A stretch of 64,000 nucleotides of DNA, taken from a virus. The notes beneath the pieces were generated by a model, which saw only the letters and a list, made by a program, of their open reading frames with translations, was not told the origin of the DNA and did not search any database. The stretch lies in IMG/VR virus record IMGVR_UViG_3300042397_000787. One strand, written 5' to 3'. This document shows positions 1 through 64,000 of the stretch, one piece after another; the first letter of the stretch is position 1, and each line of letters starts with the position of its first letter. The translations under genes were made by a program, and so were the position numbers.

Positions 1-43
1 ATCCATATTGTTTAACTAGTTCTGCTACAATTGATGGATCCAT
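1..43 (-). CDS. N-terminus of small membrane protein running off window start (MDPSIVAELVKQYG...)
   Basis: ATG at 41-43 overlaps stop of upstream gene; resembles neighbouring DVGFPI membrane protein. Confidence 0.5.
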   Translation of the reverse strand, partial: MDPSIVAELVKQYG

Positions 44-330
44 TAATCTTTCCGAGCATCGTTCTTCCCGTCTGCTCGTGCGATTCTGTCTAGATCTGGT
101 TTAAGACCCAAGGCGGAACTAACAACTGCATCAACGCGAATAATATCATGGTTCATTGTCTTGACTCGGTTGTCGAGTCCCATAATAATACCCTGCATTC
201 CCTTGAGTGCTTTAACAACGCTCTCGAGGATGTAGTTGATAACAAAATATACGAAGACACCACCGAGCAAGGCCGCTGCAATGGGGAATCCTACATCTCC
301 AATAAGTTTAAATATCGTATCGTATGACAT
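43..330 (-). CDS. Small membrane protein (one TM helix + coiled coil), late gene
   Basis: Start reassigned to MSYDTIF just downstream of late promoter; hydrophobic GFPIAAALLGGVFVYFVI. Confidence 0.7.
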   Translation of the reverse strand: MSYDTIFKLIGDVGFPIAAALLGGVFVYFVINYILESVVKALKGMQGIIMGLDNRVKTMNHDIIRVDAVVSSALGLKPDLDRIARADGKNDARKD

Positions 331-338
331 ATCAATTC

Positions 339-350
339 TATTTATAAATA
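339..350. promoter_or_regulatory. Bidirectional T4-type late promoter (TATTTATAAATA palindrome)
   Basis: TATAAATA on + (343-350) and on - (339-346) between two divergent genes. Confidence 0.8.
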
Positions 351-373
351 AACGTAAAGAAGGAAGACAAAAA

Positions 374-1108
374 ATGGCAGGTGCAGCGGCAGAAAGACAA
401 GAAAATACTTTTGTTAAGTCAATTAATGATGCGGTCAAGAAAAATCCGGCTGGAATTAAGATAAAAGCCGGTTCTCAGACTATTTCTGGAGTAATTAAAG
501 CGGAAAAATTCACCGGAAGACAAGTTTCTGGCTCTGAACCCTATATTGATGTCAATTTACATCTGGCTGACGGTAAAACTACAGTAGGCATCTCTATGAA
601 AGGTGAGACTGCGCCCTCATTAGCGGGTGGCGGACTGAAAGGCATCAATTTAGCCGTCCCAGGACTTGCGAATAAGTTTATGAAAGCAGTTTTAGCGCAT
701 CTAAAGAAAAAAATTAAGCCCGGAGACAAAGTTCCGGACTGTTATGGTAAGATTAGTGACCAACATAAAGTAACAATTGTGGTTGGTAACAAAGATATGG
801 GTGGCCCAATTGACTACATGTATATTGGCAACATGACTCCCGTATCTAACTACAACAAAAGCACCAACACACTTTCGTTTAACAATGGAAACTTCTATGA
901 AGCAACCAAATATGCTAAGTCACATGACCTATATTTCAGACTTCGTGCTAGAAGAGAAGACCAAGTGTTTGATCCAACTGCAAAAGACAGTATGAACGTG
1001 CCTAAAATCTATTCTAAGTCACCAAGTAAAGGGGACTCCGCCGGTAGAATAGTTGTTACCGACAAAGTCCCCAATAATGCATTACAAAATGTAGTTAATA
1101 TTGTTTAA
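374..1108 (+). CDS. Putative PD-(D/E)XK-like nuclease; only convincing plus-strand gene
   Basis: Start MAGAAAERQE after AGGAAG; motif YIDV...GISMK; late promoter upstream. Confidence 0.55.
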   Translation: MAGAAAERQENTFVKSINDAVKKNPAGIKIKAGSQTISGVIKAEKFTGRQVSGSEPYIDVNLHLADGKTTVGISMKGETAPSLAGGGLKGINLAVPGLANKFMKAVLAHLKKKIKPGDKVPDCYGKISDQHKVTIVVGNKDMGGPIDYMYIGNMTPVSNYNKSTNTLSFNNGNFYEATKYAKSHDLYFRLRARREDQVFDPTAKDSMNVPKIYSKSPSKGDSAGRIVVTDKVPNNALQNVVNIV

Positions 1109-2043
1109 ACGAAAACGTCTACGTCTAAATCCTTAGAATACTTTGTATCGGGCGGCAGAGTAATCAGCTTCATACCATAATTGTTGACGCCTTCGGGAAG
1201 AACAACACCCTCTTTAAGAGTTAGTGTGTTCTTCTTGAAGGGTGTATAGTCAACATAATGATGCCAACGACCATAACGCCATACAACACGCGCAACATCT
1301 GGGTGCATATCAGCCAACATCTGTGACTTGTTGATGGTGCCCTTCTCGTGGTAACGCTTACCTTCTACTTCTTCACCCTCTTCCAAGAATTCTTTGTGAT
1401 AGAACTCTGCGGTATTACCACCCTTGACGGTTTGTGTAGCAACTTTACCCTGCAAGAACGCATTGAACTGCACCGTGCAGTCACCATCTTTGAGGACGCG
1501 AAGGCAAATATCAGTATCTTCATTGTAACGACCGCGCCAGCGATGCTTACAATCGTTACGGATTAGCAATGTCGAGTAGATACGAGTGTTGGCGACATAA
1601 GGAGGATACTTCTGGTTCGGTGCAATGAAGAACCGATACTGCGGACCAGCAATGTAGAGGTTCTCATAACGGTCAAAGAAGTCTTCCATCACTTTGAAGA
1701 ACACACCAGACTCCACGCGAATACGTTCGTTGCGATACAGACGATAGAAATCTGAAATGTTATCATCTAGAACCCAGTGGGCATCTGCACCGATACTGAT
1801 AGAGTGGTCCCATGCCCAGTTTCTAGCGCGACCGGGGCCATCACCGTGATTGGAGAACGGCGCAACCAGCAGAGTGACACCAGAAAGTCCGAAATTGGTT
1901 ATCGCATCTTTGTAGGGCTGCAAATCTTGAGGTTCGATAATGATATAATGCGGCACTCTCATACGAGAAAGTGACCGCGAAGTAATCATAGTATCGGCAC
2001 GACCCTTAGAAACAATGTAAACGGGGTATTTTGGGTTAGTCAT
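1105..2043 (-). CDS. TET-associated/GREB1-like glycosyltransferase (TAGT), putative DNA base glycosylase-transferase
   Basis: YPVYIVSKGR, GPGRARNWAWDHS, HWVLDDNI, RYNEDTD motifs. Confidence 0.8.
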   Translation of the reverse strand: MTNPKYPVYIVSKGRADTMITSRSLSRMRVPHYIIIEPQDLQPYKDAITNFGLSGVTLLVAPFSNHGDGPGRARNWAWDHSISIGADAHWVLDDNISDFYRLYRNERIRVESGVFFKVMEDFFDRYENLYIAGPQYRFFIAPNQKYPPYVANTRIYSTLLIRNDCKHRWRGRYNEDTDICLRVLKDGDCTVQFNAFLQGKVATQTVKGGNTAEFYHKEFLEEGEEVEGKRYHEKGTINKSQMLADMHPDVARVVWRYGRWHHYVDYTPFKKNTLTLKEGVVLPEGVNNYGMKLITLPPDTKYSKDLDVDVFV

Positions 2044-3118
2044 AAAACAAATGATCCAATGATGTTGATTTCCATCTCGCCAAACTATCAGCGAACATAT
2101 TATTTAGGTTGAGAATCCAGTTCTCTTTACTGTGCTTGGCTTTAGTTCTATTAGATATATCACACCTTTGCTCAAAAGTCAAGCCTTTCAGTGTATTAAT
2201 AACATCTTCTAGTTCTTCTTGCTTGACATTCGTAGGAACCATGATATAGTCAGTATCACTATCAGCAACAGCTTGGCTACCATGTGTACCACTACTATCT
2301 GTAACAAGCACCAGAGGTAGTCCTCTTGTCAAGGCTTCTAATGCAGTAATGCCCCATGACTCCACAGGACAAGTAGAAACGTAAACAGAACCAGTTGCCA
2401 TTACTGCCATGGTATCATGGTGCTTCAAACCGCGAATTGTATCTCTTGGTGTTTCCCAATGAGCATTCTTCTCTGCATATTCTTTCTGTGTATCACTATC
2501 AAATAGAGGAATACTTGTTAGAACACAAGACTTTAGCGCAGACACTTTAAGTTTGTTGTGAAGAAAGAATGGATTCTTAGTAGGGTCCGTGCGACCAACT
2601 GTCACCGCATCAAAGTGTTTGTTTTCAGATACTTGTTCATCGCCGTTAGCAAAGGCTGAGTTGATATAACCATAAGCATTCAAAACATCATGGCCTACGA
2701 TACGCTTAGAGATTGCATTCATCTTACTGTGTTGGTCTTTAGAGACGAAGTAAATGGAACCACCATTAGCAGCGAACTCTTCTTTGGCTTTGATGGATTC
2801 CACGTTGTAGATAGACCGAATACCAGGCGAGTGATTAAGCCACACCACCGGTAAATCAAACTGTTGAAATGCTACTGTATACGCATGACTGAAATGATTA
2901 GTGAAGATAATGTCTGGCTTATGCTCATTCACAGCCCGTTGCATGATATCACCTGTTCTACGTTCCATTCTGTCTTCGAATGTAATGTAAACGGGTATCA
3001 CGCCTTCGATGTTCTCATACACCAGCTTCTGGAATAACTCCACACCACCAAGCACAACATCCGACTCAAGTCGGACATTCTTATCTTTGTGCTGGATGAC
3101 GGGCATTAGTATTCTCAT
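2036..3118 (-). CDS. GT-B glycosyltransferase with C-terminal clamp-binding-like motif
   Basis: GGVE, VGRTDPTKN, ESWGITALEAL; ends SLDHLFYD. Confidence 0.75.
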   Translation of the reverse strand: MRILMPVIQHKDKNVRLESDVVLGGVELFQKLVYENIEGVIPVYITFEDRMERRTGDIMQRAVNEHKPDIIFTNHFSHAYTVAFQQFDLPVVWLNHSPGIRSIYNVESIKAKEEFAANGGSIYFVSKDQHSKMNAISKRIVGHDVLNAYGYINSAFANGDEQVSENKHFDAVTVGRTDPTKNPFFLHNKLKVSALKSCVLTSIPLFDSDTQKEYAEKNAHWETPRDTIRGLKHHDTMAVMATGSVYVSTCPVESWGITALEALTRGLPLVLVTDSSGTHGSQAVADSDTDYIMVPTNVKQEELEDVINTLKGLTFEQRCDISNRTKAKHSKENWILNLNNMFADSLARWKSTSLDHLFYD

Positions 3119-3726
3119 TCGGCTTCAATCCAGCGCAGAAGATAATTCGGTGTCCGTTCTAGCTTGGGGTGCCAGATTGCTTTAGACTTATCCGTCAGCA
3201 CCTGGTCAATGCGCCGCGAGAACTCTTCATAGTCCTCAAGCCGACGAAACTTCACAATAACCGAACGAATTGGTCCGTTATCTTCTAGATACTCAAACTC
3301 TGGCATCCCCACCCAATGCTCTTTCCAAGCACTCTCTTCGGTATCATTCACTTCCACTTCAAGCGAAGCTAGATTCTTATCCGTTCGCGGAGCGCATAGG
3401 CGCCTATCCACATCCACCAATGGTGCTTGGCCATCATCAAACAGCGCAGCACGAGGGTCTGCCAAAGGGTACCAGAAGTCTTTAAGATTACTCGCTACGA
3501 TATACCCGATACGCTTAGAGAGGTCTACGATATCTTCTACGGTGCGGAAGTGGACGTAGATAGCCTTCCACAGGTCTTGGTCTACCTTCTTCTTACCAGA
3601 ATTATCCGCAAGCGGAGTATCTATCACCCCTACCAGATGCTCAAGGGACATGCGATACTCGTCTTGCATCCGCGCATTCTGGTCGAGATAGTTTTCATAA
3701 TCACCAGATTCTTTTACTTCACTCAT
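3115..3726 (-). CDS. TAGT-associated protein with internally duplicated domain
   Basis: IYVHFRTVEDIVDLSKRIG..WYP and VIVKFRRLEDYEEFSRRID..WHP; WVGMPEF; coupled to GT gene. Confidence 0.65.
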   Translation of the reverse strand: MSEVKESGDYENYLDQNARMQDEYRMSLEHLVGVIDTPLADNSGKKKVDQDLWKAIYVHFRTVEDIVDLSKRIGYIVASNLKDFWYPLADPRAALFDDGQAPLVDVDRRLCAPRTDKNLASLEVEVNDTEESAWKEHWVGMPEFEYLEDNGPIRSVIVKFRRLEDYEEFSRRIDQVLTDKSKAIWHPKLERTPNYLLRWIEAE

Positions 3727-3743
3727 AACATCTCCTTATTCCA

Positions 3744-3774
3744 CCAATATAACACTATTAGCTATACAAGTCAA
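3744..3774 (-). promoter_or_regulatory. sigma70-like promoter for glycosyltransferase operon
   Basis: TTGACT-N17-TATATT. Confidence 0.55.
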
Positions 3775-4603
3775 GCATTTTCCTAATACCTTCTCTTAAT
3801 TTCGTAGAAGGACCAAACCCAAGGTCTTTGCGCAATTTACTACCATCCATACGCTGGTAAGGTATCTCAGAAAAATCCTTCTTATTATATAGGATAGGTA
3901 ATTTGGTACCCATCTCCTCTTGGATTATATCAATAACCTCTCTCGTAGAGTAATTCTCCTCACTCGTCACGTTATAAGCGCCAGCTAGATTCTCCCTCCT
4001 CGCAAACGCCATAATAACCTCACACAGGTCGCCAATCCACAGATAGTCACGGCGCATCTCCTCAGACCCCGCCCATATCATAGGCGCCTCACCGCACCGC
4101 AGCCGCGCCACCGTACCAGGTATCAGCCGCGTAAGGTTATTATCGTGCGGCCCGTAAGTATTCGTAAGCCGCAAAGAGATTACGTCCATACCATAATAGT
4201 CACGGTAGAAATCACACAGTTCCGCAGCCAACACCTTGGACTTCTCATAAGGAGAAAAGCCATTCAATGGTGCAGTCTCCGTCAATGGTTTCAGACTTTG
4301 CGCACCATATACCTTATCAGACTCCAGCACAATCACTGGAACACCAAGACCTCGAGCGGATTCCAATACACTAGCAGTAGCAAGAGTATTACTGAGGAAC
4401 GCACCCATGGGATTAGTCGCACACACCGATACAATAGAATTGCCAGCGCAGTGGACAATCGCCTCGATATTACTCATATTATCAACGGCTACGCGAAACT
4501 CCGTGGTCGCAACATCTAGATCGGTTACAACCCATTCCACAGTGGGTTGATGGTATCTCAGAGACTTACCAATGAAGCCTTCATGCCCAGTCAATAATAT
4601 CAC
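3758..4603 (-). CDS. NAD-dependent nucleotide-sugar epimerase/dehydratase
   Basis: TGHEGFIG, SDKVYG, YEKSK, NTYGP; GTG start overlapping upstream TGA. Confidence 0.85.
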   Translation of the reverse strand: MILLTGHEGFIGKSLRYHQPTVEWVVTDLDVATTEFRVAVDNMSNIEAIVHCAGNSIVSVCATNPMGAFLSNTLATASVLESARGLGVPVIVLESDKVYGAQSLKPLTETAPLNGFSPYEKSKVLAAELCDFYRDYYGMDVISLRLTNTYGPHDNNLTRLIPGTVARLRCGEAPMIWAGSEEMRRDYLWIGDLCEVIMAFARRENLAGAYNVTSEENYSTREVIDIIQEEMGTKLPILYNKKDFSEIPYQRMDGSKLRKDLGFGPSTKLREGIRKMLDLYS

Positions 4604-5106
4604 GGCGTCAACTCTTTCCACTCTTCCGGGCTAATGACGTTACAATTTTTTCTAAAGTATCGATACTGTATCAACTCTTCTCTTAGACCCGATGAACCTT
4701 TAGCATCATGTCTATTAACATTGTTACTGTTAGATACCAGAGTACCCTCATCCATGGGTAAGTAATCACTCAAGTTTTCGAAAGGAATTATCTCAAAGTC
4801 AACATAGCGTGGAATATTGATAAGATATGGCTGTCTGTGAACCCATATCCAAAAGTCTTTATCCATACCGTTGTGAGGTTCATGATGGATAAACCAACCC
4901 GTTGTCTCGAACACCTCAGCAGACTTCCATCTGTCTATAGGGTTTCGTAGCACAAGAACTCTTCTCGTAGTAGAATTTATCCACTCGTTCCATCGGTCAT
5001 GCATACCCCTTGGCACCTCTTCGAAGCCAAAGTATTTGCGCATCGATGTATGTCCACATCTAGTGTTAGACAATACATGGACATTACCGTTGTCGTGTAT
5101 GAACAT
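4600..5106 (-). CDS. Sulfotransferase-like protein
   Basis: RCGHTS (5'PSB-like) and LRNPIDRWKS (3'PB-like). Confidence 0.55.
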   Translation of the reverse strand: MFIHDNGNVHVLSNTRCGHTSMRKYFGFEEVPRGMHDRWNEWINSTTRRVLVLRNPIDRWKSAEVFETTGWFIHHEPHNGMDKDFWIWVHRQPYLINIPRYVDFEIIPFENLSDYLPMDEGTLVSNSNNVNRHDAKGSSGLREELIQYRYFRKNCNVISPEEWKELTP

Positions 5107-5289
5107 TCAGGTAGCTGCCTCGGTGCTCCGCTGTAGTATAGTAGCATTAACTAGCTTCCACACAATCTGTTCAATGATATTGGCTTCTTCGTCCATATCC
5201 ATATCATAGAGAGCCATCTGTAGGTCACCTACGCGGCCATCTACGAGGTCATCGAAATACGGGGCATCTTGTTCTAGTAGTATATTCAT
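5107..5289 (-). CDS. Hypothetical protein
   Basis: 60 aa ORF with GAGGAG RBS. Confidence 0.6.
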   Translation of the reverse strand: MNILLEQDAPYFDDLVDGRVGDLQMALYDMDMDEEANIIEQIVWKLVNATILQRSTEAAT

Positions 5290-5336
5290 TTACTTACTCT
5301 CCTCGACTTTATTTAGGGGTTTTTGGTGGCGCGAAA

Positions 5337-5438
5337 AATTCTGGTGGAGGCCATCAGCTTTTTCCTTGGTGCCAGGTGAACGACCTTAAAGCAAGCCGCG
5401 TCTAAAGTCTTGGCACCTAGCCCGGGCCCACCAGATTT
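5337..5438. other. GC-rich nested inverted repeat (structured RNA or DNA element)
   Basis: CTGGTGG/CCACCAG outer and GGTGCCA/TGGCACC inner stems in noncoding gap. Confidence 0.5.
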
Positions 5439-5470
5439 CACTATGGCTTACCTGGCTCTAAGTCTGTGCA

Positions 5471-5502
5471 ACCGCACCTTACTACAACCGTATCTTACTA
5501 CA
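5471..5502. repeat. 16-bp tandem direct repeat x2
   Basis: accgcaccttactaca / accgtatcttactaca. Confidence 0.75.
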
Positions 5503-5521
5503 GGTTACCGGGTTCGCCCGC

Positions 5522-5746
5522 TCACTTCATGGCCCGACGGAGCCTTGCCATATCTTTATCCATAAAGTCACCATCGGCTGACCACTGCCTAAACGCTACA
5601 CATTCGAGCATCTTAGCACCACAGTCTTCCATCATCGGACATCCATCACAGGGTACATCCCGTGCGCTCTCTGGTGTTCCAGTATCAAGCATCGATACCC
5701 GGCTGGGTTCGTGCTGATAATACATATCGAAGCCAATCATATCCAT
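5522..5746 (-). CDS. Small Cys-rich protein
   Basis: CDGC..C......C pattern. Confidence 0.6.
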   Translation of the reverse strand: MDMIGFDMYYQHEPSRVSMLDTGTPESARDVPCDGCPMMEDCGAKMLECVAFRQWSADGDFMDKDMARLRRAMK

Positions 5747-5764
5747 AATATATTTCCTTTTTTA

Positions 5765-6097
5765 TTAGAGGTAGTATGGTCCAGTCCACTGGATCTTATA
5801 ACCACCGTCTAGGATGTTACCACGTGCTTTGTTCTTAGTAGGTGCATTCCAACCAGCAGCTTTGAGGATATCACCCTTACGGAACCCCTTAGCGCAGTCT
5901 TCTTTCTGAATGAAGCCCCACACGCTGTTCTGTGTCACGATGCGGATATACTTGCGGCCTTCTTCGACGCGGATACCCTCTACAAACTCTTCATACATGC
6001 GGTCATTAATCTCGCTGCGGGCCTTACCACTGCATGTCTGCCATGCGAAGTAGTCGGCGTTGATATCTTGGATTAGCTGTTCAATCTGGTTCTGCAT
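5765..6097 (-). CDS. Conserved phage early protein
   Basis: GRKYIRI..WGFI..KGDILKAAGWNAP motif; own early promoter. Confidence 0.75.
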   Translation of the reverse strand: MQNQIEQLIQDINADYFAWQTCSGKARSEINDRMYEEFVEGIRVEEGRKYIRIVTQNSVWGFIQKEDCAKGFRKGDILKAAGWNAPTKNKARGNILDGGYKIQWTGPYYL

Positions 6098-6156
6098 GAT
6101 GATTCTCTTTCTTTTCTCTTACTATACCAATATACACGATTCGCAGGGAATGTCAA
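6098..6156 (-). promoter_or_regulatory. Early promoter/leader cassette copy 1
   Basis: TTGACA-TTCCCTGCGAATCGTG-TATATT; leader AGAAAGAGAATC-ATC-ATG. Confidence 0.8.
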
Positions 6157-6359
6157 GCGGTATTTTGAAGAATTCTATTGCGCTTTGTGAGGCTATAACC
6201 ATCTTCGTACCATGGTGCATCGTCTGGTGTGATGAGTTCGGTATAACGAATGCCCGCTTGGACACGCATGTAATTCCAGAACTTACGAGCATCTTCGAAG
6301 TTATCGAACAGCTTGTCCTTAAGGGAATAGTTGTAATAGCGATATTGGACCTTATACAT
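6153..6359 (-). CDS. Hypothetical early protein
   Basis: 68 aa; stop lies inside next TTGACA. Confidence 0.65.
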   Translation of the reverse strand: MYKVQYRYYNYSLKDKLFDNFEDARKFWNYMRVQAGIRYTELITPDDAPWYEDGYSLTKRNRILQNTA

Positions 6360-6418
6360 AACGAATCACTTTCTCTCTGACTTCTATTTCACTATAGCAG
6401 AACCAGTAGTAATGTCAA
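6360..6418 (-). promoter_or_regulatory. Early promoter/leader cassette copy 2
   Basis: TTGACA..GC-TATAGT; leader AGTCAGAGAGAAAGTGATTCGTT-ATG. Confidence 0.85.
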
Positions 6419-6480
6419 CCATTCATTTCAGCTAACCAAGTGATTGATTCATTAGAGTTATTCTTTAGTCGCTACACTCC

Positions 6481-6509
6481 TTTATAACACATGGCAAGTG
6501 ATTCGTCAA
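6481..6509 (-). promoter_or_regulatory. Early promoter copy 3 (GANTC overlapping -35)
   Basis: TTGACG-AATCACTTGCCATGTGT-TATAAA. Confidence 0.65.
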
Positions 6510-6520
6510 GAGAAAAACAT

Positions 6521-6552
6521 AAAAAAGGTCCCCGAGTCGAAACCCGAGGACC
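6521..6552 (-). terminator. Rho-independent terminator
   Basis: GGTCCTCGGGT-TTCG-ACTCGGGGACC-TTTTTT. Confidence 0.85.
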
Positions 6553-6581
6553 AGTGTGTGACCTAGAGAAAGGAAGTAAAA

Positions 6582-6746
6582 CTAGGTCATGATGAAACGC
6601 TGTGGCATACGCTTGTTGATAAAGCTAGTGGCATATTGCTCAACCGCATGCTTGGAACCCTTTCGGTCCGCTACCCAGGAACCGTTAACGTATAGGTCCA
6701 GCAGGTAGGTACCAGGCTTTATCTTCGTAATGGTATAGTCTCGCAT
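6582..6746 (-). CDS. Hypothetical early protein (54 aa)
   Basis: Start MRDYTIT after AGGAGA. Confidence 0.6.
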   Translation of the reverse strand: MRDYTITKIKPGTYLLDLYVNGSWVADRKGSKHAVEQYATSFINKRMPQRFIMT

Positions 6747-6780
6747 GGTGGTTCTCCTAGTGAGGGTTACCGAACCGTTA

Positions 6781-6826
6781 TGATTCGTATTATCTATAAT
6801 ATAACACAAAGGCACCATGGTGTCAA
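6781..6826 (-). promoter_or_regulatory. Early promoter copy 4
   Basis: TTGACA..TGT-TATATT; CGAATCA just downstream. Confidence 0.65.
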
Positions 6827-6972
6827 GTAAAAAATGCGCGGCGGTGCCGAGGAGGAGGGAATTGGCCGAGGATTAAGACCAGGTTATATGGTCGCTAATA
6901 TGCTCTGGTGGCGTGGTCTAGTTCATGGACACTGGAATCTGAATATTATACTAATAGTTAGTGGGATTTACT

Positions 6973-7013
6973 AACCCCAGTTCAACCCAGTGTAACCCAG
7001 TGTCAACCCCAGT
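6973..7013. repeat. Four imperfect 10-11 bp tandem repeats (AACCC(C)AGT)
   Basis: aaccccagttc aacccagtgt aacccagtgtc aaccccagtc. Confidence 0.75.
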
Positions 7014-7158
7014 CTAGTTGTTCTCTCACCACTGGTACAATGACTGTCTTGTCATCTTCTCTTATAGCTTTATGGGTTGCTTCTCTCTCTGTGATATACT
7101 TACCATACTGGTGATTGGTATATCCTAGTTCATTCTCTATAAGATAATTGTTACTCAT
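7003..7158 (-). CDS. Hypothetical protein (51 aa)
   Basis: Start MSNNYLIE. Confidence 0.45.
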   Translation of the reverse strand: MSNNYLIENELGYTNHQYGKYITEREATHKAIREDDKTVIVPVVREQLDWG

Positions 7159-7249
7159 TACACAAGGATGACCAATATAACGATGATTGCTACTACTAAT
7201 GACCATTCTACTGGTCCATAGTCTTTGATGATTTCTTTAATAAATTTAA

Positions 7250-7384
7250 TCAAAATTGATACTCCACCCAATAGTGTGCTGTTTTACCACTGGACCATGT
7301 TACCTTACTACCTCTATATCTCTTATATGGAATAAGAGGTGTTTCGGTTGGTAGTGGTAGTTTCTTCCATTCTTTCTCTGTCAT
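7250..7384 (-). CDS. Hypothetical protein (44 aa, below ORF-track cutoff)
   Basis: Manual translation MTEKEWKKLPLP...WVEYQF. Confidence 0.45.
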   Translation of the reverse strand: MTEKEWKKLPLPTETPLIPYKRYRGSKVTWSSGKTAHYWVEYQF

Positions 7385-7441
7385 ACTGTTATCTCTCTAT
7401 ACAAAAATAATGAAAAATTGTTCATTTCGGCCGTGTGGTGA

Positions 7442-7591
7442 TCATATAATTGGTACACTAATAGAGGTCTTTTGCCATTGCTCTTCACCATTATCCTCTG
7501 ACAATAGCCTGTTCTCCTGTATCTTCTTTACCACTTTACCGGTTTGTTCGTCATACCAGTATTCTATGATTTCTTCACGGATTTTCTTCAT
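7442..7591 (-). CDS. Hypothetical protein (49 aa)
   Basis: Manual translation MKKIREEIIEYWYDEQTG...; GAGGA RBS. Confidence 0.5.
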   Translation of the reverse strand: MKKIREEIIEYWYDEQTGKVVKKIQENRLLSEDNGEEQWQKTSISVPII

Positions 7592-7721
7592 TGTCCTCGG
7601 CCTTCTTCAATGCTTTTGCTGCAATATTGGCACAGGTATATCCGTGTCCATGGCCGTGTGAATGACCGAACTTCTCGATTTCTTTGAGGGCTTGTTCATA
7701 TACCTTCAGCAGTTCGGTCAT
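7575..7721 (-). CDS. Hypothetical protein (48 aa, HSHGHGHG)
   Basis: ATGA overlap with upstream HD gene. Confidence 0.5.
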   Translation of the reverse strand: MTELLKVYEQALKEIEKFGHSHGHGHGYTCANIAAKALKKAEDNEENP

Positions 7722-8167
7722 TTGTTGGGTACCTGGGCTAGTAGTTCAAGATAGAATTGATTATACTTGGCCAGACGGGCGATATCCTTTTCGGTAACAC
7801 CCTTGAGGCGACGGATATCGGTGTTGTGGCGAAGGTCTGACATCTTCACTCTCATGGCATCTTCGTTGGCCATTACCTCTTGCTTGTATTGGTCATAGGA
7901 TTGACCTGGCATCTTGGTGAGTGCGGAGACTGCGGCTAGAACACGTTCGGTGCAACCAATGGCGCGTAGGTCGTCCCAGGTGGTATCGGTATCTTCGATA
8001 ACGTCATGAAGCAATGCGATGCACTGGAGTTCTTCGTCTGTTGTCTTGAGGTAATGCATCACCTTCATTGGGTGAAGGATGTATGGGTTACCACCGCGGT
8101 CAAACTGACCTGCATGGGCATTCGTGGCTAGGACGAGGACTTTACCGAGTAGTTCACCTTTTTTCAT
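7718..8167 (-). CDS. HD-domain small alarmone hydrolase-like (RelA/SpoT hydrolase, Mesh1-like)
   Basis: HAGQFDRGGNPYILHP, ALLHDVIEDT, VKMSDLRHN. Confidence 0.8.
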   Translation of the reverse strand: MKKGELLGKVLVLATNAHAGQFDRGGNPYILHPMKVMHYLKTTDEELQCIALLHDVIEDTDTTWDDLRAIGCTERVLAAVSALTKMPGQSYDQYKQEVMANEDAMRVKMSDLRHNTDIRRLKGVTEKDIARLAKYNQFYLELLAQVPNK

Positions 8168-8222
8168 AATCAAATCTCTTTCTCTATATTATTATAGTAG
8201 ACGATTCGAGACCAAATGTCAA
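8168..8222 (-). promoter_or_regulatory. Early promoter cassette copy 5
   Basis: TTGACA-TTTGGTCTCGAATCGTC-TACTAT; AGAGAAAGAGA leader. Confidence 0.8.
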
Positions 8223-8259
8223 GTAAAAAGGTGAGAAACTTTAGTTCGATAGGAGAAAA

Positions 8260-9252
8260 TTATTTTCCATGCATAGTCCCTGAACCTTTAACACCGGAAA
8301 GGGGATCCGATTGGCTGTTATATTTCATTCTGTGTTGTGCGAACTTTTTACCTTTATAATAAAAGGAAATTGCTGCGCCAGAACGTTCTGTTTTTAAATT
8401 GATATGTTTAGGATCTGCTAGAATGTGTTCATGGTGTGCAGCAGGATCGATGGCATGTGTGGAGTGATTGCCATATGTGGTATGACGTATATGGTTGTGT
8501 CCTGCTTGCTGAAGTGGGGTGGCATGTGCATGAAGAACATGATTTCGAATATGAGTTACCAAGTCTTCATGAGTACCTGAAGTTAAGTGTTTATGCATAT
8601 GTTCTGCAATGCTGTGCAATACATGGGCATTTTGTCGCTTGATTTCCGCATGTGCTTCCGGATTAGCCTTTGCCCACTCTTTACGACTGGCCGCATTTGT
8701 TAGGTTCTTTAGTTCTGGATGTTGTTTTTTGATATTCTCACGGTGTGCAGCCAAAATCTTTTCGCCGCCATGAGTTGATTCCATACCTGGATTAGATACA
8801 GGAACGTGACCGGTGTTACTGTCCGTCACTTTTAGACTTATACCGTGATGTTTTCCATGTTTGTCTGATACCATGACATCAGAGGCGTCTTGCTTTTGAG
8901 TAGAATGAATACCAGTTGATCTATGAATGTCGCCCGGCTTCGAGGTCCAATGAACATGCTTTATTGGATGACCAATTCGCTTTTTAATATCATCAGCCGC
9001 AGCCTTTGCTCTATCATTAATTTTTTTATAGTTCTCGTGGGACATTGTAGACTTTAACTGGTCATGAGCTTCTTTAGGTGAATGTCCGTTTACATCATGG
9101 TGTTTTTCCATGTGGTTGCCGCCATTTAGATGATAGCCAGTTAATAGTTCATGCATAACACCTTTAGTGTTTGCACTAACAGTATTATGGGTCTCTGTGG
9201 CTTCTGATAGATAAAACCAATGTAAATCATTCCACTGGGCAAACGATATCAT
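8260..9252 (-). CDS. His-rich late protein, PD-(D/E)XK-like nuclease with putative capsid-targeting N-terminus
   Basis: MISFAQW...LSEA; ASDVMV...GISLK; AATAAATA upstream. Confidence 0.55.
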   Translation of the reverse strand: MISFAQWNDLHWFYLSEATETHNTVSANTKGVMHELLTGYHLNGGNHMEKHHDVNGHSPKEAHDQLKSTMSHENYKKINDRAKAAADDIKKRIGHPIKHVHWTSKPGDIHRSTGIHSTQKQDASDVMVSDKHGKHHGISLKVTDSNTGHVPVSNPGMESTHGGEKILAAHRENIKKQHPELKNLTNAASRKEWAKANPEAHAEIKRQNAHVLHSIAEHMHKHLTSGTHEDLVTHIRNHVLHAHATPLQQAGHNHIRHTTYGNHSTHAIDPAAHHEHILADPKHINLKTERSGAAISFYYKGKKFAQHRMKYNSQSDPLSGVKGSGTMHGK

Positions 9253-9379
9253 ATTATTCTCCTTGAATACTTATATTTATTCAAGCGAAATTCTTACGCC
9301 GAACCACCATAAATCTACACGAAAGAACCAGCGCCCGTTGTGCTTACCGAAGCCTATACGGAGCATACGGTTGTCGGCG

Positions 9380-9544
9380 TCAAGAGACAGGCGTGAAAAG
9401 GTCATCTAATGCTATCTTCTTGAGGTTGTTGCTTTTCATATCACGAAGAATACTCGCCGCTGGTCCAGCACCGGGCCCGGGCCACTCTCGTTCAAGCCTC
9501 TGCGCACACTCCTCAATAACGGCATCCCTGGCTTCCTTATCCAT
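9380..9544 (-). CDS. Hypothetical protein (54 aa) ending ALDDLFTPVS
   Basis: Manual translation; TAATG coupling to upstream gene. Confidence 0.5.
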   Translation of the reverse strand: MDKEARDAVIEECAQRLEREWPGPGAGPAASILRDMKSNNLKKIALDDLFTPVS

Positions 9545-9960
9545 TAGATTCCTGAGAATGTTACCAGTTGTTTATACCCACGCCACGAAGGGTGCACACC
9601 ATCTGGCTGCACGAATTTGGTACCGATGATGGTATCACCATAACTCTTAGCAATCTCCGTGACGGTCTTGTTCACACCGGGCTTGCAGAATTTGGCATTG
9701 CAAGGAGGCATAATCCAGACGACCTTCAGAGACTTGATACGGTACCGCACCTTGGACAGTTCTTTATAGGTGTTCACACCCTTGTGGTCATTGGTACCGA
9801 GACTGATCACTACGGTCTTAGCCGCTAGTGGTGTGGTACCCCACCGCTTGTTCCATTGCCAGGTGTTGAAGCCACCCTTGGCATAGGACACGCACTCGGT
9901 AGGTGCGAACATCTTGGTACCTACAGCGATGGAGTCACCTATAATCAAACATTCAAGCAT
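9544..9960 (-). CDS. SGNH/GDSL hydrolase
   Basis: IIGDSIAVG, SLGTND, DGVHP. Confidence 0.8.
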   Translation of the reverse strand: MLECLIIGDSIAVGTKMFAPTECVSYAKGGFNTWQWNKRWGTTPLAAKTVVISLGTNDHKGVNTYKELSKVRYRIKSLKVVWIMPPCNAKFCKPGVNKTVTEIAKSYGDTIIGTKFVQPDGVHPSWRGYKQLVTFSGI

Positions 9961-10135
9961 TTTGTAGCCTTTCTAGTTCCATAATTGTTCTTTGTAATGA
10001 CTGCAATTCAGCACCCATATCCATTACACCATGTGCGTCACGGTTCTGTAGGAATACCTCAGCCATGTCCCAGCACTTCTCCTCACGCCAGCGAAGATTG
10101 GCAATCGCTTCTTGTTCTTTGGTTCTCATTGTCAT
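9953..10135 (-). CDS. Hypothetical protein
   Basis: Overlapping neighbours. Confidence 0.55.
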   Translation of the reverse strand: MTMRTKEQEAIANLRWREEKCWDMAEVFLQNRDAHGVMDMGAELQSLQRTIMELERLQNA

Positions 10136-11103
10136 TGTCCTAATGTTACATATGAATTAGTGGCATCAAGATATGTATAGACAACGGAAAAATCATTTAC
10201 CAGCATGGAGCCGTTACCTGCTTGCACTTCCACACCCAATTCTACACCCTTCACGTACCATTCAGGCCTAATGTCAAGATCATCATCCAATACGTCAAAT
10301 ACCTTAACCCAGTCAATTGTTCCCATGGTGATTTTTGTCTTGTTGTCCTCAGGTGTGATGATTACCATCTTCTGTCCTTCTGGATTGGTAGAGACTAGAA
10401 TATCATACAGCACACCGTTCATGGTAATCTGGTGATTATGCGACCCTGGTTGTGTACCGAAATAGTTCACGGGATCTGACCAGTATAGAATATGGTCACT
10501 AGGATGGATATTGAACGTGATTTCCGCTGCAATCTTACCAGTATCATCGAACAAAAACAGGTCCGACATGAGGTTCATATATTTCAGGTCACCCGATAGC
10601 ATAACATCAAAGGTTTCTGAAAATTTGGTAATATTCTTGACCTGTGATAGGGCATTTTCGGTATTATATCCCGTGAGACCTAGGGTGGTCTTACCAAAGG
10701 CTACCGATGGGTAGCCGTATACCACAGCACCGTTACCATATGGTTGGTCAGGATAGTCCCAAGTAAATAGAGTACCGTCTGGCATCGTTAGCTTGTTATA
10801 GGTAACAGTCTGGGTATAGTCCTTACCATATACCATACCGAACTTGTCTGCACCCCAATTGTTATTCACTGCGATATACATGCCACTCTGGTAATAATCT
10901 ACCCCATTCTGGCGCACCGATAGATTGGTGACCAGTTTCCCGGTGTTGTCAACGACGGCAGGTGTTGCAACCGCAGCGGGTGATATGGGTGCAAATGCTG
11001 GAACTTGTATGATGGCTGGCGCTTGACTATCGCTGCCTCCACCACACGCTGCCAGTCCTAAGACCATAGCACCCAGTGCAATCCCATTCAAAGCGTTACG
11101 CAT
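10132..11103 (-). CDS. Lipoprotein with GH12-like (endoglucanase) domain
   Basis: Lipobox LAAC; NNNWG, YGYPSV, GVELGVE motifs. Confidence 0.6.
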   Translation of the reverse strand: MRNALNGIALGAMVLGLAACGGGSDSQAPAIIQVPAFAPISPAAVATPAVVDNTGKLVTNLSVRQNGVDYYQSGMYIAVNNNWGADKFGMVYGKDYTQTVTYNKLTMPDGTLFTWDYPDQPYGNGAVVYGYPSVAFGKTTLGLTGYNTENALSQVKNITKFSETFDVMLSGDLKYMNLMSDLFLFDDTGKIAAEITFNIHPSDHILYWSDPVNYFGTQPGSHNHQITMNGVLYDILVSTNPEGQKMVIITPEDNKTKITMGTIDWVKVFDVLDDDLDIRPEWYVKGVELGVEVQAGNGSMLVNDFSVVYTYLDATNSYVTLGQ

Positions 11104-11105
11104 GG

Positions 11106-11546
11106 TCAGGCCTCGTCCCAATCCTCATACATCTCGGTAATACCCCATTGCTCGTTCAAATCATCTGGGATATTGGACAGGTCATCGGGGTCGATATCAA
11201 ACGACACCTCTTCGCCGTTGACATATTGACCAACGAAGGATGACTCGAAGTATTGGCCGTTGACGGTGAATCCCTGTTCCATGAGTTCATCATAGAAGGC
11301 ACAAGGTGGTGACCATGCGGTCTCAAATCCTACACAAACTGCCTCTGGCATCAAACGGTCGATGACCTCACCATTGGAGATATCCCACTTGGTACCCCAA
11401 GATTCGACGGCATCATCCCAGCTCCATTCAGCCAGAGGCACAAACGTCTGAAACAGATTGCCATCACGGACAGCCTGCTCAAACTTGTCAATCATTGCGG
11501 GATCCGCATGTTCTACGGTAACAGTATTTGAACACCAATTAGGCAT
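11106..11546 (-). CDS. YubB/DUF1281-like ferredoxin-fold protein
   Basis: MPNWCSN, WGTKWD, FETAWSPP. Confidence 0.75.
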   Translation of the reverse strand: MPNWCSNTVTVEHADPAMIDKFEQAVRDGNLFQTFVPLAEWSWDDAVESWGTKWDISNGEVIDRLMPEAVCVGFETAWSPPCAFYDELMEQGFTVNGQYFESSFVGQYVNGEEVSFDIDPDDLSNIPDDLNEQWGITEMYEDWDEA

Positions 11547-11815
11547 TATATATCTCCATCTAAATCAATTTTTACACGTTCAACAGGTTCCCATATTGTG
11601 TTATCAGCAATCTGTCCATACTCATCATAGGTCCACATACGATATTGGAGTTCCACCTTGACAATGCGCTCAATCCCGCTGTTATCTGTTTTGGTATACT
11701 CTACCACACGTATCTCCATCTTCTCAGGAAGAGGAATATTCATTGACGGTAGAGATACCGGAGGAGAGGGCGCAATCGTCCTTACCCGTGGTGTTCTTAG
11801 CATGTTACCATTCAT
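11546..11815 (-). CDS. Hypothetical protein
   Basis: Coupled ORF. Confidence 0.55.
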   Translation of the reverse strand: MNGNMLRTPRVRTIAPSPPVSLPSMNIPLPEKMEIRVVEYTKTDNSGIERIVKVELQYRMWTYDEYGQIADNTIWEPVERVKIDLDGDI

Positions 11816-12012
11816 GCTGCTTTGTTCCAGTTGGCCATGCGGGCGCGCTCACCAATCTCTTTCCGCACTTCTGGGAAACGTGCCATCATGGACAGAAGGG
11901 TGGATTCATAGTATCCTGCTTTATAGGACATAAAAGACTCGGCGGACACATTGGCACCCTCGATAAGAGCCGAGAGTAATTCGGCATCGGTCATTTCAGT
12001 AACATCATTCAT
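11812..12012 (-). CDS. Hypothetical protein
   Basis: Start MNDVTEM after GAGGAG. Confidence 0.6.
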   Translation of the reverse strand: MNDVTEMTDAELLSALIEGANVSAESFMSYKAGYYESTLLSMMARFPEVRKEIGERARMANWNKAA

Positions 12013-12023
12013 AATAAAACTCC

Positions 12024-12194
12024 TCAATCAAAAAAATTACCAAGAGCCCAACGGTAGTTGAGTATCGAACCATTTGCCATCCAGGCACCCTGTGGCAGGC
12101 TACCGAACGTCTTGTTGGCTTTTTCCATTGCTTCACCCATACGGGCGGCTTCAACGACAATCTTCTTACCGTTTGCTTCAAATTGATATTTCAT
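12024..12194 (-). CDS. Hypothetical early protein (56 aa, not in ORF track)
   Basis: MKYQFEANGKKIVVEAA...; directly follows cassette leader. Confidence 0.7.
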   Translation of the reverse strand: MKYQFEANGKKIVVEAARMGEAMEKANKTFGSLPQGAWMANGSILNYRWALGNFFD

Positions 12195-12256
12195 AACGAA
12201 TCACTTTCTTTTCACTGACTACTATCTAACAATAGCAGGATTTACCAGAATGTCAA
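12195..12256 (-). promoter_or_regulatory. Early promoter/leader cassette copy 6
   Basis: TTGACA..GC-TATTGT; AGTCAGTGAAAAGAAAGTGATTCGTT-ATG. Confidence 0.85.
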
Positions 12257-12264
12257 CCCCTAAA

Positions 12265-12501
12265 TTAATAGAGGTTGCGAATATCTTCTATGTTGAAGAG
12301 GGCCTGACGAACGGCAATCTTAGCAATCGAAAACTGGTGCGTAGGAGCATCACTCGCTTTTGGGTAATATTCCATCAGAACGTTGTTTACGCAAGCGTTG
12401 ATGTCACTGGAACCAATCTCTTCGGCGTCATCAAACATCCACAGGACATGCTCGGCTACAACACGGTCAAACTTCTCAACGTTTTCTAAAATATCAATCA
12501 T
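12265..12501 (-). CDS. Hypothetical early protein
   Basis: Follows cassette leader. Confidence 0.7.
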   Translation of the reverse strand: MIDILENVEKFDRVVAEHVLWMFDDAEEIGSSDINACVNNVLMEYYPKASDAPTHQFSIAKIAVRQALFNIEDIRNLY

Positions 12502-12563
12502 AACGAATCACTTTCTCTCTTCTGACTACTATCTAACTATAGCAGATTCTGCGGTAATGTCAA
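12502..12563 (-). promoter_or_regulatory. Early promoter/leader cassette copy 7
   Basis: TTGACA-TTACCGCAGAATCTGC-TATAGT; AGTCAGAAGAGAGAAAGTGATTCGTT-ATG. Confidence 0.85.
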
Positions 12564-12570
12564 GCAATCA

Positions 12571-12777
12571 TTACACCACAGCAGGAAAGGCTTTCGCAGC
12601 AAGGGCAGCATCAGCCACTGGCATCGCCAGCACGGCTTCGTTGGCATAGAGCCGCATCAAACCATCGGGCTTCAAGAGCCATACTGCTTTCTGAGGCTCT
12701 GGGTTGTTGTACCAGACCCGAACAGGGACATCATCAAGAACGACAACTAGGTTAAGGGCAGGCTGGGCAACTATCAT
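12571..12777 (-). CDS. Hypothetical early protein
   Basis: Follows cassette leader. Confidence 0.65.
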   Translation of the reverse strand: MIVAQPALNLVVVLDDVPVRVWYNNPEPQKAVWLLKPDGLMRLYANEAVLAMPVADAALAAKAFPAVV

Positions 12778-12839
12778 TTCGAATCACTTTCTCTCACTGA
12801 CTACATTATTAAATATAGCAGATTCGCAAGGAAAGTCAA
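12778..12839 (-). promoter_or_regulatory. Early promoter/leader cassette copy 8
   Basis: TTGACT-TTCCTTGCGAATCTGC-TATATT; AGTCAGTGAGAGAAAGTGATTCGAA-ATG. Confidence 0.85.
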
Positions 12840-12847
12840 GCGGTATT

Positions 12848-13591
12848 TTACCTCTGAGGTATTTCCGCTAAGATTTCTTCATACATACCATTTACATCGG
12901 CCTCAGGTAGAAGCTCCAGTGACGCTTCGATTTGGCGAATGACAAATGCGTCCACTTCCTTCTGGGTCATGCCATCATAGATATCACCTGCAATGGCAGT
13001 AATCTTCATTTCTTGTGTAATCTCTGACATAAAAATATTCCTGTATTGTTCTACCACATCACTCCATGTGATAGGGTTATTCGAATCATATGATGAGTCC
13101 ACTGGGCGTAAAGACATTACCCACCGCTCGGTGTCACCCACCTTTATACCGTGATATGTGGTGGTGTCCATGAGTAGCGGCCTATCGCTTGGGCATACTA
13201 CGCAATCAACCTCTACCACCTCGCGGTCTGGGTATTGGGTGACCGCTGGTGTGCCATCCGCGTTCTCATACCACATAAGCCGCGAGGACTCGCAGCCTTG
13301 TAACGTATAGTTGATTGCATAGATATACCCACGGTCTGGTGGGAAGTAGTCCTTATGCACAGGAGGCATCAATTCCTGGCTACGTGGCTCTCGCACAAAC
13401 ACAAACGAGGTGCTTGTCATAGGCACAGGAAACTTGGCTAGCCACTCCTCATTGAATACATCCGCATTATTGATAATGAATAGTCTGTAGCCATTGGTGT
13501 CCACAAATGGTTGTAGGGACTGGCAATGCGCAATAGGATCTACCTTGTATGCACCGTCCAGTGGTATATCAAGAACGTGGCTATGCTTCAT
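12848..13591 (-). CDS. Cupin/2OG-Fe(II)-like oxygenase-fold protein
   Basis: PVHKD...AINY...YHGI...RWVMSLR. Confidence 0.5.
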   Translation of the reverse strand: MKHSHVLDIPLDGAYKVDPIAHCQSLQPFVDTNGYRLFIINNADVFNEEWLAKFPVPMTSTSFVFVREPRSQELMPPVHKDYFPPDRGYIYAINYTLQGCESSRLMWYENADGTPAVTQYPDREVVEVDCVVCPSDRPLLMDTTTYHGIKVGDTERWVMSLRPVDSSYDSNNPITWSDVVEQYRNIFMSEITQEMKITAIAGDIYDGMTQKEVDAFVIRQIEASLELLPEADVNGMYEEILAEIPQR

Positions 13592-13956
13592 CGCTTGTTC
13601 TTTCTCTGTTGTTCAATAAAATCTTTGTTGCCTACCCAGGTGTAGGCCTTATATCGAATCTTATTTTCTGCCATCATGTCTTGCTTCGTGAACACAATAT
13701 GTCCATCGGTAATCATCTTTTCAGCCAGCTTGACTGCCATTTCCTTCTTGAACCTGCCTTCCATTTCGTCCGGCGTACCACGTTGCATGAGCCAGTCTTT
13801 ATCATGTTCAAGGGTGTAATCAACCAAGCTACCTGGCATGCTGTAATCATACTTGATCGGAGCAGCACTGATGGTACCGTTAGAGAAGCTATCGACTGGT
13901 ATTGAAATGCTATCCCAGTCCAATGGTTTAAACGCGCCTGTGTTACCGATTGCCAT
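13588..13956 (-). CDS. Hypothetical protein
   Basis: Coupled to ligase. Confidence 0.6.
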   Translation of the reverse strand: MAIGNTGAFKPLDWDSISIPVDSFSNGTISAAPIKYDYSMPGSLVDYTLEHDKDWLMQRGTPDEMEGRFKKEMAVKLAEKMITDGHIVFTKQDMMAENKIRYKAYTWVGNKDFIEQQRKNKR

Positions 13957-15257
13957 TACTTATCATCTCTCCAACGAACGAACCGTGGGAACCTCAGTGA
14001 ATAGGTGCCGTCTTGGTTCTGGGTTATTACATCGCACAAGATTTCGGCTGTCTTACCAACCACATCGCTCTTCTGATTCCAGAATAGGTCACGCTCGGTG
14101 TCACTAAAGCCACTGCCGACGTTGACTGTGATATCTTTACCGTGGTCATTACCGCTGCACACCAGAGCGCCTAGGCGACCCTTGTTGCGACCAGTGCCCT
14201 CTTCTAGTGCAATAACAGGAAGGTCAACGGTGATAACGGGCTTCCACTTCATCCAGAAGGTGTTGCGCTTACACTCATACGGTGCTTCCATGTCCTTAAT
14301 CATGATGCCTTCAAACCCAGCCGTTACCATCTCTGTTGCATACTCATGGAGCTTGGTGCGGCCTTCTTCGGTATTTAGGTCTACCACAATCTGGCTATCT
14401 ACCCGCGTAACGTTGGGCATAGCATCAAATACGCGCTGCATGTCAGTCAGGATTGCAAGCCGCTTGCGCAACTGGGCATTCCAGAAGCCACGCTTGAAGT
14501 CCTCAAGAGGTAGAATATCAAACACATTGAACACCGTGTCCTGTGTCTGGACGTTCTCCTTGCGCTGGGCCTGACGCATCAGGTCTTGAAAGGACTTGCC
14601 CATAATCTCGCCGTCAAGCACAAAGCCACCCTTTGTTTTAAGGTAAGCACGGATAGCATAGACATTGCTCAGGACCTGTTGTTCCACGTGTGGGAAGTTA
14701 TCGAACACCTTGCCATTGCGGCTGTAGCATGTGGCGGTATTATCTTCTGAAACAACCAACAACACACGGGCGCCATCCAGCTTAGGCTCAAGCCACTTGG
14801 TACCTACCATCTCTGGTCGACCTTCGCTGTTAGCAGCCAACTGGCAACCAAAGGTGGGAATCACATACTCGGTACCCTTGCATACCTTATTGATAGTTCT
14901 TTCACTAAAGCCTGCCCGCATGTCACGGCGCAAGATAGGAGCAAGGAACAGGTTCCACTCATCACTATCAAACTTTAGGGACATACCAAGAATGGCATCA
15001 CGGGCTGCGTGGCCAGTCAACTGTCGAGCGGACAGGCTGGTGAGTAGTTCATCAAACTCCTCATACGGATTAGGTGCGCCAGTGATACCCTCGGTAGCTG
15101 GAATCTGCTTGACACCAAAGGTAATGTATGGGTTGTAGCAGTTACGAATACCATTCAGGAACACATGGTCACCTGCGTCCAGCGCCCGCTTAAGGACATC
15201 TTCCTTATGCAGGCGACTATCGGACTCGGTAAGCTGTTTAATCCACTTATGCTTCAT
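13956..15257 (-). CDS. lig: ATP-dependent DNA ligase
   Basis: EPKLDGAR, LDGEI, EGIMIK, WMKWK, VGSGF, LRFPRFVRWRDDK. Confidence 0.95.
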   Translation of the reverse strand: MKHKWIKQLTESDSRLHKEDVLKRALDAGDHVFLNGIRNCYNPYITFGVKQIPATEGITGAPNPYEEFDELLTSLSARQLTGHAARDAILGMSLKFDSDEWNLFLAPILRRDMRAGFSERTINKVCKGTEYVIPTFGCQLAANSEGRPEMVGTKWLEPKLDGARVLLVVSEDNTATCYSRNGKVFDNFPHVEQQVLSNVYAIRAYLKTKGGFVLDGEIMGKSFQDLMRQAQRKENVQTQDTVFNVFDILPLEDFKRGFWNAQLRKRLAILTDMQRVFDAMPNVTRVDSQIVVDLNTEEGRTKLHEYATEMVTAGFEGIMIKDMEAPYECKRNTFWMKWKPVITVDLPVIALEEGTGRNKGRLGALVCSGNDHGKDITVNVGSGFSDTERDLFWNQKSDVVGKTAEILCDVITQNQDGTYSLRFPRFVRWRDDK

Positions 15258-15504
15258 TAGGAAATACCAATCCAAATTGTTCAATCATCACATCACGGAC
15301 ACCCTCACGGTCAACCGAATCCAGTGCAAGGTTCTCATAGCCAACGCGGTTGGCGTAAATGTCGAAGGCGTCAAGGATTTGACGCGAGGTCGCACCCATA
15401 TCATACACACCACCTTCGGCGTAAAAGTCACCGACATAGACTAGGAAGTTACAAATCTCACGCACAACGCCTTGAATATTCATACCAACAGGTTCGACTC
15501 GCAT
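15247..15504 (-). CDS. Hypothetical early protein
   Basis: Start MRVEPVG after AAGGAG. Confidence 0.65.
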   Translation of the reverse strand: MRVEPVGMNIQGVVREICNFLVYVGDFYAEGGVYDMGATSRQILDAFDIYANRVGYENLALDSVDREGVRDVMIEQFGLVFPNEA

Positions 15505-15561
15505 AACAATCTCCTTTTTCACTCTATATTCTCATAATAGCAGATTCGCTAGGAATGTCAA
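15505..15561 (-). promoter_or_regulatory. Early promoter cassette copy 9
   Basis: TTGACA-TTCCTAGCGAATCTGC-TATTAT. Confidence 0.8.
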
Positions 15562-15570
15562 GCATTATTT

Positions 15571-15849
15571 TTAGTCGGTAGGATAAGGCAGGCGATGAGG
15601 CTGATTGACAAAATCGCGGGCAAAATCAAGGGCGCTTTCTGGCATATAGAATGACCGAGTATCTACCCACTCATCTTTCTCCCAATAGCGGACCAGATAT
15701 GCGGTGCGCCAAGGAGCAGTGGTCGTTTTATTCTCCACTTCCTCTGACCACACGATTGCTGTGCGGTCTACTACGGACCACTCATCAATGAAATCACCCC
15801 AATCACCGAGGCTCTGAATATATTCCAATGTTTCTTTAATGGTATACAT
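15571..15849 (-). CDS. Hypothetical early protein
   Basis: Follows promoter copy 10. Confidence 0.65.
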   Translation of the reverse strand: MYTIKETLEYIQSLGDWGDFIDEWSVVDRTAIVWSEEVENKTTTAPWRTAYLVRYWEKDEWVDTRSFYMPESALDFARDFVNQPHRLPYPTD

Positions 15850-15900
15850 AACTTCTCACTTTCTATAATCACTTATAGACGATTCGCAGGCAAATGTCAA
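15850..15900 (-). promoter_or_regulatory. Early promoter cassette copy 10
   Basis: TTGACA-TTTGCCTGCGAATCGTC-TATAAG. Confidence 0.8.
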
Positions 15901-16937
15901 GAAAATAAATGGTCCAATGTGACAGGTACAGCCTTCTCTGGCTTTTTTGAAAATACCATAATGCTCTCATCGGTATTGATATCTACCTTCGCACTGGGTC
16001 TGGTTATATTCTTTAGCGTAATGGACTCCACATAATAGAAGCCGAGACTTTCTGCAATGGCTCTAGTATCAGCGCATAACTTATAATTCAGGAAGTCCTT
16101 GATGTTGATTAGCATCTTGCCATCATCAATCAGATATTTTTTGATGTTTTCCAGAGTGGGTCTTAGATATGTATCTAGCCATTCCTGATATGTAGTACCA
16201 GGCTTAAATGACTGGTCACCAATTTTATAATCTTCTAGACTGAAATACGGCGGACTGCTAAATGCTACACCGATGGTGTTCTCCCACTCTGGAACAAATG
16301 TTTGAGAACCATGACACCGAATGTCATACTTTGCAGAGGTGCCATTCACTGTATTGTAGTCAGTGGCCATTTGGTTGAGGCGTTCTACTAGCAGATTGTT
16401 GGGGTCAGTGCCGTAATATTCCACTCGGTTTCTTAGGGACGAAAGCATCCTAACGCCCCAACCACACGAGAAGTCATAGTATTTACCATTGATATTATAC
16501 CTGAATAGGATATCGTCAACCGACTTAATTGGATAATTAGACGGCTTCATTGCAACACCACCGCCACTAAGCCGTAATGCGGCCTCAAAGTTCTCTATAT
16601 CAGAGTTGGTCTTTGGATATACCTTGTCACTAGAAAGCACCCTACTCCAGAAGTATCGAATCAAATCCATAGATTCGAATACTTCTTCTATTGACCAACG
16701 TGGAGACTCCAGCTTCACCTTGGCCATAAGGTCTTTTACATAGTAACTAGTAATGGTGCTTATGATAGTGCTACCATCATATACTGCTTTTAGGTTTTTG
16801 TTAACCAGTTCAAAATCAGGCTTTTCGTAATATGCGGCCTTCAATTCTAAGCACTTATCTTCTGGCAAATCATACCAGTGGTCGGTATTAAGTGTCTTGC
16901 CTAAATGGGTAATTTGGTATTTTTTACTTTTTCCCAT
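15897..16937 (-). CDS. Amino (N4C/N6A) DNA methyltransferase with C-terminal clamp-like motif
   Basis: YDFSCGWG (motif I), SSPPYF (motif IV); ends TLDHLFS. Confidence 0.8.
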   Translation of the reverse strand: MGKSKKYQITHLGKTLNTDHWYDLPEDKCLELKAAYYEKPDFELVNKNLKAVYDGSTIISTITSYYVKDLMAKVKLESPRWSIEEVFESMDLIRYFWSRVLSSDKVYPKTNSDIENFEAALRLSGGGVAMKPSNYPIKSVDDILFRYNINGKYYDFSCGWGVRMLSSLRNRVEYYGTDPNNLLVERLNQMATDYNTVNGTSAKYDIRCHGSQTFVPEWENTIGVAFSSPPYFSLEDYKIGDQSFKPGTTYQEWLDTYLRPTLENIKKYLIDDGKMLINIKDFLNYKLCADTRAIAESLGFYYVESITLKNITRPSAKVDINTDESIMVFSKKPEKAVPVTLDHLFS

Positions 16938-16952
16938 ACTAATGTCAATCCT

Positions 16953-17309
16953 TTAGGCAGCCTTCTGGTACGGTTTGTTCCACTGTCCAGCATTCACGTT
17001 AACGTACCAACCGACACAAAAGTAGTCGATTTGGGCGTTGCTGGTGTCGTGATTGCCATCATTCATGGCAGTCTTGATTTCTTCGAGGAAAGCCAGTTCC
17101 TTACCTTGATAGCTATCAGCCAACCAATACAGATTGACCTGGCTGTAGCCACGGTCATTGTTGGCAAGGTCTAGAGGACCTGACTTGAGGTTGAGAACAA
17201 GGGTGCTGTAGTTGCGAACCGCAAGACTACCCTTCATATTATATTTCTTGAGGACTGCTTTTACCTTAGGGGCAAGACGAGCCTTCTCACTTTGGTTCAT
17301 ATAAGCCAT
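16953..17309 (-). CDS. Conserved phage early protein
   Basis: Follows cassette leader; IDYFCVGWYVNVN motif. Confidence 0.7.
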   Translation of the reverse strand: MAYMNQSEKARLAPKVKAVLKKYNMKGSLAVRNYSTLVLNLKSGPLDLANNDRGYSQVNLYWLADSYQGKELAFLEEIKTAMNDGNHDTSNAQIDYFCVGWYVNVNAGQWNKPYQKAA

Positions 17310-17371
17310 AACGAATCATTCCTTTCTCACTGACTACTTATTAAATATAGCAGATTCGTGAGGAAAGTCAA
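17310..17371 (-). promoter_or_regulatory. Early promoter/leader cassette copy 11
   Basis: TTGACT-TTCCTCACGAATCTGC-TATATT; AGTCAGTGAGAAAGGAATGATTCGTT-ATG. Confidence 0.85.
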
Positions 17372-17374
17372 GCA

Positions 17375-18052
17375 TTATTTTTTGTAGGCAGCATCTTCCT
17401 TCTTGCCGATAGGATTACGGACTTCGGCAGATGCTATCTTACGGATGTGCTTGTGAACCTGAGTGAGGCCATGCTCGTCGGTGTGGTCATTGTCCACAAT
17501 GTGCATATGTTCTGCGCCGAAATGCTTCTGGAAGTGGCCGATGTTGCCCTGCACTTGCTTGTGCATTCTCTCGACTTCATGGTGCGGCAGACTACGTTCG
17601 CGCTGGTCGTTGCGCTTCTTGGCTGTCTCTAGTGAGGTGTTTACGAATACCATGTGAGTATCGTAGCCTGCTTTACGTAGGCGTTCGGAGTGCTTTCTAA
17701 TCTTCTCCGGGTCTTTACCTGTGCCATCAATCACTAGACCAAGGCGACCTTTAACGTAATGGTGTTCACGCTTATGGGTTAGTTCCTTAGCATGGTCACG
17801 AATCTCTTGACCCTTCTTGGAGTAGACATTTTCAGGAGTGGCTTTCAGGCCATGCTTCTTCATACCCTTCTCGAATAGGTCATCCGAGTTGACTTGCTTG
17901 AAGCCAAGACCATGTGTGGTCTTCTTAGATACATAAGACTTACCTGAGCCGGGACCACCTGCTAGGAAGATAGCCTTACGTCTAGCTGGGTCATGGATAC
18001 CCTCATCTAGGACTTCTTCTACGAGGTTGATAAAATCGGCAAATGATAGCAT
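17375..18052 (-). CDS. Zeta-toxin/AAA_33-like P-loop kinase, late, putative capsid-internal
   Basis: GGPGSGKS, LVIDGTG, RNDQRER; N-term MLSFADF..LDE; TATAAATA upstream. Confidence 0.75.
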   Translation of the reverse strand: MLSFADFINLVEEVLDEGIHDPARRKAIFLAGGPGSGKSYVSKKTTHGLGFKQVNSDDLFEKGMKKHGLKATPENVYSKKGQEIRDHAKELTHKREHHYVKGRLGLVIDGTGKDPEKIRKHSERLRKAGYDTHMVFVNTSLETAKKRNDQRERSLPHHEVERMHKQVQGNIGHFQKHFGAEHMHIVDNDHTDEHGLTQVHKHIRKIASAEVRNPIGKKEDAAYKK

Positions 18053-18072
18053 AATAGACTCCTTATTGCGTC

Positions 18073-18080
18073 TATTTATA
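18073..18080 (-). promoter_or_regulatory. T4-type late promoter
   Basis: TATAAATA. Confidence 0.75.
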
Positions 18081-18082
18081 TC

Positions 18083-18649
18083 TTACTTACCCTTTACCAT
18101 ATCGTAAATGTCAGCCCAGGTCTTGGCCCGGAAGCTGTCCAGAACACCCATGTTGTGTTCGTGATCGATTAGAATACCACGCAGACCAACCTTTAGACCG
18201 GCTTCAACGTTTTCTGGCTTGTCTTCAATCCAGAACAGTCCGCTGTCCTTATATGGTGCAAGGGCATCATCCTTGTCGGCACCACAGTCAAGGCAAATTA
18301 CACTCTCAATGGCATCACCAAAGAACTGCTTAAGGTTTGCTTCACGTGCCTTGACAGCCCATGGGTCCTTGCTCAGGCTGGTGATGACACGGAACTGATA
18401 TCCCTGCTCCTCATACATACGCCGAACATAGTAGACGGCATCACGGAAGGGCTTTAGGAAGCCGATGGCTGCGCTCTCGTTGAATTGCCGCACTAGTTCC
18501 TTGCTCTTCTTCTTGTCGATACCGTACCGTTCGTTGATATGGTAGACATCGGTGCGAATTTCTTTGTAGCCTTTGAGTGCCATCCACTCGGTAAACGTGG
18601 TACTCCAGTCTAATAGAACACCGTCACAATCTGTAAGAATCAATTTCAT
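18083..18649 (-). CDS. HAD-family 5'(3')-deoxyribonucleotidase-like phosphatase
   Basis: LTDCDGVLLDW, ITSL, WIEDKPEN. Confidence 0.8.
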   Translation of the reverse strand: MKLILTDCDGVLLDWSTTFTEWMALKGYKEIRTDVYHINERYGIDKKKSKELVRQFNESAAIGFLKPFRDAVYYVRRMYEEQGYQFRVITSLSKDPWAVKAREANLKQFFGDAIESVICLDCGADKDDALAPYKDSGLFWIEDKPENVEAGLKVGLRGILIDHEHNMGVLDSFRAKTWADIYDMVKGK

Positions 18650-18663
18650 TTTTTTATTTTCTC

Positions 18664-19137
18664 TCAATTAGGTATCTTCTGCGTTGCACACCACTTGTGG
18701 TTCAACCCCACTTCGCGACCGTATGCTTCAATCTCCCAAGGAGCATCGAAATATGCATCTTCCTTACCCTTAGGCTTCCATATCTGGCCCATCCACTTGC
18801 TGTAGATTTTGAGACCACCACGAGCAGCCACCGCATGACCAGTCTGAAGTTCGTTCTTGGCATGTTGCTTGACATGGACCATTTCGTGACCGAGAACCTT
18901 GATCATCTCATCGATGTCTTGGTTCTTGAGACCAATGGTGAACCACCGTGGGTTCTTGGTGCCGTCCTCGTCAACGCACTCGCCCTCTAGGTCAAAGTTT
19001 TTCCAAACTTCGATATCAAGGGTGAGATTGCGGACCATGCGTGGGTCCATTAGTTGAGCGGCGAAGAATTCTGCTGCCTCGATCAACTTCTGCTTATCAG
19101 CGCGACGACCAATCAAACCTGTAACTGAAATATCCAT
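18664..19137 (-). CDS. Zincin-like metalloprotease
   Basis: HEMVH...PWEIEA. Confidence 0.7.
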   Translation of the reverse strand: MDISVTGLIGRRADKQKLIEAAEFFAAQLMDPRMVRNLTLDIEVWKNFDLEGECVDEDGTKNPRWFTIGLKNQDIDEMIKVLGHEMVHVKQHAKNELQTGHAVAARGGLKIYSKWMGQIWKPKGKEDAYFDAPWEIEAYGREVGLNHKWCATQKIPN

Positions 19138-19191
19138 AATAACCTCTTTCGCTTATAGACTCACTATAAGCGATTCGTGACCAAATGTCAA
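19138..19191 (-). promoter_or_regulatory. Early promoter cassette copy 12
   Basis: TTGACA-TTTGGTCACGAATCGCT-TATAGT. Confidence 0.8.
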
Positions 19192-19367
19192 GCGTTTTCT
19201 TCAAGCCATTCTATCTGGTGATTAGCTACCGTAATGGAAACTATGTTGCCGCCATCGTCCTCAAGGGTCAGGTCCACCCCAGTGGAGTTTTCTCTTGTCT
19301 TGGCCTCGTGGACGAAATAAATCTTACCAGCATGTTCCCAGCTGTCGTTGTCTATTCTACAGTGCAT
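19188..19367 (-). CDS. Hypothetical protein (59 aa, not in ORF track)
   Basis: MHCRIDNDSWEHAGKIYFV...; stop inside TTGACA. Confidence 0.55.
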   Translation of the reverse strand: MHCRIDNDSWEHAGKIYFVHEAKTRENSTGVDLTLEDDGGNIVSITVANHQIEWLEENA

Positions 19368-20718
19368 AGTGATGCTCCAAATACGCTCTTAGTTGTTCCA
19401 TACTGACTTTGGTATCTACCATAAAGTCTTCTTTATTTAGGTATACAAATGTAAACGCCTTTTCAAGATAAGTCTTACCATTTTCTATATCATATCTTTC
19501 TTGCTTGTTCCAAAGGACAATAAAATGCTTTCCATTATTAGGAACTACAAAACTATGATCGCCAAATTGTTCTTGCATCATCTGTTTAAGTTCGCCCGTG
19601 TATAACGGGTGGTCGTCATTTCTACCACCATAATAAAAACGGTCGCCTTCAACTAATAAAGCGTCTGCTACTGGTCTTGGTGCTGGCCAGAGGTCAGAGT
19701 GAACCATATCACCGTCGATCTTGTATAGGTCATCTACCAATTTACCTATATATCCTGGTTGGTATACGGAATCTGGTGTTATTCTATTTACCAGCAAAGG
19801 TACACCAGTATCGACAGAGCCGTAATGGGACATGAAATCTATTGGATATTCTTTGGTCATATCGTATATCTCTGGCCCAGCTGGAAACCCAGACATATTG
19901 ATTGTAATTCTATGACTAGGACGCCGATCGGCCTCAGGAAAACCGAGTTTCAGTGCGTCTAGCACAAAACTATTAGAGCATATCAGAGTGTCTACTTTTC
20001 TATCGGTCAAACATTCTTCGACAAATTCTTTTGGGCGCCATATTTTCTTTTGGTGATGAGGAACCCAAGCAACGCTTCCAGAATAATGAACGTCACACAC
20101 CATTAGAGTTGGAAGAAGATATGATAACATAGCAGAAGCATGGTGCATATTTACCGTCTGTTGCACCACGTTCCGCTTAGTATAACCAAAAGCAGATATA
20201 TTTCTTTGCGAAATCTTATACACCTCATCGTGGGTAAAGAAGTATGGCTTAGATACGCCTGTGGTACCACTAGTTGAAGCGAATATCAGAGCATCACTAG
20301 GAGAAACGGGTATATCTACATCTGTGTCGTTTGTTATCTCATCGATTTCATCTTCGTAACAAACCTGCTTGCTATATCGCTCAAACATTTCAGTCTGTAG
20401 GTCATTTTCATCCAACATTCTCTGAGAGATAGTTATATCAACAGGACCAAATATTGCCATCTTTGTAACATGAAGTGTTTCTTTGGCAATTGGCTTGGCA
20501 ATGATGAAAATTTTCAATCCTAATTCTGCGGCTGCAAATAGACAGGCAATATGATTTAAGTTTACATCAAAAATACCAAGGGCCATTACATCACCGCTGC
20601 GAAGTTCCTTGTATATCAGAAGTCTCTTCCAACGGTTGATGAGGCGAAATAGATCATCTCTATTCGCCCCATCGTAGTTTATGTCAGGATTGATTATATG
20701 CCTGTTAATCACGGGCAT
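19357..20718 (-). CDS. AMP-binding (ANL superfamily) adenylate-forming enzyme, paralog 1
   Basis: STSGTTGVSKP P-loop, HYGSVDTG, YGGR. Confidence 0.75.
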   Translation of the reverse strand: MPVINRHIINPDINYDGANRDDLFRLINRWKRLLIYKELRSGDVMALGIFDVNLNHIACLFAAAELGLKIFIIAKPIAKETLHVTKMAIFGPVDITISQRMLDENDLQTEMFERYSKQVCYEDEIDEITNDTDVDIPVSPSDALIFASTSGTTGVSKPYFFTHDEVYKISQRNISAFGYTKRNVVQQTVNMHHASAMLSYLLPTLMVCDVHYSGSVAWVPHHQKKIWRPKEFVEECLTDRKVDTLICSNSFVLDALKLGFPEADRRPSHRITINMSGFPAGPEIYDMTKEYPIDFMSHYGSVDTGVPLLVNRITPDSVYQPGYIGKLVDDLYKIDGDMVHSDLWPAPRPVADALLVEGDRFYYGGRNDDHPLYTGELKQMMQEQFGDHSFVVPNNGKHFIVLWNKQERYDIENGKTYLEKAFTFVYLNKEDFMVDTKVSMEQLRAYLEHHYAL

Positions 20719-20893
20719 AGAGCGCGGCCCTAATATCCTTGTATGCTTGGTCTAGAATGGCCTTGATACGAGCCTTCTCTGATGGCATGGCACCCTTAGC
20801 CTCAACGTAAATGTTACAATTGAGAGTGCTTTCACCAGCTTCTGTTTCCATATCGCTGGTCATGTCGTTGTAAAAGAGTTGTGTATTAATCAT
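20705..20893 (-). CDS. Hypothetical protein
   Basis: Coupled ORF. Confidence 0.5.
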   Translation of the reverse strand: MINTQLFYNDMTSDMETEAGESTLNCNIYVEAKGAMPSEKARIKAILDQAYKDIRAALYARD

Positions 20894-21110
20894 TTTTATT
20901 CATTGCCTCCATAATTATATTTACGCGGTGCATCGCTTCTAGAATGCGAGTTATTGTAATTAGTAGCACACAACCTATCCACCATCCAAAAAACATGGCC
21001 TCTCCGATATGTGTTCCGCTAACGAAAAATTTAGTGGCTGCAATAAATGCGGCCAAGACAAAGCCCTTGAAACAATTATCAATAAACCAATTAGCTAAGG
21101 TTATGTTCAC
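20886..21110 (-). CDS. Small two-TM membrane protein
   Basis: Two hydrophobic segments. Confidence 0.6.
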   Translation of the reverse strand: MNITLANWFIDNCFKGFVLAAFIAATKFFVSGTHIGEAMFFGWWIGCVLLITITRILEAMHRVNIIMEAMNKND

Positions 21111-21279
21111 TCTTTAGTCTTTCAATTTCGGTTTTGATTTTTAGTTTGCGGCGCTTAATGGTATTTACCAGCCAGTCTTGAGGCTTCGGGCGCTGCATTA
21201 GAATTTCAAGACCTTCGTCTTGTTCTCGGTGTTTTTGTTCCAAGGCTCTGATATGGTTCAATACACTTTGTTTATCCAT
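21091..21279 (-). CDS. DUF465/YdcH-like coiled-coil protein
   Basis: LEQKHREQD...IKRRKLKIKTEI. Confidence 0.7.
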   Translation of the reverse strand: MDKQSVLNHIRALEQKHREQDEGLEILMQRPKPQDWLVNTIKRRKLKIKTEIERLKSEHNLS

Positions 21280-21290
21280 AATATACTCCA

Positions 21291-21590
21291 TTACAAATGT
21301 TTACGGATCATCTCCAAGGTAGAAGCGGCGTCTTGCTGCTTTTCTACATCCCGTAAAAACTTACCTATTATATGCCGCCAGTCACCCTTATCCATGACAG
21401 TGGTTAGAATATTCTTAGACAAGACTTGAAGGAGTGAGCCGAGGGCTATAAGGTCTTCCTCGTCGTCACAATACATGACAATTTCTTTGATATAATCATC
21501 AACGTCTTCTAGTAGAGAAACGCGCTTTTCTTGACGCTCTCTTGAGGTAAGCCTGCGCTGAGGATCATATGGATGTTCAATCATATTCAT
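21291..21590 (-). CDS. Hypothetical protein
   Basis: 99 aa ORF. Confidence 0.6.
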   Translation of the reverse strand: MNMIEHPYDPQRRLTSRERQEKRVSLLEDVDDYIKEIVMYCDDEEDLIALGSLLQVLSKNILTTVMDKGDWRHIIGKFLRDVEKQQDAASTLEMIRKHL

Positions 21591-21592
21591 AT

Positions 21593-22321
21593 TTATTCAA
21601 AATATTCCTTGAACCAATTGGCCACATGAACGTGGGCTTCTTCGCTTGGATGGTCGTCCCATGGGCAGAGTAGATTCTTACCCATAGACTCAAATGTCTT
21701 GCTCTTGTCAAACAGGAAAATATTTTCATCGGTTTCCAGATAATCAATGTATTCATCCATAGTCTTACGAGAGGCAATGCGTCGAGTTTGCAGGCCGCGC
21801 TTCAATGCGGTGTCAATACATGCATCACGGAACCACATCTGCACACAGGTAATATCCATAGAGTCGCATAGATTTTTAATTGTGGCAACATGGTACAATG
21901 TCTTCAACATGTCGGAATGATACGAAGACAACTGTTCGTAGTATGTGGCCAGAGCCTTCTTTGTGGCTTTGGGTATATTATCAAAGTCAACCGATGAGCC
22001 GCGTAGTTGTAGGGCATCCACATCAAAAGGATATGGTTCATCCCTGTAGTCGGTGAATTCAAAACGAGATGGGTCCGACCACACGATAATAACACGCTCT
22101 GGTTTGTGTTGTAGAATATCTATGAAGGCACGGCGGGCAATCCGAGAGTTAGAAGAGCCTGGCGTTGCCATGTTCATTTCTTCCATATCCCAGGCATCAG
22201 CCAGTAGTTTAGAGAAACGCTTGGCTTCACACTTGGCATAGACTTCTTTCATGTTACCAGGTGCATAACGCTCAATACCGATACCATATGCAAAACTACA
22301 ACCGTTTACGTATAACTTCAT
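21593..22321 (-). CDS. SGNH-like hydrolase/acyltransferase, paralog 1
   Basis: YVNGCSFAYG, GSSN, DDHPSEEAH. Confidence 0.7.
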   Translation of the reverse strand: MKLYVNGCSFAYGIGIERYAPGNMKEVYAKCEAKRFSKLLADAWDMEEMNMATPGSSNSRIARRAFIDILQHKPERVIIVWSDPSRFEFTDYRDEPYPFDVDALQLRGSSVDFDNIPKATKKALATYYEQLSSYHSDMLKTLYHVATIKNLCDSMDITCVQMWFRDACIDTALKRGLQTRRIASRKTMDEYIDYLETDENIFLFDKSKTFESMGKNLLCPWDDHPSEEAHVHVANWFKEYFE

Positions 22322-22509
22322 GTTCTTCTCCAGAAGGGGACATATGTTTCGCCCACCCATTTTGATTTTGGACACTTAGTATATAGTAGTTTCACTTTAG
22401 CTGGCATATGACACCCACATATACCACAGGTTTTACCGTTTAAGTGGACACATTCTAAACAAATATTCCAACGTCTCTCTTGTTCTTCTTCACTTGCTAT
22501 CATAATCAA
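22318..22509 (-). CDS. Small Cys-rich protein (DUF6171-like)
   Basis: CLEC..TCGICGC..CPKSKW. Confidence 0.65.
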   Translation of the reverse strand: MIMIASEEEQERRWNICLECVHLNGKTCGICGCHMPAKVKLLYTKCPKSKWVGETYVPFWRRT

Positions 22510-22765
22510 TTGCGTTTACAAATGAAAATTTCTGTCCTTCGGTCCAGTCTTTTAGATACTCATTGTCTTCGTCAAACTGGCGAAGATACTCCACATCATC
22601 AATCTCACGAGCGGTGGTAATCACTTCATCAACATGGTGTTGAGAAAACTCCGCAAGTTCTCCCACATTCATGGTAACTTCATCCTTGGCATCGGCCGGG
22701 CTATTTGCTTCGATGACATACCGCATACGGAACATGGAGATTGTTTCTACAAGATACTTAGCCAT
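22490..22765 (-). CDS. Hypothetical protein
   Basis: 91 aa ORF. Confidence 0.6.
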   Translation of the reverse strand: MAKYLVETISMFRMRYVIEANSPADAKDEVTMNVGELAEFSQHHVDEVITTAREIDDVEYLRQFDEDNEYLKDWTEGQKFSFVNAIDYDSK

Positions 22766-23480
22766 TTAAAAATCCTTTCTTAAAGTCAACTTCTAGCATA
22801 CTTCTATAGTCTCCGTCAAGACATTTTAAAACATAATCACAAAAAATCTTGTGATTGTCTTCTGATATATGATTAGGTCTAGCATCAAAAATTCTATTTC
22901 TAGAGTATTCACCCTCTGTTGCAAATTCTTGATGGCTAATCTGTCTCATATAGCCGTCTAAGTGAAAATCATATGACAGAGTAAAATCGGAATAACGGGC
23001 CTCATCAAAGGCATTAATCAACAGTTTTTTGTTGCTTAATCCGTTAAGGGCTTCTCGTATCAAATTTACTTGCGCCCGATGTAACTCAGGATTATAGAAA
23101 TGAAACCAAGTTTCATAAAAACTTTTATGCTCATTATAATGTTGTTTCAATGATGGTGGAAACTTAACATTCTCAAATGAGAAGCCTTGCGTCGAAAACA
23201 GTTGTAATATGGCCGAAGATTCTGCATCAAAATCTGGATGTACCAAAGGAGAGCGTCCACTAGAAGTCACGACAAAAATAATAATATCGTCAGGAGAATA
23301 TGACTTATTCAGGTATTCATAATATTTTACGGTAGCATAGTTTAATGAACTGCCTCGGCGGGCATAGTTGTTAATACCTAACCCTAACGTCTTAGCAGTC
23401 TCTTTCCACCAAATATATTTACCATCTGTATCCGTATATTCGGCACAAAAACTATCACCGAACAATACTAAGTTAGCCAT
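22758..23480 (-). CDS. SGNH-like hydrolase, paralog 2
   Basis: LFGDSF, GSS, DARPNHISEDNH. Confidence 0.7.
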   Translation of the reverse strand: MANLVLFGDSFCAEYTDTDGKYIWWKETAKTLGLGINNYARRGSSLNYATVKYYEYLNKSYSPDDIIIFVVTSSGRSPLVHPDFDAESSAILQLFSTQGFSFENVKFPPSLKQHYNEHKSFYETWFHFYNPELHRAQVNLIREALNGLSNKKLLINAFDEARYSDFTLSYDFHLDGYMRQISHQEFATEGEYSRNRIFDARPNHISEDNHKIFCDYVLKCLDGDYRSMLEVDFKKGFLNG

Positions 23481-23658
23481 CGATGCGCCCAAGACGATGC
23501 AGCAAGTTTGAGATAACCGCTACATCTGGATGAGGTTCTCGTTCGCTATATCCCTCTACTCTCATAATGTCGAGTAGATACGAATGCAATGCCCGCTTGA
23601 TGACGGGAATATCGGTGGGGGCAAACGCGCCGCCCTTAGCTTCTTTTACCATTGTCAA
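23473..23658 (-). CDS. Hypothetical protein
   Basis: Coupled ORF. Confidence 0.55.
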   Translation of the reverse strand: MTMVKEAKGGAFAPTDIPVIKRALHSYLLDIMRVEGYSEREPHPDVAVISNLLHRLGRIDG

Positions 23659-24401
23659 TCTTCCTTAAAAAGGTCAGTCTTAAATTTTACGGAACTTAAC
23701 GGTGAATAATTATACTGCAAACACTCATACATGTAATCCGCTAGAATATAGTGGTTATCTTCGTGGAGATGGTTAGGTCTAGCATCCCAGCTACCAAGTT
23801 TACCTGTTCTGGTTTTTATCTTACCTCTGAAATGCTCACCGCTCTTTCCGCTTATATGCTCATTCTCACTAGCAACCATTAGATTGCCGCATGGATGACA
23901 TTCGGGTCGATTATTATCATTTGTTGGGTCAGAATCCTCGAATGCAGATAATACCAATTTCTTATTAGGCAAAGAGTTTATTGCTTTTGTAATAAAGTAA
24001 CACTGTGACTTATGAATAGCCGGATTAAAGAATTTTAGCCAGGTCTTGTAGTATTCTTCATGTTCTTTGAAGTGTTCGGTAACATATGGATTATCTAGTT
24101 TTTCCAATAGTTTATCATCACCCACGATGAATTTATATAGTGTCGACCAGGATGGATAATATGCATCGTGGACTATAGGTGCCCGGTAGCAAGATGTCAG
24201 GACAACAACTATGATATCCGTTTCTTGGTAATCATTCTCTAGATAGTCGAACAGCTTAATAGAGGTATATTCCAGATTGGTGGCAGCCAGTGAATAGTAT
24301 TTCACTGGTACATCAAATTTGGAAGACAGGAGTTTGGGCCAAGTTATTTCTTGTACCCTCTCATCTGCAAAACTATCGCCAAAAACTACTAATCTAGACA
24401 T
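23655..24401 (-). CDS. SGNH-like hydrolase, paralog 3
   Basis: VFGDSFA, DARPNHLHEDNH; colinear with paralog 2. Confidence 0.7.
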   Translation of the reverse strand: MSRLVVFGDSFADERVQEITWPKLLSSKFDVPVKYYSLAATNLEYTSIKLFDYLENDYQETDIIVVVLTSCYRAPIVHDAYYPSWSTLYKFIVGDDKLLEKLDNPYVTEHFKEHEEYYKTWLKFFNPAIHKSQCYFITKAINSLPNKKLVLSAFEDSDPTNDNNRPECHPCGNLMVASENEHISGKSGEHFRGKIKTRTGKLGSWDARPNHLHEDNHYILADYMYECLQYNYSPLSSVKFKTDLFKED

Positions 24402-24952
24402 TAATCCCATAGTCCTCTATAGTAGACACCAAACAGACGGGTGCCATTGTCAATACGCTTGTTATGTGCCTTCCATCCCTCAACATCGAGGATACCATTT
24501 TTGAAGTAAATATCATCGTTGCCATCTTCCACCATCTGTTCGAATGCCCAGATCATTTCATCCATGACCCAGTCCCAACGCTTGTGCCAGTTGCTGTCAG
24601 TTTCAAACTCATGTCCTGGATCTTCGGAGGCAGCAAAGCGAAGTTCTTCTGGAACATCTTCATCTGCCACGGCAGGTGAACCATGCTTGGTTGCCTTGAG
24701 TTGCTTTAACATAGGAAGAATAATCAGAGCAAGAGTGTCGTCCATACTCCATGTGTCATATGGGTCGATACGAATCTCGACCTTCCTCTTACTGAAAAAA
24801 TATGCGGATATTTCGGTAATTGGTGTGTGTTTATCTAACCATTCCCCTAATGCGAAAACCGCATCATCGTCTTTGTCTTTCCAGAACAGAATCTTTTCTG
24901 CAATCTGGTATGGACCAAACCAACGTGGATATGGACCTATGTTAATCTTCAC
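24401..24952 (-). CDS. Conserved phage hypothetical protein
   Basis: IDPYDTWSMDDTLA..KHGSP..GLWD. Confidence 0.7.
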   Translation of the reverse strand: MKINIGPYPRWFGPYQIAEKILFWKDKDDDAVFALGEWLDKHTPITEISAYFFSKRKVEIRIDPYDTWSMDDTLALIILPMLKQLKATKHGSPAVADEDVPEELRFAASEDPGHEFETDSNWHKRWDWVMDEMIWAFEQMVEDGNDDIYFKNGILDVEGWKAHNKRIDNGTRLFGVYYRGLWD

Positions 24953-25133
24953 GAGAATCTTCCGAAAGTCCAGTCAAATATTCATCATTACCAAAATCCA
25001 ACGGAAAAATATCAATTTCCTTTGCTGCTTGTGCGAGTTTAGTTACACCATAAACTGCTAGTGCCGCTACTCCGAACACTGCTAGATATGGAATGGCTTC
25101 GATTGCCTTTTCTTTTAGGTCATCCTTAGTCAT
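24942..25133 (-). CDS. Small membrane protein
   Basis: One TM helix. Confidence 0.55.
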   Translation of the reverse strand: MTKDDLKEKAIEAIPYLAVFGVAALAVYGVTKLAQAAKEIDIFPLDFGNDEYLTGLSEDSRED

Positions 25134-25371
25134 CTGTAATTCCCATTTCTGCTAGTTGGTCTTTGGTAGAAAACCATTTGAGTAGAAGTTCAGCCGCATC
25201 GATATGCTTCTGAATCTCAATATCATCTGCTTCCTGGTCACCCCAAACAAATACCCATGCTTGATTACCTTTGTCGTTTTTTAGAGTTTCCCATGTGCTA
25301 CGTAATTGTTCTACAACGACACGGTCAACGGTTTCCCAATCAAGTTCTACTGTAACCTTACTCATCATCAT
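25126..25371 (-). CDS. Hypothetical protein
   Basis: Coupled ORF. Confidence 0.55.
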   Translation of the reverse strand: MMMSKVTVELDWETVDRVVVEQLRSTWETLKNDKGNQAWVFVWGDQEADDIEIQKHIDAAELLLKWFSTKDQLAEMGITDD

Positions 25372-25759
25372 TTACCTTCTTATAACGATTATAATTACCA
25401 TCTGCCTCGATGACCATAACTTCATCAAGATCCTTACTCTTCGCCATCACACGTTGTTCGCCTTCCGCGACAATATGTCCGCGCTCACGCAAAACCCGCA
25501 TCACAGCATTGGCAATACCAAACTTATTGCGCCCAGTGTCGGCAGCATTTTGCGCTGCCTCTGCACATTCTTTGTAAACATCATCAGGAAGCGACCAAGA
25601 CAAATCCATTGCATTAGTAAAGTCACCCACGCGACGGAGGTATTCTTGACCACCATCCACCCAGATTGCACCGCAAGTGCAATTTACAAAGTCATGTCGA
25701 TGCCGGGAGAAAATTTTGTCTCCACAACTCAGACATACTGCGGTATTCTCAATAATCAT
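25358..25759 (-). CDS. Zn-ribbon hypothetical protein
   Basis: CLSC..HRHDFVNCTCGAIWVDGG. Confidence 0.7.
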   Translation of the reverse strand: MIIENTAVCLSCGDKIFSRHRHDFVNCTCGAIWVDGGQEYLRRVGDFTNAMDLSWSLPDDVYKECAEAAQNAADTGRNKFGIANAVMRVLRERGHIVAEGEQRVMAKSKDLDEVMVIEADGNYNRYKKVNDDE

Positions 25760-25989
25760 TCTGCTATCACCTTTTCATGTACCGCAACAATGTGTTTACA
25801 CTTGTTGTGGAAGTTATAACCCATGCAATTACAAACCCAACCACTAGGGGTCAACGTTGTATCATACTGCTTACCCTTAGAATTGACATAGGGCCATGTG
25901 AAGCCATTTAGAAAATGTCTCTCACCATAATTCATACCAGGCAATTGCACGGGTTTACGAAAAGCACTCACACCAGCAGGAAGAATCAT
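25756..25989 (-). CDS. SWIM zinc-finger protein
   Basis: CNC......CKHI. Confidence 0.7.
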   Translation of the reverse strand: MILPAGVSAFRKPVQLPGMNYGERHFLNGFTWPYVNSKGKQYDTTLTPSGWVCNCMGYNFHNKCKHIVAVHEKVIAE

Positions 25990-26159
25990 TAATTCAACTT
26001 TCCATCATAAGTTCGCAGCCAAGGCTGACCAAAGACATACTTGGCTTCTAGGTCATCAGCAACACCGTGCCAATACGCTTGAAACCATTCACTCTTAGCT
26101 TTATACGCTATTTCACGGCATTTGTCAATAGATTTAAATATCTTTGCATAATTAGTCAT
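25989..26159 (-). CDS. Hypothetical protein
   Basis: Start MTNYAKI. Confidence 0.5.
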   Translation of the reverse strand: MTNYAKIFKSIDKCREIAYKAKSEWFQAYWHGVADDLEAKYVFGQPWLRTYDGKLN

Positions 26160-26583
26160 TTTCTTTTGTTGCCTTATACAGCATGACATTCGCTTCTCTA
26201 AACATCAATTCGGTAATGTCCCAGTTAAACGTATCTTCTCGGTCAGATTTATAACAAATGACCTTCTTGATGCCGCGCTGGATGATGCTCTTGGCGCACT
26301 CGTTGCACGGCATCAAAGGTACATACATTGTGCAACCCTCAACCGACATGGGAGAGTTGTCTAGTGCATTGCGCTCGGCATGAGCCACAAACAGGTGCTT
26401 GGTGGGTCGGTCTTCGTAGCGTTTTGCCAGGTCCTTGACGCCACGCGGAAACCCATTGTAGCCTATTGAGATAATACGATTGCGGTCATCCACAATAACT
26501 GCACCAACTTTGGTGCGAGGATCATACGACCATTCGCCAATATGGTCGGCTAGGTCAAGAAACCTCTGACACCATTTAGACAT
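26152..26583 (-). CDS. cd: dCMP deaminase
   Basis: HAERNA, PCNEC, GYNGFPRG. Confidence 0.92.
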   Translation of the reverse strand: MSKWCQRFLDLADHIGEWSYDPRTKVGAVIVDDRNRIISIGYNGFPRGVKDLAKRYEDRPTKHLFVAHAERNALDNSPMSVEGCTMYVPLMPCNECAKSIIQRGIKKVICYKSDREDTFNWDITELMFREANVMLYKATKEND

Positions 26584-26686
26584 TCAACTGAAACTCCAAA
26601 TCACAGTTATCATGGCAATCAAAATCAGAATACCGAAACATCCTGATGCAGTCAACCCATCCCACATTGCTCGTTGTCGAGGATGA

Positions 26687-26899
26687 TTAGTCATAATCAA
26701 CACCTTCATCTTGCTTGCGACCCATATAGTGGTCGTCGCTTACGCAATGAAACTGTGCCTGGAGTTTGCTATTGATAATGGTGCGAGTGACATCACCCGC
26801 GAACTTTTCACATTGCTCCTTAGATGCAGTCTCGTAGACATCCTTGGCCACAAATTCGCCCTCTTGCGTGAACAAAAATACTATAAGCCAATAACTCAT
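26687..26899 (-). CDS. Hypothetical protein
   Basis: 70 aa ORF. Confidence 0.55.
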   Translation of the reverse strand: MSYWLIVFLFTQEGEFVAKDVYETASKEQCEKFAGDVTRTIINSKLQAQFHCVSDDHYMGRKQDEGVDYD

Positions 26900-27102
26900 T
26901 TCACAACTCCATACAGAAGGATGGCGGTAATGAAACCATTAACTACCATCAGAGGTTTATCTTGCATCTTATATGCTGCGTAGCCCCAAGCGGCGGCACC
27001 GATGACCGATAGGATCAGGTCTACCTGGTGAAACTCAAATGCCCGACAAGTGGCAGCAAGGATGACACACGCGGTACCGAACCATTTAATAATCTCAAGC
27101 AT
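26896..27102 (-). CDS. Small multi-TM membrane protein
   Basis: Hydrophobic; start MLEIIKW. Confidence 0.6.
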   Translation of the reverse strand: MLEIIKWFGTACVILAATCRAFEFHQVDLILSVIGAAAWGYAAYKMQDKPLMVVNGFITAILLYGVVK

Positions 27103-27244
27103 ATTTTTCTTCTTCCAACATAAGTGCAATACCAGCGATGAACATCATCATACCAAAAGCGGCTTGCAAGGCAAAACGAAGAAAACTAGCATCTTCAGGA
27201 ACACACATCACAAACAGACCGGCAAACAACAAAACATATTTCAT
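27095..27244 (-). CDS. Small two-TM early protein (49 aa, not in ORF track)
   Basis: MKYVLFAGLFVMCVPED...; follows cassette leader. Confidence 0.65.
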   Translation of the reverse strand: MKYVLLFAGLFVMCVPEDASFLRFALQAAFGMMMFIAGIALMLEEEKYA

Positions 27245-27305
27245 AACGAATCACTTTCTTTTCTCAGCTTATAATCTACTATAGCATATTCTGAGAAAAT
27301 GTCAA
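27245..27305 (-). promoter_or_regulatory. Early promoter/leader cassette copy 13
   Basis: TTGACA..GC-TATAGT; GAGAAAAGAAAGTGATTCGTT-ATG. Confidence 0.85.
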
Positions 27306-27625
27306 GCGGTAATTTCATCAAAACCAAACGTAGCACAACGGAACAGTTTTCCGTCTACCTCGAGGATGTCGCCTACTGACATCGAGGAGCAGGGACCGAG
27401 TTTCTCAACCGTAGCACCTTCCCAAAGATTCATGGCAGCGAATGCTTCTTCCATATCATTGGTATCAACGTTAGCAACGTGGGCGTAATACTGGAAGTTC
27501 TCAGTCTTGAAGGGCGACATCGGCCACGAACGGTCAAAATACGCTTTGATGCGGTCACTGGTTTCGCCGTTATTTACAGCCGCGATTTCAGCATCGGTCA
27601 GTTGAATTTGGTACACCTTAATCAT
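27302..27625 (-). CDS. YodL-like domain protein
   Basis: KVYQI...SMSVGDILEVDG..FGF. Confidence 0.65.
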   Translation of the reverse strand: MIKVYQIQLTDAEIAAVNNGETSDRIKAYFDRSWPMSPFKTENFQYYAHVANVDTNDMEEAFAAMNLWEGATVEKLGPCSSMSVGDILEVDGKLFRCATFGFDEITA

Positions 27626-27687
27626 AACGAATCACTTTCTCTTTTCTGTCTACTATTACATCCTAGCAGATTCGCAGGGAAAGTCAA
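27626..27687 (-). promoter_or_regulatory. Early promoter/leader cassette copy 14
   Basis: TTGACT-TTCCCTGCGAATCTGC-TAGGAT; AGAGAAAGTGATTCGTT-ATG. Confidence 0.85.
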
Positions 27688-27695
27688 GTGCTAAT

Positions 27696-27845
27696 TTACC
27701 AATGATGAATGACATTTGCCACAAGAAAAATGTTTGCGATAATGGCCTGACAAATCAGAAAGGTCCGAATCCATGCTATCTTGTCGGATTCGCTATTACA
27801 CGGAGAGGCTTTTTCACCTAAGGCTTTTGACCATATTCGCCACAT
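27696..27845 (-). CDS. Small membrane protein typical of T4-like phages (49 aa)
   Basis: MWRIWSKALGEKA...VANVIHHW. Confidence 0.65.
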   Translation of the reverse strand: MWRIWSKALGEKASPCNSESDKIAWIRTFLICQAIIANIFLVANVIHHW

Positions 27846-28162
27846 TATCCTATTAACGAGCCCCCGGCTTTCTTTCTGGCCTTATCAATGGCTTCCCTGG
27901 TCTTAACGTCTCTAATAGACTTTGAGCCATATTTTTCCGCGACCGGTGTGTTGGGGTTCTGTTCTGCAACTCGGCTCATAACTTCTTTGAAGTGGTCTGG
28001 CACCTTGCCGCCGCCATCTGAACCAGAAGCATGAGCAAAATTCATTTGAAAAATTTGATGTAATTGAGGATTATCAGCAACGAATTGCTTCATTTCCTCG
28101 TATGACATCTTGGTTTCCCATTGCTCTTCCGTTTCAGGATTATAAAACTCATATATTGGCAT
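27845..28162 (-). CDS. FmdB-like conserved T4-like protein
   Basis: Start MPIYEFYNPET; longer ORF start lies inside a tRNA. Confidence 0.65.
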   Translation of the reverse strand: MPIYEFYNPETEEQWETKMSYEEMKQFVADNPQLHQIFQMNFAHASGSDGGGKVPDHFKEVMSRVAEQNPNTPVAEKYGSKSIRDVKTREAIDKARKKAGGSLIG

Positions 28163-28177
28163 ATTAACCTCGTTTAA

Positions 28178-28260
28178 TGGTAGGCACGGCGGGACTCGAA
28201 CCCGCAAGGTTTCCCGACGAATTTTAAGTCCGTTGCGTTTACCAATTTCGCCACGCGCCC
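28178..28260 (-). tRNA. tRNA-Leu(TAA)
   Basis: Cloverleaf with long V arm, CCA. Confidence 0.93.
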
Positions 28261-29147
28261 AAATTCTGACCCCATGTGGTGTCAGTCATTTCGTAGTAGA
28301 CATAGTTATCAACTAACGTCTTATTTAGACCCAGAGAAACAAGCCAGTCTGAGTAAGTTGATTTACTATCACCCATCATTTTTCTGACTTGCCGGTGTAT
28401 ACCATGTGTAGGACTGTTTATACTCAAACAAAATTGTATTTGTTCATTTACGTATTCATCTACATTACCATCTATGCTCAAATGATCCAATACACTACAT
28501 ACAGCATACTCTGGCGAATCCAGAAGGTCATCGTCTACAAAAAAGTAATAATAATGCCATTCTGCCATTGGAATGATGCCATCATCCTGCATAAAAAGAT
28601 ATTCAAACAACGGATGCTCTATCGCAGTCTTTACATAAGACGTTGTAGCAGCAAACGGAGCCTCAAGCACCCCGGGATGTCTTCTAGGTGCAACCATACC
28701 AGTTTTAGCGGCAATAAAATTTGTCCACTTTCTTGGTAGATACATTTCACTTCGTTCTTCTGGGTAAATGTATCTGCCATTACCATGTTTAAATGGCCAC
28801 TCATCCAGATTAGTAGGACGGACAAAAATGTTTTTGCAGTCAAGCACAAGTACCGTATCATCCAGAGATTGTGCGGCTGTAGTCAACTTCAACATCTGTT
28901 GTCTGCGCCACCCAAAAGTAAACGGTTGATCAAAATGTAAATAATTCTCACGTTTAGAAAACGCTAGATTAAGTTTGTGTCGGGTATAATACGGAGCCAA
29001 AATGTTATGCCATTCTTCTGGTGTTAAGGATTCATCCTCAACTGTAATCCAATGGCGACATGGCTTCTCAATAAACTTATCAATTGAGTGGGCCTGAAGT
29101 AGAAGGTCTTGAATATCCCTCTCACAGGCAATAGTAACTATATCCAT
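28239..29147 (-). CDS. DUF6492-like (GT-A-like) protein, paralog 1
   Basis: GWRRQQMLKL, LVLDCKN; stop inside tRNA-Leu. Confidence 0.65.
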   Translation of the reverse strand: MDIVTIACERDIQDLLLQAHSIDKFIEKPCRHWITVEDESLTPEEWHNILAPYYTRHKLNLAFSKRENYLHFDQPFTFGWRRQQMLKLTTAAQSLDDTVLVLDCKNIFVRPTNLDEWPFKHGNGRYIYPEERSEMYLPRKWTNFIAAKTGMVAPRRHPGVLEAPFAATTSYVKTAIEHPLFEYLFMQDDGIIPMAEWHYYYFFVDDDLLDSPEYAVCSVLDHLSIDGNVDEYVNEQIQFCLSINSPTHGIHRQVRKMMGDSKSTYSDWLVSLGLNKTLVDNYVYYEMTDTTWGQNLGAWRNW

Positions 29148-30031
29148 TAGCAGTCCATATATTGTTTAACTAATTCATCATTCAGCCCAAGTGATAGAAG
29201 CCATTCTGTATAGAACATACCAGTTTTACTCGGAAGGTTTTCTCTCACGGTTTTATGTAAGCCATGAGTTGGGCTGTTAATATTCAGGCATCTTTCAACA
29301 TCGTTTCTGATACTCTGATCATACCGTCCCTCTATCATATCAAAGGGACTGATTGCATTACATATAATATCTTTTTCTTCTGGTAGTTCATCAGGATCAA
29401 CATAGAACATATACGTATGAAACTCCGAGTTTGGAGTAACATCTTGATTTAGAAAGAGTGCTTCCAAATCAAAGTCTTCTGCCATTTGCTGAACTATTTT
29501 CTTCTCAAAGACAAATGGTGTTTCTAACAAACGACCAAACTTATCTGGTATTTGTTTACCAGAAATCTCACTGAAATATAATAGCCATCCTTGTATGATA
29601 TCATGGTTAGTACCAGTGAAAATTGTATCTCTAGTCAGATATGCACCATTACCATGCTTTACTGGCCAAGAATATAGGTCAGTGGGTCTAACAAATAAAT
29701 TTTTAGAATCTAGAACTAATGCATGGTCGCTTATAACATGATCACTGGTGGTAAGAAGTTTTAAGTATTGTTGCCTTCTCCAGCCATGCCCAAATCTACC
29801 CCAATCCGCAAAGACAGCATCCAAGGTGGGGTCTCTACGATAAGTATTTAATCTAAGGGTATGCTTTGTATAATACGGCGACAAGATATCTTGCCATTGA
29901 TCAAGCGAAAGATGTGTATCTTCTACCGTGACGAAATGTGTTATAGGCTTCTCAATAAACTTATCAATTGAATGTGCTTGTAGAAGAAGGTCTTGAATGT
30001 CTCTTTTACAAGCAATAGTAACTAAATCCAC
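29147..30031 (-). CDS. DUF6492-like (GT-A-like) protein, paralog 2
   Basis: GWRRQQYLKL, LVLDSKN; tandem duplicate. Confidence 0.65.
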   Translation of the reverse strand: MDLVTIACKRDIQDLLLQAHSIDKFIEKPITHFVTVEDTHLSLDQWQDILSPYYTKHTLRLNTYRRDPTLDAVFADWGRFGHGWRRQQYLKLLTTSDHVISDHALVLDSKNLFVRPTDLYSWPVKHGNGAYLTRDTIFTGTNHDIIQGWLLYFSEISGKQIPDKFGRLLETPFVFEKKIVQQMAEDFDLEALFLNQDVTPNSEFHTYMFYVDPDELPEEKDIICNAISPFDMIEGRYDQSIRNDVERCLNINSPTHGLHKTVRENLPSKTGMFYTEWLLSLGLNDELVKQYMDC

Positions 30032-30044
30032 AATTATCTCCTAA

Positions 30045-30122
30045 TGGGGTGAATGACGGGACTCGAACCCGCGACATTCGGCATCACAAGCCGACACTCT
30101 AACCAACTGAGCTACATCCACC
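30045..30122 (-). tRNA. tRNA-His(GTG) with G-1:C73
   Basis: Cloverleaf, CCA. Confidence 0.95.
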
Positions 30123-30143
30123 ATACTCAGGAATACTTATAAC

Positions 30144-30232
30144 TGGCGGAACATCAGGGAGTCGAACCCTGTATACCCTTTAGAGGTATTACGCATTAGC
30201 AGTGCGTTGCATTACCGTCCTGCCCATGTTCC
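30144..30232 (-). tRNA. tRNA-Ser(GCT)
   Basis: Long V arm, G73, CCA. Confidence 0.92.
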
Positions 30233-30238
30233 TAAAAT

Positions 30239-30313
30239 TGGTAGCCCGAACGGGTTTCGATCCCGCTTCTCCGCCTTGAAAGGGCGGTGTCCTAGCCACT
30301 AGACGACCGGGCC
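30239..30313 (-). tRNA. tRNA-Glu(TTC)
   Basis: Cloverleaf; T-loop ATCGAAA. Confidence 0.9.
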
Positions 30314-30316
30314 ATT

Positions 30317-30391
30317 TGGAGCGGAAGAGCGGATTCGAACCGCCGACCATCTCGTTGGCAACGAGAAGCTCTACCACTGAGCTACTTCCGC
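30317..30391 (-). tRNA. tRNA-Gly(GCC)
   Basis: Canonical. Confidence 0.95.
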
Positions 30392-30395
30392 ATTA

Positions 30396-30473
30396 TGGAG
30401 CGCCGAGCCGGATTCGAACCGGCGGTTTTACGGATTTGCAATCCGTTGCGATGGACCACTCCGCCATCGGCGC
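30396..30473 (-). tRNA. tRNA-Cys(GCA)
   Basis: U73, CCA. Confidence 0.92.
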
Positions 30474-30474
30474 T

Positions 30475-30546
30475 TGGTACCAGCAGGTGGTAATGATCCA
30501 CCCAAACTAACCTTATGAGAGTCAGTCGAACACCTGTTCTACTGGT
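30475..30546 (-). tRNA. Aberrant tRNA(CAT), possibly elongator Met
   Basis: ACCAGTA/TGCTGGT-A-CCA; mini D arm GAAC-AGGT-GTTC; loop CTCATAA; T arm GGTGG-ATCATTA-CCACC. Confidence 0.65.
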
Positions 30547-30547
30547 G

Positions 30548-30623
30548 TGGTGCGAATAACAGGAATTGAACCTGTGACCTTTCCCTTATCAGGGGAATGC
30601 TCTACCATCTGAGCTATATTCGC
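30548..30623 (-). tRNA. tRNA-Ile(GAT)
   Basis: Canonical. Confidence 0.95.
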
Positions 30624-30629
30624 ATCTTA

Positions 30630-31073
30630 TCAATTAAATAACTTTTCTAAGTCCTTGAGAGGAATTATGCAGTTACTATATTGATTTGTTAAATCTGGTC
30701 CTTTTTTAAATATCAATCTTATTTTTGGAAATGATAGAATATCACATATAATATAATTCATAGTGGAGGAATGTTCTATAGCTTTTTCTTCATTAAAAAC
30801 TCTTCCGCCGCCAAAATTTATAGATTGCATAAATCTACATCCAGACTTTGTAAAACATTTCTGTTCATATTTCTGGCCGTCGGTCAAACTAACATGATCA
30901 TGACCTCTGGCATTTACATATTGCAAATCTGGAAACCATTTCTCAATCATTATTTCCAGAAATTTTGAGGCTATTCTTCCATCTTTAAACATTCTATTCA
31001 ATTCAGACTCTTGTAGTATATCAAATGATATATTTTCAAGTTCAAAATAATATGTTTTGTCAAATACTATCAT
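30630..31073 (-). CDS. AT-rich PD-(D/E)XK-like endonuclease inserted in tRNA array
   Basis: GHDHV...YEQK motif; start MIVFDKT after GAGG. Confidence 0.5.
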   Translation of the reverse strand: MIVFDKTYYFELENISFDILQESELNRMFKDGRIASKFLEIMIEKWFPDLQYVNARGHDHVSLTDGQKYEQKCFTKSGCRFMQSINFGGGRVFNEEKAIEHSSTMNYIICDILSFPKIRLIFKKGPDLTNQYSNCIIPLKDLEKLFN

Positions 31074-31087
31074 TATAACCTCAATAT

Positions 31088-31163
31088 TGGTGGACACTTT
31101 GGGGTTCGAACCCAAGACCTACAGGTTAAAAGCCCGTTGCTCTACCTACTGAGCTAAGTGTCC
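31088..31163 (-). tRNA. tRNA-Lys(TTT)
   Basis: Canonical. Confidence 0.95.
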
Positions 31164-31169
31164 GTGAAA

Positions 31170-31245
31170 TGGTAGACGATGTAGGATTCGAACCTACGAC
31201 CTAAGGATTAAGAGTCCCGCGCTCTACCGACTGAGCTAATCGTCC
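31170..31245 (-). tRNA. tRNA-Lys(CTT)
   Basis: Canonical. Confidence 0.93.
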
Positions 31246-31253
31246 ATTAAATT

Positions 31254-31328
31254 TGGTAGACGAGGAGGGACTCGAACCCCCAACCTAACCGTTATGAGCG
31301 GTCGGCTCTACCATTGAGCTACTCGTCT
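31254..31328 (-). tRNA. tRNA(CAT), probably Ile2
   Basis: ACCGCTCATAACGGT arm typical of Ile2, A73. Confidence 0.85.
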
Positions 31329-31524
31329 ATATGTAGACCCGAACACGATCGGAATCTACAGGAGCACCGACCACTCGACGCTCTATGTAGTAATAATCTA
31401 TGAAATGATCGCCGTCACGGGTATACACACCGTGGGCAGCCCGCGCTTCATCTTCAGATGCATACACACCCAACAGCAACGAACCTTCGTAATCCCATTC
31501 ACCTAACAATGCAAAAACTTCCAT
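31327..31524 (-). CDS. Hypothetical early protein
   Basis: Follows cassette leader; LLGVYASEDEA. Confidence 0.7.
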   Translation of the reverse strand: MEVFALLGEWDYEGSLLLGVYASEDEARAAHGVYTRDGDHFIDYYYIERRVVGAPVDSDRVRVYI

Positions 31525-31584
31525 GACGAATCACTTTCTCTCTGACTATATTCTCATAATAGCTGATTCGCCGGTAAATGTCAA
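31525..31584 (-). promoter_or_regulatory. Early promoter/leader cassette copy 15
   Basis: TTGACA-TTTACCGGCGAATCAGC-TATTAT; AGTCAGAGAGAAAGTGATTCGTC-ATG. Confidence 0.85.
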
Positions 31585-32861
31585 GTGCTAAATTTTTCTA
31601 GATATCCCAAAAGTTGATAAACATTGACCTTGGTTTCGGTAGTCCATTGTTCTTTACTGAGGTAATGAACGGTCATACCAGGCACTTCAACGCCCTCACT
31701 ATCATTCCAGATGATTAGGTTGTTTCCGTAAACAGATAGGTCTTTCTTTAGCAGACGCTTACATGCCTTTTCAACGGGATCTACCTCAACACGGCCGTTA
31801 TGATACCACTTACCATTCTTCTCGGTCAACTTATCTTCTAGAACTCTACGTCCTACCCAAGGACCTTCTACTAGAATTTCATCACCCGTAATGATCTTGT
31901 AGTAATCATCAGGCTCTACGCCTAGCCAATTTTCTTGCCATTTGGAATGCTTTGTCACATGATTCAACAAAAGGGGAATGCCCGTATCTACAGAACCGAA
32001 GTGCGATAGAAACTCTACGTTGAAGAACTCGCAATACTCCACATATTCAGCCGGGATAGTATAGCCACTGAGATTAATCAGCAGAGTTGCATCAAACTGG
32101 TCTGAGAAATATTTTACCAAATCACGGACGACAAATGCACTACCAAAGAAAACTCTATCTACCTTCTTTTCTTTGATGAACGTAAAGAAGTTCGGCATAT
32201 CATCATAGATATTATAGTAATAGTGCTTATCTGCTACCATAAGAGCAGGTAGCAAGAAGGTCATCATACAACTAACGTGATGCATGTTTCGGGTATGACA
32301 AACTACGGATTGTGGTTCGAACTTGAAAACGCCTGTGTTTCTCTTTGAGAGGTCGAAGCAATCTTTCTGCGTGAAGTATACCGGTTTAGGTCTGCTGGTT
32401 GTTCCACTTGATGAACCACAAAGAAAGATTTCATCGGGCGAACTATAATCTTCCAACATTTTTTCTGTGACGCTATCAATTTCTGTCTCGAAAATGTTCA
32501 TTTTACAGTAGCGATTTACCATTTCCATATATGGTTCGCTTTTTGCAAGATATTCATCTACGACATGGAAGTCAATAGGATTAAATACCGAGGCTTTTGT
32601 TCGGTCAATCGTTTCAACGGCCGCTGGCTTATCAAGTAATACCAGTCTCATTGCCAATTCACCCGCTGCAAAAATAAGGGCTAGATGATTTGGGCTTACC
32701 ATGACAAGAGAAATGCCAAGGGAGTCTCCTCTCATGGCACCTCTTTTGACTAAGAGAAATTTCCATCGATCAATTAAGCTACACATTTCTTCGCGGGAAA
32801 CTACATTTCCTTTTTCATCTTCATATGAAAAATTGTCAGTCAAAATGTTCTTGTTGATCAT
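31581..32861 (-). CDS. AMP-binding (ANL) enzyme, paralog 2
   Basis: SSSGTTSRPKP, HFGSVDTG, HNGR. Confidence 0.75.
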   Translation of the reverse strand: MINKNILTDNFSYEDEKGNVVSREEMCSLIDRWKFLLVKRGAMRGDSLGISLVMVSPNHLALIFAAGELAMRLVLLDKPAAVETIDRTKASVFNPIDFHVVDEYLAKSEPYMEMVNRYCKMNIFETEIDSVTEKMLEDYSSPDEIFLCGSSSGTTSRPKPVYFTQKDCFDLSKRNTGVFKFEPQSVVCHTRNMHHVSCMMTFLLPALMVADKHYYYNIYDDMPNFFTFIKEKKVDRVFFGSAFVVRDLVKYFSDQFDATLLINLSGYTIPAEYVEYCEFFNVEFLSHFGSVDTGIPLLLNHVTKHSKWQENWLGVEPDDYYKIITGDEILVEGPWVGRRVLEDKLTEKNGKWYHNGRVEVDPVEKACKRLLKKDLSVYGNNLIIWNDSEGVEVPGMTVHYLSKEQWTTETKVNVYQLLGYLEKFST

Positions 32862-32875
32862 AGGTTATCTCAAAC

Positions 32876-32963
32876 TGGAGGAAGCGGTGGGATTCGAACC
32901 CACGGTACCTTGCGGTACGACAGTTTTCAAGACTGTAGGTTTCAACCGCTCACCCACGCTTCC
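32876..32963 (-). tRNA. tRNA-Ser(TGA)
   Basis: Long V arm; U73. Confidence 0.92.
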
Positions 32964-32967
32964 AATA

Positions 32968-33204
32968 TTATACGCCCACGGCGCTACGATATGTATCTAG
33001 GATCATATCTTCTTCCTGTCTCACATGTGCTTCCAGCTTACGGAGACGCACAATCTTACGAACGGCCTTGGTATCAAACCCTTCACCCTTCAATTCAGAA
33101 TAGACTTCCTTACGGTCAATCTTCTTCACATCAATCTCGGCTTCGATGTTTTCAATACGCTCAATGAACAGGCGAAGTTGGTCTACTGCAATAATATCAC
33201 TCAT
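32968..33204 (-). CDS. gapR: GapR/DUF2312 nucleoid-associated protein
   Basis: DQLRLFIERIE..KEVYSELKGEGFDTKAVRKIVRLRK..EEDMILDTY. Confidence 0.9.
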   Translation of the reverse strand: MSDIIAVDQLRLFIERIENIEAEIDVKKIDRKEVYSELKGEGFDTKAVRKIVRLRKLEAHVRQEEDMILDTYRSAVGV

Positions 33205-33225
33205 TATATATGTCCTTAAAAAAGA

Positions 33226-33301
33226 TGGATGCCCCTCCAGGGCTCGAACCTGGACTCTTCGGAATCAAAATCCAACGTGTTGCCAATTACACCAAGGGGC
33301 A
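33226..33301 (-). tRNA. tRNA-Gln(TTG)
   Basis: U1-A72, CCA. Confidence 0.93.
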
Positions 33302-33302
33302 A

Positions 33303-33378
33303 TGGTACGGGATGACGGGCTCGAACCGCCGACATTCTGCGTGTAAAGCAGACGCTCTACCAACTGAGCTAATCCCGC
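33303..33378 (-). tRNA. tRNA-Val(TAC)
   Basis: Canonical. Confidence 0.95.
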
Positions 33379-34046
33379 GTAATTATGACCAGATCTTGTC
33401 TCCAGTCATTTGATATTATAGTCGTTTTATTGTATTTGTCAAGCATTTTTGAAAAATAATCAACGTTATAATATGTCCACAAGAAACGAACATTTTCTTG
33501 AGGAAACTCTTGTGTTATTTTAGACTTTGTTTTACCATCTACGTCACATTGATAGACGTAACAATAGTCCATATTTTCATGCTCTGGGAAAAATCTAAGA
33601 AGTCCTATTTCACCATAAACGGTTTCAGTATCTTTTCCGTATGCTGTCCAAGAAATTAACATTTTTCCGTTTTCGGCCAAGTGACTATAAAGCCACTCTA
33701 TTAGGGTCAACATCTCTTCTTTTGAAGTATGTGTGAAGACACTATGCGCTATGATTAAATCATACTTTTCTTCTATTACTGGAAGTTGTTCTTTTCCTCC
33801 AGGATTATATTCTGGATTAAATCCGTCATAATGGATGAAGTTTGCACCAGGAAACATACGTCTTCCTGTTTCAATTGCATCCTCACAGATATCAATGCCA
33901 GTATAATTTTCTTGAGGAAAAGATCCGTTAGAAGTTTCTAGAAATATACCATAGTTGCAACCAAAATCTAATACCTTTCGTTCATCGACATCTGGTATCA
34001 TATCTTTTATCACAGTATGAATGGGCAAATAATAGTGTATTAGCAT
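33369..34046 (-). CDS. Class I SAM-dependent methyltransferase
   Basis: VLDFGCNYG, YTGID, HSVFTH; stop inside tRNA-Val. Confidence 0.85.
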   Translation of the reverse strand: MLIHYYLPIHTVIKDMIPDVDERKVLDFGCNYGIFLETSNGSFPQENYTGIDICEDAIETGRRMFPGANFIHYDGFNPEYNPGGKEQLPVIEEKYDLIIAHSVFTHTSKEEMLTLIEWLYSHLAENGKMLISWTAYGKDTETVYGEIGLLRFFPEHENMDYCYVYQCDVDGKTKSKITQEFPQENVRFLWTYYNVDYFSKMLDKYNKTTIISNDWRQDLVIITRD

Positions 34047-34487
34047 TTAGTGCCTCACTACATGGTCGGCAGCATGTGTTGCCGCAAACGAATCGGGTTT
34101 GATTTTAGCATCAATCCCTGTTGTTCCCTTAACATACCCCAATGCTTCTTTAACAGCAATGTTAGATTTATGCTTGGGATCTGGATTGATATCAAGGTGG
34201 ATTTCTAGATGCCGATTGCCAATTACATCAACAATTTCAGTTGCTGCTTCGATGGCAAATCCTGCTTCGGTAATCAGACGTTGACGTAAGTTACCAAAGT
34301 CACGCATTTCTACGTTTCTAGAAAATATTTTACCGCCATGCTTAGAATCCATGTGAAGAATAATGACGGTGGAATACTTGGCGTACCACTCACCGCTACG
34401 CTTTTTGAATCTAATAGAATCAGCACCTATATAAACAGATGACGTTTCACTGGAGTTTAGAATTGCTTCTCTTGCCTCATCATACAT
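34047..34487 (-). CDS. RNase H-like YkuK family protein
   Basis: VYIGADS, IHLDIN, AATHAAD. Confidence 0.75.
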   Translation of the reverse strand: MYDEAREAILNSSETSSVYIGADSIRFKKRSGEWYAKYSTVIILHMDSKHGGKIFSRNVEMRDFGNLRQRLITEAGFAIEAATEIVDVIGNRHLEIHLDINPDPKHKSNIAVKEALGYVKGTTGIDAKIKPDSFAATHAADHVVRH

Positions 34488-34505
34488 GCGTCACCTGTTT
34501 ATAAA

Positions 34506-34579
34506 TGGCGAAGGTGCCGGGATTCGAACCCGGAACGACGGTTTTGGAGACCGTAATGATACCATTTCACTACACCAAC
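34506..34579 (-). tRNA. tRNA-Trp(CCA), two U-U mismatches in acceptor stem
   Basis: GTTGGTG/CACCTTC-G-CCA. Confidence 0.85.
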
Positions 34580-34586
34580 AAAAAAA

Positions 34587-34663
34587 TGGTCTGGAATGTA
34601 GGATTCGAACCTACGACCCCCTGCTCCCAAAGCAGGTGCGCTACCAGGCTGCGCTAATCCCAG
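34587..34663 (-). tRNA. tRNA-Pro(TGG)
   Basis: Canonical. Confidence 0.95.
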
Positions 34664-34672
34664 AAACTTTAG

Positions 34673-34861
34673 TTACTTTGAATCTGCTTGTGGAGTTGCT
34701 TCCGACGCAACAACTTCTACAGTTTCTGTTGCATTTGCTGTAGCAAGTGCAGCATCAGCCGCTGGGCCAGCAGCTTCCGATACAGATGGTGTTTCCGCGG
34801 TAGGAGCGCAAGCGGCAGTAAGAGCGGCAACTGCGAGAACCATAAAAGTCTTGATATTCAT
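34673..34861 (-). CDS. Small Ala-rich lipoprotein
   Basis: Signal peptide with LTAAC lipobox. Confidence 0.7.
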   Translation of the reverse strand: MNIKTFMVLAVAALTAACAPTAETPSVSEAAGPAADAALATANATETVEVVASEATPQADSK

Positions 34862-34918
34862 AATTAATTCCTTGGTTGTTATATGAAATTATCGCGCATC
34901 TAACATTCGTGATAATTC

Positions 34919-35000
34919 TGGAGCCCAAGATAGGATTCGAACCTACATCTTACTTCCAGTTACCTTTGGCTCCGTTCGTAGCGGAGAGGGATACTTGGGC
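34919..35000 (-). tRNA. Rearranged tRNA-Arg(ACG)-like RNA lacking a conventionally placed D arm
   Basis: GCCCAAG/CTTGGGC-T-CCA; TATCCCT; CTCCG-CTACGAA-CGGAG; 23-nt insert; GTAGG-TTCGAAT-CCTAT. Confidence 0.7.
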
Positions 35001-35005
35001 AAACT

Positions 35006-35078
35006 TGGAGCGACCGATGGGATTCGAACCCACTCCGTCAGCTTGGAAGGCTGAGTCCTCACCCAGGAGAACAGTCGC
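35006..35078 (-). tRNA. tRNA-Gly(TCC) with shortened D arm
   Basis: CTC-CTGGGT-GAG D arm; U73. Confidence 0.85.
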
Positions 35079-35084
35079 ATTTAT

Positions 35085-35393
35085 CTAAATGCTGGCTCTA
35101 ATAGCTATGACAGTTTGCACATCATAGAAATCATCTTGGTCTAGACCTTCTGATTCAAGAGTTACAACTTCTGCTTCATCGATGAATGTTATTCTGGAAT
35201 CTGCAAGCTCTCTTGCAACACAAGCCTGTGCCGCTGCCTGCGTAGAATACAAAGTGCAGAGAGGATTTCCAGGCTTTACACCTAGAAAATCAGTATCATC
35301 AATTAGACTATCGAACTTTTCAGCCAGATCGTTACCTGCTAGAGAGTTGTAATGGTTAGCATTATTAACAAAAAATTTAGCGATATATGCCAT
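35085..35393 (-). CDS. Hypothetical late protein
   Basis: 102 aa downstream of late promoter. Confidence 0.6.
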   Translation of the reverse strand: MAYIAKFFVNNANHYNSLAGNDLAEKFDSLIDDTDFLGVKPGNPLCTLYSTQAAAQACVARELADSRITFIDEAEVVTLESEGLDQDDFYDVQTVIAIRASI

Positions 35394-35418
35394 TGCTTTT
35401 TTCCTGCTCTTTTATGTA

Positions 35419-35706
35419 TTAATTGTCGGGAACATAGAAATCGCTGACCGCTAAGCCATCAGCATCTTCTAGAGGCATTACGGTGGTAGTCGGTTGACCA
35501 CCGATTACAAGAGGATCTGCCCGATGACTTTCTGCAAAAGCATAGGCATTTTCTGCCGTGTCGAATAGAAAATATGTGGTCATGCCGCCTTTTAGGCCGA
35601 TGAAGCCAGTTCTGCTTTTCCAATCATCATTTCGACTCTTTTTTGCCTCGGGTGAATGGTCAATGTGATTAACTTGAACCAAGGTACATTTTACAACATA
35701 AGACAT
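35419..35706 (-). CDS. Hypothetical late protein (distant paralog of neighbour?)
   Basis: GGAG RBS; shared GFxGxKxG..LY/F.T...A pattern. Confidence 0.6.
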   Translation of the reverse strand: MSYVVKCTLVQVNHIDHSPEAKKSRNDDWKSRTGFIGLKGGMTTYFLFDTAENAYAFAESHRADPLVIGGQPTTTVMPLEDADGLAVSDFYVPDN

Positions 35707-35738
35707 AAATTTTCTCCAACAATGGGTATCTCTATCGC

Positions 35739-35746
35739 TATTTATA
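35739..35746 (-). promoter_or_regulatory. T4-type late promoter
   Basis: TATAAATA. Confidence 0.75.
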
Positions 35747-35750
35747 ACAT

Positions 35751-35827
35751 TGGCGACTCGGACGGGACTTGAACCCGCAACTTCCAGCGTGACAGGCTGG
35801 TGCTCTAACCAATTGAACTACCGAGCC
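35751..35827 (-). tRNA. tRNA-Asp(GTC)
   Basis: Canonical. Confidence 0.95.
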
Positions 35828-35833
35828 TTATAT

Positions 35834-35918
35834 TGGTGGGCCAGTGAGGTATCGATCCTCCCCCGAAGACGGACGAGATTTACAGTCTCGCTGCTAGAGC
35901 CACTAGCTTTACCGACCC
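35834..35918 (-). tRNA. tRNA-Tyr(GTA), possible 8/4 fold
   Basis: GGGTCGGT/ACTGGCCC-A-CCA; GAGG-ATCGATA-CCTC; 5-bp D stem. Confidence 0.8.
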
Positions 35919-35923
35919 AAAAA

Positions 35924-35999
35924 TGGTGCTCCCGAACGGATTCGAACCGCTGACACGTGGTTCTTCAAACCACTGCTCTACCAACTGAGCTACAGGAGC
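35924..35999 (-). tRNA. tRNA-Phe(GAA)
   Basis: Canonical. Confidence 0.95.
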
Positions 36000-36006
36000 G
36001 TAATAG

Positions 36007-36089
36007 TGGTACGCCTAGAGGGACTCGAACCCCCACGCTTTCGCACTGGTACCTAAAACCAGCGTGTCTACCAATTCCACCATAGGCGC
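36007..36089 (-). tRNA. tRNA-Leu(TAG)
   Basis: Canonical long V arm. Confidence 0.95.
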
Positions 36090-36098
36090 AAAAAGAGC

Positions 36099-36211
36099 GA
36101 CCACCTGCAGTGTGCCTTGATCGAATTACGTCCGGGCGCTTCGATCTTCCCAGATAAAGAATACTGTTGCAACAGTATCTCTACCCCTTCGCGGGTTCAG
36201 CAGAGGTGGTC
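36099..36211 (-). ncRNA. Unassigned multibranch structured RNA A
   Basis: GACCACCT/AGGTGGTC closing stem and three internal hairpins, between two tRNAs. Confidence 0.6.
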
Positions 36212-36216
36212 TAACT

Positions 36217-36292
36217 TGGTGGAGAATAACGGGTTCGAACCGTTGACATCCAGCTTGCAAAGCTGGCGCTCTACCAACTGAGCTAATTCCCC
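36217..36292 (-). tRNA. tRNA-Ala(TGC)
   Basis: G3:U70, canonical. Confidence 0.95.
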
Positions 36293-36300
36293 AAAACTTA

Positions 36301-36534
36301 TTATTTTTTATAAGAGTTAATATATTTTTGGTATTCTTTGTTTGGATGATTTACCAATCGTTTATGGTACAGATCAATTATAGTTTTTGCGGCCGTACCA
36401 GGCAACAGATTAGGAAAAAATCCATGTATGAAACTTGCTAATGCTGCCCAAAGTAATCTCAGTCCAGCCGAATTTGCAAAAACAAAATGGCTTAAATAAG
36501 TTTCTTTGCTTTTTTCTAAGTGTTCTCTAAACAT
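36301..36534 (-). CDS. DUF6356-like protein
   Basis: FREHL...ETYLSHF..A..IHG..P. Confidence 0.65.
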   Translation of the reverse strand: MFREHLEKSKETYLSHFVFANSAGLRLLWAALASFIHGFFPNLLPGTAAKTIIDLYHKRLVNHPNKEYQKYINSYKK

Positions 36535-37982
36535 CTAAAAAATTCCCTCATTAATTCTTTATCTAACTTGACTCCAAAATAGTAATCTTTGAAATCCAGA
36601 ATTGCAAACTTATCTATACGAACTAGATTGGTTCCGTGATGAAAGAGAATTGCAGCATCTATTTCCATAACTAATTCGTTTATATCTTTATCATAAGACG
36701 AGTTGATTGCTAGATAGATTTGGTTTTCGATAATATCTATAACAACAGAAACGTTGTTATCATATTTAGCAGAAATATTTTCAAGGAATGGCAAGTCTAC
36801 TGTAGTATCATTGATACGAATGACATCGGTGCGCCCGGTATGTTTATACTCATGCCAGTGGGCTTTTACCTTCACGAACTTATCATTCGTAGCTACCGTC
36901 TTATCATAAACGGGCATGTGAACTAAGAGACCGCCTTCTTCATCGAAAGAAACGCCATAGAAAGCATCTGGTTTAAAAAACTCGGTGTTATCAAAAGTAT
37001 CGGCATTAACCGCGGTTAATCTGGACAACAGAAGTGGTCCAGCAGTTTCATTGCAACCAAAAACACTTTCTATGCTTTCAACATAACCTTCTTTCACATA
37101 TTTCGTATAATCATATGGAATGTAAGACAGAAGATCCAAACGCATATTTGGATATTTTACGCCGTGATTTTCCAACGAAGTAAAAAACTTATCGGAAAGA
37201 TCCCTATATGATAAAGTGGCATGATTGATATCTTGGTCCTTCAAAGTCAGGACTAAGTTATCAAGAATTTCCGCGCGGTGTGACATAAGATAGTGGTTCT
37301 TTACCGCATCGCTATGCAACGAAGGTAAGAAAAACACACTCAAACTACTACCGTGATTAAGGTTTCTGCTATGCAGAACGTTACCCGAAAATCTCGACGA
37401 ATTTCTCTTACACAATTCATAGAAAAATCTATGTGTATGTGTAAGTAGCTTCGGAGTATTTGTGGTACCGCTGCTGGTGCATATCATTAAAGTATCGTCT
37501 GGGTGCGGCCGAATTACAGAGATTTCATCAAATCTTTTTTGATTGTCAACTGTAATAAGACGCAAATCCTCAATGCTAAATGATTTATTGCAATAGTCTA
37601 TGAACCACGCGGATTTAGAATATGAATAACCGGCAGCATCATGAATATAGATGTTGATAGGCGACAGTAACTTAACTTTAGGATTTACCTTATCACTAGC
37701 CAGATATGCTGGCAGTTGATCCGCAATAGTAACTACCAAGGACAACTCGAAACTGGCAAAACAAAGGGCAAGATAGTCACTATCTACCACTAGTAGTCCG
37801 ATAAGAATCCTATCGCCTTTTTTGGCGCCGCATGTTTCAGTTAAAACATACTTCCAATGGTCAATCTTCTTGACCAATTCATCTTTATTAATCGAATCTG
37901 GTGTGGGGTATTCTGTTGCAAGAGGACTAATGTCTACGCTTTGATAATTGTCCGAGATAAAATCTCTCGTTAAAGTCTGCAT
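36516..37982 (-). CDS. AMP-binding (ANL) enzyme, paralog 3
   Basis: TSSGTTNTPK, VFGCNETAG, HTGRTD; start MQTLTRD after GGAGA. Confidence 0.8.
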   Translation of the reverse strand: MQTLTRDFISDNYQSVDISPLATEYPTPDSINKDELVKKIDHWKYVLTETCGAKKGDRILIGLLVVDSDYLALCFASFELSLVVTIADQLPAYLASDKVNPKVKLLSPINIYIHDAAGYSYSKSAWFIDYCNKSFSIEDLRLITVDNQKRFDEISVIRPHPDDTLMICTSSGTTNTPKLLTHTHRFFYELCKRNSSRFSGNVLHSRNLNHGSSLSVFFLPSLHSDAVKNHYLMSHRAEILDNLVLTLKDQDINHATLSYRDLSDKFFTSLENHGVKYPNMRLDLLSYIPYDYTKYVKEGYVESIESVFGCNETAGPLLLSRLTAVNADTFDNTEFFKPDAFYGVSFDEEGGLLVHMPVYDKTVATNDKFVKVKAHWHEYKHTGRTDVIRINDTTVDLPFLENISAKYDNNVSVVIDIIENQIYLAINSSYDKDINELVMEIDAAILFHHGTNLVRIDKFAILDFKDYYFGVKLDKELMREFFRCLENT

Positions 37983-38010
37983 AACATCTCCATTGTTTAA
38001 AACATAAAGC

Positions 38011-38159
38011 GAAGTGGGTGGATTCGGATATACCACCAAGCAACTAGCCAAATACCTATGTATCTATTTCGTCGCCACGACTCGTTAGCTGGTTAAGCAG
38101 GAGACCAATCCCCGAGTCTACCTTATCCCCTCTGGCAGGAGAGTATTCAGTCACACTTC
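38011..38159 (-). ncRNA. Unassigned structured RNA B
   Basis: GAAGTG/CACTTC closing stem, GACTCG/CGAGTC and GGTGG/CCACC stems. Confidence 0.55.
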
Positions 38160-38185
38160 TTACAGCCTCCGTCGAGGCTGATATC

Positions 38186-38260
38186 TGGTTGCAGGAGTCG
38201 GACTTGAACCGACGACCTTCTGGTTATGAGCCAGACGAGCTACCACTGCTCCACCCTGCG
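38186..38260 (-). tRNA. tRNA-fMet(CAT)
   Basis: C1.A72 mismatch; anticodon stem TCTGG/CCAGA. Confidence 0.9.
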
Positions 38261-38266
38261 TCAAAC

Positions 38267-38341
38267 TGGCTCCCTAAGATGGATTCGAACCACCGACCAA
38301 TTGATTAACAGTCAACTGCGCTACCGCTGCGCCATTAGGGA
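38267..38341 (-). tRNA. tRNA-Asn(GTT)
   Basis: Canonical. Confidence 0.95.
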
Positions 38342-38348
38342 ATAAAAA

Positions 38349-38424
<76 letters not shown>

Positions 38425-38428
38425 AAAA

Positions 38429-38517
38429 ACTTATTAGAAGAATGCACTGGACCAGCGCATGCCATTTGCAACTAACATCATCGGAATCGAACCGAGCAAT
38501 GCACTCATCTAATAAGT
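38429..38517 (-). ncRNA. Circularly permuted tRNA-mimic (Y-RNA-like architecture)
   Basis: ~20-bp terminal stem enclosing T arm TCGG-TTCGATT-CCGA then D-like arm TGCA-AATGGCA-TGCG. Confidence 0.55.
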
Positions 38518-38563
38518 CATGTGGGAGAGCCGAAGCCCTCCCGACACAAACTTTATCTAACAA

Positions 38564-38575
38564 TGTCAAAGAACC
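38564..38575 (-). promoter_or_regulatory. boxA-like antitermination signal in tRNA operon leader
   Basis: GGTTCTTTGACA resembles rrn boxA TGCTCTTTAACA. Confidence 0.6.
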
Positions 38576-38582
38576 GAAACTC

Positions 38583-38620
38583 TATTTATACACTTTACTA
38601 CACTTTTTAGTGTAAGTCAA
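38583..38620 (-). promoter_or_regulatory. Tandem sigma70-like and late promoters driving tRNA array
   Basis: TTGACT-N17-TAAAGT, then TATAAATA (38583-38590). Confidence 0.7.
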
Positions 38621-38640
38621 GTTCTTTTTAAAATTTATTT

Positions 38641-39147
38641 TCAAAAATCTTCTGGTCGATATGGGTCGTAAAATCTTCCCCACATCCAACCAGATGGTAG
38701 TATGAAAGTCAGTGGGTCTACCAAATGCGTTTTACCACTAGGGTCGACACACCACTTTCGTCTTCTATGTCTCGCCTTCATCGCTATGAGATTGCGAGTT
38801 TCCCATGATTGGCGTCTACCATACATAGGATTGTTTTCGTTGCGCCTTGTTCCTCGCATCTTGCGACGAATTTTGGCCTTTGTTTCTTCTTTCAAGCCAC
38901 CCCAGTTGGGGTTGTTGCTACCGCTTAACGCTAGAGCAATCTTTCGTTTATGCTCTGTTGTTAGATTTGGTATCTTCTTTCTAGCAACTTTATCCTTGAA
39001 TGTCAACCCTTTTTTTAAACTGTCTGCTTTTTCTCTGATATATTCGATATTAGAGTTTTGTAGCAACAGTTCTCTGGGTTTTGGTACCTGTTCCGGGTCC
39101 TTGACTAACCAGATTTCGCTTTTGTGTTTAAAGAGGAAGTATCTCAC
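38641..39147 (-). CDS. NUMOD3 DNA-binding (homing-endonuclease-derived) protein
   Basis: TEHKRKI..GSNNPNWG, EETKAKI..NNPMYGR repeats. Confidence 0.7.
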   Translation of the reverse strand: MRYFLFKHKSEIWLVKDPEQVPKPRELLLQNSNIEYIREKADSLKKGLTFKDKVARKKIPNLTTEHKRKIALALSGSNNPNWGGLKEETKAKIRRKMRGTRRNENNPMYGRRQSWETRNLIAMKARHRRRKWCVDPSGKTHLVDPLTFILPSGWMWGRFYDPYRPEDF

Positions 39148-39535
39148 TTATAACACCTTTATCCAGTAATGTCAAGTCATGTTCGCGGTCAATATATTTA
39201 AATTCAACATTTACCGGCATAAAATCACTTAGAGCCAGAAATACATCATCAACATTCAGCTTTGAGCAAGTATAGACATCCAGTTGCATCAAAGCAGGAT
39301 TCACTTCATCCCATACATGCATGGCGATGTGGCTTGTTTCGATAATAGTTACCGCTGTCAAACCTTGATTGCCCACCATATCAGAATACACGGCATACGG
39401 ACCCATAAGAATCTTCATATCAATCTTATCAACCAAAAGTTTCATCCAGTCTTGAATGGCTTCTGCGCACTTAGGCGGATTTTTAAGTTCGGCACGGATG
39501 ATTAGGTGCTTATGTTCCAGTATTTGACCCATCAA
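39128..39535 (-). CDS. speD: S-adenosylmethionine decarboxylase proenzyme
   Basis: GLTAVTIIETSHIAMHVW, DVYTC. Confidence 0.8.
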   Translation of the reverse strand: MMGQILEHKHLIIRAELKNPPKCAEAIQDWMKLLVDKIDMKILMGPYAVYSDMVGNQGLTAVTIIETSHIAMHVWDEVNPALMQLDVYTCSKLNVDDVFLALSDFMPVNVEFKYIDREHDLTLLDKGVISEILPL

Positions 39536-39564
39536 AGTATTTCCCTAGATAGTGGAGAGAACTT

Positions 39565-40362
39565 CTATTTATTAGGTCTCCACCAGATACTTTTGATGAA
39601 GTCATTACCGAAATTTTCTACCGCATATTCATAATTTTGCTTACAGTGAGGAATATTATCGTATATGATTTGTTTCTCTTCGTCTGTAAACTCGTTTATA
39701 TCTAATAATTTGTTTGCTATTTTGGAAAAATTAAAATCAGTATAAGGAATTTGCAAATACTCACATAATTCCATCATACTATTTTCTGTAAACAGCGTCT
39801 CATAAAATCCAATAAAAATATTTTCAAAGACTTGACGATAATTGTCTATCGTTTTTTCCCAGTTTAACAATCGGTATTCAAATGGAACAGGAATGTTCAA
39901 TACATCATCTAACGTAACAGGAACATCGCTTGAAGTATTTTGTCGATATCTTCTAAATGTATCAGACATATTTTCGTTGGAGTCCAGAGACAACTTAGCG
40001 ATTACATCTAATTTTGTTTCTGAAATTTTCTGACTTATTGGATCTCGAAGAATAATTACGGGGCGAACATTGAATCCATACAAGGTTGCCTTCAGTGCAA
40101 ACTCTTTAAGTTGTTCTATTGTTGCAAAACCATTGGAAGGCGACATTTCACCCAGAAGTTTAACTTCGGGATTTTCTGCCAGTTTTTGATAATGATCAAA
40201 GAAATTGGATTTATCAAAATCAGGATTCAGAGTGAACCCATCCATAAAAAGAAAATATTCTTTTATGCTAGATAGGTCACAGTCCCCACGGCCGTTTAAC
40301 TCCCCATACAACCACGTGCTTCCCGCTCTTGCGCAACCCGCGTATAAAAGCAAATTTATCAC
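39565..40362 (-). CDS. Sulfotransferase family protein (AT-rich)
   Basis: GCARAGSTWL, IKE..F, ILRDP. Confidence 0.75.
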   Translation of the reverse strand: MINLLLYAGCARAGSTWLYGELNGRGDCDLSSIKEYFLFMDGFTLNPDFDKSNFFDHYQKLAENPEVKLLGEMSPSNGFATIEQLKEFALKATLYGFNVRPVIILRDPISQKISETKLDVIAKLSLDSNENMSDTFRRYRQNTSSDVPVTLDDVLNIPVPFEYRLLNWEKTIDNYRQVFENIFIGFYETLFTENSMMELCEYLQIPYTDFNFSKIANKLLDINEFTDEEKQIIYDNIPHCKQNYEYAVENFGNDFIKSIWWRPNK

Positions 40363-40365
40363 GAA

Positions 40366-40875
40366 TTATTCCGAGAGCGGTTCTGACTTTTTTGATACCT
40401 TCTTCTTCTTAACCTCGGGCTTTTTCCAACCAGTCAGAAAACTATCTAGCACATCGGCAAGAGCAGGATAAATATCAAGAATTGTTTTATCTTTTGCCGC
40501 ATCCAAAAGAACTTGTTCGTCAGGATGAACACCTTGACAAATCTGCATCCAGATTTCTTCGCGGCGCCACTGAGCGACATTTGCTGCGCTGCCGTTAGGA
40601 AGAAGCGTTAGGATCCGTCTAAATTCCATGGTGATAGTGGTGTCAGACATACCAGATGGTAGTCCTTCATTCTTAATGGGTGTCTTACCATCAGGTAGAT
40701 TGTATGGCCCCTGTTCATATCCTACGCCCCAAGCTAGAAAACGCATAAAAATAGAGTTGCCAAGAGAGACTGCCCGAACTCGTTCGCGCAATTCGTCTAC
40801 GTCCTTTACCTCTGTTACCCAATCCAGGGCTTCATTGATATACTTAAACTTCTTCGGCTGTAATCTTGTTGCCAT
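40366..40875 (-). CDS. Conserved T4-like protein (DUF6433-like)
   Basis: LPDG.TP...RREEIW.Q..GVHPDE..KDK. Confidence 0.7.
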   Translation of the reverse strand: MATRLQPKKFKYINEALDWVTEVKDVDELRERVRAVSLGNSIFMRFLAWGVGYEQGPYNLPDGKTPIKNEGLPSGMSDTTITMEFRRILTLLPNGSAANVAQWRREEIWMQICQGVHPDEQVLLDAAKDKTILDIYPALADVLDSFLTGWKKPEVKKKKVSKKSEPLSE

Positions 40876-41284
40876 TGCTAATTCTCTTTCTCAATTCAGT
40901 AGTGCTAAAGCTGTGCCTGCGACTATTGTAATAAACTTCCATATCTAGTTCGTCACCAGTAAACCGCTTACCGTAATAATCTTGGCCGATGATGCGAACA
41001 TCCCAGTCATAACATTGTAGTATATTTAGCAAGTCTTCTTCCGTCGTATATGGAATGATATCGTCCACATACCTACAGGCTTGCACCTGAATATACCGTT
41101 CTACCAGAGATTGAACGGGCTTGTTCTTCTCTGGGCGGTCAATCGTTGGGTCAGTCTGTAACGCCACAACTAATCGGTCACACTGTTCTTTAGCTTCCTG
41201 TAGCATAAGAACGTGACCCGCGTGAAACAGGTCAAAGCAACTGGCTGTGATGCCTACTCGCTCATCGGAACTATTAAAATTCAT
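40844..41284 (-). CDS. TagD-like cytidylyltransferase
   Basis: SCFDLFHAGH, R.HSFSTT. Confidence 0.85.
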   Translation of the reverse strand: MNFNSSDERVGITASCFDLFHAGHVLMLQEAKEQCDRLVVALQTDPTIDRPEKNKPVQSLVERYIQVQACRYVDDIIPYTTEEDLLNILQCYDWDVRIIGQDYYGKRFTGDELDMEVYYNSRRHSFSTTELRKRISNGNKITAEEV

Positions 41285-42155
41285 CGATCAAATCAATCAT
41301 CTGCTTCATACGATTTGCAATAAAGTAGTTTAGAAGACCACTGCGGTCGCCACCTTTCTGCTTCTCGTAACTATCTATAACATCATTTTTGATGTCTTCA
41401 GGAATACGCGACAGGTCGACCAGTTCGCGGTTGCGCTGAAAGTTGCGCCACATCTCATCGCTAGTGATGAAGTCTTCTGGCTTCTGGTGCTTCCACTGAG
41501 CAACCTTATCTTTCTTCATGGGACGCTGGCGTGAACCAGTGACAAAAGTATCATCGTCTGATAGGATGTTAGGAACACCGTCACCCTTATCGCCCATGAT
41601 AATGTGTTCCATAAGAACAGCGGCAGGCGTCTCTGTTATCTTAACAAACTTCTTTTGAACCGGAGCATACTGCTTGACGTTGGACCATTTCTGTAACTGA
41701 TTGAAGTCATGGTCACCAGAAAGAACGAGAAACGGCTCTGCACTGGGCAGAAGGCCATCGACATTCGAAGTCTGACTATATTCAGCCAAAACACCTATTA
41801 CATCATCTGCTTCTGCGCCGTCAACATCGATGACAGGATACGGAAAGTGTTCTGACAATTCAGCACGAACCTGGTGCAATGCTTCGAAGATGGAATTCCA
41901 ATCAAAGCCACTATCGGCGCGGTTCTTCTTACGATTAGCCTTGTAGTTAGGGAAGAACTGACGGCGCCAGTAGTGGCGATTATCACATGCAATAACAATC
42001 TCGCCAAACTCTGGTCCGAACTTACGCTTATAAGAACGGATTGAATTGATAATCATGTGGCGTATCAGAGGTAGATTGACCTCTACATCACGGCGACCAC
42101 CAAGTTCTGCCATCATATTGCTAATTGCAACTTGATTAAAATCTACTACAATCAT
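41274..42155 (-). CDS. rnh: T4-type RNase H (5'-3' exonuclease)
   Basis: YWRR..YKANR, EADDVI, SGDHDF, GDKGDGVPN. Confidence 0.95.
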   Translation of the reverse strand: MIVVDFNQVAISNMMAELGGRRDVEVNLPLIRHMIINSIRSYKRKFGPEFGEIVIACDNRHYWRRQFFPNYKANRKKNRADSGFDWNSIFEALHQVRAELSEHFPYPVIDVDGAEADDVIGVLAEYSQTSNVDGLLPSAEPFLVLSGDHDFNQLQKWSNVKQYAPVQKKFVKITETPAAVLMEHIIMGDKGDGVPNILSDDDTFVTGSRQRPMKKDKVAQWKHQKPEDFITSDEMWRNFQRNRELVDLSRIPEDIKNDVIDSYEKQKGGDRSGLLNYFIANRMKQMIDLIDEF

Positions 42156-42487
42156 TCGCTTTCACCCTTGCTTTTAGTTAAGACTTCGCGAATGTCATCC
42201 AGAAGATTTATTTCTGGACAGTGGACGCCAGCTTGACGCATATACATGCCTTGAATCATAACAGCAATAACGGCACAATCGCCGTTAAAGTTGTCATTCA
42301 ACTTACCCAACTTCTTGTCTACGGCCCTCAAAATGCCATTCAGACAAGCATGGGCAAAAGCCTCAGCGTCCTGATATGCAGAATATTCGGTAGCACCTTC
42401 AAGAAAGTAATTGTAGGATTCCAAATCTTCTTTCGTGGGCGGCGCCGAACGAGGTCGAAGATATGTAATGTTATCATTATCTGACAT
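42152..42487 (-). CDS. Hypothetical protein
   Basis: Coupled to rnh. Confidence 0.6.
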   Translation of the reverse strand: MSDNDNITYLRPRSAPPTKEDLESYNYFLEGATEYSAYQDAEAFAHACLNGILRAVDKKLGKLNDNFNGDCAVIAVMIQGMYMRQAGVHCPEINLLDDIREVLTKSKGESE

Positions 42488-43605
42488 TAAAAGACTTTCA
42501 AAATTAAAGTTGTTGCCGTGAGTCGAGGGCGCACATTCGCATTCTTACTTTTAACAGAAGAATACCATTTTGTCAAGTCTTTTTTAGCGGTCGCAGAAAA
42601 TGCAGGAATCTGTTCTTCTGGCTTTCGAAGCAATTTGCAACTGGACATGGCCTCATCATAACCCACGAGAGATGCACCCTTTACAGTGATGCCACCACCG
42701 ACTGGACTATAATACTTGGAAATCTTGCGGGTCTTTGTATCGAACGCCCAGACTTCACTACAGTTAAGAAGGTTGATGGGGTCAACGCTCTTGCCGAACT
42801 TAGGGTCTTCTACCAAGAACTTGACTGCCCGTACCAGTTTAGTTTTATCTTTGGGCTTCTTACTGCGAACCTTGGCAACTTGCTTACTAACATAAGCCTT
42901 CTTGAGGTCATTGACATAACCTTCGATAAGCTGGACAATCTTCTTGATGAGTGTGATACCAGGGAACGGGAAAGAATCCATGAACTCAATCTGTTCTTCG
43001 GTCAAAGTCTTTCTATCTGTCCGACGAAGTTCCAGAACTTCTGAATATTCTGCCAGAAGAGGCTGGAGCTTATCAGCACAAGCCGCATACTGCTTATCAT
43101 TCATCTTATATGGCATTAGAATTTGAGCCATGTTCTTATTGTCTTCGCCAGTGATAAGATTTTCGATTTCATCATTTACAAGAGACAAGATGTAGGTAGA
43201 AGCCAGTTTAACGGGCTTGACTACCTTGATCACAGGAGAGGCAACAGGCTCATCATCGTCATCTGACTTGATGCGCTTGTTTGCCACTTCCTGAATCTTT
43301 TCCCAGATGCGGTTCTGGTGAACCTCGCTTACTGGGAAACCACGCATGGCAATTCGAGCCGTGTTGGCATAGGTTCTAGGTAGAAACTTATCTGGTACCT
43401 GACTGACAGCCTTTAGCTTCTCTTTATCGGCTTTGAACCAATCAGTAAGAAAAGCGCGGCAGTCTTTGGCATCTACAATATAGTTATACCAGTTAAGAGC
43501 ATTGCTAAATTCGCTTTGATAGTTTACAGGTTCGTAACTATCGGCCCAGATAGGCTCGACACCGACGAACTTCGACTCAGCAACAGGTACCTTAAGTTTA
43601 TACAT
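42487..43605 (-). CDS. Conserved T4-like hypothetical protein
   Basis: ALNWYNY..., SVDP..LRKPEE; promoter TTGACA-N17-TATAAT upstream. Confidence 0.7.
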   Translation of the reverse strand: MYKLKVPVAESKFVGVEPIWADSYEPVNYQSEFSNALNWYNYIVDAKDCRAFLTDWFKADKEKLKAVSQVPDKFLPRTYANTARIAMRGFPVSEVHQNRIWEKIQEVANKRIKSDDDDEPVASPVIKVVKPVKLASTYILSLVNDEIENLITGEDNKNMAQILMPYKMNDKQYAACADKLQPLLAEYSEVLELRRTDRKTLTEEQIEFMDSFPFPGITLIKKIVQLIEGYVNDLKKAYVSKQVAKVRSKKPKDKTKLVRAVKFLVEDPKFGKSVDPINLLNCSEVWAFDTKTRKISKYYSPVGGGITVKGASLVGYDEAMSSCKLLRKPEEQIPAFSATAKKDLTKWYSSVKSKNANVRPRLTATTLILKVF

Positions 43606-43654
43606 AATCACTCCTTGTCAATATATCTCATTATACGATATATCAAGGTATTTG

Positions 43655-43921
43655 TCAACCCTCAAATTTTACTGAAATTACAGTATCATAGCGAAAAGAA
43701 CGCCATGCATTCTTATCGAGGTCCCATACGGCCAGCGAATCAGTAGGACCCTTTTTCTGAATTGATTCTTCGAGATCGGTTTGCTTTGGTAATACCGATT
43801 CTTGTAGGGTGCAACGCATTACCCGCTCATCACCATTCTGCTTCGTAAAAGTAACTGTGCCTACCTTAGCACGAAGATTGTTTGTAAGGTCTTCGCGCAT
43901 TGCTTCAACGTCGGTCATCAT
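43655..43921 (-). CDS. SH3/WYL-like beta-barrel protein
   Basis: VTFTKQNGDERVMRCT..WDLDKNAWRSFR. Confidence 0.75.
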   Translation of the reverse strand: MMTDVEAMREDLTNNLRAKVGTVTFTKQNGDERVMRCTLQESVLPKQTDLEESIQKKGPTDSLAVWDLDKNAWRSFRYDTVISVKFEG

Positions 43922-43922
43922 T

Positions 43923-44894
43923 TCACATTCTCCTAATATTTTTTTCATCGACTATAATTTGACCTCTTGCATTTTTGCGAGGAGGGTCTGGCATAGAAAC
44001 ATCATGAGTAGAACCATGCTTCTCAAACTGAAAGAAGTCTGGAACTTCTGGTATGAGGGCTTTTGGTTTCTGCTTACGTGTTTTCTTAGCTTTTGGCGTC
44101 TCGGTTGGAGCTTTCGGTTCATCCACTTCAACTGAGACAATATTCACTATATCTGATTCTTCTCGTTTTGTCAACCCTAAAAATGTCATATTTGCTGCAA
44201 TTATCAAAAGAATTGCCAGCGGGTCAAAAACAAAGATAAGAATGATAATCATCATACGGACGGCCTTGTCGATGGTGGCATTATCACCACTACCATAGAA
44301 TAGTTCCGCTACATATTTGATTGGTCCTACTTCCGCTTCGAGTATGAGGTTCTCTGTTTTGAGCGGTATGAGATTAGTCTCAATAGTCTCAATGTTTGTA
44401 GTTGCACCCTCAATTTCTTTATTGAGCGCCGCACGTTCCCTCTTTTGTCGATTTCTAATGAAGTTAGCATCGAGGATATTTTCGCCAGTAGTGAGTCTGT
44501 CCAGAGTATCCAAAGATGTTTGCGCATTCTTTAGTCTCCTTTCAGCCGAAGTCTTCTGACTTTCTAGTTGTGCAATCTGTAATTGTGCTGAACCGCCAAC
44601 TGTGGTGTGTTCAATATGCGCTTTACTTAGATAGCCGAACACACCCATGCTGGTGATGAACGACAAGACTACCACTGCTATCGTAAAGTATGTCTTCAAT
44701 AGTCTGTTAGCAATCTTCCAGTTACGATACACCCAACTTGCTGTCACAAGTTTAGCTAGTTCTAGGACAATACCCATAGCAGCGATTGCAATAGGTGAAG
44801 CAGGAAAGATGGCCATCAAGCCTAATATAGAAAAATAACCAGCTACACTAGTAATCGCTAGTGCTACCAGCATCAAGAGGGCTGCGAAAAACAT
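43923..44894 (-). CDS. Multi-TM coiled-coil membrane protein
   Basis: ITSMGVFGYLSKAH, EVGPIKYVAE, FVFDPLA. Confidence 0.7.
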   Translation of the reverse strand: MFFAALLMLVALAITSVAGYFSILGLMAIFPASPIAIAAMGIVLELAKLVTASWVYRNWKIANRLLKTYFTIAVVVLSFITSMGVFGYLSKAHIEHTTVGGSAQLQIAQLESQKTSAERRLKNAQTSLDTLDRLTTGENILDANFIRNRQKRERAALNKEIEGATTNIETIETNLIPLKTENLILEAEVGPIKYVAELFYGSGDNATIDKAVRMMIIILIFVFDPLAILLIIAANMTFLGLTKREESDIVNIVSVEVDEPKAPTETPKAKKTRKQKPKALIPEVPDFFQFEKHGSTHDVSMPDPPRKNARGQIIVDEKNIRRM

Positions 44895-45226
44895 CCAGGT
44901 CTCCAGTCAGGTAACTTTAATTCTTTCAAGTGCGATAGTCGTAATCTAACATTCCACATGTCATTGATACACCGATCATCAAATCGATACTCCCATTGTA
45001 GAATATGCTCGACTGCTTTTGCGTGAGATTTGCCGGCATATTCTGCAACAACTTCTTTACGCATTTCGCCTTCATAGTTAGTAACATATGTAGAACTACC
45101 AAAATATTTTTCAAATAGTTTATCAGTCTTACATGAATAACCAATATAGTATTTGCCGTCGTCAAAGTAGGTGCAATAAACTCTATGCACTTTCTTTGGC
45201 AACGGCTTCTTCTTTTTAATAACCAT
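44873..45226 (-). CDS. Small GIY-YIG-like nuclease
   Basis: VYCTY...YYIG...YFGSS. Confidence 0.6.
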   Translation of the reverse strand: MVIKKKKPLPKKVHRVYCTYFDDGKYYIGYSCKTDKLFEKYFGSSTYVTNYEGEMRKEVVAEYAGKSHAKAVEHILQWEYRFDDRCINDMWNVRLRLSHLKELKLPDWRPGCFSQPS

Positions 45227-45250
45227 TAGTTCACTCCGAGTGTGAACTAT

Positions 45251-45403
45251 TTATTCGTCCTCGTCCCAGTCATCAAACTCGAGGTCTTCTTCGGCTATCT
45301 TGGTTCCACAAAACGGACAGTATTTAGTTTTGTAGTATTCTTCATCCAATTCATGCTCCACCAAAAACACGGCATCACATGAAAAGCATTCCTGTTCTTC
45401 CAT
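45251..45403 (-). CDS. Acidic Zn-ribbon protein (50 aa, not in ORF track)
   Basis: CFSC...CPFCG; coupled to nrdB stop. Confidence 0.7.
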   Translation of the reverse strand: MEEQECFSCDAVFLVEHELDEEYYKTKYCPFCGTKIAEEDLEFDDWDEDE

Positions 45404-46389
45404 TATGCAGCTCCCCAAACACTTTCCCATGTACCAGATAGAGCGCCCTTGGCATAATCGGTAGCACGATTTTCAAAGAAGTTGGTATGAGTAGGCGCAT
45501 TGATCATTTCTTCAACCCATGGTAGAGGATTCTTCTTTACTTTAAAGATACCTTTAAGACCAAGACTAATCAATCTACGGTCGCAAATGTAACGAATATA
45601 CTTTTTAACATCATCTTCCGTCAAATCTTCCATAGCTCCCATGGAGAATGAAAGTTCAATAAACTTGTCTTCCAGGTCTACCATTTTCTCGGCAATAGTA
45701 TATATGCTAGACTTTAGTTCGTCGTTCCATATATCTCTATTCTCTTCAACATATGCACGGAACAACTTAATCATCGACTCGGCATGCATTGTTTCATCAA
45801 CGATTGACCAAGTAACGATCTGTCCCATTCCCTTCATTTTCCCGTGACGAGGGAAGTTGAGGAGCATGATGAAGGACGAGAACAACTGCATACCTTCAGT
45901 GAACGCCGAAAATGCAGCAATGTTAGTGGCGACAGATTCCTTTGTGCCATTTGAATTCGACAAATCTGTAAAGTAGTCGTGTTTTGCCCGCATTGAGTCG
46001 TATTCAAGGAATTCTTGATACGTTGTTTCAGGCATACCCAACGTCTCAATAAGGTGTGAGTAAGCGGCGACATGAAGAGCCTCCCTTGCTGCAAATCCCA
46101 TCAACATCATACGGATTTCAGGTTGAGGGAAATATGGTAGATAGTTCTTTACATAACCACCCGCGACATCGATATCACCTTGTGTAAAGAAACGAAAAAT
46201 GTTAGTGAGAAAATGCTTTTCGCCGTCAGTAAGACGTTTCTTCCAATCGTTTACATCTTCAATCATAGGAACTTCTGTATGAAGCCAGTGGGATTGTTCA
46301 TGCTTCAACCAGGCATCATATGCCCACGGGTAATTAAATGGCTTAAAATAAGAACGTTCATCCATAAGAGTAATCGAAGGTTTGGTCAT
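45403..46389 (-). CDS. nrdB: Ribonucleotide reductase class I beta subunit
   Basis: REALH, EGMQLFSSF, DETMH, NFFE. Confidence 0.95.
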   Translation of the reverse strand: MTKPSITLMDERSYFKPFNYPWAYDAWLKHEQSHWLHTEVPMIEDVNDWKKRLTDGEKHFLTNIFRFFTQGDIDVAGGYVKNYLPYFPQPEIRMMLMGFAAREALHVAAYSHLIETLGMPETTYQEFLEYDSMRAKHDYFTDLSNSNGTKESVATNIAAFSAFTEGMQLFSSFIMLLNFPRHGKMKGMGQIVTWSIVDETMHAESMIKLFRAYVEENRDIWNDELKSSIYTIAEKMVDLEDKFIELSFSMGAMEDLTEDDVKKYIRYICDRRLISLGLKGIFKVKKNPLPWVEEMINAPTHTNFFENRATDYAKGALSGTWESVWGAA

Positions 46390-47108
46390 TTGTTGGCTTT
46401 CGTAAATAACATGTAAGTCTGGTCGTAGGTGGAATCGAAAAGTTTTTCTACTTGCCAAGTAGTCTCGTCGGCAATAGCATATACTATATCTTCACTATAT
46501 CTATATGGCTCGGCAATTTCAACCTTTTTATATTCTAAATCCGGTGTTTCTGAAAATAAAAAAGTAATTATAAGTTTAGCATCATCATTGAATAGGTTGT
46601 GAGAACGAGACAAAAATAATTTTAGTTTATCGTAATGTAAATGAGTAAATACAGAATGGGCAAATCCAAAATCAAACTTTACATTAAAATCTTCAAATGA
46701 AAAATCGTCAGTAATTATAAAATTTTCGGATGTTATCTTATTCTGTAAATTATATTTCGGAACTTCGTAATTAAGACCAGCTTCAACTAATCCTAGATTA
46801 ACATCTATACCATAATAATTATTAGGGTCAAGATATTCGATTAATTTGCAACCAACTCTCATACTACCACAACCAACATCTAGTATTTTCATGTTGGATT
46901 GTAGTCCATGAGACTTTAATATATCAAGATGATGAGTTCCTATTTCATCCCAATGTTCTATTGGTCCACCTACTAATTTTCTATGGTCATTATCTTGTTT
47001 TCTGTAATCACTGAGTATTTCAAATGGAGAATAATAACCATTGTCTAAATCAATAGGAGTCTCTGCTAATATCTCACATTTATTCAAAATCAATTTTCGG
47101 CGGCCCAC
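46386..47108 (-). CDS. Class I SAM methyltransferase inserted in nrd operon (AT-rich)
   Basis: ILDVGCGSMR, HSVFTH. Confidence 0.8.
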   Translation of the reverse strand: MGRRKLILNKCEILAETPIDLDNGYYSPFEILSDYRKQDNDHRKLVGGPIEHWDEIGTHHLDILKSHGLQSNMKILDVGCGSMRVGCKLIEYLDPNNYYGIDVNLGLVEAGLNYEVPKYNLQNKITSENFIITDDFSFEDFNVKFDFGFAHSVFTHLHYDKLKLFLSRSHNLFNDDAKLIITFLFSETPDLEYKKVEIAEPYRYSEDIVYAIADETTWQVEKLFDSTYDQTYMLFTKANK

Positions 47109-47326
47109 TTAACAAGATCGTCATAACCACCAACATGTTCACCATTGATCCAAATCTGTGGAACAGTGGTCACATTAGGAAGTTGTGCAGTAATGTCTTC
47201 CCAAAGGCAGTCTTTTCCGACTACCATTTCGGTATATTGAATGTCCATACCCTGCATAAACTCTTTTGCTTTTACGCAATAAGGGCAATCTGGTTTTGAA
47301 ACTATTTGTGCAAACAATTGTGTCAT
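47090..47326 (-). CDS. nrdC: Glutaredoxin
   Basis: CPYC, TVPQI, GGYDDL. Confidence 0.92.
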   Translation of the reverse strand: MTQLFAQIVSKPDCPYCVKAKEFMQGMDIQYTEMVVGKDCLWEDITAQLPNVTTVPQIWINGEHVGGYDDLVKWAAEN

Positions 47327-47330
47327 TTAC

Positions 47331-49130
47331 TTATCCTTCGCAAGCTATGCAAGCATCGCCATCGATCATTGCTTTAAAGTCAATTTCCTTAATTGCATCT
47401 CGTTCGATGCGCTTGGAAATCTTATCTGCCTTACCGAGTTTTTCTGAACGGCAATAATATAAAGTCTTTAACCCCTGCTTCCATGCTAGGAAGTGGACAG
47501 CATGAAGATATTTGATATTTGCATCGGGACGGAAGAATAGATTGAGAGACTGTGCCTGATCAATAAACTTCTGTCTGTCTGCCGCATGTTCAATGACCCA
47601 CCGTTGGTCAATTTCCATGGAGGTCTTATAGACTTCCTTGGTTGTTGTATCCATCCAAGTAAGGTGTTGAACCGAACCATCATTGGCGATAATAGAAGAC
47701 CAAACTTCGTCATACCAACCATCTTTCTGGTTTACTGATTCAAACTTAATGATTCCGTCAAGGTATTTATTCTTATTCAGAAATGAACCCGATAATGTAT
47801 CTTGACGATATGCGTTGGCTCTCCACGGTTCAATCGATGGACTTGTATTACCCATGATGATAGATGAAGATGCATTAGGCGCAATAGCTTGCATGTGGCT
47901 GAAACGACGACCCGTACCAGCAGCATCAGGTGCTTCACCGCGTTCTGTGCCTAGTTCTAGGTTAGCAACATCTAAGCGTGTCTTAATGTGCTTGAAGATA
48001 CGCATATTGGTACCCTTAGCAACTGCCGACTCCCATGCAACACCCTTACGCTGGAGATAAGCATGAAAGCCTAGAGCGCCAATACCGATAGAACGTTCGC
48101 GCTTGGCCGAGTAAATTGCTCTGGAAACTTGCTTTGGTGCATTATCAATGAAATACTGAAGAACATTGTCAAGCATCTCTGCCATATCTTTCAAGAACAG
48201 AGGGTCCTTGGACCACGCATCATAATATTCTAGATTGACTGAGGACAAGCAACAAACAGCCGTGCGTTTTCTATCGGTAGGAAGAATAATTTCAGAGCAA
48301 AGATTGGACTGGTGTATCTTTAGACCCAAGGCCTTTTGAAAATCTGGCAACGCACGGTTCGAGGCATCGATAAAGTGAATGTAAGGCTCACCTGTCATCA
48401 TTCGAAGTTCGAGTATCTTCTGCCAAAGTTCCTTAGCAGAAACAGTATCACGAATTTCACCCGACTTTGGATCAGTCAGATTCCAGCTATCATCTGTATC
48501 GTCATCTGCCATACAACGTTCGATGATTTGCATGAAGTCGTCGGTGATATTGATTCCGTGGTGCAAATTGAGCGCCCGCATATTGGGGTCGCCAGTTGGC
48601 TTGCGCATTTCTAGAAATAGCCCAACATCAGGGTGAGAAATATCCAGATAAGCAGCATAAGAACCACGGCGAGTGCGACCTTGACGGTAAGCCATAGAAG
48701 AAGCATCATAAGTGCGAAGATGAGGCATAACACCAGTAGACTTATCATCTGCGGCGCGAATACCAAAACCAATACCAACGCCGCCACCAAGCATAGACAA
48801 CCAGTTAGTTTCTGAAAGATTTTCAACTAGACCCTCCGCAGTATCATCAATGAAGTTTAGGAAACAACTGATTGGCATACCACGCTTCGACCGACCAAAC
48901 GAGAGGATCGGAGTTGCATATGACAACCAGTGCTTTGACGCATATTCGTATAGACGCTGCGCATGTGCAGGATTAGAACCGAACGTCTTTGAAACAAAAG
49001 CGAACCGATGTTGCGGAGACGTTTCGTCGTCCTTCATGTATGATTCTTGAAGTCGCTGAATACCTAGTTTGTCAAACAGGGAGTCCCGTGATAGGTCAAT
49101 CTCAATATCCAGATAATTCTCTCTTGCCAT
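47331..49130 (-). CDS. nrdA: Ribonucleotide reductase class I alpha subunit (short, no ATP cone)
   Basis: SNLCSEI, APNASSS, KTLYY, C-terminal CIAC. Confidence 0.95.
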   Translation of the reverse strand: MARENYLDIEIDLSRDSLFDKLGIQRLQESYMKDDETSPQHRFAFVSKTFGSNPAHAQRLYEYASKHWLSYATPILSFGRSKRGMPISCFLNFIDDTAEGLVENLSETNWLSMLGGGVGIGFGIRAADDKSTGVMPHLRTYDASSMAYRQGRTRRGSYAAYLDISHPDVGLFLEMRKPTGDPNMRALNLHHGINITDDFMQIIERCMADDDTDDSWNLTDPKSGEIRDTVSAKELWQKILELRMMTGEPYIHFIDASNRALPDFQKALGLKIHQSNLCSEIILPTDRKRTAVCCLSSVNLEYYDAWSKDPLFLKDMAEMLDNVLQYFIDNAPKQVSRAIYSAKRERSIGIGALGFHAYLQRKGVAWESAVAKGTNMRIFKHIKTRLDVANLELGTERGEAPDAAGTGRRFSHMQAIAPNASSSIIMGNTSPSIEPWRANAYRQDTLSGSFLNKNKYLDGIIKFESVNQKDGWYDEVWSSIIANDGSVQHLTWMDTTTKEVYKTSMEIDQRWVIEHAADRQKFIDQAQSLNLFFRPDANIKYLHAVHFLAWKQGLKTLYYCRSEKLGKADKISKRIERDAIKEIDFKAMIDGDACIACEG

Positions 49131-49673
49131 TTATAGTCCCTGTTCCTTCAAAACTTTTTCGATGTCTGGTTTAAAGTAAGTATCTGGTTTCAGAATCTTA
49201 CCATCTGCCCGTTTCTTAATCTTTCCACTCTCGGAAACCTTGCTCATATTTGATGCTCGAACTTCTTCCCATACCGCATCAAAATTAATACCCAGAGTTG
49301 CGAAAAGTCCTTTTACGACCCAGACTAAATCTGCGCCACCATCTGCAACGTCACCGATGTGCCGACGAAGAAATCCGTCACACAGTTCGCGGAATTCTTC
49401 ATCAATTAGATCAATATATAGCTTGGCTTGAGCCTCATTATTTTCATTTAGATGTGGAGTTGCACCGATATACTGGTCGGCCGCTGCCATAAACTGTTCA
49501 ACATCATTCTGATAATTATTATTCTTCTTACTCAATGTATAACTCCCATCTTCATTTTCTATCCAAATTATTGTATCACCGGGCTTCCACCCAGTTTCTT
49601 CCTCAAGGCCATCCCAGGCAATATAATGTTCATCTGAAACTGCATCATACTGCACTGTAACTGTATCCACCAT
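49131..49673 (-). CDS. MazG-like/PRA-PH NTP pyrophosphatase with AbrB-like N-terminus
   Basis: LIDEEFREL..ADG.AD..EVRASNMSK..DGKILKP. Confidence 0.8.
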   Translation of the reverse strand: MVDTVTVQYDAVSDEHYIAWDGLEEETGWKPGDTIIWIENEDGSYTLSKKNNNYQNDVEQFMAAADQYIGATPHLNENNEAQAKLYIDLIDEEFRELCDGFLRRHIGDVADGGADLVWVVKGLFATLGINFDAVWEEVRASNMSKVSESGKIKKRADGKILKPDTYFKPDIEKVLKEQGL

Positions 49674-49674
49674 T

Positions 49675-50520
49675 TTAATACTCCAAAGCTGATTTACAAA
49701 TATCTTCTAAAGATTTAGTTTCAGTGAAAAACTTGCTTACTTCTGGTAGAACAGAAACTACAACTTCTCCAGGTCTTCTATCACAATACACTTTTTTGAT
49801 GGGTTTGTCAATGACATTTTCCATGGCAGACACAACTTCTAGCACAGAACTTCCTGTTGTGCTTCCCAGACATTCTACATTATTTGTTGCACCATTTTCT
49901 ACTATTCTATAAAGAGAATCCACAATATCTGTAATATGCGTATAATTTCGAATAGTAGTTCCGTCTCTAGTATCATAATCAGTACCAAAGATACCAACTT
50001 CTGGATACAAACCATTAGCAACTGCGGCCAATTTACGAATTAAGTGATAGTGACTGTCATCGAACTTGTCGAATCCGTCGTTACCACTGACATTATAAAA
50101 TCTAGCAATACTATAAGACGGAAGTAATGTAACTAAGTCTTCGCCTGCTCGTTTACTTCCGGCGTATGGACTACTTCCAGGATTAAATGCGGAGCCTGTG
50201 CTACAGTAAACAAAATTATCTGTTCTAGTTGAATCTAGAACGTTTTGAGTGCCTAAAAGATTTGTCTTATAATAAGGAATAGGCATTGTAACCGATTTTG
50301 ATACCATCGTCAATGCCGCTAGATGAACAACAGCATCATAATCCCCAGCAAAAGTGGCAATTCTGATATCCCAAGGAATTACCTTACCCTCAATATACTT
50401 GGAAATTTCATTCTGTTGCAAATTGAAATCTGTTGCGTAAACTTGATGTCCACCCTCTGCCAACTTTTTGACAAGATGACTACCAATATAGCCAGTTGCA
50501 CCGGTAACTAGGACTTTCAT
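49675..50520 (-). CDS. galE: UDP-glucose 4-epimerase-like
   Basis: TGATGYIGSH, YAGSK, RFYNV, DGTTIRNYTH. Confidence 0.85.
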   Translation of the reverse strand: MKVLVTGATGYIGSHLVKKLAEGGHQVYATDFNLQQNEISKYIEGKVIPWDIRIATFAGDYDAVVHLAALTMVSKSVTMPIPYYKTNLLGTQNVLDSTRTDNFVYCSTGSAFNPGSSPYAGSKRAGEDLVTLLPSYSIARFYNVSGNDGFDKFDDSHYHLIRKLAAVANGLYPEVGIFGTDYDTRDGTTIRNYTHITDIVDSLYRIVENGATNNVECLGSTTGSSVLEVVSAMENVIDKPIKKVYCDRRPGEVVVSVLPEVSKFFTETKSLEDICKSALEY

Positions 50521-50603
50521 CTATCTTCCCGACTTTTTTGAGTTAAAAATTTGGCGAGAAAAAAATGTCACTTGCCGTTTTTCAAAGGTTCCTGGCTTTT
50601 TGG

Positions 50604-51314
50604 TCAAGGTAGTTTTCTTTCGAACTCTGCCCATGCCGCCATGTCATCTAGTGCCTTGATTACATCGGGAAAGTGTTGACCAATAATCTCCCAGCACTGT
50701 TCTGCTACGATGCGGTGTTCTTTCTGTGTGGCTTTGTCCATACGAAGTTGGCAGTAGTGAACCCACGAACGTAGCGAACCTGCCATGATAATGATGGACT
50801 CTGTATTACCTTCAGGTAGAACGGCGCGGGCCTGTTCTTTGGCAATACCATTCTCAATTGCCCACTCATAAGCATCTAAAGCGGCATCAGTGGCGTTTAC
50901 CTGTCTCATTGCCCATTGTTCGGCCAATTCATTGTTTCCGGATCCCAATTCCACCGAGTTTTGTCGGTTATTGGCGTCCTGTAGTCTTGCCTCTCTAGTG
51001 ACAAATTCAAGGCTTTTAGTCGGGTCTGCATATCTCTGCGAAAATTCTTGGAACGAAAAGGATCGATGGCGAAGAATTTGCCGAGCGATGTCACGAGTTG
51101 TTTTAATTTCCATTGATACATGTACCATCTCCAATGGTGACCAGTGTTGGTTCTTGATAAGATATTGAACCAACTTAGGTGCTGTTGCTGTATTGTTTTG
51201 ATTCGAGGGATTCGATACTCTTGCTGCCCATGCAACAAGTTCATTGGCAGTATTACATTCTGTGTAGGCACTTGGCTTTGTAATACCAATTAAATTTACT
51301 TCACTCAACTTCAA
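50604..51314 (-). CDS. thyX: FAD-dependent thymidylate synthase
   Basis: RHRSFSFQEFSQRY. Confidence 0.95.
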   Translation of the reverse strand: MKLSEVNLIGITKPSAYTECNTANELVAWAARVSNPSNQNNTATAPKLVQYLIKNQHWSPLEMVHVSMEIKTTRDIARQILRHRSFSFQEFSQRYADPTKSLEFVTREARLQDANNRQNSVELGSGNNELAEQWAMRQVNATDAALDAYEWAIENGIAKEQARAVLPEGNTESIIIMAGSLRSWVHYCQLRMDKATQKEHRIVAEQCWEIIGQHFPDVIKALDDMAAWAEFERKLP

Positions 51315-51567
51315 ATTCCTTCACTGCTTGGAACTGTGCCTTACTTACGAAACCAACACCCAATAGATGGTCTACACGGTCAGTTGCGTCGGCATAATCT
51401 GCATATCTACCATCATCGAACCACCACCAGCGGTCGAGACCAAGGAACCAGCGAGGTTCGCGTCGGTATTCGACCAGCCACATATCGTCGGTTCGATGGA
51501 TACGCAACTTTGTAATCTTAATACGGTGTATCTCTACACCATATTCATTAGCGACCAATTCGCTCAT
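51301..51567 (-). CDS. Hypothetical protein
   Basis: Coupled to primase. Confidence 0.6.
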   Translation of the reverse strand: MSELVANEYGVEIHRIKITKLRIHRTDDMWLVEYRREPRWFLGLDRWWWFDDGRYADYADATDRVDHLLGVGFVSKAQFQAVKEFEVE

Positions 51568-52604
51568 ATCTTTCTCCACATGGCATATCTTGCCTTTGCT
51601 GCTAACCCTTGAAACGTATTATCATTTATAATAGCATGAATTTCATCGGGTGTCAATCCATTTTCAATCATCTCATTGATATCTTTACCGGGAACACTGT
51701 CTGGCCAGATTACCATCTTATAACTCATATCTATATACTTATTCATCAACTTACCGACTTCTCGGTTTTTAGGTTGATTGTCAAAAATAATTGTTATTTT
51801 TTCTTTTTGTATCGGGAGTTGGTCGATTTTTCCGAATGACGTTCCAGCACAAGCGATAGAATTATCCAGAAAAAGGGAGTCAAGGGGCCCTTCGACAACG
51901 AGTATTTCTTTTGTAGGATCGACCTTATCCAGACCGAAAATGGATGGCGCATCTTCATCTACCTTAACATTAATATAACGTAACGACTCGCCTCGGATTC
52001 CGCGAAGGCTAACAACCAAGAGTTTACCAGAGCCATCAAAAAAAGGAATCGCAAGCCTCGGCTCGGTTGTGATGATGGACTCTTTGTATTTGGCATTAAG
52101 TTGTATGATGTCTTTAACATTAGGTATGAAATACAGCCGACTAAAAGCATCGCGAGGGATTTTGCGGTCAGTAACATATTGAATTACCTCGTGGTCATCT
52201 GGTAGTGTATCAAGTCGATCCATAATTTGGTCGATTGGTTTAGGGTCTGGTTTCTTAGTGAATACAGGCGGTGAAAAATCTAGAACGTCTTGAATATTCT
52301 TGTGAGACTTAGCAGGTCCAACTTTGGCAGTATCTGCATAGCGTTGTATGACATACTGCCTATATTGATTGTCATCAAACTGCTTTAGAAAGTTGCCGAA
52401 GCCCATAGATACGCCACAGTTGTGACACTTATAGTTTAGGTCATTCTTTCCTAAGAAGAAATAGCCGCGAGATTTTCTTTTGTTACGCGAGGAGTCACCG
52501 CAGATGGGACACCTGCAGTTCCAAAGATCGTTAGATTTTTTCTTGAAGTTCTCCAGACGATACGAAATGGCATGGAGAAACTGAATATCAATATATGCAC
52601 TCAT
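51564..52604 (-). CDS. 61: DNA primase (gp61)
   Basis: CPICGDS..CHNC, VEGPLDSLF, FDNQP, KDINE. Confidence 0.95.
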   Translation of the reverse strand: MSAYIDIQFLHAISYRLENFKKKSNDLWNCRCPICGDSSRNKRKSRGYFFLGKNDLNYKCHNCGVSMGFGNFLKQFDDNQYRQYVIQRYADTAKVGPAKSHKNIQDVLDFSPPVFTKKPDPKPIDQIMDRLDTLPDDHEVIQYVTDRKIPRDAFSRLYFIPNVKDIIQLNAKYKESIITTEPRLAIPFFDGSGKLLVVSLRGIRGESLRYINVKVDEDAPSIFGLDKVDPTKEILVVEGPLDSLFLDNSIACAGTSFGKIDQLPIQKEKITIIFDNQPKNREVGKLMNKYIDMSYKMVIWPDSVPGKDINEMIENGLTPDEIHAIINDNTFQGLAAKARYAMWRKI

Positions 52605-52610
52605 AGATTC

Positions 52611-52639
52611 ACTATACACCTTTAGACGGTGTAAGTCAA
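52611..52639 (-). promoter_or_regulatory. sigma70-like promoter with inverted repeat in spacer
   Basis: TTGACT-TACACCGTCTAAAGGTG-TATAGT. Confidence 0.65.
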
Positions 52640-52644
52640 CCCTT

Positions 52645-53109
52645 TTAGAAGAACTTCATCACCATCGGTAATATTTTTGTGATGATGGCACCGAGAACAA
52701 TGCCACCACCTATCATAATATACTTGGTTCTTTCCAATTTGTCAATACGATTTTTATGTTTTTCTTCTTCTTTATCAACTGAACCCTTGAGGTCTTTGAT
52801 AGCAGCAAGCATCTTGTCTTCGGTAGACTGAATTTTTGCTTCAAGTTCACGAGTGGTTGTTGTGATACGCGAATGTAACTCGGCGTTACTTGCCTTGGTT
52901 TCTTGTCTATGCACCTCTAAACTCTGGTAGATATCTTCGTTGACATTTTCTTGTGCTTCGAGTTTAGTATCATGAACAGCAAGCATCTTATTGATGCAGT
53001 TGGAAACATCACCAATCTTTTCGATTGCGAGGTCAAGGCGACCGAACACCACCTGAATTTGCTTCAGGTCATGTTCGATTACCGCGACTTTGGTTTCCAA
53101 AGATTCCAA
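52645..53109 (-). CDS. Coiled-coil protein with C-terminal TM (lysis-associated?)
   Basis: Heptads plus C-terminal hydrophobic helix. Confidence 0.65.
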   Translation of the reverse strand: MESLETKVAVIEHDLKQIQVVFGRLDLAIEKIGDVSNCINKMLAVHDTKLEAQENVNEDIYQSLEVHRQETKASNAELHSRITTTTRELEAKIQSTEDKMLAAIKDLKGSVDKEEEKHKNRIDKLERTKYIMIGGGIVLGAIITKILPMVMKFF

Positions 53110-53280
53110 TTACTTTGCCTTTGGTTTACGTGCTTTTTTGACAACTGCTTTAACTTGTTCAACCTTTGCTTCTGCCTTATCAACTGCGGCAGTAACCTCA
53201 GCGAGGTCAATCTTACCGTCCTTGTTAGCGTCTACAAAACCAAAAAGTTTTTTCAGTGCATCTTTGATTTGATTAAGCAT
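53110..53280 (-). CDS. Small basic protein with EF-hand-like loop
   Basis: DANKDGKIDLAE. Confidence 0.55.
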   Translation of the reverse strand: MLNQIKDALKKLFGFVDANKDGKIDLAEVTAAVDKAEAKVEQVKAVVKKARKPKAK

Positions 53281-53284
53281 ATTC

Positions 53285-54460
53285 TTATCCCCAGTTTGCG
53301 TATTGTTTAGTTTTCTTAATACGGTCATCAAGACCATGCGTACCACCGTTTACTCGGCGAGTAATCTGGCCGATGACTGCATCTGTTACACCCTTATCTG
53401 CAATAGCGAATAGACCATTCTTATTGAAGAACCAAAGAGCGGATTCGAAAGCAAGTTCTGTTGCTACGATGTCTGGGTTTGTCAGGACATCAGGGCGCTT
53501 GATTGATTGTGAGAATGCAGTGTAGTTATCCTTACCAGTTAACTGGATTGGACCACGGCCACGGAACTTATATCCGTCACCCGATGACTCTGGTCCATTA
53601 CCCATACGATTAGCATACACTTTGTTTGCAATCTTTTCTGGCTTACGAGCATATCCGGCAGTCGATGCGATGGTCGGAAAATACTTCTTGAAGATGCCGT
53701 TGAGGCCCTTGTCAGAGTAGTTTAGATTTTCTGAGAACACCTTGAAGCCACCGGACTCATGAGCGCATTGTCCAAAGAAGTGCGCAGCCTGTGCAGTAGA
53801 AAGTTTGTAGTAATCCTTAGCACCCTTGAATGTTCCTGGGCCCCACTTACCATCGGCTGGAATACCACACTTCGCTTGAAGTGCCGCCATTGGTCCAAGA
53901 CCAGCAGTTGATGTTGCTTGAACGGCGGCCTTAGCAACTTGCGCTACTGCTTGAACAACAGGCGCACCCGCTTCTCTAGTAGTCGATGGGTCAAAGTCAG
54001 CAACAGGTGTATACTTTGTACCACCAGCCTTAGACTTAGTGGCAATCAAACGTTGTTTACGATTGCCGCCTTCTTTCTTAATTGATGCGTGAACCCAACC
54101 AGAATTCTTATCGCCCGCTGCATAGAACTCAAGGATAACCTGATCGAACTCAAGGTTATCGGCAACCCAGTCAGCAACCTTCTTGTTGTCTACACCCTTA
54201 ACTTCGAAGTCAATTGCTTGACCGTTAACGTGTTGAGAAGTCTTCGAACCACCTACTGCCTTGTTGACAAGTGGTGCGCGATAAGACGAGTTGATTGTAA
54301 CTGGCCCAAACTTGGCTCTTACTGGCTCAAGAATCTTCTCGCAACAGTAGCGCATATTTTCGATATGCTCTGCGGTTGGAGTGTTAGGGATGCCTAGTCG
54401 CTTGGCGGTAGGCGATACTGTCATTTCTTCCAGTGCAAAATGTTCTGTTAGCTTTGTCAT
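53285..54460 (-). CDS. Endolysin: peptidase M15 + GH19 domains
   Basis: SSYR..SQHVNGQAID..WVHAS; HESGGF..FRGRGPIQLTGKDNY..VNGGTHGL.DR. Confidence 0.9.
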   Translation of the reverse strand: MTKLTEHFALEEMTVSPTAKRLGIPNTPTAEHIENMRYCCEKILEPVRAKFGPVTINSSYRAPLVNKAVGGSKTSQHVNGQAIDFEVKGVDNKKVADWVADNLEFDQVILEFYAAGDKNSGWVHASIKKEGGNRKQRLIATKSKAGGTKYTPVADFDPSTTREAGAPVVQAVAQVAKAAVQATSTAGLGPMAALQAKCGIPADGKWGPGTFKGAKDYYKLSTAQAAHFFGQCAHESGGFKVFSENLNYSDKGLNGIFKKYFPTIASTAGYARKPEKIANKVYANRMGNGPESSGDGYKFRGRGPIQLTGKDNYTAFSQSIKRPDVLTNPDIVATELAFESALWFFNKNGLFAIADKGVTDAVIGQITRRVNGGTHGLDDRIKKTKQYANWG

Positions 54461-54912
54461 TAGAATGGTCCGTGGTCTTCGTCTGAATCTTTATACTTAT
54501 CAATTGCTGCCATCAGTTTAATTTCTGTGTCAGCTTCAATTGATTCCGCTTGGGCATTGGTAACATGCGCTTCTGCTAGTGCCTTATGGTCAGTCTTACC
54601 TAGCTCTTGAACTTTGACATTAGGGTCAAGTTCTGAAACTTTCATACCCATCATCGTCGCAAACGCACCGACGAAAGCACCAACGATGGTAGAGAATGCT
54701 GGACCAATAATCTTAAAGATTTCGTTGTTATCGATTGTCTCATTAGGAACAAAAAGGCCAATCATCATGGTCACAACAACAGACATCATAATGATGCCAA
54801 GAATAGCCGCGGCCATCTTCATGATGGTAAGTTGAATCTTACCCTTCTCAATTTCTAGTTCTTGGAGGGTATCAATTTGTTTACCCACCGAGAAAAAATT
54901 TGACAAACTCAT
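54460..54912 (-). CDS. Two-TM membrane protein (holin candidate)
   Basis: Two TM helices directly upstream of endolysin. Confidence 0.55.
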   Translation of the reverse strand: MSLSNFFSVGKQIDTLQELEIEKGKIQLTIMKMAAAILGIIMMSVVVTMMIGLFVPNETIDNNEIFKIIGPAFSTIVGAFVGAFATMMGMKVSELDPNVKVQELGKTDHKALAEAHVTNAQAESIEADTEIKLMAAIDKYKDSDEDHGPF

Positions 54913-55448
54913 TGTGCATTCCTTCTTATAATTTTTTTCTTCTTTTTATAATTTGCTTGTGCCTTCTTAGAGACACCAGGTTCTGCTTGGTTGGCTTTAG
55001 TTGGATTTGGAATACCAATCCCAGCTATTCCACCACCACCGACACCCATCTCTTCAACAAACTGTCTGAATGATAGTGTTCTGTTCTCTAGGTCTTCTGC
55101 TAAAGCAATAGCGTCTGGTTCTTGGTGTGCCATGTAGAATAGTTCCTCTAAAACATCGTCATCATATTCTACCCCTTCTTTTACCAATGCAACCGCAGCG
55201 GCAAAAGAAAGAAAGTTCTTACTTTCTACTGGCACCATATGAATAATTCTTTTCAATCTAAAAACTAAACGATGGAGATAAGTATATGCTTCTCTCTCAA
55301 CATCTGTATTTAGTTTTGAAATTGGTGTGATTTCTTTACCCTTCTTGTCGATAATGCCCAAGCGGTATGCGTCCGTTCTTTCAAACGGAGTAGTGAGCAT
55401 CCATAGGACGCGCAGTGCAATAGCATTATCGATCAACTTAGCCATCAA
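54909..55448 (-). CDS. Conserved T4-like virion-associated protein
   Basis: TPFERTDAYRLGIID..G; LVFRLKR. Confidence 0.65.
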   Translation of the reverse strand: MMAKLIDNAIALRVLWMLTTPFERTDAYRLGIIDKKGKEITPISKLNTDVEREAYTYLHRLVFRLKRIIHMVPVESKNFLSFAAAVALVKEGVEYDDDVLEELFYMAHQEPDAIALAEDLENRTLSFRQFVEEMGVGGGGIAGIGIPNPTKANQAEPGVSKKAQANYKKKKKIIRRNAQ

Positions 55449-55800
55449 TATTCCTTAAAGTTCTCGCTATGTTTAAATCTAAAGGTATTTCTGGTATATC
55501 ATCTACAGTCATTCTATTTAGATAAACTAGAAATGTTTTCAGGTATGACCAATACTTATTTTCTAATTTATATAAAAGCATCAAAGTGGTTTCATTACCA
55601 AATACGTTATACAAAACTATTAAGTGATTGAGTATCAATCTTTCACTTAATATATCTGTTGTTACATATCTACGAAATAATCGTTTGATATACTTAAATC
55701 GTTTTAAATCTTCTTCAAGGTCAGACATACCAAGGCAACCTCGATTGTCATAACTCTTAATAGCAAAGATCAAAAAATTATCATCATTTAATTCAAACAT
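55438..55800 (-). CDS. Conserved T4-like protein
   Basis: EDLKRFKYIKRLF..ERLILNH..YNVFG. Confidence 0.7.
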   Translation of the reverse strand: MFELNDDNFLIFAIKSYDNRGCLGMSDLEEDLKRFKYIKRLFRRYVTTDILSERLILNHLIVLYNVFGNETTLMLLYKLENKYWSYLKTFLVYLNRMTVDDIPEIPLDLNIARTLRNIDG

Positions 55801-55801
55801 A

Positions 55802-56254
55802 TTATGTTACTGTCGCCGTTCCTCCAATGAAATACCACAATGTTCCTTGGAACATAAGTGTCGCGGTATCTCCTGCCCCATTAAAAACAATACTAGAATG
55901 ACCAATATTGGACGTAATACTTAGTGTATGATTTGCGGAATTTGATTGCATGATGATAGTTTTAATTTGGCCATCAACACCATCAACGATGGTTAATGTA
56001 CCACTAGCATCAGGTGACGTAATCCTTGTTACCAAAGATGTAATTGAAATGGCACCCGCAGCCGATAAAGTCTGCGGAGTGCCACCCAATACTAATTTGT
56101 CTTCTAAAACTACCGGGACAGGAATGCCGCCGAACAGATTAGCAACAGTAATCTTATGATCATATGGACTTGTATTTGGTTTCACTAGATAAATCACATC
56201 AGCCGAATTCGCTTCGGTTGCTGGATTCATCGCTGTTACTTTGCTATCTGCCAT
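55802..56254 (-). CDS. Virion structural protein (beta-rich)
   Basis: MADSKVTAM; GQIKTI; GDTATL. Confidence 0.6.
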   Translation of the reverse strand: MADSKVTAMNPATEANSADVIYLVKPNTSPYDHKITVANLFGGIPVPVVLEDKLVLGGTPQTLSAAGAISITSLVTRITSPDASGTLTIVDGVDGQIKTIIMQSNSANHTLSITSNIGHSSIVFNGAGDTATLMFQGTLWYFIGGTATVT

Positions 56255-56260
56255 TAGTTA

Positions 56261-57832
56261 TTAATCCTCTGGGAATTCGATATCGTCAGCGGCATCACCG
56301 GTGATGCCGTTCTTCGAAAGGGCGCACAGAACTTCATACTGGATACGACCAGCATGAGCACCAGTTAGAACCTTACGCTTTACCCAACCAGTGTGAGCAA
56401 CAGCACCACTAAGTCCTTCTTCATCACCTTGGTTTACACCAAGTGCTGCATTAGCAGTAGCAGTTGTTGCAGTCATCAGATCGAAATACTGATCATTATT
56501 ACCAGTACCAGAAATCAGAACGAGTGTAAATGGCGTATATGTTAGACCAGTTGGCGTACCTACTGTTGTAGTAAGTGCAGAACCATCTTCACCCGTCAGA
56601 GTAAATCCAGTTACGGATGGCGATGTACCTGTAACAGCAGAAACAGTATAGATGCTGCCCGTCGCATATCCAGAAATAGTACCAGTTCCACCTAGTGTAC
56701 CAGTAATACGAATACGATCACCAGCTGCTAGAGTAGTTGCGGTGCAAGTAAACTGACCGCCAGTTCCAGAGATAGCAACACCAGCAAGTGCGGTACGACC
56801 AGCAGCAGCAGAGGCAGAAGCAGCCAAACGGAACAGACCAGTTGTAAACCCTAGAGCAGAAACAAAGTATGAAGTTCCGTTTACTAAACCAGTAACAGCA
56901 GTACCACCATTATGATAATACTTAATTTCTTCACCAGAAACTAAACCGTGAGTAGCATAAGTAAACTTCTCTTCAGCAATAGTAACAGCAGATGTAGGCA
57001 CAGTTCTGCGTGGAACTGAAAGATTTACAGTAGGAGCAGTTTCATATGAAGAACCATTGTCTGTTACAGTGATTGCAGTAACTACGCCACCAGAGATGGT
57101 CGCTGTTGCCTCAGCATCAGCACCACCACCACCTGAGAAACCAACAGCAGGGGTTTCAAGGTAACGTGTACCACCTTGGATTAGAGCAACCGCTGAAATG
57201 TAACCACCCGATTGGTCGCCATGAATTTCGCTGCTTCTTACACCAAAAACTTGTGTCGATTCAAAGTCAGTTGATCCAACAGAGGCAACGAAAGTTGGTT
57301 TTTCGTGGGCTCTATATGTTTGACCAGAGAATGTAGTCAGAGTTGTTCCTGGATTTGCATTGATAACAGTCGCCACTGTTTCACTAGCAACGGCGATTAC
57401 AATCATTTCCTGAGTACCAACACGAACGATATCATTAACAAGAAGAAGATCCGTCACGAACAAGGTGTCTGTACCTGTTAGAGTTCCGCGACCGTAATCT
57501 AGACTTAGTGTGAAAGTGTGTGAAGCACCTGAACCATCTGTCGAGGCGATTACTGTTGGATTATTATGTAGTGCCTGTGCTTCAGTAGCAGCAACCATGA
57601 AAGTATCTGTAGTAACATTAGTTACGTAGTATGTGCTGCCAGATGTCAGACCTACAACAGAAGTTCCTCCACCGTTTGCATATGCAACAGGATCGCCTAG
57701 TTGAAATGGATGGCCTGACGAATTATAAACGCCGGCAGCATGACCTGTGGCGCCATTGAATGTGATAGCAGGTGCAGTAAGAGTTACTGTACCCGACACT
57801 GATTTACTATCTGCTTTACCCCATGCGGACAT
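56261..57832 (-). CDS. Virion fibre/decoration protein
   Basis: Thr/Gly/Ala-rich; repeated Y..GGT.V.GL..G..Y; GG.Y.TAPTV modules. Confidence 0.7.
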   Translation of the reverse strand: MSAWGKADSKSVSGTVTLTAPAITFNGATGHAAGVYNSSGHPFQLGDPVAYANGGGTSVVGLTSGSTYYVTNVTTDTFMVAATEAQALHNNPTVIASTDGSGASHTFTLSLDYGRGTLTGTDTLFVTDLLLVNDIVRVGTQEMIVIAVASETVATVINANPGTTLTTFSGQTYRAHEKPTFVASVGSTDFESTQVFGVRSSEIHGDQSGGYISAVALIQGGTRYLETPAVGFSGGGGADAEATATISGGVVTAITVTDNGSSYETAPTVNLSVPRRTVPTSAVTIAEEKFTYATHGLVSGEEIKYYHNGGTAVTGLVNGTSYFVSALGFTTGLFRLAASASAAAGRTALAGVAISGTGGQFTCTATTLAAGDRIRITGTLGGTGTISGYATGSIYTVSAVTGTSPSVTGFTLTGEDGSALTTTVGTPTGLTYTPFTLVLISGTGNNDQYFDLMTATTATANAALGVNQGDEEGLSGAVAHTGWVKRKVLTGAHAGRIQYEVLCALSKNGITGDAADDIEFPED

Positions 57833-59160
57833 TAGTTGTCTCCCTTTTTATATTCTTGATCTACAAAGTTAAAAAATTGTTTGCGTTTTTCTTCATCAAG
57901 TTCCGAGGGAGACTTGATACCATACTGTGTAAGTGCTGCGTCAAATGTGGTCTTATAAGATTCATTCATCTGTGTGAAGGCAGCGATATCAGCCAGTGCT
58001 TCGCCGCGGCGAGATTCCTTTGCAAGAATTTTACGGCCAGCACGGATACGACTATTTAAACGGTTTCCATACTTTCTCATACTATCCAGGTCATTAACAT
58101 TTGCAACGACTTCACCCGGTTTAGTCTTTGCCTTATCCATATAAGATTGAAGTTTACCCTTTGAAAGTTCATCGATTGTTTCGACTTCTTCTTTCACACC
58201 AGCATTCATTTTTTTAGCATGAGCATGTGCAGCCTTGTGCTGGTCAGGAGATGTTTGCTTTGATTGGGTGTCTCCATAAGGAAACGACTTGACCACCTTT
58301 GATGTCATCAATGCCTGACCCATCGCATCTTTTTTCCCAGTAGGAATTTTTTTGTTCACATGATGTGCGTTATTGGCTGTGTGAACGAAATATGTTGCTT
58401 CTTCCAGATCGACTTCCTCAGTGCGAGAGTTTTTCAAATCGGCGGCGCTAGGTGCACCTTCTGAACCAGGCTTGCGCATACGTTCACCAGATCCTGATTT
58501 AATGCGCTTACGCTTTGCATGAATGTTATCCCAGAGGCCGCGCTTCTCTTCGACTGGCTCGGCTTCTTCATTCTTCTGGGTATTCATTGCCTTCTTAGCA
58601 AGATGTTTGGCAACGTTCTTTACCTTATTGCCGTATTCGTCTTTGCGCTCTCCGGCTTTTTTATATGGACCTTCAAACGGCATTTTTTCTTCATTCATTT
58701 CGCTTTGGAGATAGTTCGCTGCGGTTGAGATATAGTCTTCTGCTAGGGTAATCTTTGATTGAACCCACTCAGGAAGATTTGTATCTTCGCTCATCGAATC
58801 ATGCATACGTTGCGAGTTAGCAATGATTGACTTTAGTTGGGACATAGCCATGTCACCTTCATAGTCATACTCTTGCTTCTCTTTAGCTTCGGTTGCATAC
58901 GATTTAGCACCAACTCTGGCCTTATTAAAGATAGAATCATCACCCAGAACGATGAACATCATGGAATTTAAGAAGTTTGCCATGATGTCGCGCTCGGCGC
59001 CTTGAAGTGGATAACCACCTTGTATCTTAGTAATAGCTTTGCGCAATAGAGGAATAGTATTCGATGGCATTAGTCCAGCACGGACTAGTTGCTGCAAACG
59101 CATATCCAAATCTACTGACTCTGCCATTACAGTGTCTTTAATTGTTTGTTCGAGTGACAT
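57832..59160 (-). CDS. Putative capsid-internal/core multi-module protein
   Basis: Modules separated by hydrophobic-x-E sites (MNEE, VEE, LEE, IDELS). Confidence 0.6.
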   Translation of the reverse strand: MSLEQTIKDTVMAESVDLDMRLQQLVRAGLMPSNTIPLLRKAITKIQGGYPLQGAERDIMANFLNSMMFIVLGDDSIFNKARVGAKSYATEAKEKQEYDYEGDMAMSQLKSIIANSQRMHDSMSEDTNLPEWVQSKITLAEDYISTAANYLQSEMNEEKMPFEGPYKKAGERKDEYGNKVKNVAKHLAKKAMNTQKNEEAEPVEEKRGLWDNIHAKRKRIKSGSGERMRKPGSEGAPSAADLKNSRTEEVDLEEATYFVHTANNAHHVNKKIPTGKKDAMGQALMTSKVVKSFPYGDTQSKQTSPDQHKAAHAHAKKMNAGVKEEVETIDELSKGKLQSYMDKAKTKPGEVVANVNDLDSMRKYGNRLNSRIRAGRKILAKESRRGEALADIAAFTQMNESYKTTFDAALTQYGIKSPSELDEEKRKQFFNFVDQEYKKGDN

Positions 59161-59186
59161 TAGTATCTCCTTATCCTCTATATTTA

Positions 59187-59624
59187 TCACTTAGAGGATG
59201 CACGGATCATCCAACCGTGTTTTGCATGAACATCTAATCTCTCTTCGAGTAAGTTCAATAAGCCTCTATTATTTTCCGCGTCTGCCAATTTATGAGCCGA
59301 ATTAAGTGCTTCAATCACAGAGGCATTTGCGTCATTAAGGTCAGATAACATACCAGATACATCTACACCATAGATATTAGATTCTTTGATAGTAGTAATA
59401 GAAGCAAGTTCTGTCATATTATATGGCGCATATTCATCCAAAGCTCTAATTTGTTCCGCCACGGTGTCTATAGCCGCAAACAGTTCTTCGTAGATGTCAG
59501 AAAAGAAATCGTGCAGCTGGGAGAAGTCTTTACCTTCTACATTCCAGTGAAAGCCATGCGCCTTAAAATACATTGCATATGTATTTGCCAGAACAATTTT
59601 AAGGGAAGTATTCAACTCATCCAT
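59187..59624 (-). CDS. dps: Dps ferritin-like DNA protection protein
   Basis: HGFHWNVEG..F..LH.FF..Y..D..AE.IR..WM. Confidence 0.92.
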   Translation of the reverse strand: MDELNTSLKIVLANTYAMYFKAHGFHWNVEGKDFSQLHDFFSDIYEELFAAIDTVAEQIRALDEYAPYNMTELASITTIKESNIYGVDVSGMLSDLNDANASVIEALNSAHKLADAENNRGLLNLLEERLDVHAKHGWMIRASSK

Positions 59625-59625
59625 A

Positions 59626-61884
59626 TTATTTCTTCTTCGTTCTTGCGTTGGTCACGCGGCTCTGGTCACGCTTTCTTTCGCTTTGTTGTAGGCGGATTGA
59701 AAGTCTTGATACCATTGGTGCCATGCGCTTTACTTGTGCTTCGATACGTGCCTTTTCAGAGGCTGATACAGAAGATGGGTCGCGGTTACGAAGAATGCGC
59801 TTGTAAACCATTCTACGAGCGGCGCGAATTGAACGAGATTTAATTCTATCAGGTGTAGCAATACGCTTTAGCGCCATATTCTTTGCAAGATTGCGGCGAG
59901 TCTTGTTGCGCATTGCAGCAAATCTTTTCTTTAGACGACCCTGAGGAGTGATGGCTTCATCTAGTTCGCCTTCATTCTCATCTTCGTCTTCTACATCTTC
60001 GGCATCATAGTATTTACTTAGGTCTTGCCATGAAGAAGATTCAATTTCATTAGTGACATCAGCCTCAATTGCAGCCAAGTCACCCTCGGTCCATTGATTT
60101 ACCGTATCGTCGGCGCTCATATCATCTAAACCAGGTAGAGGTGATAGTTGATACGGCGAAGGATAATTTGCAGGTGAGATATTGTCAGTGCAAGGTCCCA
60201 TTGTCTGACCCATGGTCTCTTCTGAGATTGCTCTCATAAAATCAGCATGTGATTTGTGGGCGCGCTTGACTAGACTTTCTTTTTCGATTGAAGACTTCAA
60301 CGAGTGATAGCGGTCATTGAACTTCTCTACATGGTTAGGAGCTACGTGGTGTTCTGCACCATCATAGAACTTAACCTTGGAACCAATAGAAGTGGCTTTA
60401 CGAAGTTGCATAACAAGATGCTTAGGTTCTTCTGCTCTCTGGACTGCCTTTTTCTTTGCAATATCTTTCTTAGCCTTTGCGATTTTTTTCGGATCGGCAA
60501 GTGTCTTTCGTAGTTTGGCAGCAAATTCAGAACGCTTCTTGGCACCTAGGGCCGAGATTTCGTCGAGTTGTTGTTCTTGGATAGCATCACCAGAAAATGG
60601 ATTCATTGCTGGAATCTTATCAGCCGCTAGACCTTCTTGTCCTGGTGTCATAGCTGCCCACTTCTTGCGAAGTTCTGGGCTACCCCATTCGTCTTCTTTA
60701 CCTAGTTCTTCTTTGACAGTGCTGTTGTTTAGACGTTTTGCCATAGCACCACGAATTCGCGAGAGAGACCCGACACTGCTCTGTGGTGTTCTTGGTTTTT
60801 CAGCAGCAGGATGCATCGTAGGTTTAGCAATCGGCGGACGTTTTGGTGGCGTTTTCGGCGTATAACCATTACTAACGCTGTGTGCATTTTGGTCAATACC
60901 ATACTCGTTTATCTGCTCGATTTCTTCGTTACAATTCCAGCGGCGTAGTGACATAGCCTTACGGGTTGGACGACCCTTCTCATCCTTCATAGGACCTTTC
61001 ATGCCACCCATGCGGGCGCAGAATGACTTGCGACGACCAGCAGCTTCACCTTTTGGATCCAGCTTACTAGGAGGTGTAGTAACAGCCGTCTTGATACCCA
61101 TGGCCTTGGCACCCTTACGAGTTAGACCAGCGCCATCTTCTGTGGCACGGTAGTGACCCTTAGAGTCTTCGCCGCGCTCTTCTGGAAGAATTGAAGACTT
61201 AGTTACCTTTGATTTGAATACAGTGTGGTCAACACCGACTCTCTTTGCTGCAACCTTATGTGCATGAGCGGTGTTCTGAGCCTTAACATGGACCGAACCA
61301 GCAGCAACAGCTTTACCAGCATGTTGTTTAGGAAAGTCTACCTTCCACATGCCATATGCTTCTTCGACTTTGTTTGAGACTTCGATGGTCTGTGCATTCA
61401 ATGGCTTCTTGGCTTCATCGCCGTTTGCCGCCTTGTATGCTTTGTCCATATCTTCGTCGCTATCACTTTCTTGTGGCTTTAGACCAGCATTTGAATGGTA
61501 GCCATACTCACCTTCTTTAGGAAAGCCTTCTCTTGGATAATTATCAGCGGCTTCTTTGACATGACGACCCATGCCACTGGAATAGGTATTGAGTTCGTAT
61601 GGGTGTGTGCCGCCCTTGTTGAATACTTGAACATGTACCATGTGCTTCTTGCCACTAGTATGAGTGGCTGGCATACTTACAGAGGTGGTATTACCTTCGC
61701 TTGGCTTCTTTGAGCCAACACCAACGTGCTGGAATCTATCATCGTCACTTACACTAAGACCAGCCTTTTGGTGGTGTGATAGTGCGTGATTGATTGCATC
61801 GGTATATGATTTGTGATACAGTGTGTAATCAGAACCACGAGCCTCTTTCAGTCGCGCCTTTGCTTTCTCAATAATATTAGCCAT
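59626..61884 (-). CDS. Large basic modular protein, putative protease-processed capsid polyprotein
   Basis: Many LKEA/VEEA/LDEI/LDEA junctions; RRKSFCARM..LRRWNC module; late promoter. Confidence 0.6.
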   Translation of the reverse strand: MANIIEKAKARLKEARGSDYTLYHKSYTDAINHALSHHQKAGLSVSDDDRFQHVGVGSKKPSEGNTTSVSMPATHTSGKKHMVHVQVFNKGGTHPYELNTYSSGMGRHVKEAADNYPREGFPKEGEYGYHSNAGLKPQESDSDEDMDKAYKAANGDEAKKPLNAQTIEVSNKVEEAYGMWKVDFPKQHAGKAVAAGSVHVKAQNTAHAHKVAAKRVGVDHTVFKSKVTKSSILPEERGEDSKGHYRATEDGAGLTRKGAKAMGIKTAVTTPPSKLDPKGEAAGRRKSFCARMGGMKGPMKDEKGRPTRKAMSLRRWNCNEEIEQINEYGIDQNAHSVSNGYTPKTPPKRPPIAKPTMHPAAEKPRTPQSSVGSLSRIRGAMAKRLNNSTVKEELGKEDEWGSPELRKKWAAMTPGQEGLAADKIPAMNPFSGDAIQEQQLDEISALGAKKRSEFAAKLRKTLADPKKIAKAKKDIAKKKAVQRAEEPKHLVMQLRKATSIGSKVKFYDGAEHHVAPNHVEKFNDRYHSLKSSIEKESLVKRAHKSHADFMRAISEETMGQTMGPCTDNISPANYPSPYQLSPLPGLDDMSADDTVNQWTEGDLAAIEADVTNEIESSSWQDLSKYYDAEDVEDEDENEGELDEAITPQGRLKKRFAAMRNKTRRNLAKNMALKRIATPDRIKSRSIRAARRMVYKRILRNRDPSSVSASEKARIEAQVKRMAPMVSRLSIRLQQSERKRDQSRVTNARTKKK

Positions 61885-61916
61885 TAAAAGTATCTCCAGA
61901 AGCTAAACGTTTGCTA

Positions 61917-61924
61917 TATTTATA
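61917..61924 (-). promoter_or_regulatory. T4-type late promoter
   Basis: TATAAATA. Confidence 0.75.
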
Positions 61925-61928
61925 ACAA

Positions 61929-62444
61929 TTACTTCTTCGATTTCTCGGAGTTGATACGGTCAACCTCAGTTTTGTTATCTGCAATCCACTTCTGTAGAGC
62001 AATCAATTGCTGGGCGTTTTGCTGGCATCTGGAGTAGTTTGTGATGATTCCGACGAGGGCCGTAGTGTCTGTAATTCCTGAGGAGGACGCATCAGAAGCT
62101 CGGGTGGGGTCGGCATCACTGGCAGTGGCACTAGAGTCGTGCGTGAACACCCAGCCGTTAGACATAACAGACTGGCTAGGAACAATGTTTTTGGCGGTAT
62201 CAATGTAAACATATTCTTTCTCTCTAATTGTGTTTGTTCTATCAACATATTCAGTAACTACATTATTACTTATTTCAGCATTCTTTTTCTCAAGTTCGGC
62301 AACTTGTGTGCTTGCCTTAGCAGCAAATCTTTGTAGTTCTGCTTCGGCGTAGGCAGAGCCCTTCATATATCCATATAGGAATACACCAAGTATTAAAGCA
62401 GCGCCTGCTAGTAACTTATATGGGAGAGGGATCATACCAAACAT
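61929..62444 (-). CDS. Inner-membrane spanin (Rz-like)
   Basis: N-terminal TM + coiled coil; embedded lipoprotein gene. Confidence 0.75.
   Translation of the reverse strand: MFGMIPLPYKLLAGAALILGVFLYGYMKGSAYAEAELQRFAAKASTQVAELEKKNAEISNNVVTEYVDRTNTIREKEYVYIDTAKNIVPSQSVMSNGWVFTHDSSATASDADPTRASDASSSGITDTTALVGIITNYSRCQQNAQQLIALQKWIADNKTEVDRINSEKSKK
62003..62212 (-). CDS. Outer-membrane lipoprotein spanin (Rz1-like), embedded
   Basis: Alternate frame; lipobox LTAG-C; Pro-rich. Confidence 0.7.
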   Translation of the reverse strand: MFTLIPPKTLFLASLLCLTAGCSRTTLVPLPVMPTPPELLMRPPQELQTLRPSSESSQTTPDASKTPSN

Positions 62445-62454
62445 ATTTAATTCC

Positions 62455-62703
62455 TTATTCTTCTTCTGACTTCTTTGTTGGTTTCTTAGGCGCAAACTTT
62501 TCTACACCAGTAATACCAAGAGTGCCGATAACAATATACATTACACCGTTGAAGATAAACTCTTCAATGGTGAAGTCCCAGAATAGATTAGCAATGTAGC
62601 CAATGGCAATAAGTAGTGTAGCAACAACTGCTACCATACGTTTAGAAGATGGATTACCATTTTCTGACATCATATCTTTGATATATGTTAGAAATTTGCC
62701 CAT
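62455..62703 (-). CDS. Two-TM holin-like protein
   Basis: SSKR + two TM + basic C-terminus, adjacent to spanins. Confidence 0.6.
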   Translation of the reverse strand: MGKFLTYIKDMMSENGNPSSKRMVAVVATLLIAIGYIANLFWDFTIEEFIFNGVMYIVIGTLGITGVEKFAPKKPTKKSEEE

Positions 62704-62704
62704 G

Positions 62705-63313
62705 TTAGAGTCCTAGAAACGTTTTGAAGGACAAGGCTTCATGGAGGCCCATGCCACGGCGAACATCTTTATAGAGTTCGCTCTTATGCTTTGTGGACAT
62801 TGCACTAGGTGCCATCTTATGAAATTCTTTTTCGTTACCAGCGGCTGCATGTTGGCGCATCTTGGTACCAGAAGCGCCTGCTACACCTGTGTCAGCATCC
62901 GAACGTTCTTTACCAACGGTATGAATGGTAATCTTCTTAAAGTTGTAGTGGCCGTGACGACCTTCTTTGCCATTATACTTATGCGCGAGAGCATGGAATT
63001 CATGTGCGCGGTCTGAACCAACGTGTAAGTGTAAGTGTGTAACACCTTCACTATGAAGTCTTGACATTTGGTGTAGGAGAGTGGGATGTTCTTTATCTAG
63101 AAGACGAACATTGGCACCTGGAAATGCTCTCTTAGCATGTTTCAACTTCTGTTCAGGCGTCAAAGGATTCTTTTTAGAATCGTGTGTGCCAGTAAGAACG
63201 ATGGTATGTCCGTGGGTACCAGCCGTGTTACGAACTTGGTTTACAACAGCTTCATGACCCACGGTGATTGGGTTCATTCTACCTTGTGTGATATGATGAT
63301 GAACGTCAGCCAT
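62705..63313 (-). CDS. His-rich cytidylyltransferase/NMNAT-like nucleotidyltransferase
   Basis: GRMNPITVGH, KNPL, VGSDR, SGTKMR. Confidence 0.75.
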   Translation of the reverse strand: MADVHHHITQGRMNPITVGHEAVVNQVRNTAGTHGHTIVLTGTHDSKKNPLTPEQKLKHAKRAFPGANVRLLDKEHPTLLHQMSRLHSEGVTHLHLHVGSDRAHEFHALAHKYNGKEGRHGHYNFKKITIHTVGKERSDADTGVAGASGTKMRQHAAAGNEKEFHKMAPSAMSTKHKSELYKDVRRGMGLHEALSFKTFLGL

Positions 63314-64000
63314 TATTTGCCCTTGCTTGCTCTTAGAATTGCACTGCGCTCTCGGTTAGCTTTCGAGAAGCCTTCGCGGTCAACAACCTTCAGACCATGG
63401 GCGACATAACCTTCGCCGCCAGCGGCTGCACCATTAATATGCGTCGAGAACCCACCACCGGCGGCACGATCTAATCCTCTAGCAAGATGATTGGTCGCTT
63501 GTTGTAAATGGTGGTGAATTTGAAACGATCTTTGAAAGTGCTTTTTGCTGGCATCTACCTGCGATAGATGAGTATTCATAGTGGCAGTCTTGCGCTCTTT
63601 AGCAGCCGGAGTCTTGACGGCATCTATCAGTTTCTGGTGCGAAGTTTCTAAATGCTTCCTGTATCCTTCGACTGAAGGTTTTTCACCGCTTGTAACAGTT
63701 CTATTGATATAAGTTCTTAGATGTATTTCATGACCAGGCAGATGCTGATACGAGTGACTTTTCATCAACTTTTCTGCCGCACTCAGATGCTCTTCTGCTT
63801 GGGACTTAACTGTAGAATGAAGTTTGCGCTCTTTGTCTGATACAAGATGTTGTACCATGTGAACATCAGGATGTGATTGAAAGTGCGACATGTCCGTGAT
63901 AGGATGTGCGGTTCTTTCTGGACCCTTTAGCTCCGTATGTATAGTAACACTAACCTTGGATTTCTTTAGCTTCTTCGCTTCTTCGCTACCAGCATCCGCA
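63313..64000 (-). CDS. His-rich conserved T4-like protein (5' end outside window)
   Basis: Frame open to window edge; EGYVA..KVVDREGFSKAN. Confidence 0.65.
   Translation of the reverse strand, partial: ADAGSEEAKKLKKSKVSVTIHTELKGPERTAHPITDMSHFQSHPDVHMVQHLVSDKERKLHSTVKSQAEEHLSAAEKLMKSHSYQHLPGHEIHLRTYINRTVTSGEKPSVEGYRKHLETSHQKLIDAVKTPAAKERKTATMNTHLSQVDASKKHFQRSFQIHHHLQQATNHLARGLDRAAGGGFSTHINGAAAGGEGYVAHGLKVVDREGFSKANRERSAILRASKGK

Follow-up and report, generated by a model that had tools for sequence, protein, structure and literature searches.

The question raised by this locus is which molecule its sugar-transferring enzymes modify. The window, the whole stretch of 64,000 nucleotides that was analysed, comes from an uncultured, freshwater, T4-like phage, and the first-pass annotation read part of it as a DNA glycosylation cluster. 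An early-expressed, replisome-associated sugar-modification module acting on phage DNA is the reading cautiously preferred here. The features concerned are as follows.

1105..2043 (minus strand): TAGT-family GT-A glycosyltransferase, 312 aa (PF20691 and phrog_842), the constant catalytic core of the module
2036..3118 (minus strand): GT4-family GT-B glycosyltransferase, 360 aa (PF00534 and EX7E), an optional second transferase
2039..2062 (minus strand): codons of the GT4 C-terminal tail SLDHLFYD, a putative sliding-clamp (gp45-type) binding motif
3115..3726 (minus strand): p203, two copies of an uncharacterised domain of about 70-100 aa, obligate partner of the TAGT clade
3746..3774 (minus strand): sigma70-like early promoter, TTGACT-17-TATATT with an upstream TG, serving the p203-GT4-TAGT operon
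3758..4603 (minus strand): extended SDR, 281 aa (PF01370/PF16363), a lineage-specific accessory of the NDP-sugar epimerase/dehydratase superfamily
4600..5106 (minus strand): p168, sulfotransferase-like, 168 aa, upstream of the SDR
15897..16937 (minus strand): DNA amino-methyltransferase (SPPY motif; PF01555), outside the cluster, with a clamp-type tail

Operon layout and the TAGT enzyme

All four genes originally noted (TAGT, GT4, p203, and the SDR) are on the minus strand, with unchanged coordinates. Three of them had been described as translationally coupled, and this is borne out by overlaps of 4 nt (ATGA) between p203 and GT4 and of 8 nt between GT4 and TAGT. The promoter of the operon, a 10/12 match to the sigma70-like consensus, is inside the 31-nt gap between the SDR and p203, and a ribosome-binding site (AAGGAG) is found 7 nt ahead of the p203 ATG. 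Upstream of the cluster, the minus strand has no TATAAATA late promoter. The NDP-sugar enzyme does adjoin the triplet, as first described, but is not part of it, being separated by the gap that holds the promoter and ribosome-binding site and being coupled instead to p168 by a GTGA overlap.

The TAGT identity is confirmed by a strong, full-length match to Pfam PF20691 (1-205/205; E 4.3e-43, 148.1 bits against a cut-off of 27.5), which is seen also at the DNA level (149.3 bits), and the protein matches phrog_842 (E 8.7e-45). R15, D93-D94, and E175-D176 are invariant in this TAGT and its paralogues, fitting the R...DDD...ED motif of phage DNA GT-A enzymes. The AF2 model (pLDDT 68.7, pTM 0.74) has a GT-A fold, with fold matches at VIA Z 11-13 (Z 11.4 for TarP, 6h1j) and a Foldseek E of 4e-5. 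As a GT-A, GT2-like enzyme it is probably inverting, and sugar transfer to a modified base or base-linked sugar in DNA is its predicted activity. Its homologues form at least 7502 clusters; none of 14 control cellular genomes has a PF20691 score above the cut-off and, by this comparison, the family is phage-restricted.

There is no pairwise similarity to the T6 TAGT (YP_010067197; BLASTP E 0.98), therefore the acceptor is not transferable by homology from that characterised enzyme. Orthology to the T2/T6 beta-glucosyl-HMC-alpha-glucosyltransferase was rejected on the basis of the same comparison and of the lack of a gene 42 homologue.

The conserved core and its optional enzymes

Comparisons were made across 80 related phage loci. 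The constant core is the p203 domain with TAGT, the domain being beside the transferase or, often, fused to it (79/80). The second enzyme is optional and can be a GT4 (orthologues in 15/80), a second TAGT, or a methyltransferase; in 24/80 loci the p203 domain and TAGT alone form a minimal module. In most relatives the module is between gp46/gp47 and gp45/gp44, and in cultured phages its neighbours are helicase, polymerase, or clamp-loader genes; the gene is flanked by portal and head-morphogenesis genes in Vibrio phage 1.076.O.

No Pfam, PHROG, NCBIfam, PDB-sequence, or fold match was found for p203. That it is a duplicated-domain protein, as first annotated, is supported by single-domain homologues (111-128 aa), which align strongly with residues 128-201 and weakly with residues 3-90, and by the two beta-alpha-beta units of its AF2 model. 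The p203-domain HMM matches TAGT itself in Aeh1, PTm1, POP12, and Kuja, where the domain forms an N-terminal extension; in henriette 12B8 the match is to a separate ORF. At E<=1e-3 there are 2698 representative clusters with the domain, the longer ones tested being TAGT fusions. This strongly conserved domain is a previously undescribed, obligate partner of the TAGT clade. It is acidic (pI 4.8 for p203, 4.5-4.9 over the partner domains) and therefore ill-suited to a DNA-binding role.

The GT-B call for the gene at 2036-3118 was correct, based on a PF00534 score above the cut-off (8.2e-7, 29.2 bits against 26.4) and an EX7E motif at residues 253-261 (E253-x7-E261); there is also a weak BshA match. 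The C-terminus of this GT4 is STSLDHLFYD, that of the phage DNA polymerase (gp43 homologue) is ATLEDLFA, and that of the DNA amino-methyltransferase (PF01555 2.4e-7; FSCGWG and SPPY motifs) is VTLDHLFS; T4 gp43 ends in KASLDFLFG, with the clamp-binding tail SLDFLF. The pattern [ST]L[DE].LF is present within the last 10 residues of three ORFs out of 525, where shuffled sequences give an expectation of 0.007, and the three are GT4, the DNA polymerase, and the DNA methyltransferase only. A tail of the form [STDN]L..[LFM][FIMY] is kept in 11/15 GT4 orthologues of 34-96% identity, and a clamp-type tail in 20/23 second-TAGT orthologues; on the core proteins, none was found in the 24 minimal loci. 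From this six-residue motif, GT4 may bind a gp45-type sliding clamp, for which a gp45 homologue is present in the phage, and the tail of the amino-methyltransferase, though its gene is outside the cluster, would support this. In T4, the alpha-GT binds gp45 (PMC13216743).

Because of the clamp-type tail and early expression, DNA at the replication fork is favoured as the site of action. Alternatively, the module may glycosylate something other than DNA. Candidates are a protein of the host or of the phage, as in host takeover, an RNA, and a small-molecule or envelope precursor, and the partner domain would be the substrate adaptor or the substrate. The acidity of that domain and the position of the gene in Vibrio phage 1.076.O would fit this, as would the nearest solved folds, whose acceptors are teichoic acid, polysaccharide, protein, or nucleoside, and a near-complete genome without an acceptor-making enzyme (see below). 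It is nevertheless the less likely explanation, since the tail is common only to GT4 and two DNA enzymes, the module is within replication gene blocks in most relatives, expression is driven by an early promoter, and the TAGT family is otherwise tied to DNA.

The SDR has high scores for PF01370 (3.2e-34, 118.9 bits against a cut-off of 20.9) and PF16363 (8.4e-36), contains the TGxxGxxG and YxxxK motifs, and would be 287 aa if the alternative GTG start at 4621 were used. Its best PDB match is 6wjb (E 6e-20), followed closely by dTDP-glucose dehydratases. The label of sugar dehydratase is not established, however, as the site reads S-D-K where 2hun, representing the dehydratases, has T-D-E, and is thus without the Asp-Glu pair of 4,6-dehydratases. 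No NCBIfam model scores above its cut-off (TIGR01181, 107.9 bits against 365), and an NDP-sugar 4,6-dehydratase of the RmlB/Gmd type was rejected on both grounds; the protein looks more epimerase-like. Adjacency of the SDR to the module is limited to this phage and L010/G002 (1/80 related loci), and it is absent from a relative with a TAGT that is 96% identical; it is a recent, lineage-specific accessory. The earlier proposal of two transferases with a dedicated sugar enzyme fits proven architectures (Pyle et al., bioRxiv 10.1101/2023.12.21.572611), but the part given to the SDR does not hold across relatives, the core being the p203 domain and TAGT.

For p168 of this phage there is no Pfam match; its orthologue in L006 matches Sulfotransfer_2 below the cut-off (E 4.9e-4), and 19 of 30 named neighbours in the ESM Atlas are Sulfotransfer_2 clusters. 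In L003 and L005-L008 a homologue sits immediately upstream of p203, and a tie between p168 and the module is suggested.

The search for an acceptor base

The first-pass annotation reported no hydroxymethylase or TET gene in the window, which is correct and extends to the near-complete relative G001 (171.6 kb, CheckV 100%). As G001 is collinear, this is not an effect of the window edge. Neither this contig nor G001 contains a TS-family hydroxymethylase, TET/JBP, C5-methyltransferase, or DpdA/TGT gene. PF00303, PF12851, PF00145, and PF01702 have no match in this contig (G000), G001, G002 (CheckV 86%), or G003 (CheckV 80%). With the Tet_JBP search run without a positive control, PF12851 and PF00303 have no match at E<=1 in G000-G005, PF00145 and PF12851 are without a match in G000-G004, and no genomic tie of the TAGT family to TET/JBP or a TS-family hydroxymethylase is seen in G000-G005. 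Membership of an MT/5mYOX-dependent glycosylation BGC was rejected, there being no C5-methyltransferase or 5mYOX match in G000-G004. Homologues of T4 gp42, gp56, and beta-GT are lacking in the phage, of which the sole thymidylate enzyme is a canonical ThyX. TS-family genes were found in one of 14 further TAGT contigs and not in the cultured Vibrio phage 1.076.O (47.9 kb).

Solitary TAGT genes have been reported in 288 of 753 genomes (PMC13216743), and for the Aeromonas representatives of this clade the published entry reads 'presumably modifies DNA, unknown base' (PMC8056088). Pyle et al. (bioRxiv 10.1101/2023.12.21.572611) saw no precursor enzyme in about 65% of DNA-type GT contigs, and this cluster falls within that unexplained fraction.

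Two further explanations address the missing hydroxymethylase. The cluster could be what is left, decaying or silent, of a T-even-like glucosylation system from which this enzyme has been lost. This is very improbable, as the catalytic residues are invariant, the TAGTs of the 80 retained loci are 73-96% identical and homologues fill thousands of further clusters, the operon still has its coupling, promoter, and ribosome-binding site, and the partner domain is strongly conserved. The module could instead glycosylate a canonical DNA base directly, for example by N-glycosylation of an exocyclic amine, so that no hydroxylating enzyme is required. The loci with partner domain and TAGT alone would suit such a route, as would the presence of the module in genomes that have no recognised precursor pathway. 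N-glycosylating GT-A enzymes that act on proteins are known, the NleB-type arginine GlcNAc transferases. This chemistry has no precedent on DNA, however, where all known sugar modifications are O-linked to a hydroxylated base, and nothing in the sequence is specific for it; it is considered unlikely.

Proposed mechanism and known systems

The preferred reading is that DNA is probably the target and that new DNA is probably decorated at the replication clamp. TAGT would act together with the acidic, duplicated p203, and GT4, a GT-B enzyme and as such typically retaining, would be tethered to the gp45-type clamp through its SLDHLF tail and add or extend the sugar, the order of the two transfers being presumed. 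The acquired SDR, probably an epimerase, would provide a non-standard NDP-sugar, and p168 may tailor the product. The acceptor would most likely be a hydroxylated pyrimidine from an enzyme that current models miss.

This is supported by the TAGT HMM score, intact R/DD/ED residues, GT-A fold, and GT4 EX7E motif, and by the coupled early operon, clamp-type tails, replication-block context, T4 alpha-GT precedent, validated architectures, and restriction of the family to phages. Against it are the missing acceptor route, the weak TS link elsewhere, the acidic partner, the distance from the T6 TAGT, and the clamp tail being absent from the core proteins of minimal loci. Of the DNA glycosylation first annotated, the TAGT family, architectures, and clamp tail therefore stand, but the acceptor route is absent and no base can be named.

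The T2/T6 pair likewise combines a GT-B with a TAGT-family (PF20691) GT-A in a T4-like phage, from early genes and with a clamp link proposed for the GT-B; alpha-GT and TAGT make gentiobiosyl-hmC, in parallel to the proposed roles of GT4 and TAGT. The T6 TAGT differs in being 279 aa, without a partner domain, and coupled to gene 42. This phage carries neither gene 42 nor gene 56 and no T4-type alpha/beta-GT; its GT-B resembles GT4 enzymes and not GT72, and the constant element is TAGT with its partner, not the GT-B.

Experiments have shown that architectures of two GTs of different folds and an NDP-sugar SDR decorate the 5hmC of phage DNA with mono- to trisaccharides (Pyle et al., bioRxiv 10.1101/2023.12.21.572611). 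Those MT/5mYOX clusters have either two successive GTs (subclass I) or a GT and a sugar epimerase (subclass II). They share with this locus GT-A enzymes with R...DDD...ED and TarP-like folds, a GT-B resembling BshA/MshA, sugar supply by an epimerase, and gp45/clamp among the neighbours; unlike them, this locus has no C5-methyltransferase, 5mYOX, or ThyS nearby or in the near-complete relative. The solitary Aeromonas TAGTs (Aeh1 ORF087c, phage 65, and phiAS5) are of the same clade, with 44-50% identity, and have the partner domain fused N-terminally. Here it is separate and duplicated, with a clamp-tailed GT4, the SDR, and the sulfotransferase-like gene added. Aeh1 has a canonical ThyA, whereas this phage has ThyX only.

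More speculatively, and only as a tentative suggestion, this very abundant clade, made up of aquatic T4-like phages and others (at least 7500 TAGT and 2700 partner-domain clusters), may glycosylate DNA without the known base-activating enzymes, either through an unrecognised maker of hydroxylated bases or by the partner and TAGT acting directly on a canonical base, with interchangeable clamp-tethered enzymes (GT4, second TAGT, methyltransferases) elaborating the sugar behind the fork. Two operons are candidate makers, the ThyX-SDR-MazG operon and, next to it, a radical-SAM/carbamoyltransferase operon.

DNA sugars determine the exposure of phages to restriction enzymes, CRISPR nucleases, and DNA-glycosylase defences, and such systems yield enzymes for epigenetic sequencing. 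This locus offers a previously undescribed, obligate partner domain suited to co-expression with TAGT, a physical link to replication that can be tested through the clamp-type tails of the optional second enzyme, and a near-complete relative genome that excludes four known acceptor routes. The same module is carried by the cultured phages Aeh1, 65, PTm1, and Vibrio 1.076.O, which open the DNA question to nucleoside mass spectrometry.

Gene cluster and genome setting

The stretch comes from an uncultured T4-like phage. Window positions 102-64000 correspond to bases 1-63899 of the IMG/VR record G000 (103,629 bases, CheckV 59 % complete); positions 1-101 lie outside it. Replication and nucleotide genes in the window are of gp43 and gp45 type, together with those for RNR, ThyX, DNA ligase, and T4-type RNase H. 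Megablast of window positions 1-8000 against phages gave zero matches, so there is no nucleotide-level relative among deposited phages, while 465 contigs in IMG/VR contain a relative of the TAGT protein. The collinear contig G001 (171,566 bases, 78-92 % nucleotide identity, CheckV 100 %) was fetched whole and used as a near-complete stand-in genome. The other relatives used were G002 (86 % complete) and G003 (80 % complete).

The first-pass annotation had proposed a cluster of a TAGT, a GT-B transferase, a third protein (here p203), and a sugar enzyme. This is correct, all four genes being found:

1105-2043, minus: TAGT (PF20691, E 4.3e-43; phrog_842)
2036-3118, minus: GT4 GT-B glycosyltransferase (PF00534 above cut-off; EX7E motif)
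3115-3726, minus: p203 (no match in Pfam, PHROGs, or NCBIfam)
3758-4603, minus: extended SDR (PF01370)

The translational coupling claimed for the first three was likewise confirmed, p203 and GT4 sharing ATGA and GT4 and TAGT overlapping by 8 nt. A sigma70-like promoter (TTGACT-17-TATATT, 3774-3746) belongs to this p203-GT4-TAGT triplet, and lies with an AAGGAG ribosome-binding site within the 31-nt gap after the SDR. No T4-type late promoter was found upstream of the cluster. The SDR is itself joined by a GTGA overlap to an upstream 168-aa gene (p168), orthologues of which give weak Sulfotransfer_2 signals. For neighbouring unknown ORFs, PHROG and NCBIfam searches were uninformative.

The SDR contains the TGxxGxxG and YxxxK motifs. 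It had been labelled a dehydratase; based on its best PDB match (6wjb, a PelX-type UDP-GlcNAc 4-epimerase that the match itself labels simply as a family protein, with dTDP-glucose dehydratases close behind), the S-D-K found where dehydratases read T-D-E, and the lack of any NCBIfam equivalog above cut-off, it is more likely to be an epimerase.

On the other side of the cluster, a gene convergent with TAGT overlaps it by 4 nt at the stop codons:

374-1108, plus: basic protein, 244 aa, pI 9.7; late promoter TATAAATA at 343-350

The convergent slot in close relatives is taken in some by this gene and in others by one distantly homologous to that for a 330-aa protein (8260-9252). Candidacy of the 374-1108 gene as a convergent nuclease has no support from Pfam, PHROG, NCBIfam, or PDB-sequence searches.

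Partner domain and conserved core

The cluster belongs to a large, unstudied class made up of a TAGT, an obligate partner domain, and an optional second enzyme with a clamp-type tail (C-terminal [ST]L[DE].LF), with no known acceptor pathway. When 80 related loci were compared, a p203-type domain was paired with TAGT in 79. It takes three forms: a single-domain gene of ~120 aa, a duplicated gene of ~200 aa, as in the window phage, and an N-terminal fusion to TAGT (~510 aa). The domain and TAGT stand alone in 24 of the 80 loci; the remainder have one extra enzyme, placed immediately ahead of TAGT or of the fused gene. In 15 loci this enzyme is a GT4; 23 have a second, divergent TAGT (PF20691, E about 1e-8), and elsewhere it is a SAM methyltransferase (Methyltransf_11 or FkbM type) or an unknown protein. 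The sugar enzyme is not part of this core, as an SDR orthologue adjoins the module in just one locus (L010). Two further loci have only a distant SDR (~20 % identity) several kb away, and the window's SDR is missing from a relative with a 96 %-identical TAGT.

Among cultured phages, the partner-domain HMM matches the N-terminal TAGT extension of Aeromonas Aeh1, Tenacibaculum PTm1, Pectobacterium POP12, and Vibrio Kuja, and a separate ORF in Vibrio henriette 12B8. A search of 1.84 billion representatives returned 2698 clusters with the domain. Both of the N-terminal-domain fusion proteins examined carry TAGT; the non-TAGT fusion partners (a LAGLIDADG domain and a zinc ribbon) are uninformative. 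The domain is acidic (pI 4.5-4.9), and the predicted fold of p203, of moderate confidence, has two beta-alpha-beta units. Nothing was found by tblastn of p203 against phages, by profile against PDB sequences (best E 0.11), or by Foldseek against PDB (best E 2.3), and the ESM Atlas gave no named family. A VIA-wide structure search also found nothing (best Z 3.1), with weak ferredoxin/ACT-like rows.

Across p203 and most of the SDR there is also an unusual composition. TGA and TGT are both missing from the plus strand of positions 3151-4393 (1242 bp), which leaves the sense strand free of ACA and TCA. Over the window as a whole, these words occur on average every 30 bp, with 236 bp as the second-longest gap. 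On the antisense strand, and in GT4, TAGT, and p168, which are co-transcribed, their frequency is normal. Close-relative p203 genes (L003-L009, 83-90 % nucleotide identity) all show the avoidance, with 1-4 sites each; it is therefore conserved and strand-specific rather than the result of a single hypermutation event. It is not present in more distant p203 genes (L010-L012) or in the L010 SDR. An RNA-level cause, such as an mRNA interferase cutting ACA/UCA, would be more consistent with this pattern than restriction avoidance.

Acceptor pathways and nucleotide metabolism

That no hydroxymethylase or TET gene is evident in the window was borne out, and searching beyond it, including the 171.6-kb G001, also found none. 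In G000, G001, G002, and G003 there is no TS-family enzyme (which covers dCMP/dUMP hydroxymethylase and 5-hydroxy-dCMP synthase), Tet_JBP dioxygenase, C5 DNA methyltransferase, or TGT/DpdA. QueC gave weak matches only, in G001 only, and there are no homologues of T4 gp42, gp56, or beta-GT. A TS-family gene is present in one of 14 further TAGT contigs and not in the cultured Vibrio phage 1.076.O. P4H-type 2OG-Fe(II) oxygenase genes (one in G000, four in G001) are rejected as a consistent partner, since they differ from one relative to another and all lie away from the module.

Only one member, the T6 TAGT, is biochemically defined; its gene is coupled to gene 42, and the window TAGT has no pairwise similarity to this enzyme. 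With no precursor route found either, the acceptor is therefore not inferable. The Aeh1 member is listed as presumably modifying DNA at an unknown base (PMC8056088), many solitary TAGTs are recorded (PMC13216743), and many contigs with glycosyltransferases are without precursor enzymes (bioRxiv 10.1101/2023.12.21.572611).

Thymidylate is supplied by ThyX. As a disguised hydroxymethylase it was set aside, based on its canonical RHR-x7-S motif, its single copy, and no precedent being found in the literature; it stays a speculative lead. Its gene lies in a nucleotide-precursor operon (45403-51314, minus) of ThyX, SDR, MazG, NrdA, SAM methyltransferase, and NrdB, including:

49675-50520, minus: epimerase-like SDR
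49131-49673, minus: MazG/PRA-PH-type NTP pyrophosphohydrolase

ThyX-SDR adjacency is kept in G000-G003. As a sugar-type SDR within a dNTP-supply operon, this second SDR could be a lineage-wide donor or base-modification enzyme.

Elsewhere in the window are two adjoining genes:

18083-18667, minus: NT5C-type pyrimidine 5'-deoxyribonucleotidase
17375-18052, minus: zeta-toxin/AAA_33 P-loop kinase; late promoter at 18073-18080

The pair (17375-18667) resembles the dTMPase and kinase functions of thymidine-replacing or -hypermodifying phages.

Clamp-type tails and the target of the module

The C-terminus of T4 gp43, KASLDFLFG, serves as its gp45-binding tail. Similar endings are seen in the window GT4 (STSLDHLFYD), the phage family-B polymerase (ATLEDLFA; 845 aa, 32 % identical to T4 gp43), and a DNA amino-methyltransferase (VTLDHLFS), which contains the motifs FSCGWG and SPPY. 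These are the only three of 525 ORFs with the strict motif in the last ten residues, against 0.007 expected from shuffles. The second TAGT that takes the extra-enzyme position in G001 ends in GSLEDLF, and a tail of this kind is retained in 11 of 15 GT4 and 20 of 23 second-TAGT proteins of the compared loci despite otherwise divergent sequences. The phage has a gp45 homologue, and in T4 itself alpha-GT and gp45 purify together (PMC13216743).

The module is flanked by gp47/gp46 and gp45/gp44 in most marine relatives; a Paraglaciecola virus has it coupled to a helicase gene. The window TAGT retains the R/DD/ED residues reported for phage DNA GT-A enzymes (bioRxiv 10.1101/2023.12.21.572611). Its model has a GT-A fold, with TarP among the structural matches. 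On balance, it is somewhat more likely than not that the module modifies DNA at the replication fork; a target other than DNA is rather unlikely.

Small ORFs of 60-90 aa (9380-9571, minus, and G001 160023-160453, plus) have ALDDLF or ALDELF near the C-terminus, with few residues after it. They have no family match, and may encode further small clamp-binding proteins, perhaps gp33-like. At the TAGT C-terminus (1105-1150), the freshwater subclade has an extra tail of ~15 residues, ending ...KYSKDLDVDVFV in the window phage and ...SMSLDVEDYV or ...SMALDVDEFV in relatives; marine orthologues are without it. This tail may represent a second clamp-type motif in degenerate form.

Follow-up and report, generated by a model that had tools for sequence, protein, structure and literature searches.

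The window analysed here is a 64,000-nt stretch of DNA from an uncultured lake-water T4-like phage, with its main promoter range at positions 6098-31584. A search of the whole window for the consensus TTGAC(A/T)-N16/17-TANNNT revealed 25 matches against 3.7 expected, a number that none of 100 shuffles reached. The minus strand carries 24 of these matches, and 14 of the 25 fall into 6098-31584. Of these 14, thirteen qualify as credible sigma70-type promoter/leader units, intergenic and on the minus strand of the 6.1-31.6 kb region. They are named here by the start of their -35 element (6156, 6418, 6826, 8222, 12256, 12563, 12839, 15561, 17371, 19191, 27305, 27687 and 31584). Fifteen early promoters had been claimed in the original prediction; besides the 13 credible units and a doubtful match at 26655, no 15th was found in 6098-31584. 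The units show sigma70-type -35 and -10 elements, and the cassettes among them follow the pattern CTTGACW-N16/17-TAnnnT. Most of the early ORFs are without annotation. Positions of GANTC boxes are given relative to the predicted transcription start, which was set 7 nt after the -10 hexamer. For the predicted start sites, RNA contigs ending close to 12520 and 15525 give no more than a weak hint. The individual features are as follows.

6097..6156, minus strand: promoter and leader; -35 at 6156-6151, -10 TATATT at 6134-6129, ATG at 6097; spacer CGAATCG with GAATC at 6142-6138 (-20 to -16); in the leader AGAATCA, its GAATC at 6105-6101 (about +18)
6359..6418, minus strand: promoter with the spacer box replaced by GGTTC; in the leader TGATTCG, its GATTC at 6367-6363 (about +18); ATG at 6359
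6746..6826, minus strand: promoter with divergent spacer; CGAATCA (TGATTCG on the opposite strand) at about +6, GAATC at 6786-6782
8167..8222, minus strand: subtype B promoter (TTGACATTTGGTCnCGAATCGnn, 17-nt spacer); GAATC at 8207-8203 (-20 to -16); no leader box
12194..12256, minus strand: cassette whose spacer box has degenerated to AAATC; in the leader TGATTCG, its GATTC at 12202-12198 (about +21)
12501..12563, minus strand: full cassette; in the spacer AGAATCT, its GAATC at 12549-12545 (-20); in the leader TGATTCG, its GATTC at 12509-12505 (+21)
12777..12839, minus strand: full cassette; GAATC at 12825-12821 (-20); TGATTCG with GATTC at 12785-12781 (+21)
15504..15561, minus strand: cassette promoter; GAATC at 15547-15543 (-20); leader without box (GGAGATTGTTATG); GAGTC just inside the ORF
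15897..16937, minus strand: gene of P0001, a methylase-like protein whose motif I (DFSCGWG) precedes motif IV (SSPPYF); conserved among the sister genomes
17309..17371, minus strand: full cassette; GAATC at 17357-17353 (-20); TGATTCG with GATTC at 17317-17313 (+21)
19137..19191, minus strand: subtype B promoter; CGAATCG with GAATC at 19176-19172 (-20); second GANTC, GAGTC at 19162-19158, directly after the -10
26583..26655, minus strand: consensus match without GANTC or cassette features
27244..27305, minus strand: cassette whose spacer box has degenerated to GAATA; in the leader TGATTCG, its GATTC at 27252-27248 (+20)
27625..27687, minus strand: full cassette; -10 TAGGAT; GAATC at 27673-27669 (-20); TGATTCG with GATTC at 27633-27629 (+21)
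31524..31584, minus strand: full cassette; spacer CGAATCA with GAATC at 31569-31565 (-20); leader TGATTCG with GATTC at 31532-31528 (+18)
44122..44174, minus strand: sigma70-type match inside an ORF, outside 6098-31584; GAATC at 44159-44155 (-20 to -16)

In nine units of the range GAATC occupies positions -20 to -16 (6156, 8222, 12563, 12839, 15561, 17371, 19191, 27687 and 31584). Its placement exactly 3 nt before the -10 hexamer was thus described correctly beforehand, while the count of ten was one too high for the range, the tenth copy being that of 44174. TGATTCG stands 2 nt before the ATG in the eight promoters 6418, 12256, 12563, 12839, 17371, 27305, 27687 and 31584, in full agreement with the original prediction. 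At least one GANTC had been ascribed to every promoter; all 13 credible units contain one, and the exception is 26655, which probably is not a member of the promoter family. The spacers of promoters 3774, 43658 and 52639 are free of GANTC, again as claimed. At 52639 a GAATC follows immediately 3' of the -10, and an additional GANTC was observed at -6 to -2 in two promoters.

The position of the boxes was compared among the 84 unique promoters of five sister genomes. In 41 of them a GANTC starts at a single offset, -8 from the hexamer, and in 33 at offsets of +29 to +32. The information content of the spacer peaked on CGAATC (1.0-1.5 bits, flanks 0.04-0.57 bits). This box begins at -20 in all cases, and no other block between -35 and -10 is conserved. 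The 31 unique box promoters exhibited 23 distinct upstream spacer halves and 8 distinct downstream trinucleotides; the box itself reads GAATC in 29 and GATTC in two. Orthologous promoters of the sister genomes swap their flanks and even the cassette subtype, yet retain the box: the orthologues of 12563 have three different spacer flanks, and GAATC is kept in all. The GANTC box is a real, selected promoter element. The spacer box is not essential, since it is missing from some cassette promoters in every sister genome.

The downstream copy is even more uniform in sequence. Of 37 GANTC-holding leaders from the five sister genomes 36 contain precisely TGATTCG, which lies in sense orientation in 28 of them and on the opposite strand in 8. 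This occurrence in either orientation indicates that the leader word is read as duplex DNA and not as RNA. Leader boxes start at +18 to +21 and boxes span up to +25; one promoter type carries the word at +6. This is the type of promoter 6826, in which the 7-mer at about +6 is retained in three sister genomes and its 3' flank diverges. Relative to the spacer copy the leader copy is inverted, the two making up the pair CGAATC ... GATTCG.

Alternatively, the leader copy could act in the mRNA, either because GUGAU(UC) pairs with the 3' end of the 16S rRNA as an extended Shine-Dalgarno sequence or because ..GAUUCGUUAUG is an operator for the phage translational repressor RegA; in both cases the leader GANTC would be incidental. 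RegA is indeed encoded by the phage (PF01818, 156 bits), other start regions read TGATT-ATG or TTGTTATG, and the leader RNAs are unstructured (z-scores +0.75 to +1.9) and purine-rich, as expected of ribosome-loading regions. However, the eight unique inverted leaders read CGAAUCA in the RNA, which destroys GUGAU and keeps the duplex 7-mer, and the word also occurs at +6, distant from start codons. A T4-type RegA operator was rejected on both grounds. As a function in mRNA is moreover silent on the untranscribed spacer box, we consider it extremely unlikely in either form.

With the original prediction came the proposal to count GANTC genome-wide and within promoters. This count yielded 300 observed sites versus 376 expected, i.e. 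no genome-wide enrichment. In the coding DNA of two clade genomes the observed/expected ratio was 0.72 (z -5.1) and 0.74 (z -6.2), compared to 0.91 and 0.96 in a box-less sister lineage. The corresponding non-coding ratios were 1.42 and 1.19 for the clade versus 0.99 and 0.91 for the sister lineage. The coding depletion in the clade covers both GAWTC and GASTC and therefore all four GANTC variants. The GANTC sites are under selection as DNA words. In CcrM-bearing Alphaproteobacteria GANTC is scarce in coding and enriched in intergenic DNA, a bias that is attenuated elsewhere (PMC3973325), and the bias of the phage clade is of this described type.

Site depletion might also reflect a HinfI-type GANTC restriction system in the host. 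The phage would then shed its sites wherever possible, and the promoter copies would be leftovers from the duplication of a cassette, kept by constraint. Among interrupted palindromes GANTC, GGNCC and CCNGG are the three most strongly depleted, which does resemble restriction avoidance. Still, more than 400 GANTC sites remain per genome, so that avoidance would be ineffective, and non-coding DNA is enriched in GANTC and not merely spared. Leftovers would neither hold a fixed position through the turnover of their flanks nor stay one 7-mer. Restriction is thus a very unlikely cause.

Only a narrow clade carries the box. In the sister lineage, whose gp43 is 76-80% identical, it was found in 0 of 79 promoters; orthologous promoters carry TTTnTnCCnTTTnGGG-TAGAAT in its place, and the lineage has its own conserved GGG block at the box position. 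More distant relatives share the cassette skeleton, and the box is absent there. Such a distribution is compatible with an intrinsic core-promoter element, a lineage-specific promoter flavour contacted by the host polymerase via sigma region 3 or the beta-prime zipper near an extended -10, which would need neither a separate reader nor methylation. The spacer box in fact abuts TGC-TATAnT, an extended -10 context. The GGG block at the same place would mark this spacer segment as a general tuning hotspot, and the box-less skeleton of the distant relatives fits as well. But an element of this kind explains neither the identical 7-mer downstream of the start, in either orientation, nor the depletion of GANTC from coding DNA, and we judge it distinctly unlikely.

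The boxes were then compared with promoters activated by GcrA. In Caulobacter, GcrA sites form a narrow peak at about -20 and spread more broadly over +2 to +30 (Haakonsen 2015, PMC4647560), and the sites of the GcrA regulon peak at -20/-30 and +8/+18 (Wu 2018, PMC5887438). The best site is TGATTCG and the broader motif YGAKTCK (Haakonsen 2015, PMC4647560; Wu 2018, PMC5887438). In the phage, the boxes at -20 to -16, at +6 and at +18 to +25 from the predicted start fall into the zones expected of GcrA-dependent promoters (within about 40 bp of the start, at about -20 or between +2 and +30, and off the -10). The predicted match to the GcrA motif holds for the leader, where TGATTCG is the top GcrA word. 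It is incomplete for the spacer: 11 of 31 boxes fit YGAKTCK, and the remaining 20 (18 AGATTCG, 2 AGATTCT) fail at the Y. The phage promoters share with the GcrA/CcrM promoters of Caulobacter crescentus the sigma70 -35/-10 elements, a GANTC at about -20 and/or +2 to +30 and the word TGATTCG, as well as the genome-wide rarity of GANTC in genes and its enrichment between them. Unlike the Caulobacter sites, which are scattered, those of the clade keep a base-exact position throughout a promoter family; they reside on a virulent phage genome, and their spacer copy is mostly AGATTCG. The core promoter, CTTGAC-N16/17-CTATAnT, resembles the S. meliloti consensus CTTGAC-N17-CTATAT.

Activation of the early promoters by host GcrA via methylated GANTC boxes is a plausible overall explanation, to which we give slightly less than an even chance. 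The host sigma70 RNA polymerase would transcribe the early genes of this T4-like clade. Its early promoters may have gained a duplex-DNA word with the core GANTC, usually GATTCG, in one or two copies, one at -20 to -16 in the spacer and the other at about +6 or +18 to +25 in the initial transcribed region. GcrA, a polymerase-bound cofactor of the host, would be the most likely reader, recognising CcrM-methylated GANTC at these positions and aiding open-complex formation. In an alphaproteobacterial host the boxes would then serve immediate-early transcription as elements of strength or host state, and selection would act against stray GANTC within genes. What the analysis establishes is the word with its fixed positions, the selection on it, its independence of strand and its depletion from coding DNA; GcrA as the reader, methylation and the host class are inferences.

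A different DNA-binding protein might use GATTCG as its operator, at -20 and in the initial transcribed region. Candidates would be a clade-specific phage early protein, for instance one shutting off early promoters, or a host factor unrelated to GcrA. The restriction of the box to a narrow clade and its absence from the sister lineage are expected for a phage-encoded partner, and the many early ORFs without annotation leave room for one. Strand-independent words of 6-7 bp and inverted pairs are typical of, or agree with, protein sites. A second promoter class of the same phage contains a covarying inverted repeat within the spacer, and embedding sites in spacers may thus be habitual for this phage. 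On the other hand, such an operator leaves the coding depletion of all four GANTC variants unexplained, does not account for GATTC replacing GAATC in the spacer box, and would make the exact fit to the published GcrA word and zones a coincidence; a candidate protein was not identified. Overall, we regard this alternative as rather unlikely.

If GcrA is the reader, this would be the first phage regulon on GcrA/CcrM and a counterpart, by cis sites only, of the CtrA-box phages with 'lytic deferment'. In the latter, the site TTAA-N7-TTAA was demonstrated experimentally in cultured siphophages (Mascolo 2022, PMC9437464). The proposed likeness lies in phage promoters with sites for a host cell-cycle regulator that tie expression to the cell cycle; regulator and site differ. 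A matrix scan for GcrA sites in cultured alphaproteobacterial phages showed no clustering (Mascolo 2022, PMC9437464), and a positive case would therefore be new to the literature. A GcrA homologue is encoded by phiCbK-like Caulobacter phages, and CcrM-like methylases are encoded by Sinorhizobium phages (cited in PMC9437464 and PMC3556154). Those phages engage the GcrA/CcrM module via proteins of their own, whereas the box clade would do so by its cis sites only. In the Caulobacter T4-like phage Cr30 the early promoters are GTTTAC-type, and no fixed GANTC was detected in about five recognisable ones within the first 50 kb. Like the box-less sister lineage, the negative matrix scan and the misfit of most spacer boxes to YGAKTCK, this speaks against GcrA as the reader. 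T4 itself has many near-identical strong sigma70 early promoters before small early genes and possesses RegA, features which the phage clade shares. T4 early promoters are not known to bear an embedded methylation word. In contrast to T4-type RegA start regions, the conserved leader word of the clade behaves as duplex DNA and not as an RNA operator.

With GcrA as reader, phages would exploit a bacterial epigenetic transcription cofactor by cis sites alone, the onset of infection would be coupled to the cell cycle of hosts among the environmentally abundant Alphaproteobacteria, and the box could serve as a sequence-only predictor of host class for uncultured phages. That this clade of virulent freshwater T4-like phages has wired its immediate-early promoters to GcrA/CcrM, with methylated GANTC boxes at -20 and about +20 recruiting or activating GcrA-loaded RNA polymerase and stray GANTC purged from the genes, so that infection starts efficiently only in the right cell-cycle or methylation state, is a more tentative proposition. 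Whatever the reader, a base-exact, strand-independent promoter 7-mer combined with a clade-specific genic GANTC depletion represents a clean and testable regulatory element.

Hosts with both GcrA and CcrM are Alphaproteobacteria outside the Rickettsiales. The sole pointer to such a host, and a weak one, is an alpha-type two-piece tmRNA in the sister genomes, which scored 71.8 and 75.9 bits with RF01849 (cut-off 50) compared to 35.5 and 46.4 bits with the beta model and 25.5 bits with the cyano model. Its tag begins ANDN. The box-less sister lineage also has a tmRNA (alpha 55.7 versus beta 53.1), and the tags matched no genome among 185,579 species genomes. Apparently, the tmRNA is inherited within phages and thus is a weak host marker.

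The phage GcrA homologue whose possible presence had been suggested did not appear: PF07750 matched none of five clade records, of which one is 100% complete, in a first pass that can miss weak matches. Likewise, no CcrM-class methylase was found encoded in the clade. An early-to-late timer, in which methylated DNA would be active on entry and switched off once replicated, would nevertheless require methylated virion DNA and has, in our estimate, a small chance of being correct. P0001, the product of the only methylase-like gene, was considered as CcrM and rejected, for its motif order, I then IV with SPPY, is not that of the CcrM beta class. Its gene belongs to the operon headed by promoter 17371, and copies 85-91% identical occur in many box-less phages; the gene is not linked to the box.

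The promoter pattern TTGAC(A/T)-N16/17-TANNNT was matched 25 times against 3.7 expected matches, and 13 promoter/leader units were accepted in the early region of the phage:

6098-31584: genes for an ATP-dependent ligase, two AMP-binding enzymes, a nucleotidase, a kinase, an HD protein and a methylase-like protein

This region is a typical T4-like early-gene mix. Window positions 102-64000 correspond to bases 1-63899 of a 103.6-kb IMG/VR record (approximately 59% complete; 42.5% GC). All long open reading frames are located on the minus strand, and 23 tRNA genes are present. The DNA polymerase (gp43) is of the T4 type with cyanophages (cyanomyophages) as closest relatives (49% identity). RegA is encoded by the phage, and a class I ribonucleotide reductase, a primase and an endolysin are encoded in the window. 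DNA of the window was met again in many lake-water metagenomes, and near and distant DNA searches with the early region and one promoter cassette revealed no match among cultured phages.

The original prediction had counted 15 early promoters, each with at least one GANTC word. All 13 accepted units indeed carry this "box"; a 14th match at 26655 (promoters are named by the start of the -35 hexamer) is devoid of the family features and a 15th was not found. GAATC stands 3 nt ahead of the -10 hexamer in nine units of the region instead of the ten proposed, the tenth being located outside of it at 44174. The leader copy TGATTCG was present 2 nt upstream of the ATG in eight units, and the spacers of promoters 3774, 43658 and 52639 contain no GANTC, both as predicted. 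With the start taken as 7 nt past the -10 hexamer, all spacer boxes are located at -20 to -16 and leader boxes begin at +18 to +21, except for the 6826 promoter with a box at +6. Two subtypes were distinguished. Subtype A has a 16-nt spacer (..CGAATCTGC-TATAnT) and a conserved leader, and subtype B has a 17-nt spacer (TTTGGTCnCGAATCGnn) and a leader unlike that of subtype A. More cassette copies follow past the window end at 64.5-80 kb. At 6480-6510 on the minus strand, a terminator-like hairpin and its T-run are immediately followed by CTTGACGAATCACTTGCC, whose -35-like TTGACG overlaps CGAATCA; no convincing -10 was seen. This may be the 15th site of the original prediction.

Metatranscriptome contigs from separate studies end at 12519-12520 and 15511-15525, 2-16 nt from the predicted starts of promoters 12563 and 15561. 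A chimeric contig connects 12520 with 15524. The ends near 12520 and 15525 may weakly point to genuine 5' ends, or else to an assembly effect of the repeated cassette. For relatives of the phage, early genes were covered by metatranscriptome contigs, which do not allow transcription starts to be mapped.

The promoters were compared with those of four sister genomes (ligase 91-93% identical), one of which comprises 171.6 kb and is rated 100% complete; these five genomes will be called the clade. Among their 84 unique promoters, GANTC occurs at one single spacer offset in 41 and at +29 to +32 from the hexamer in 33. Spacer information content amounts to 0.04-0.57 bits ahead of the box and rises to 1.0-1.5 bits on CGAATC; the next three bases have 0.6-0.95 bits. 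The 31 distinct box promoters comprise 23 kinds of upstream halves and eight kinds of downstream trinucleotides, and the box is spelled GAATC in 29 and GATTC in two of them. At orthologous genes (first 240 coding bases 70-95% identical) the promoter flanks were exchanged, sometimes for the other subtype, while the box was kept. This pattern of conservation shows a real, base-exact promoter element under selection. A few promoters are without spacer box in every sister and one lost it through two substitutions in one genome. Thus, the box is advantageous and not obligatory. A third fixed GANTC position was also observed: in six of the 84 promoters, GAATC ends 2 nt ahead of the -35 hexamer, and orthologues have ATACC or ATAAT there. 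Examples are (oriented coordinates):

78931: GAATC upstream of -35, beyond the window
G001:153706: the same, sister genome
G002:47403: the same, sister genome
G003:38302: the same, sister genome

The leader copy could alternatively act in the RNA, as an extended Shine-Dalgarno sequence (GUGAU) or as an operator for RegA. The word is exactly TGATTCG in 36 of the 37 unique leaders holding any GANTC. However, 28 of these leaders have it in sense orientation, and the other eight have the reverse complement (CGAATCA in the RNA), which appears in two unrelated surroundings. At one of them, at +6 and far from a start codon, the sister genomes retain the 7-mer with a divergent flank. An RNA-structure reading was rejected, with the leaders folding worse than shuffled controls. 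Strand independence of a 7-mer is the hallmark of a site in duplex DNA, and the element is accordingly taken to be read in this form.

The genome-wide count asked for by the original prediction gave 300 GANTC sites where 376 were expected. This depletion places GANTC within the three most depleted of 16 interrupted palindromes. In two clade genomes the observed/expected ratio was 0.72 (z -5.1) and 0.74 (z -6.2) for coding and 1.42 and 1.19 for non-coding DNA. Depletion affects both GAWTC and GASTC, so that it targets the 5-mer as a class. The next relatives (gp43 76-80% identical, similar GC of 39-43%) form a sister lineage in which the spacer box was found in none of 79 unique promoters, and GANTC ratios were 0.91-0.96 (coding) and 0.91-0.99 (non-coding). 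Since box and depletion occur in the clade and neither in the sister lineage, both go together and set the clade apart. The element is linked to a purge of GANTC from genes that is particular to this clade. The same bias, a more than 1.5-fold intergenic excess with a coding deficit, was reported for CcrM-bearing Alphaproteobacteria, in attenuated form for other Proteobacteria (Gonzalez et al., PMC3973325). Orthologous promoters of the sister lineage (loci L270-L327) read TTGACT-TTTnTnCCnTTTnGGG-TAGAAT; TTTnTnCCnTTTnGGG is a conserved spacer of their own directly ahead of the unusual -10, a different lineage-specific element where the clade has CGAATC.

Relatives chosen by ligase were rejected as family comparison: they are mostly jumbo phages with another cassette (TTGACA-ATAAATSS...TATAAT) and therefore yield little information on the promoter family of the clade. 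These lake phages (L011, L020, L026, L042, L060) repeat an early cassette GG-TTGACA-ATAAATSSnnTTGGnnn-TATAAT-..GTATAGTCAA..AAGGAG. Two promoters of L060 have GAATC right after the -10 and GACTC just ahead of the ATG. Across IMG/VR, TTGACA-N-GANTC-N-TATAAT produced no global peak at -20 among the 117 stretches listed. In the first 50 kb of the T4-like Caulobacter phage Cr30 (L120), a fixed GANTC is absent from the approximately five recognisable early promoters. Its early intergenic regions (1-50000) contain T4-style GTTTAC(T)-N17-TAnAGT promoters, and 251 GANTC sites were observed against 295 expected from a Markov model (0.85). A GcrA-matrix scan of cultured alphaproteobacterial phages revealed no clustering; CtrA boxes, in contrast, were detected and validated (PMC9437464). 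Our literature search found no paper on GcrA-type boxes in phage promoters.

GcrA, the alphaproteobacterial sigma70 co-activator, has TGATTCG as best and YGAKTCK as broader site; sites of its regulon lie narrowly around -20 and also at +2 to +30, almost never on the -10 (Haakonsen et al.). Wu et al. restated the peaks as -20/-30 and +8/+18. By predicted start, the phage boxes fit both zones of Caulobacter, and the leaders carry the top GcrA motif itself. Most spacer copies read AGATTCG, which is missing the Y; only 11 of 31 agree with YGAKTCK. On the other strand, the first base of AGATTCG provides the T in an extended -10 of the TG type. Recognition by GcrA at CcrM-type sites is the best single explanation, to which we assign slightly less than an even chance. 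Reading of the box by another phage or host DNA-binding protein is considered less likely, and direct polymerase contact less likely still.

A phage GcrA homologue, proposed as a further check, did not materialize: no GcrA-family match was obtained in the five clade records by a profile search that can miss weak matches, the same search type having missed the methylase-like P0001 (15897-16937, minus strand). Following an uncharacterised N-terminal part of 140 residues, P0001 has motif I DFSCGWG, then GTDPN and motif IV SSPPYF, an N4-cytosine-like signature. A sequence search against solved structures gave nothing useful. The protein is absent from a 92%-complete sister-lineage genome, and many jumbo phages devoid of the box have copies 85-91% identical; horizontal movement of the gene among unrelated lake phages therefore appears likely. 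There are 889 metagenomic homologues. More distant homologues were seen in low-GC phages whose ribosome sites are of the AAGGAGG type, and these phages are box-less too. P0001 was rejected as writer of the mark due to its presence in box-less phages and, unlike CcrM, a motif I preceding an SPPY motif IV. Any methylation of the sites must come from the host. CcrM is present only briefly in the Caulobacter cell cycle, which makes host-only methylation difficult for models requiring methylated virion DNA. The methylation timer of the original prediction faces this missing-writer problem and is very doubtful.

Two-piece tmRNAs of two clade genomes score as alpha-type (71.8 and 75.9 bits, cut-off 50; beta 35.5 and 46.4; cyano 25.5), with the tag ANDNVAFAGYALAA. 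In the sister lineage, a related gene with the tag ANDNVAFALAA reached 55.7 (alpha) and 53.1 (beta), and exact searches of 185,579 species genomes found neither tag. Thus, the tmRNA was passed down within the phage family and is a poor guide to the current host. By NrdA, the nearest cultured relatives include both an Alcaligenes phage and Pelagibacter podophages, a mixture that offers no clue to the host. The core promoter, CTTGAC-N16/17-CTATAnT, is similar to the S. meliloti consensus and also to that of E. coli.

A second sigma70-type promoter class, GGGTTGACW..ACAC.., was observed ahead of the primase and the tRNA block, and also in sister genomes G001 and G002:

52611-52639, minus strand: second-class promoter
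38592-38620, minus strand: second-class promoter

Its spacer contains a 5-bp inverted repeat adjoining the -10, with arms ACACC/GGTGT, CACCC/GGGTG, CACCA/TGGTG and ACACT/AGTGT. The compensatory arm changes between sisters suggest an operator or a hairpin.

Follow-up and report, generated by a model that had tools for sequence, protein, structure and literature searches.

Three genes in the 64,000-nucleotide window analysed here, a stretch of IMG/VR record IMGVR_UViG_3300042397_000787, are predicted to encode catalytically competent, divergent, stand-alone enzymes of the ANL superfamily. We put at about one in two the probability that they are such enzymes and that they convert a carboxylic acid other than an alpha-amino acid to an acyl-AMP, the acyl group then passing to an acceptor that the phage does not encode. 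The features concerned are as follows, in window coordinates:

19357-20718, minus strand: ANL1, 453 aa, adenylate-forming enzyme of subfamily A, in a clade of 43
20705-21590, minus strand: four small ORFs of 99, 66, 74, and 62 aa, adjoining or overlapping each other, which connect the SGNH gene to ANL1
21593-22375, minus strand: SGNH/GDSL-type esterase or acyltransferase, TesA-like (cluster c24), recognised by its tetrad and fold
28178-38424, minus strand: array of 23 tRNA genes (ARAGORN), in which ANL2 and ANL3 are embedded
31581-32861, minus strand: ANL2, 426 aa, adenylate-forming enzyme of subfamily A, in a clade of 8, within the tRNA array
33415-33442, minus strand: sigma-70 consensus TTGACA-16 nt spacer-TATAAT (12/12 match), upstream of tRNA-Val, tRNA-Gln, tRNA-Ser, and ANL2
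36516-37982, minus strand: ANL3, 488 aa, adenylate-forming enzyme of subfamily B, in a clade of 128, within the tRNA array

ANL enzymes have a central role in activating fatty, aryl, and amino acids, and the function of this family matters for understanding how abundant uncultured phages act on host metabolism or on their own components. If ANL1-3 are ordinary acyl-CoA ligases, the gain is little more than a useful annotation; three compact, soluble-looking enzymes with an SGNH partner might instead stand for an auxiliary metabolic function or a modification pathway not seen before.

The three ANL genes

The DNA derives from an uncultured freshwater T4-like phage. The original prediction, made from the sequence, placed three paralogs of 426-488 aa here, two of them inside the tRNA array, and both statements were borne out by the ORFs. 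The longest ORF for ANL3 (36516-38051) would yield 511 aa from a TTG, but we adopted 488 aa because the match to the family profile opens at residue 24, encoded by the ATG at 37982, and this codon has a GGAG ahead of it. ANL1 (38.9 bits) and ANL2 (34.4 bits) exceed the cut-off of 29.9 bits for Pfam PF00501 (AMP-binding), and ANL3, at 26.7 bits, lies under it; the family profile scores ANL2 at 505 bits and ANL3 at 344 bits. ANL1 is 34% identical to ANL2 and 21% identical to ANL3, and ANL2 and ANL3 share 27% identity across 368 residues. At 21-34% identity, the three genes read as old, strongly diverged paralogs.

Catalytic motifs and predicted fold

The shared motifs that had been noticed in the sequence (IxxWK, an SGTT P-loop, N(M/L)xH, and a C-terminal lysine motif) are all invariant in the three-way alignment, as I27, W30, and K31; S150-G151-T152-T153; N190 and H193; and K437. 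The A3 P-loop, A4 His, A5, A7 Asp, A8 Arg, and A10 Lys are kept in all three proteins, and S150, G151, T153, H193, G300, D352, R366, and K437 are invariant across 39 family members. Conservation of the same core motifs in all four catalytic clades argues for enzyme activity.

Structure prediction, which had been proposed as a check, was made for one of the three paralogs. The AlphaFold (AF2) model of ANL1 (pLDDT 91, pTM 0.90) has the large N-terminal and small C-terminal domains of the ANL fold, and it matches many ANL crystal structures with VIA Z scores of 31-32 over 340-420 residues and ANL structures in Foldseek at E 1e-18; model confidence and Z scores of this order place the ANL identity far beyond chance. 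ANL1-3 appear to be active, full-length, stand-alone ANL-superfamily enzymes. Thioester formation is less certain, given a short C-terminal domain (~87 aa) and, in ANL1 and ANL2, a non-canonical A8 region.

A family common in aquatic T4-like phages

The family comprises 72 IMG/VR loci and ~200 clusters at E<=1e-30. It is a new subfamily within a known kind of enzyme, and all members known to date by sequence comparison come from viruses or from metagenomic sequence without an assignment, bacterial homologues lying outside that comparison. PHROGs holds no family for ANL1, ANL2, or ANL3, no NCBIfam model cut-off is reached, and a cluster look-up returned no informative names. A tblastn search of 50,697 GenBank phage records with ANL1, ANL2, and a marine homologue gave no match; NrdA, the control on the same records, hit 4782. 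The original prediction spoke of an undescribed phage pathway; we found no published account of the family and no report of an ANL enzyme studied in a bacteriophage, and the pelagimyophage paper PMC7029224 is silent on phage ANL enzymes. UniProt entries named 'AMP-dependent synthetase/ligase [uncultured Caudovirales phage]' (e.g., A0A6J5L571) fall structurally within this viral family (20% identity, Foldseek E 1e-28), but the name is an automatic annotation for which we found no experimental or comparative study.

Each paralog has a separate orthologue clade, with clade support of 0.97, 0.99, and 1.0. Orthologues of ANL1 are 93-45% identical to it, those of ANL3 (P0097, P0098, and P0092) are 41-48% identical, and a 56% identical orthologue of ANL2 occupies the same tRNA slot in relative L028/G001. 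Three copies are likewise present in a related phage. The family, common in aquatic T4-like phages, is retained at two or three diverged copies in each genome; degenerate copies consisting of only the N-domain exist as well, and marine relatives have a catalytically dead one. The hosts of these phages are probably SAR11-like Alphaproteobacteria.

No carrier protein found, and the proposed acceptor

The claim that no carrier protein or NRPS partner accompanies the ANL genes was upheld within the range of the search. No PF00550 (PP-binding carrier) domain occurs in the 103.6 kb record, itself only ~59% complete, or in five related records that include a complete 149 kb genome; nine small ORFs near the ANL genes contained no carrier (Pfam at E<=1 and inspection by eye). 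No longer, fused ANL forms were found, and the 100-aa tails of P0041, P0053, and P0219 have neither a domain nor a GxDS motif. CahJ (5wm6), FscC (6e8o), EntE, and DhbE are likewise stand-alone ANL enzymes, tied as top structural matches at Z ~32, but each of them serves an NRPS pathway by loading its dedicated aryl-carrier protein, whereas the PF00550 search found no carrier for the phage enzymes.

We infer the substrate class, thioester step, acceptor, and biological purpose of ANL1-3 as follows. Each enzyme would most likely bind ATP and a carboxylic acid other than an alpha-amino acid and form the acyl-AMP, and the three old paralogs would probably take different acids. The acyl group would then go to an acceptor supplied from outside the phage genome, host CoA or host holo-ACP being the simplest, which would make the proteins, most likely, stand-alone acyl-adenylate/thioester ligases using a host acceptor. 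The TesA-like SGNH enzyme encoded beside ANL1 would then act on the activated acyl group, by hydrolysis or by transfer to a hydroxyl or amine acceptor. In T4-like genomes, the ANL genes would count as auxiliary genes of the early region, sited in hyperplastic parts.

It is possible, although we hold this only tentatively, that the ligases need neither carrier nor CoA, an amine or hydroxyl attacking the acyl-AMP directly as in ANL amide-bond synthetases or GH3. The lack of a carrier in the record and in the complete 149 kb relative would fit, as would the compact C-terminal domain and the non-canonical A8 region of ANL1 and ANL2. Tailoring enzymes are also close by, namely the SGNH enzyme, a SAM methyltransferase, two DUF6492-like proteins, a Zeta-like kinase, and AdoMet decarboxylase; in the marine relatives there are also a PhyH dioxygenase and a carbamoyltransferase. 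GH3 matches occur in ANL3 and P0130; they are weak, however, and confined to the P-loop region (PF03321 in ANL3, alone among the three paralogs, gives 16.7 bits over residues 185-247, below the cut-off of 23.6), and most family members lack an accompanying acceptor-binding domain or conserved transferase. PF14535 (AMP-binding_C_2, the C-terminal domain of short ANLs of the PaaK/F390-synthetase type) and PF13193 had no match in ANL1-3 at E<=0.1, although these models might miss a C-terminal domain that has diverged. In direct transfer of the kind described, the SGNH protein would serve as transferase or editor, and the acyl group could end up on a polyamine, on a sugar of modified phage DNA, or on a glycan of the host envelope.

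Substrate class

The A4 position is the invariant H193 (N-M/L-H/N-H), which aligns with the A4 His of FadD13 and CmaA6. Amino-acid-activating domains (NRPS, DltA) carry an A4 Asp that binds the alpha-amino group of the substrate, and His in place of Asp makes a non-amino carboxylic acid the likelier substrate.

The best profile matches of the family are FadD13 and acyl-ACP synthetase (E 6e-11 to 4e-10). FadD13 of M. tuberculosis (3r44/3t5b) and the acyl-ACP synthetase (8hsy/8i3i), which are also top Foldseek matches, have the same two-domain ANL fold and the A3-A10 residues listed above, but identity is 12-16%, and relative to these enzymes the phage proteins lack 50-100 aa and have a smaller C-terminal domain. 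NCBIfam models for FadD, MenE, AasS, and similar enzymes score at best <=32 bits against cut-offs of 300-1000. In the structural ranking (Foldseek, VIA), fatty-acid, aryl-acid, oxalate, coumarate, and NRPS enzymes are tied, and a structural subfamily assignment of ANL1 was dropped, its top matches being ties across substrate classes. With subfamily scores low and structural matches tied, the reading of a carboxylic acid with CoA or ACP is drawn mainly from the A4 His and the weak best matches. CmaA6 (8ztz, an ATP-dependent diazotase) and the 'AMP-binding proteins' 9bq0/8tf7 are the top single-sequence PDB matches for ANL3 and ANL1 and have in common with the phage proteins the A4 motif N-H-x-(A/S)-(A/S)-(M/L)-S; the match has an E of only 0.02, is limited to the stretch from P-loop to A4, and offers nothing pointing to nitrite or diazo chemistry.

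The SGNH partner and the ANL1 operon

Gene-neighbourhood analysis, also proposed at the outset, uncovered a recurring ANL neighbour that the original prediction had missed, a gene for an SGNH protein. Of 34 distinct ANLs, 12 have it within 3 kb and the other 22 do not; the syntenic slot of the closest three-copy relative also lacks it. In the window, its true start is probably the ATG at 22321 (MKLYVNGCS...). The tetrad S27, G73, N76, and H242 (blocks I, II, III, and V) is invariant in 20 sequences, and the AF2 model (pLDDT 90) retrieves TesA and GDSL esterases in Foldseek (E 1e-6, probability 1.0), the best fold matches including E. coli TesA, an acyl-CoA thioesterase and lysophospholipase. 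The protein of this phage has no Pfam match of its own; its homologue P0204 carries PF13472 and PF00657. The four small ORFs between the SGNH gene and ANL1 overlap by 14, 8, and 20 nt, and from this layout the SGNH gene, the small ORFs, and ANL1 form one tight predicted operon. One small ORF is DUF465 and none is carrier-like; in relative G001, orthologues of three of them lie upstream of the tandem ANLs with their order unchanged.

These matches raise a sub-case of the preferred host-acceptor reading, which we consider rather doubtful: fatty-acid scavenging by AasS/FadD-like enzymes which, with a TesA-like lysophospholipase/thioesterase, would remodel host membrane lipids during infection. 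FadD13 and acyl-ACP synthetase head both the sequence-profile and the Foldseek matches, the SGNH fold recalls TesA, and lipid genes are reported in freshwater pelagimyophages (PMC7029224). Against this, those matches are weak and tied with aryl-acid enzymes, every fatty-acid ligase model scores below its cut-off, and the record contains no fatty-acid desaturase or FabF.

Less probable again is that the ANLs and the SGNH protein, together with the dead N-domain-only subunit in marine relatives, constitute a carrier-protein-independent system acylating a phage-specific target. If true, it would place different acyl groups on sugar-decorated or hypermodified phage DNA or on a host envelope glycan, which could serve defence evasion or a superinfection block and would add a new type of chemistry to phage modifications.

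tRNA array and genomic context

Activation of either acyl or aminoacyl groups, for modifying virion proteins, the host surface, or RNA, was originally proposed. The stand-alone, apparently active adenylate-forming enzymes survive from this, but the aminoacyl option fares poorly, and we regard it as very unlikely that ANL1-3 are amino-acid activators (NRPS A-domain or DltA-like) that aminoacylate RNA or tRNA, virion proteins, or cell-surface polymers. TIGR01733 (NRPS adenylation) is nominally the top NCBIfam match for ANL1 (E 7e-7), but the three proteins score 28.3, 16.6, and 15.8 bits against a cut-off of 317.4, and A4 is His where such enzymes carry Asp. By analogy, the pairing with an SGNH-like protein recalls the D-alanylation system, in which the ANL enzyme DltA is paired with DltD, an SGNH-like protein handling an activated acyl group. 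The phage differs in its A4 residue and in having no DltC carrier found in the PF00550 search; moreover, its SGNH protein is closer to TesA than to DltD, and its hosts are probably Gram-negative Alphaproteobacteria.

The position of two ANL genes among tRNAs might also suggest aminoacylation, and from the consensus promoter ANL2 is presumably co-transcribed with tRNA-Val, tRNA-Gln, and tRNA-Ser. However, ANL genes adjoin tRNAs only in the two closest relatives, tRNAs being absent near them in 18 of 20 loci. Because this adjacency is not conserved across related loci, we rejected the functional link to RNA or tRNA that had been hinted at, and the place of ANL2 and ANL3 in the array looks incidental, positional rather than functional. 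Elsewhere in relatives, ANL genes lie after nrdAB, between putative gp47/gp46-like genes (metallophosphoesterase and Rad50/SMC-like), or near neck genes.

Such variable positions, the degenerate N-domain-only copies, a SegE-like GIY-YIG gene directly upstream of ANL in 24 distinct loci, and a NUMOD3 ORF near ANL3 could suggest selfish or decaying cargo that has no enzymatic role and is spread by neighbouring homing endonucleases, but this is extremely unlikely, as three orthologue lineages are kept and hundreds of divergent full-length sequences, all free of stops, show no variation at the catalytic residues.

Three stand-alone adenylate-forming enzymes

The three adenylate-forming (AMP-binding) paralogs, ANL1, ANL2, and ANL3, and the SGNH/GDSL-type gene designated c24 are located in the window as follows:

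19357-20718, minus strand, ANL1, 453 aa
21593-22375, c24, SGNH/GDSL-type esterase or acyltransferase gene
31581-32861, minus strand, ANL2, 426 aa
36516-38051, minus strand, ANL3, listed as 511 aa from a TTG; 488 aa from the ATG at 37982

The 488 aa originally predicted for ANL3 is correct, because the family profile aligns only from residue 24 onward, corresponding to the ATG at 37982, and GGAG lies just before this ATG. ANL1 and ANL2 scored above the cut-off of the Pfam AMP-binding model (PF00501) and ANL3 slightly below it; against the family's own profile, ANL3 scored 344 bits. Every motif named in the original prediction (IxxWK, the SGTT P-loop, N(M/L)xH, and a C-terminal KV/KL) is present in an alignment of the three proteins, and the invariant columns of a 39-sequence family alignment are the ANL catalytic set: S150, G151, and T153 (A3 P-loop), H193 (A4), G300 (A5), D352 (A7), R366 (A8), and K437 (A10). 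These motifs are kept separately in each of four catalytic clades. An AlphaFold2 model of ANL1 (pLDDT 91, pTM 0.90) matched ANL crystal structures with a Foldseek E of ~1e-18 and VIA Z scores of 31-32. Pfam and family profiles, motif alignments, and the ANL1 model together bear out the view that these are three intact, divergent, stand-alone ANL enzymes. Degeneracy of the catalytic residues, which had been proposed as grounds for refutation, was not seen at the sequence level, since the motifs are invariant or conserved and the profiles and the ANL1 model agree; ANL1-3 are very probably catalytically competent.

Phage and gene setting

The window lies within a 103.6-kb IMG/VR virus record, with an estimated completeness of 59%, from a T4-like phage (gp23 major capsid gene match, E 3e-137), and no integrase was found in a search of the 103.6 kb. 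Almost all genes are carried on the minus strand. An accessory region between nrdAB (45403-49130) and DNA ligase (13956-15284) contains 23 tRNA genes (28178-38424). NrdA shares 61-62% identity with its best matches, from an Alcaligenes phage and a faecal phage fragment, and ~54% with the next, from Pelagibacter phages; this points to no clear host.

Several neighboring genes were also noted. Just downstream of ANL1, a Zeta-toxin/AAA_33-type P-loop kinase (225 aa) adjoins an NT5C-type 5'-nucleotidase (194 aa; 17375-18667), and positions 18664-19137 encode a protein of 157 aa that contains HEMVHVKQH, an HExxH motif, gave no Pfam match, and is conserved at 51% identity in a related 102-kb record, G001. 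An AdoMet decarboxylase (SpeD/SpeH-like, 135 aa; 39128-39535) adjoins a NUMOD3-motif, homing-endonuclease-type ORF (38641-39147); a SAM decarboxylase also lies beside nrdA in Pelagibacter podophages.

Distribution and paralogs

A word-indexed search returned 49 homologues, all metagenomic. Exhaustive scanning of 1.84 billion representatives with a profile recovered 201 clusters at a threshold of E<=1e-30 and 1005 when this was relaxed to E<=1e-10; IMG/VR contains 72 family loci. The nearest ESM Atlas clusters and BFVD entries are named "Viruses/Uroviricota" or "uncultured Caudovirales phage", but these names are automatic only. No match was obtained by tblastn of three family members against 50,697 GenBank phage records, and no paper discussing a phage ANL family was found in the literature; a pelagimyophage survey describes similar phages with curli operons and is silent on ANL enzymes (PMC7029224). 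ANL1-3 belong to a new subfamily, as yet uncharacterised, of a familiar kind of enzyme; it is so far known only from viral and unassigned metagenomic sequence.

In a FastTree tree of 249 sequences, the clade that contains ANL1 has 43 members (support 0.97) and that of ANL2 has eight (0.99); both are within subfamily A (101 sequences, 0.94), and ANL3 is in subfamily B (128 sequences, 1.0). Each of the three has its own orthologues; G001 likewise has three copies, one at the tRNA slot of ANL2 and a tandem pair where synteny places ANL1, and a complete 149-kb marine genome has one full and one short copy. Retention of multiple diverged copies is thus conserved, consistent with different substrates.

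Marine relatives also carry N-domain-only paralogs of ~305-326 aa in which the P-loop and A5 motifs have been lost (L018:12011-12928, L047:9992-10930, L032:1466-2446, and similar); these usually flank the SGNH gene, and none occurs in the window. In the 875-aa metagenomic protein P0050, an N-domain-only copy that still keeps its P-loop and A5 is fused to a full-length ANL. A role as non-catalytic, pseudo-enzyme subunits is possible for the short forms.

Substrate class and partners

The best PDB sequences found with the family profile, FadD13 and an acyl-ACP synthetase, reached only E 6e-11 to 4e-10; NCBIfam models gave ANL1-3 at most 32 bits against cut-offs of 300-1000, and a PHROGs search with the three proteins returned no family. 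Fatty-acid, aryl-acid, oxalate, coumarate, and NRPS enzymes tied in structural rank, and ANL1-3 are distant from all curated enzymes. The A4 residue, H193, lines up with the corresponding His of both FadD13 and CmaA6, whereas NRPS and DltA amino-acid activators use an Asp at this position to bind the alpha-amino group. We infer from this difference that the substrate is a non-amino carboxylic acid, and the aminoacyl activation originally entertained is disfavored on the same grounds.

The absence of an obvious carrier protein, also part of the prediction, held: none is encoded in the window's own record or in five related records, one of them complete. None of the small ORFs neighboring the ANL genes is carrier-like, and no fused forms of the enzymes were found. 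A partner could possibly lie elsewhere in the genome because the record is incomplete, yet the complete relative also lacks a carrier.

A different candidate partner is c24, whose Ser-Gly-Asn-His tetrad is invariant and whose model (pLDDT 90) has TesA and GDSL esterases as its top folds. It is tied to ANL1 by four abutting or overlapping small ORFs, and the stretch from c24 to ANL1 is a tight operon. Of 34 distinct ANLs with adequate flanks, 12 have an SGNH gene no more than 3 kb away, and three-copy G001 has none at the syntenic slot; the pairing is recurrent, not obligatory. The typical marine gene order is nrdA, nrdB, a SegE-like GIY-YIG gene, ANL (~405 aa), c24 (~272 aa), and a short ANL (~305 aa), with PhoH, NT5C, and carbamoyltransferase further on. 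Outside the window, members of subfamily B lie either by neck and terminase genes or between metallophosphoesterase and Rad50/SMC-like genes, which by analogy with T4 are putative gp47 and gp46.

In the best-supported mechanism, which stands at roughly even odds, the ANL enzymes would convert a carboxylic acid to acyl-AMP, and the acyl group would then be transferred to a thiol acceptor of the host (CoA or ACP) or, via the SGNH enzyme, to a different acceptor. Doubt attaches to the second half-reaction because the C-terminal domain is short (residues 367-453) and, in a three-way alignment, the stretch after the A8 Arg is non-canonical in ANL1 and ANL2. Interest is moderate and would be sharply higher were the acceptor phage DNA or a surface polymer.

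Some marine loci have a PhyH-type 2OG-Fe(II) dioxygenase (188 aa; L055:7887-8453) between two ANL genes, another possible tailoring partner. A second SGNH/GDSL-like ORF, unrelated to c24, lies at ~9571-9891 in the window (G000:C1:9470-9790 in its record; PF13472 E 1e-6, below cut-off).

Relation to the tRNA array

Action on RNA, also originally suggested, is disfavored: of 20 related loci, only two have an ANL within or next to a tRNA array, and these belong to the closest relatives, which share the array. ANL2 is probably under a perfect-consensus promoter (33442-33415) common to tRNA-Val, tRNA-Gln, and tRNA-Ser; beyond this promoter and the array position, no tie of the enzymes to RNA was found. 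Homing-endonuclease-like genes adjoining many family members, and the variable positions of the family, are consistent with cargo of hyperplastic regions.

A gene for a SegE-like GIY-YIG homing endonuclease is directly upstream of an ANL at L018:9610-10014 and at 23 other distinct loci, many of them marine; PHROG 447 labels its product "NAD synthetase", at odds with its Pfam match to SegE_GIY-YIG (E 4e-34). A tandem pair of paralogous genes (302 and 294 aa; 28239-30031) with only weak DUF6492 matches lies at the array edge, and genes for a 225-aa class I SAM methyltransferase and a 146-aa RNase H-like protein (PF04308) lie inside the array, between ANL2 and ANL3 (33369-34487). A relative's array contains a tRNA with a CUA anticodon (L004:1403-1477; called tRNA-Pyl), a potential amber suppressor, and a permuted tmRNA (L040:14564-14891) lies 1.4 kb from the second ANL of L040.
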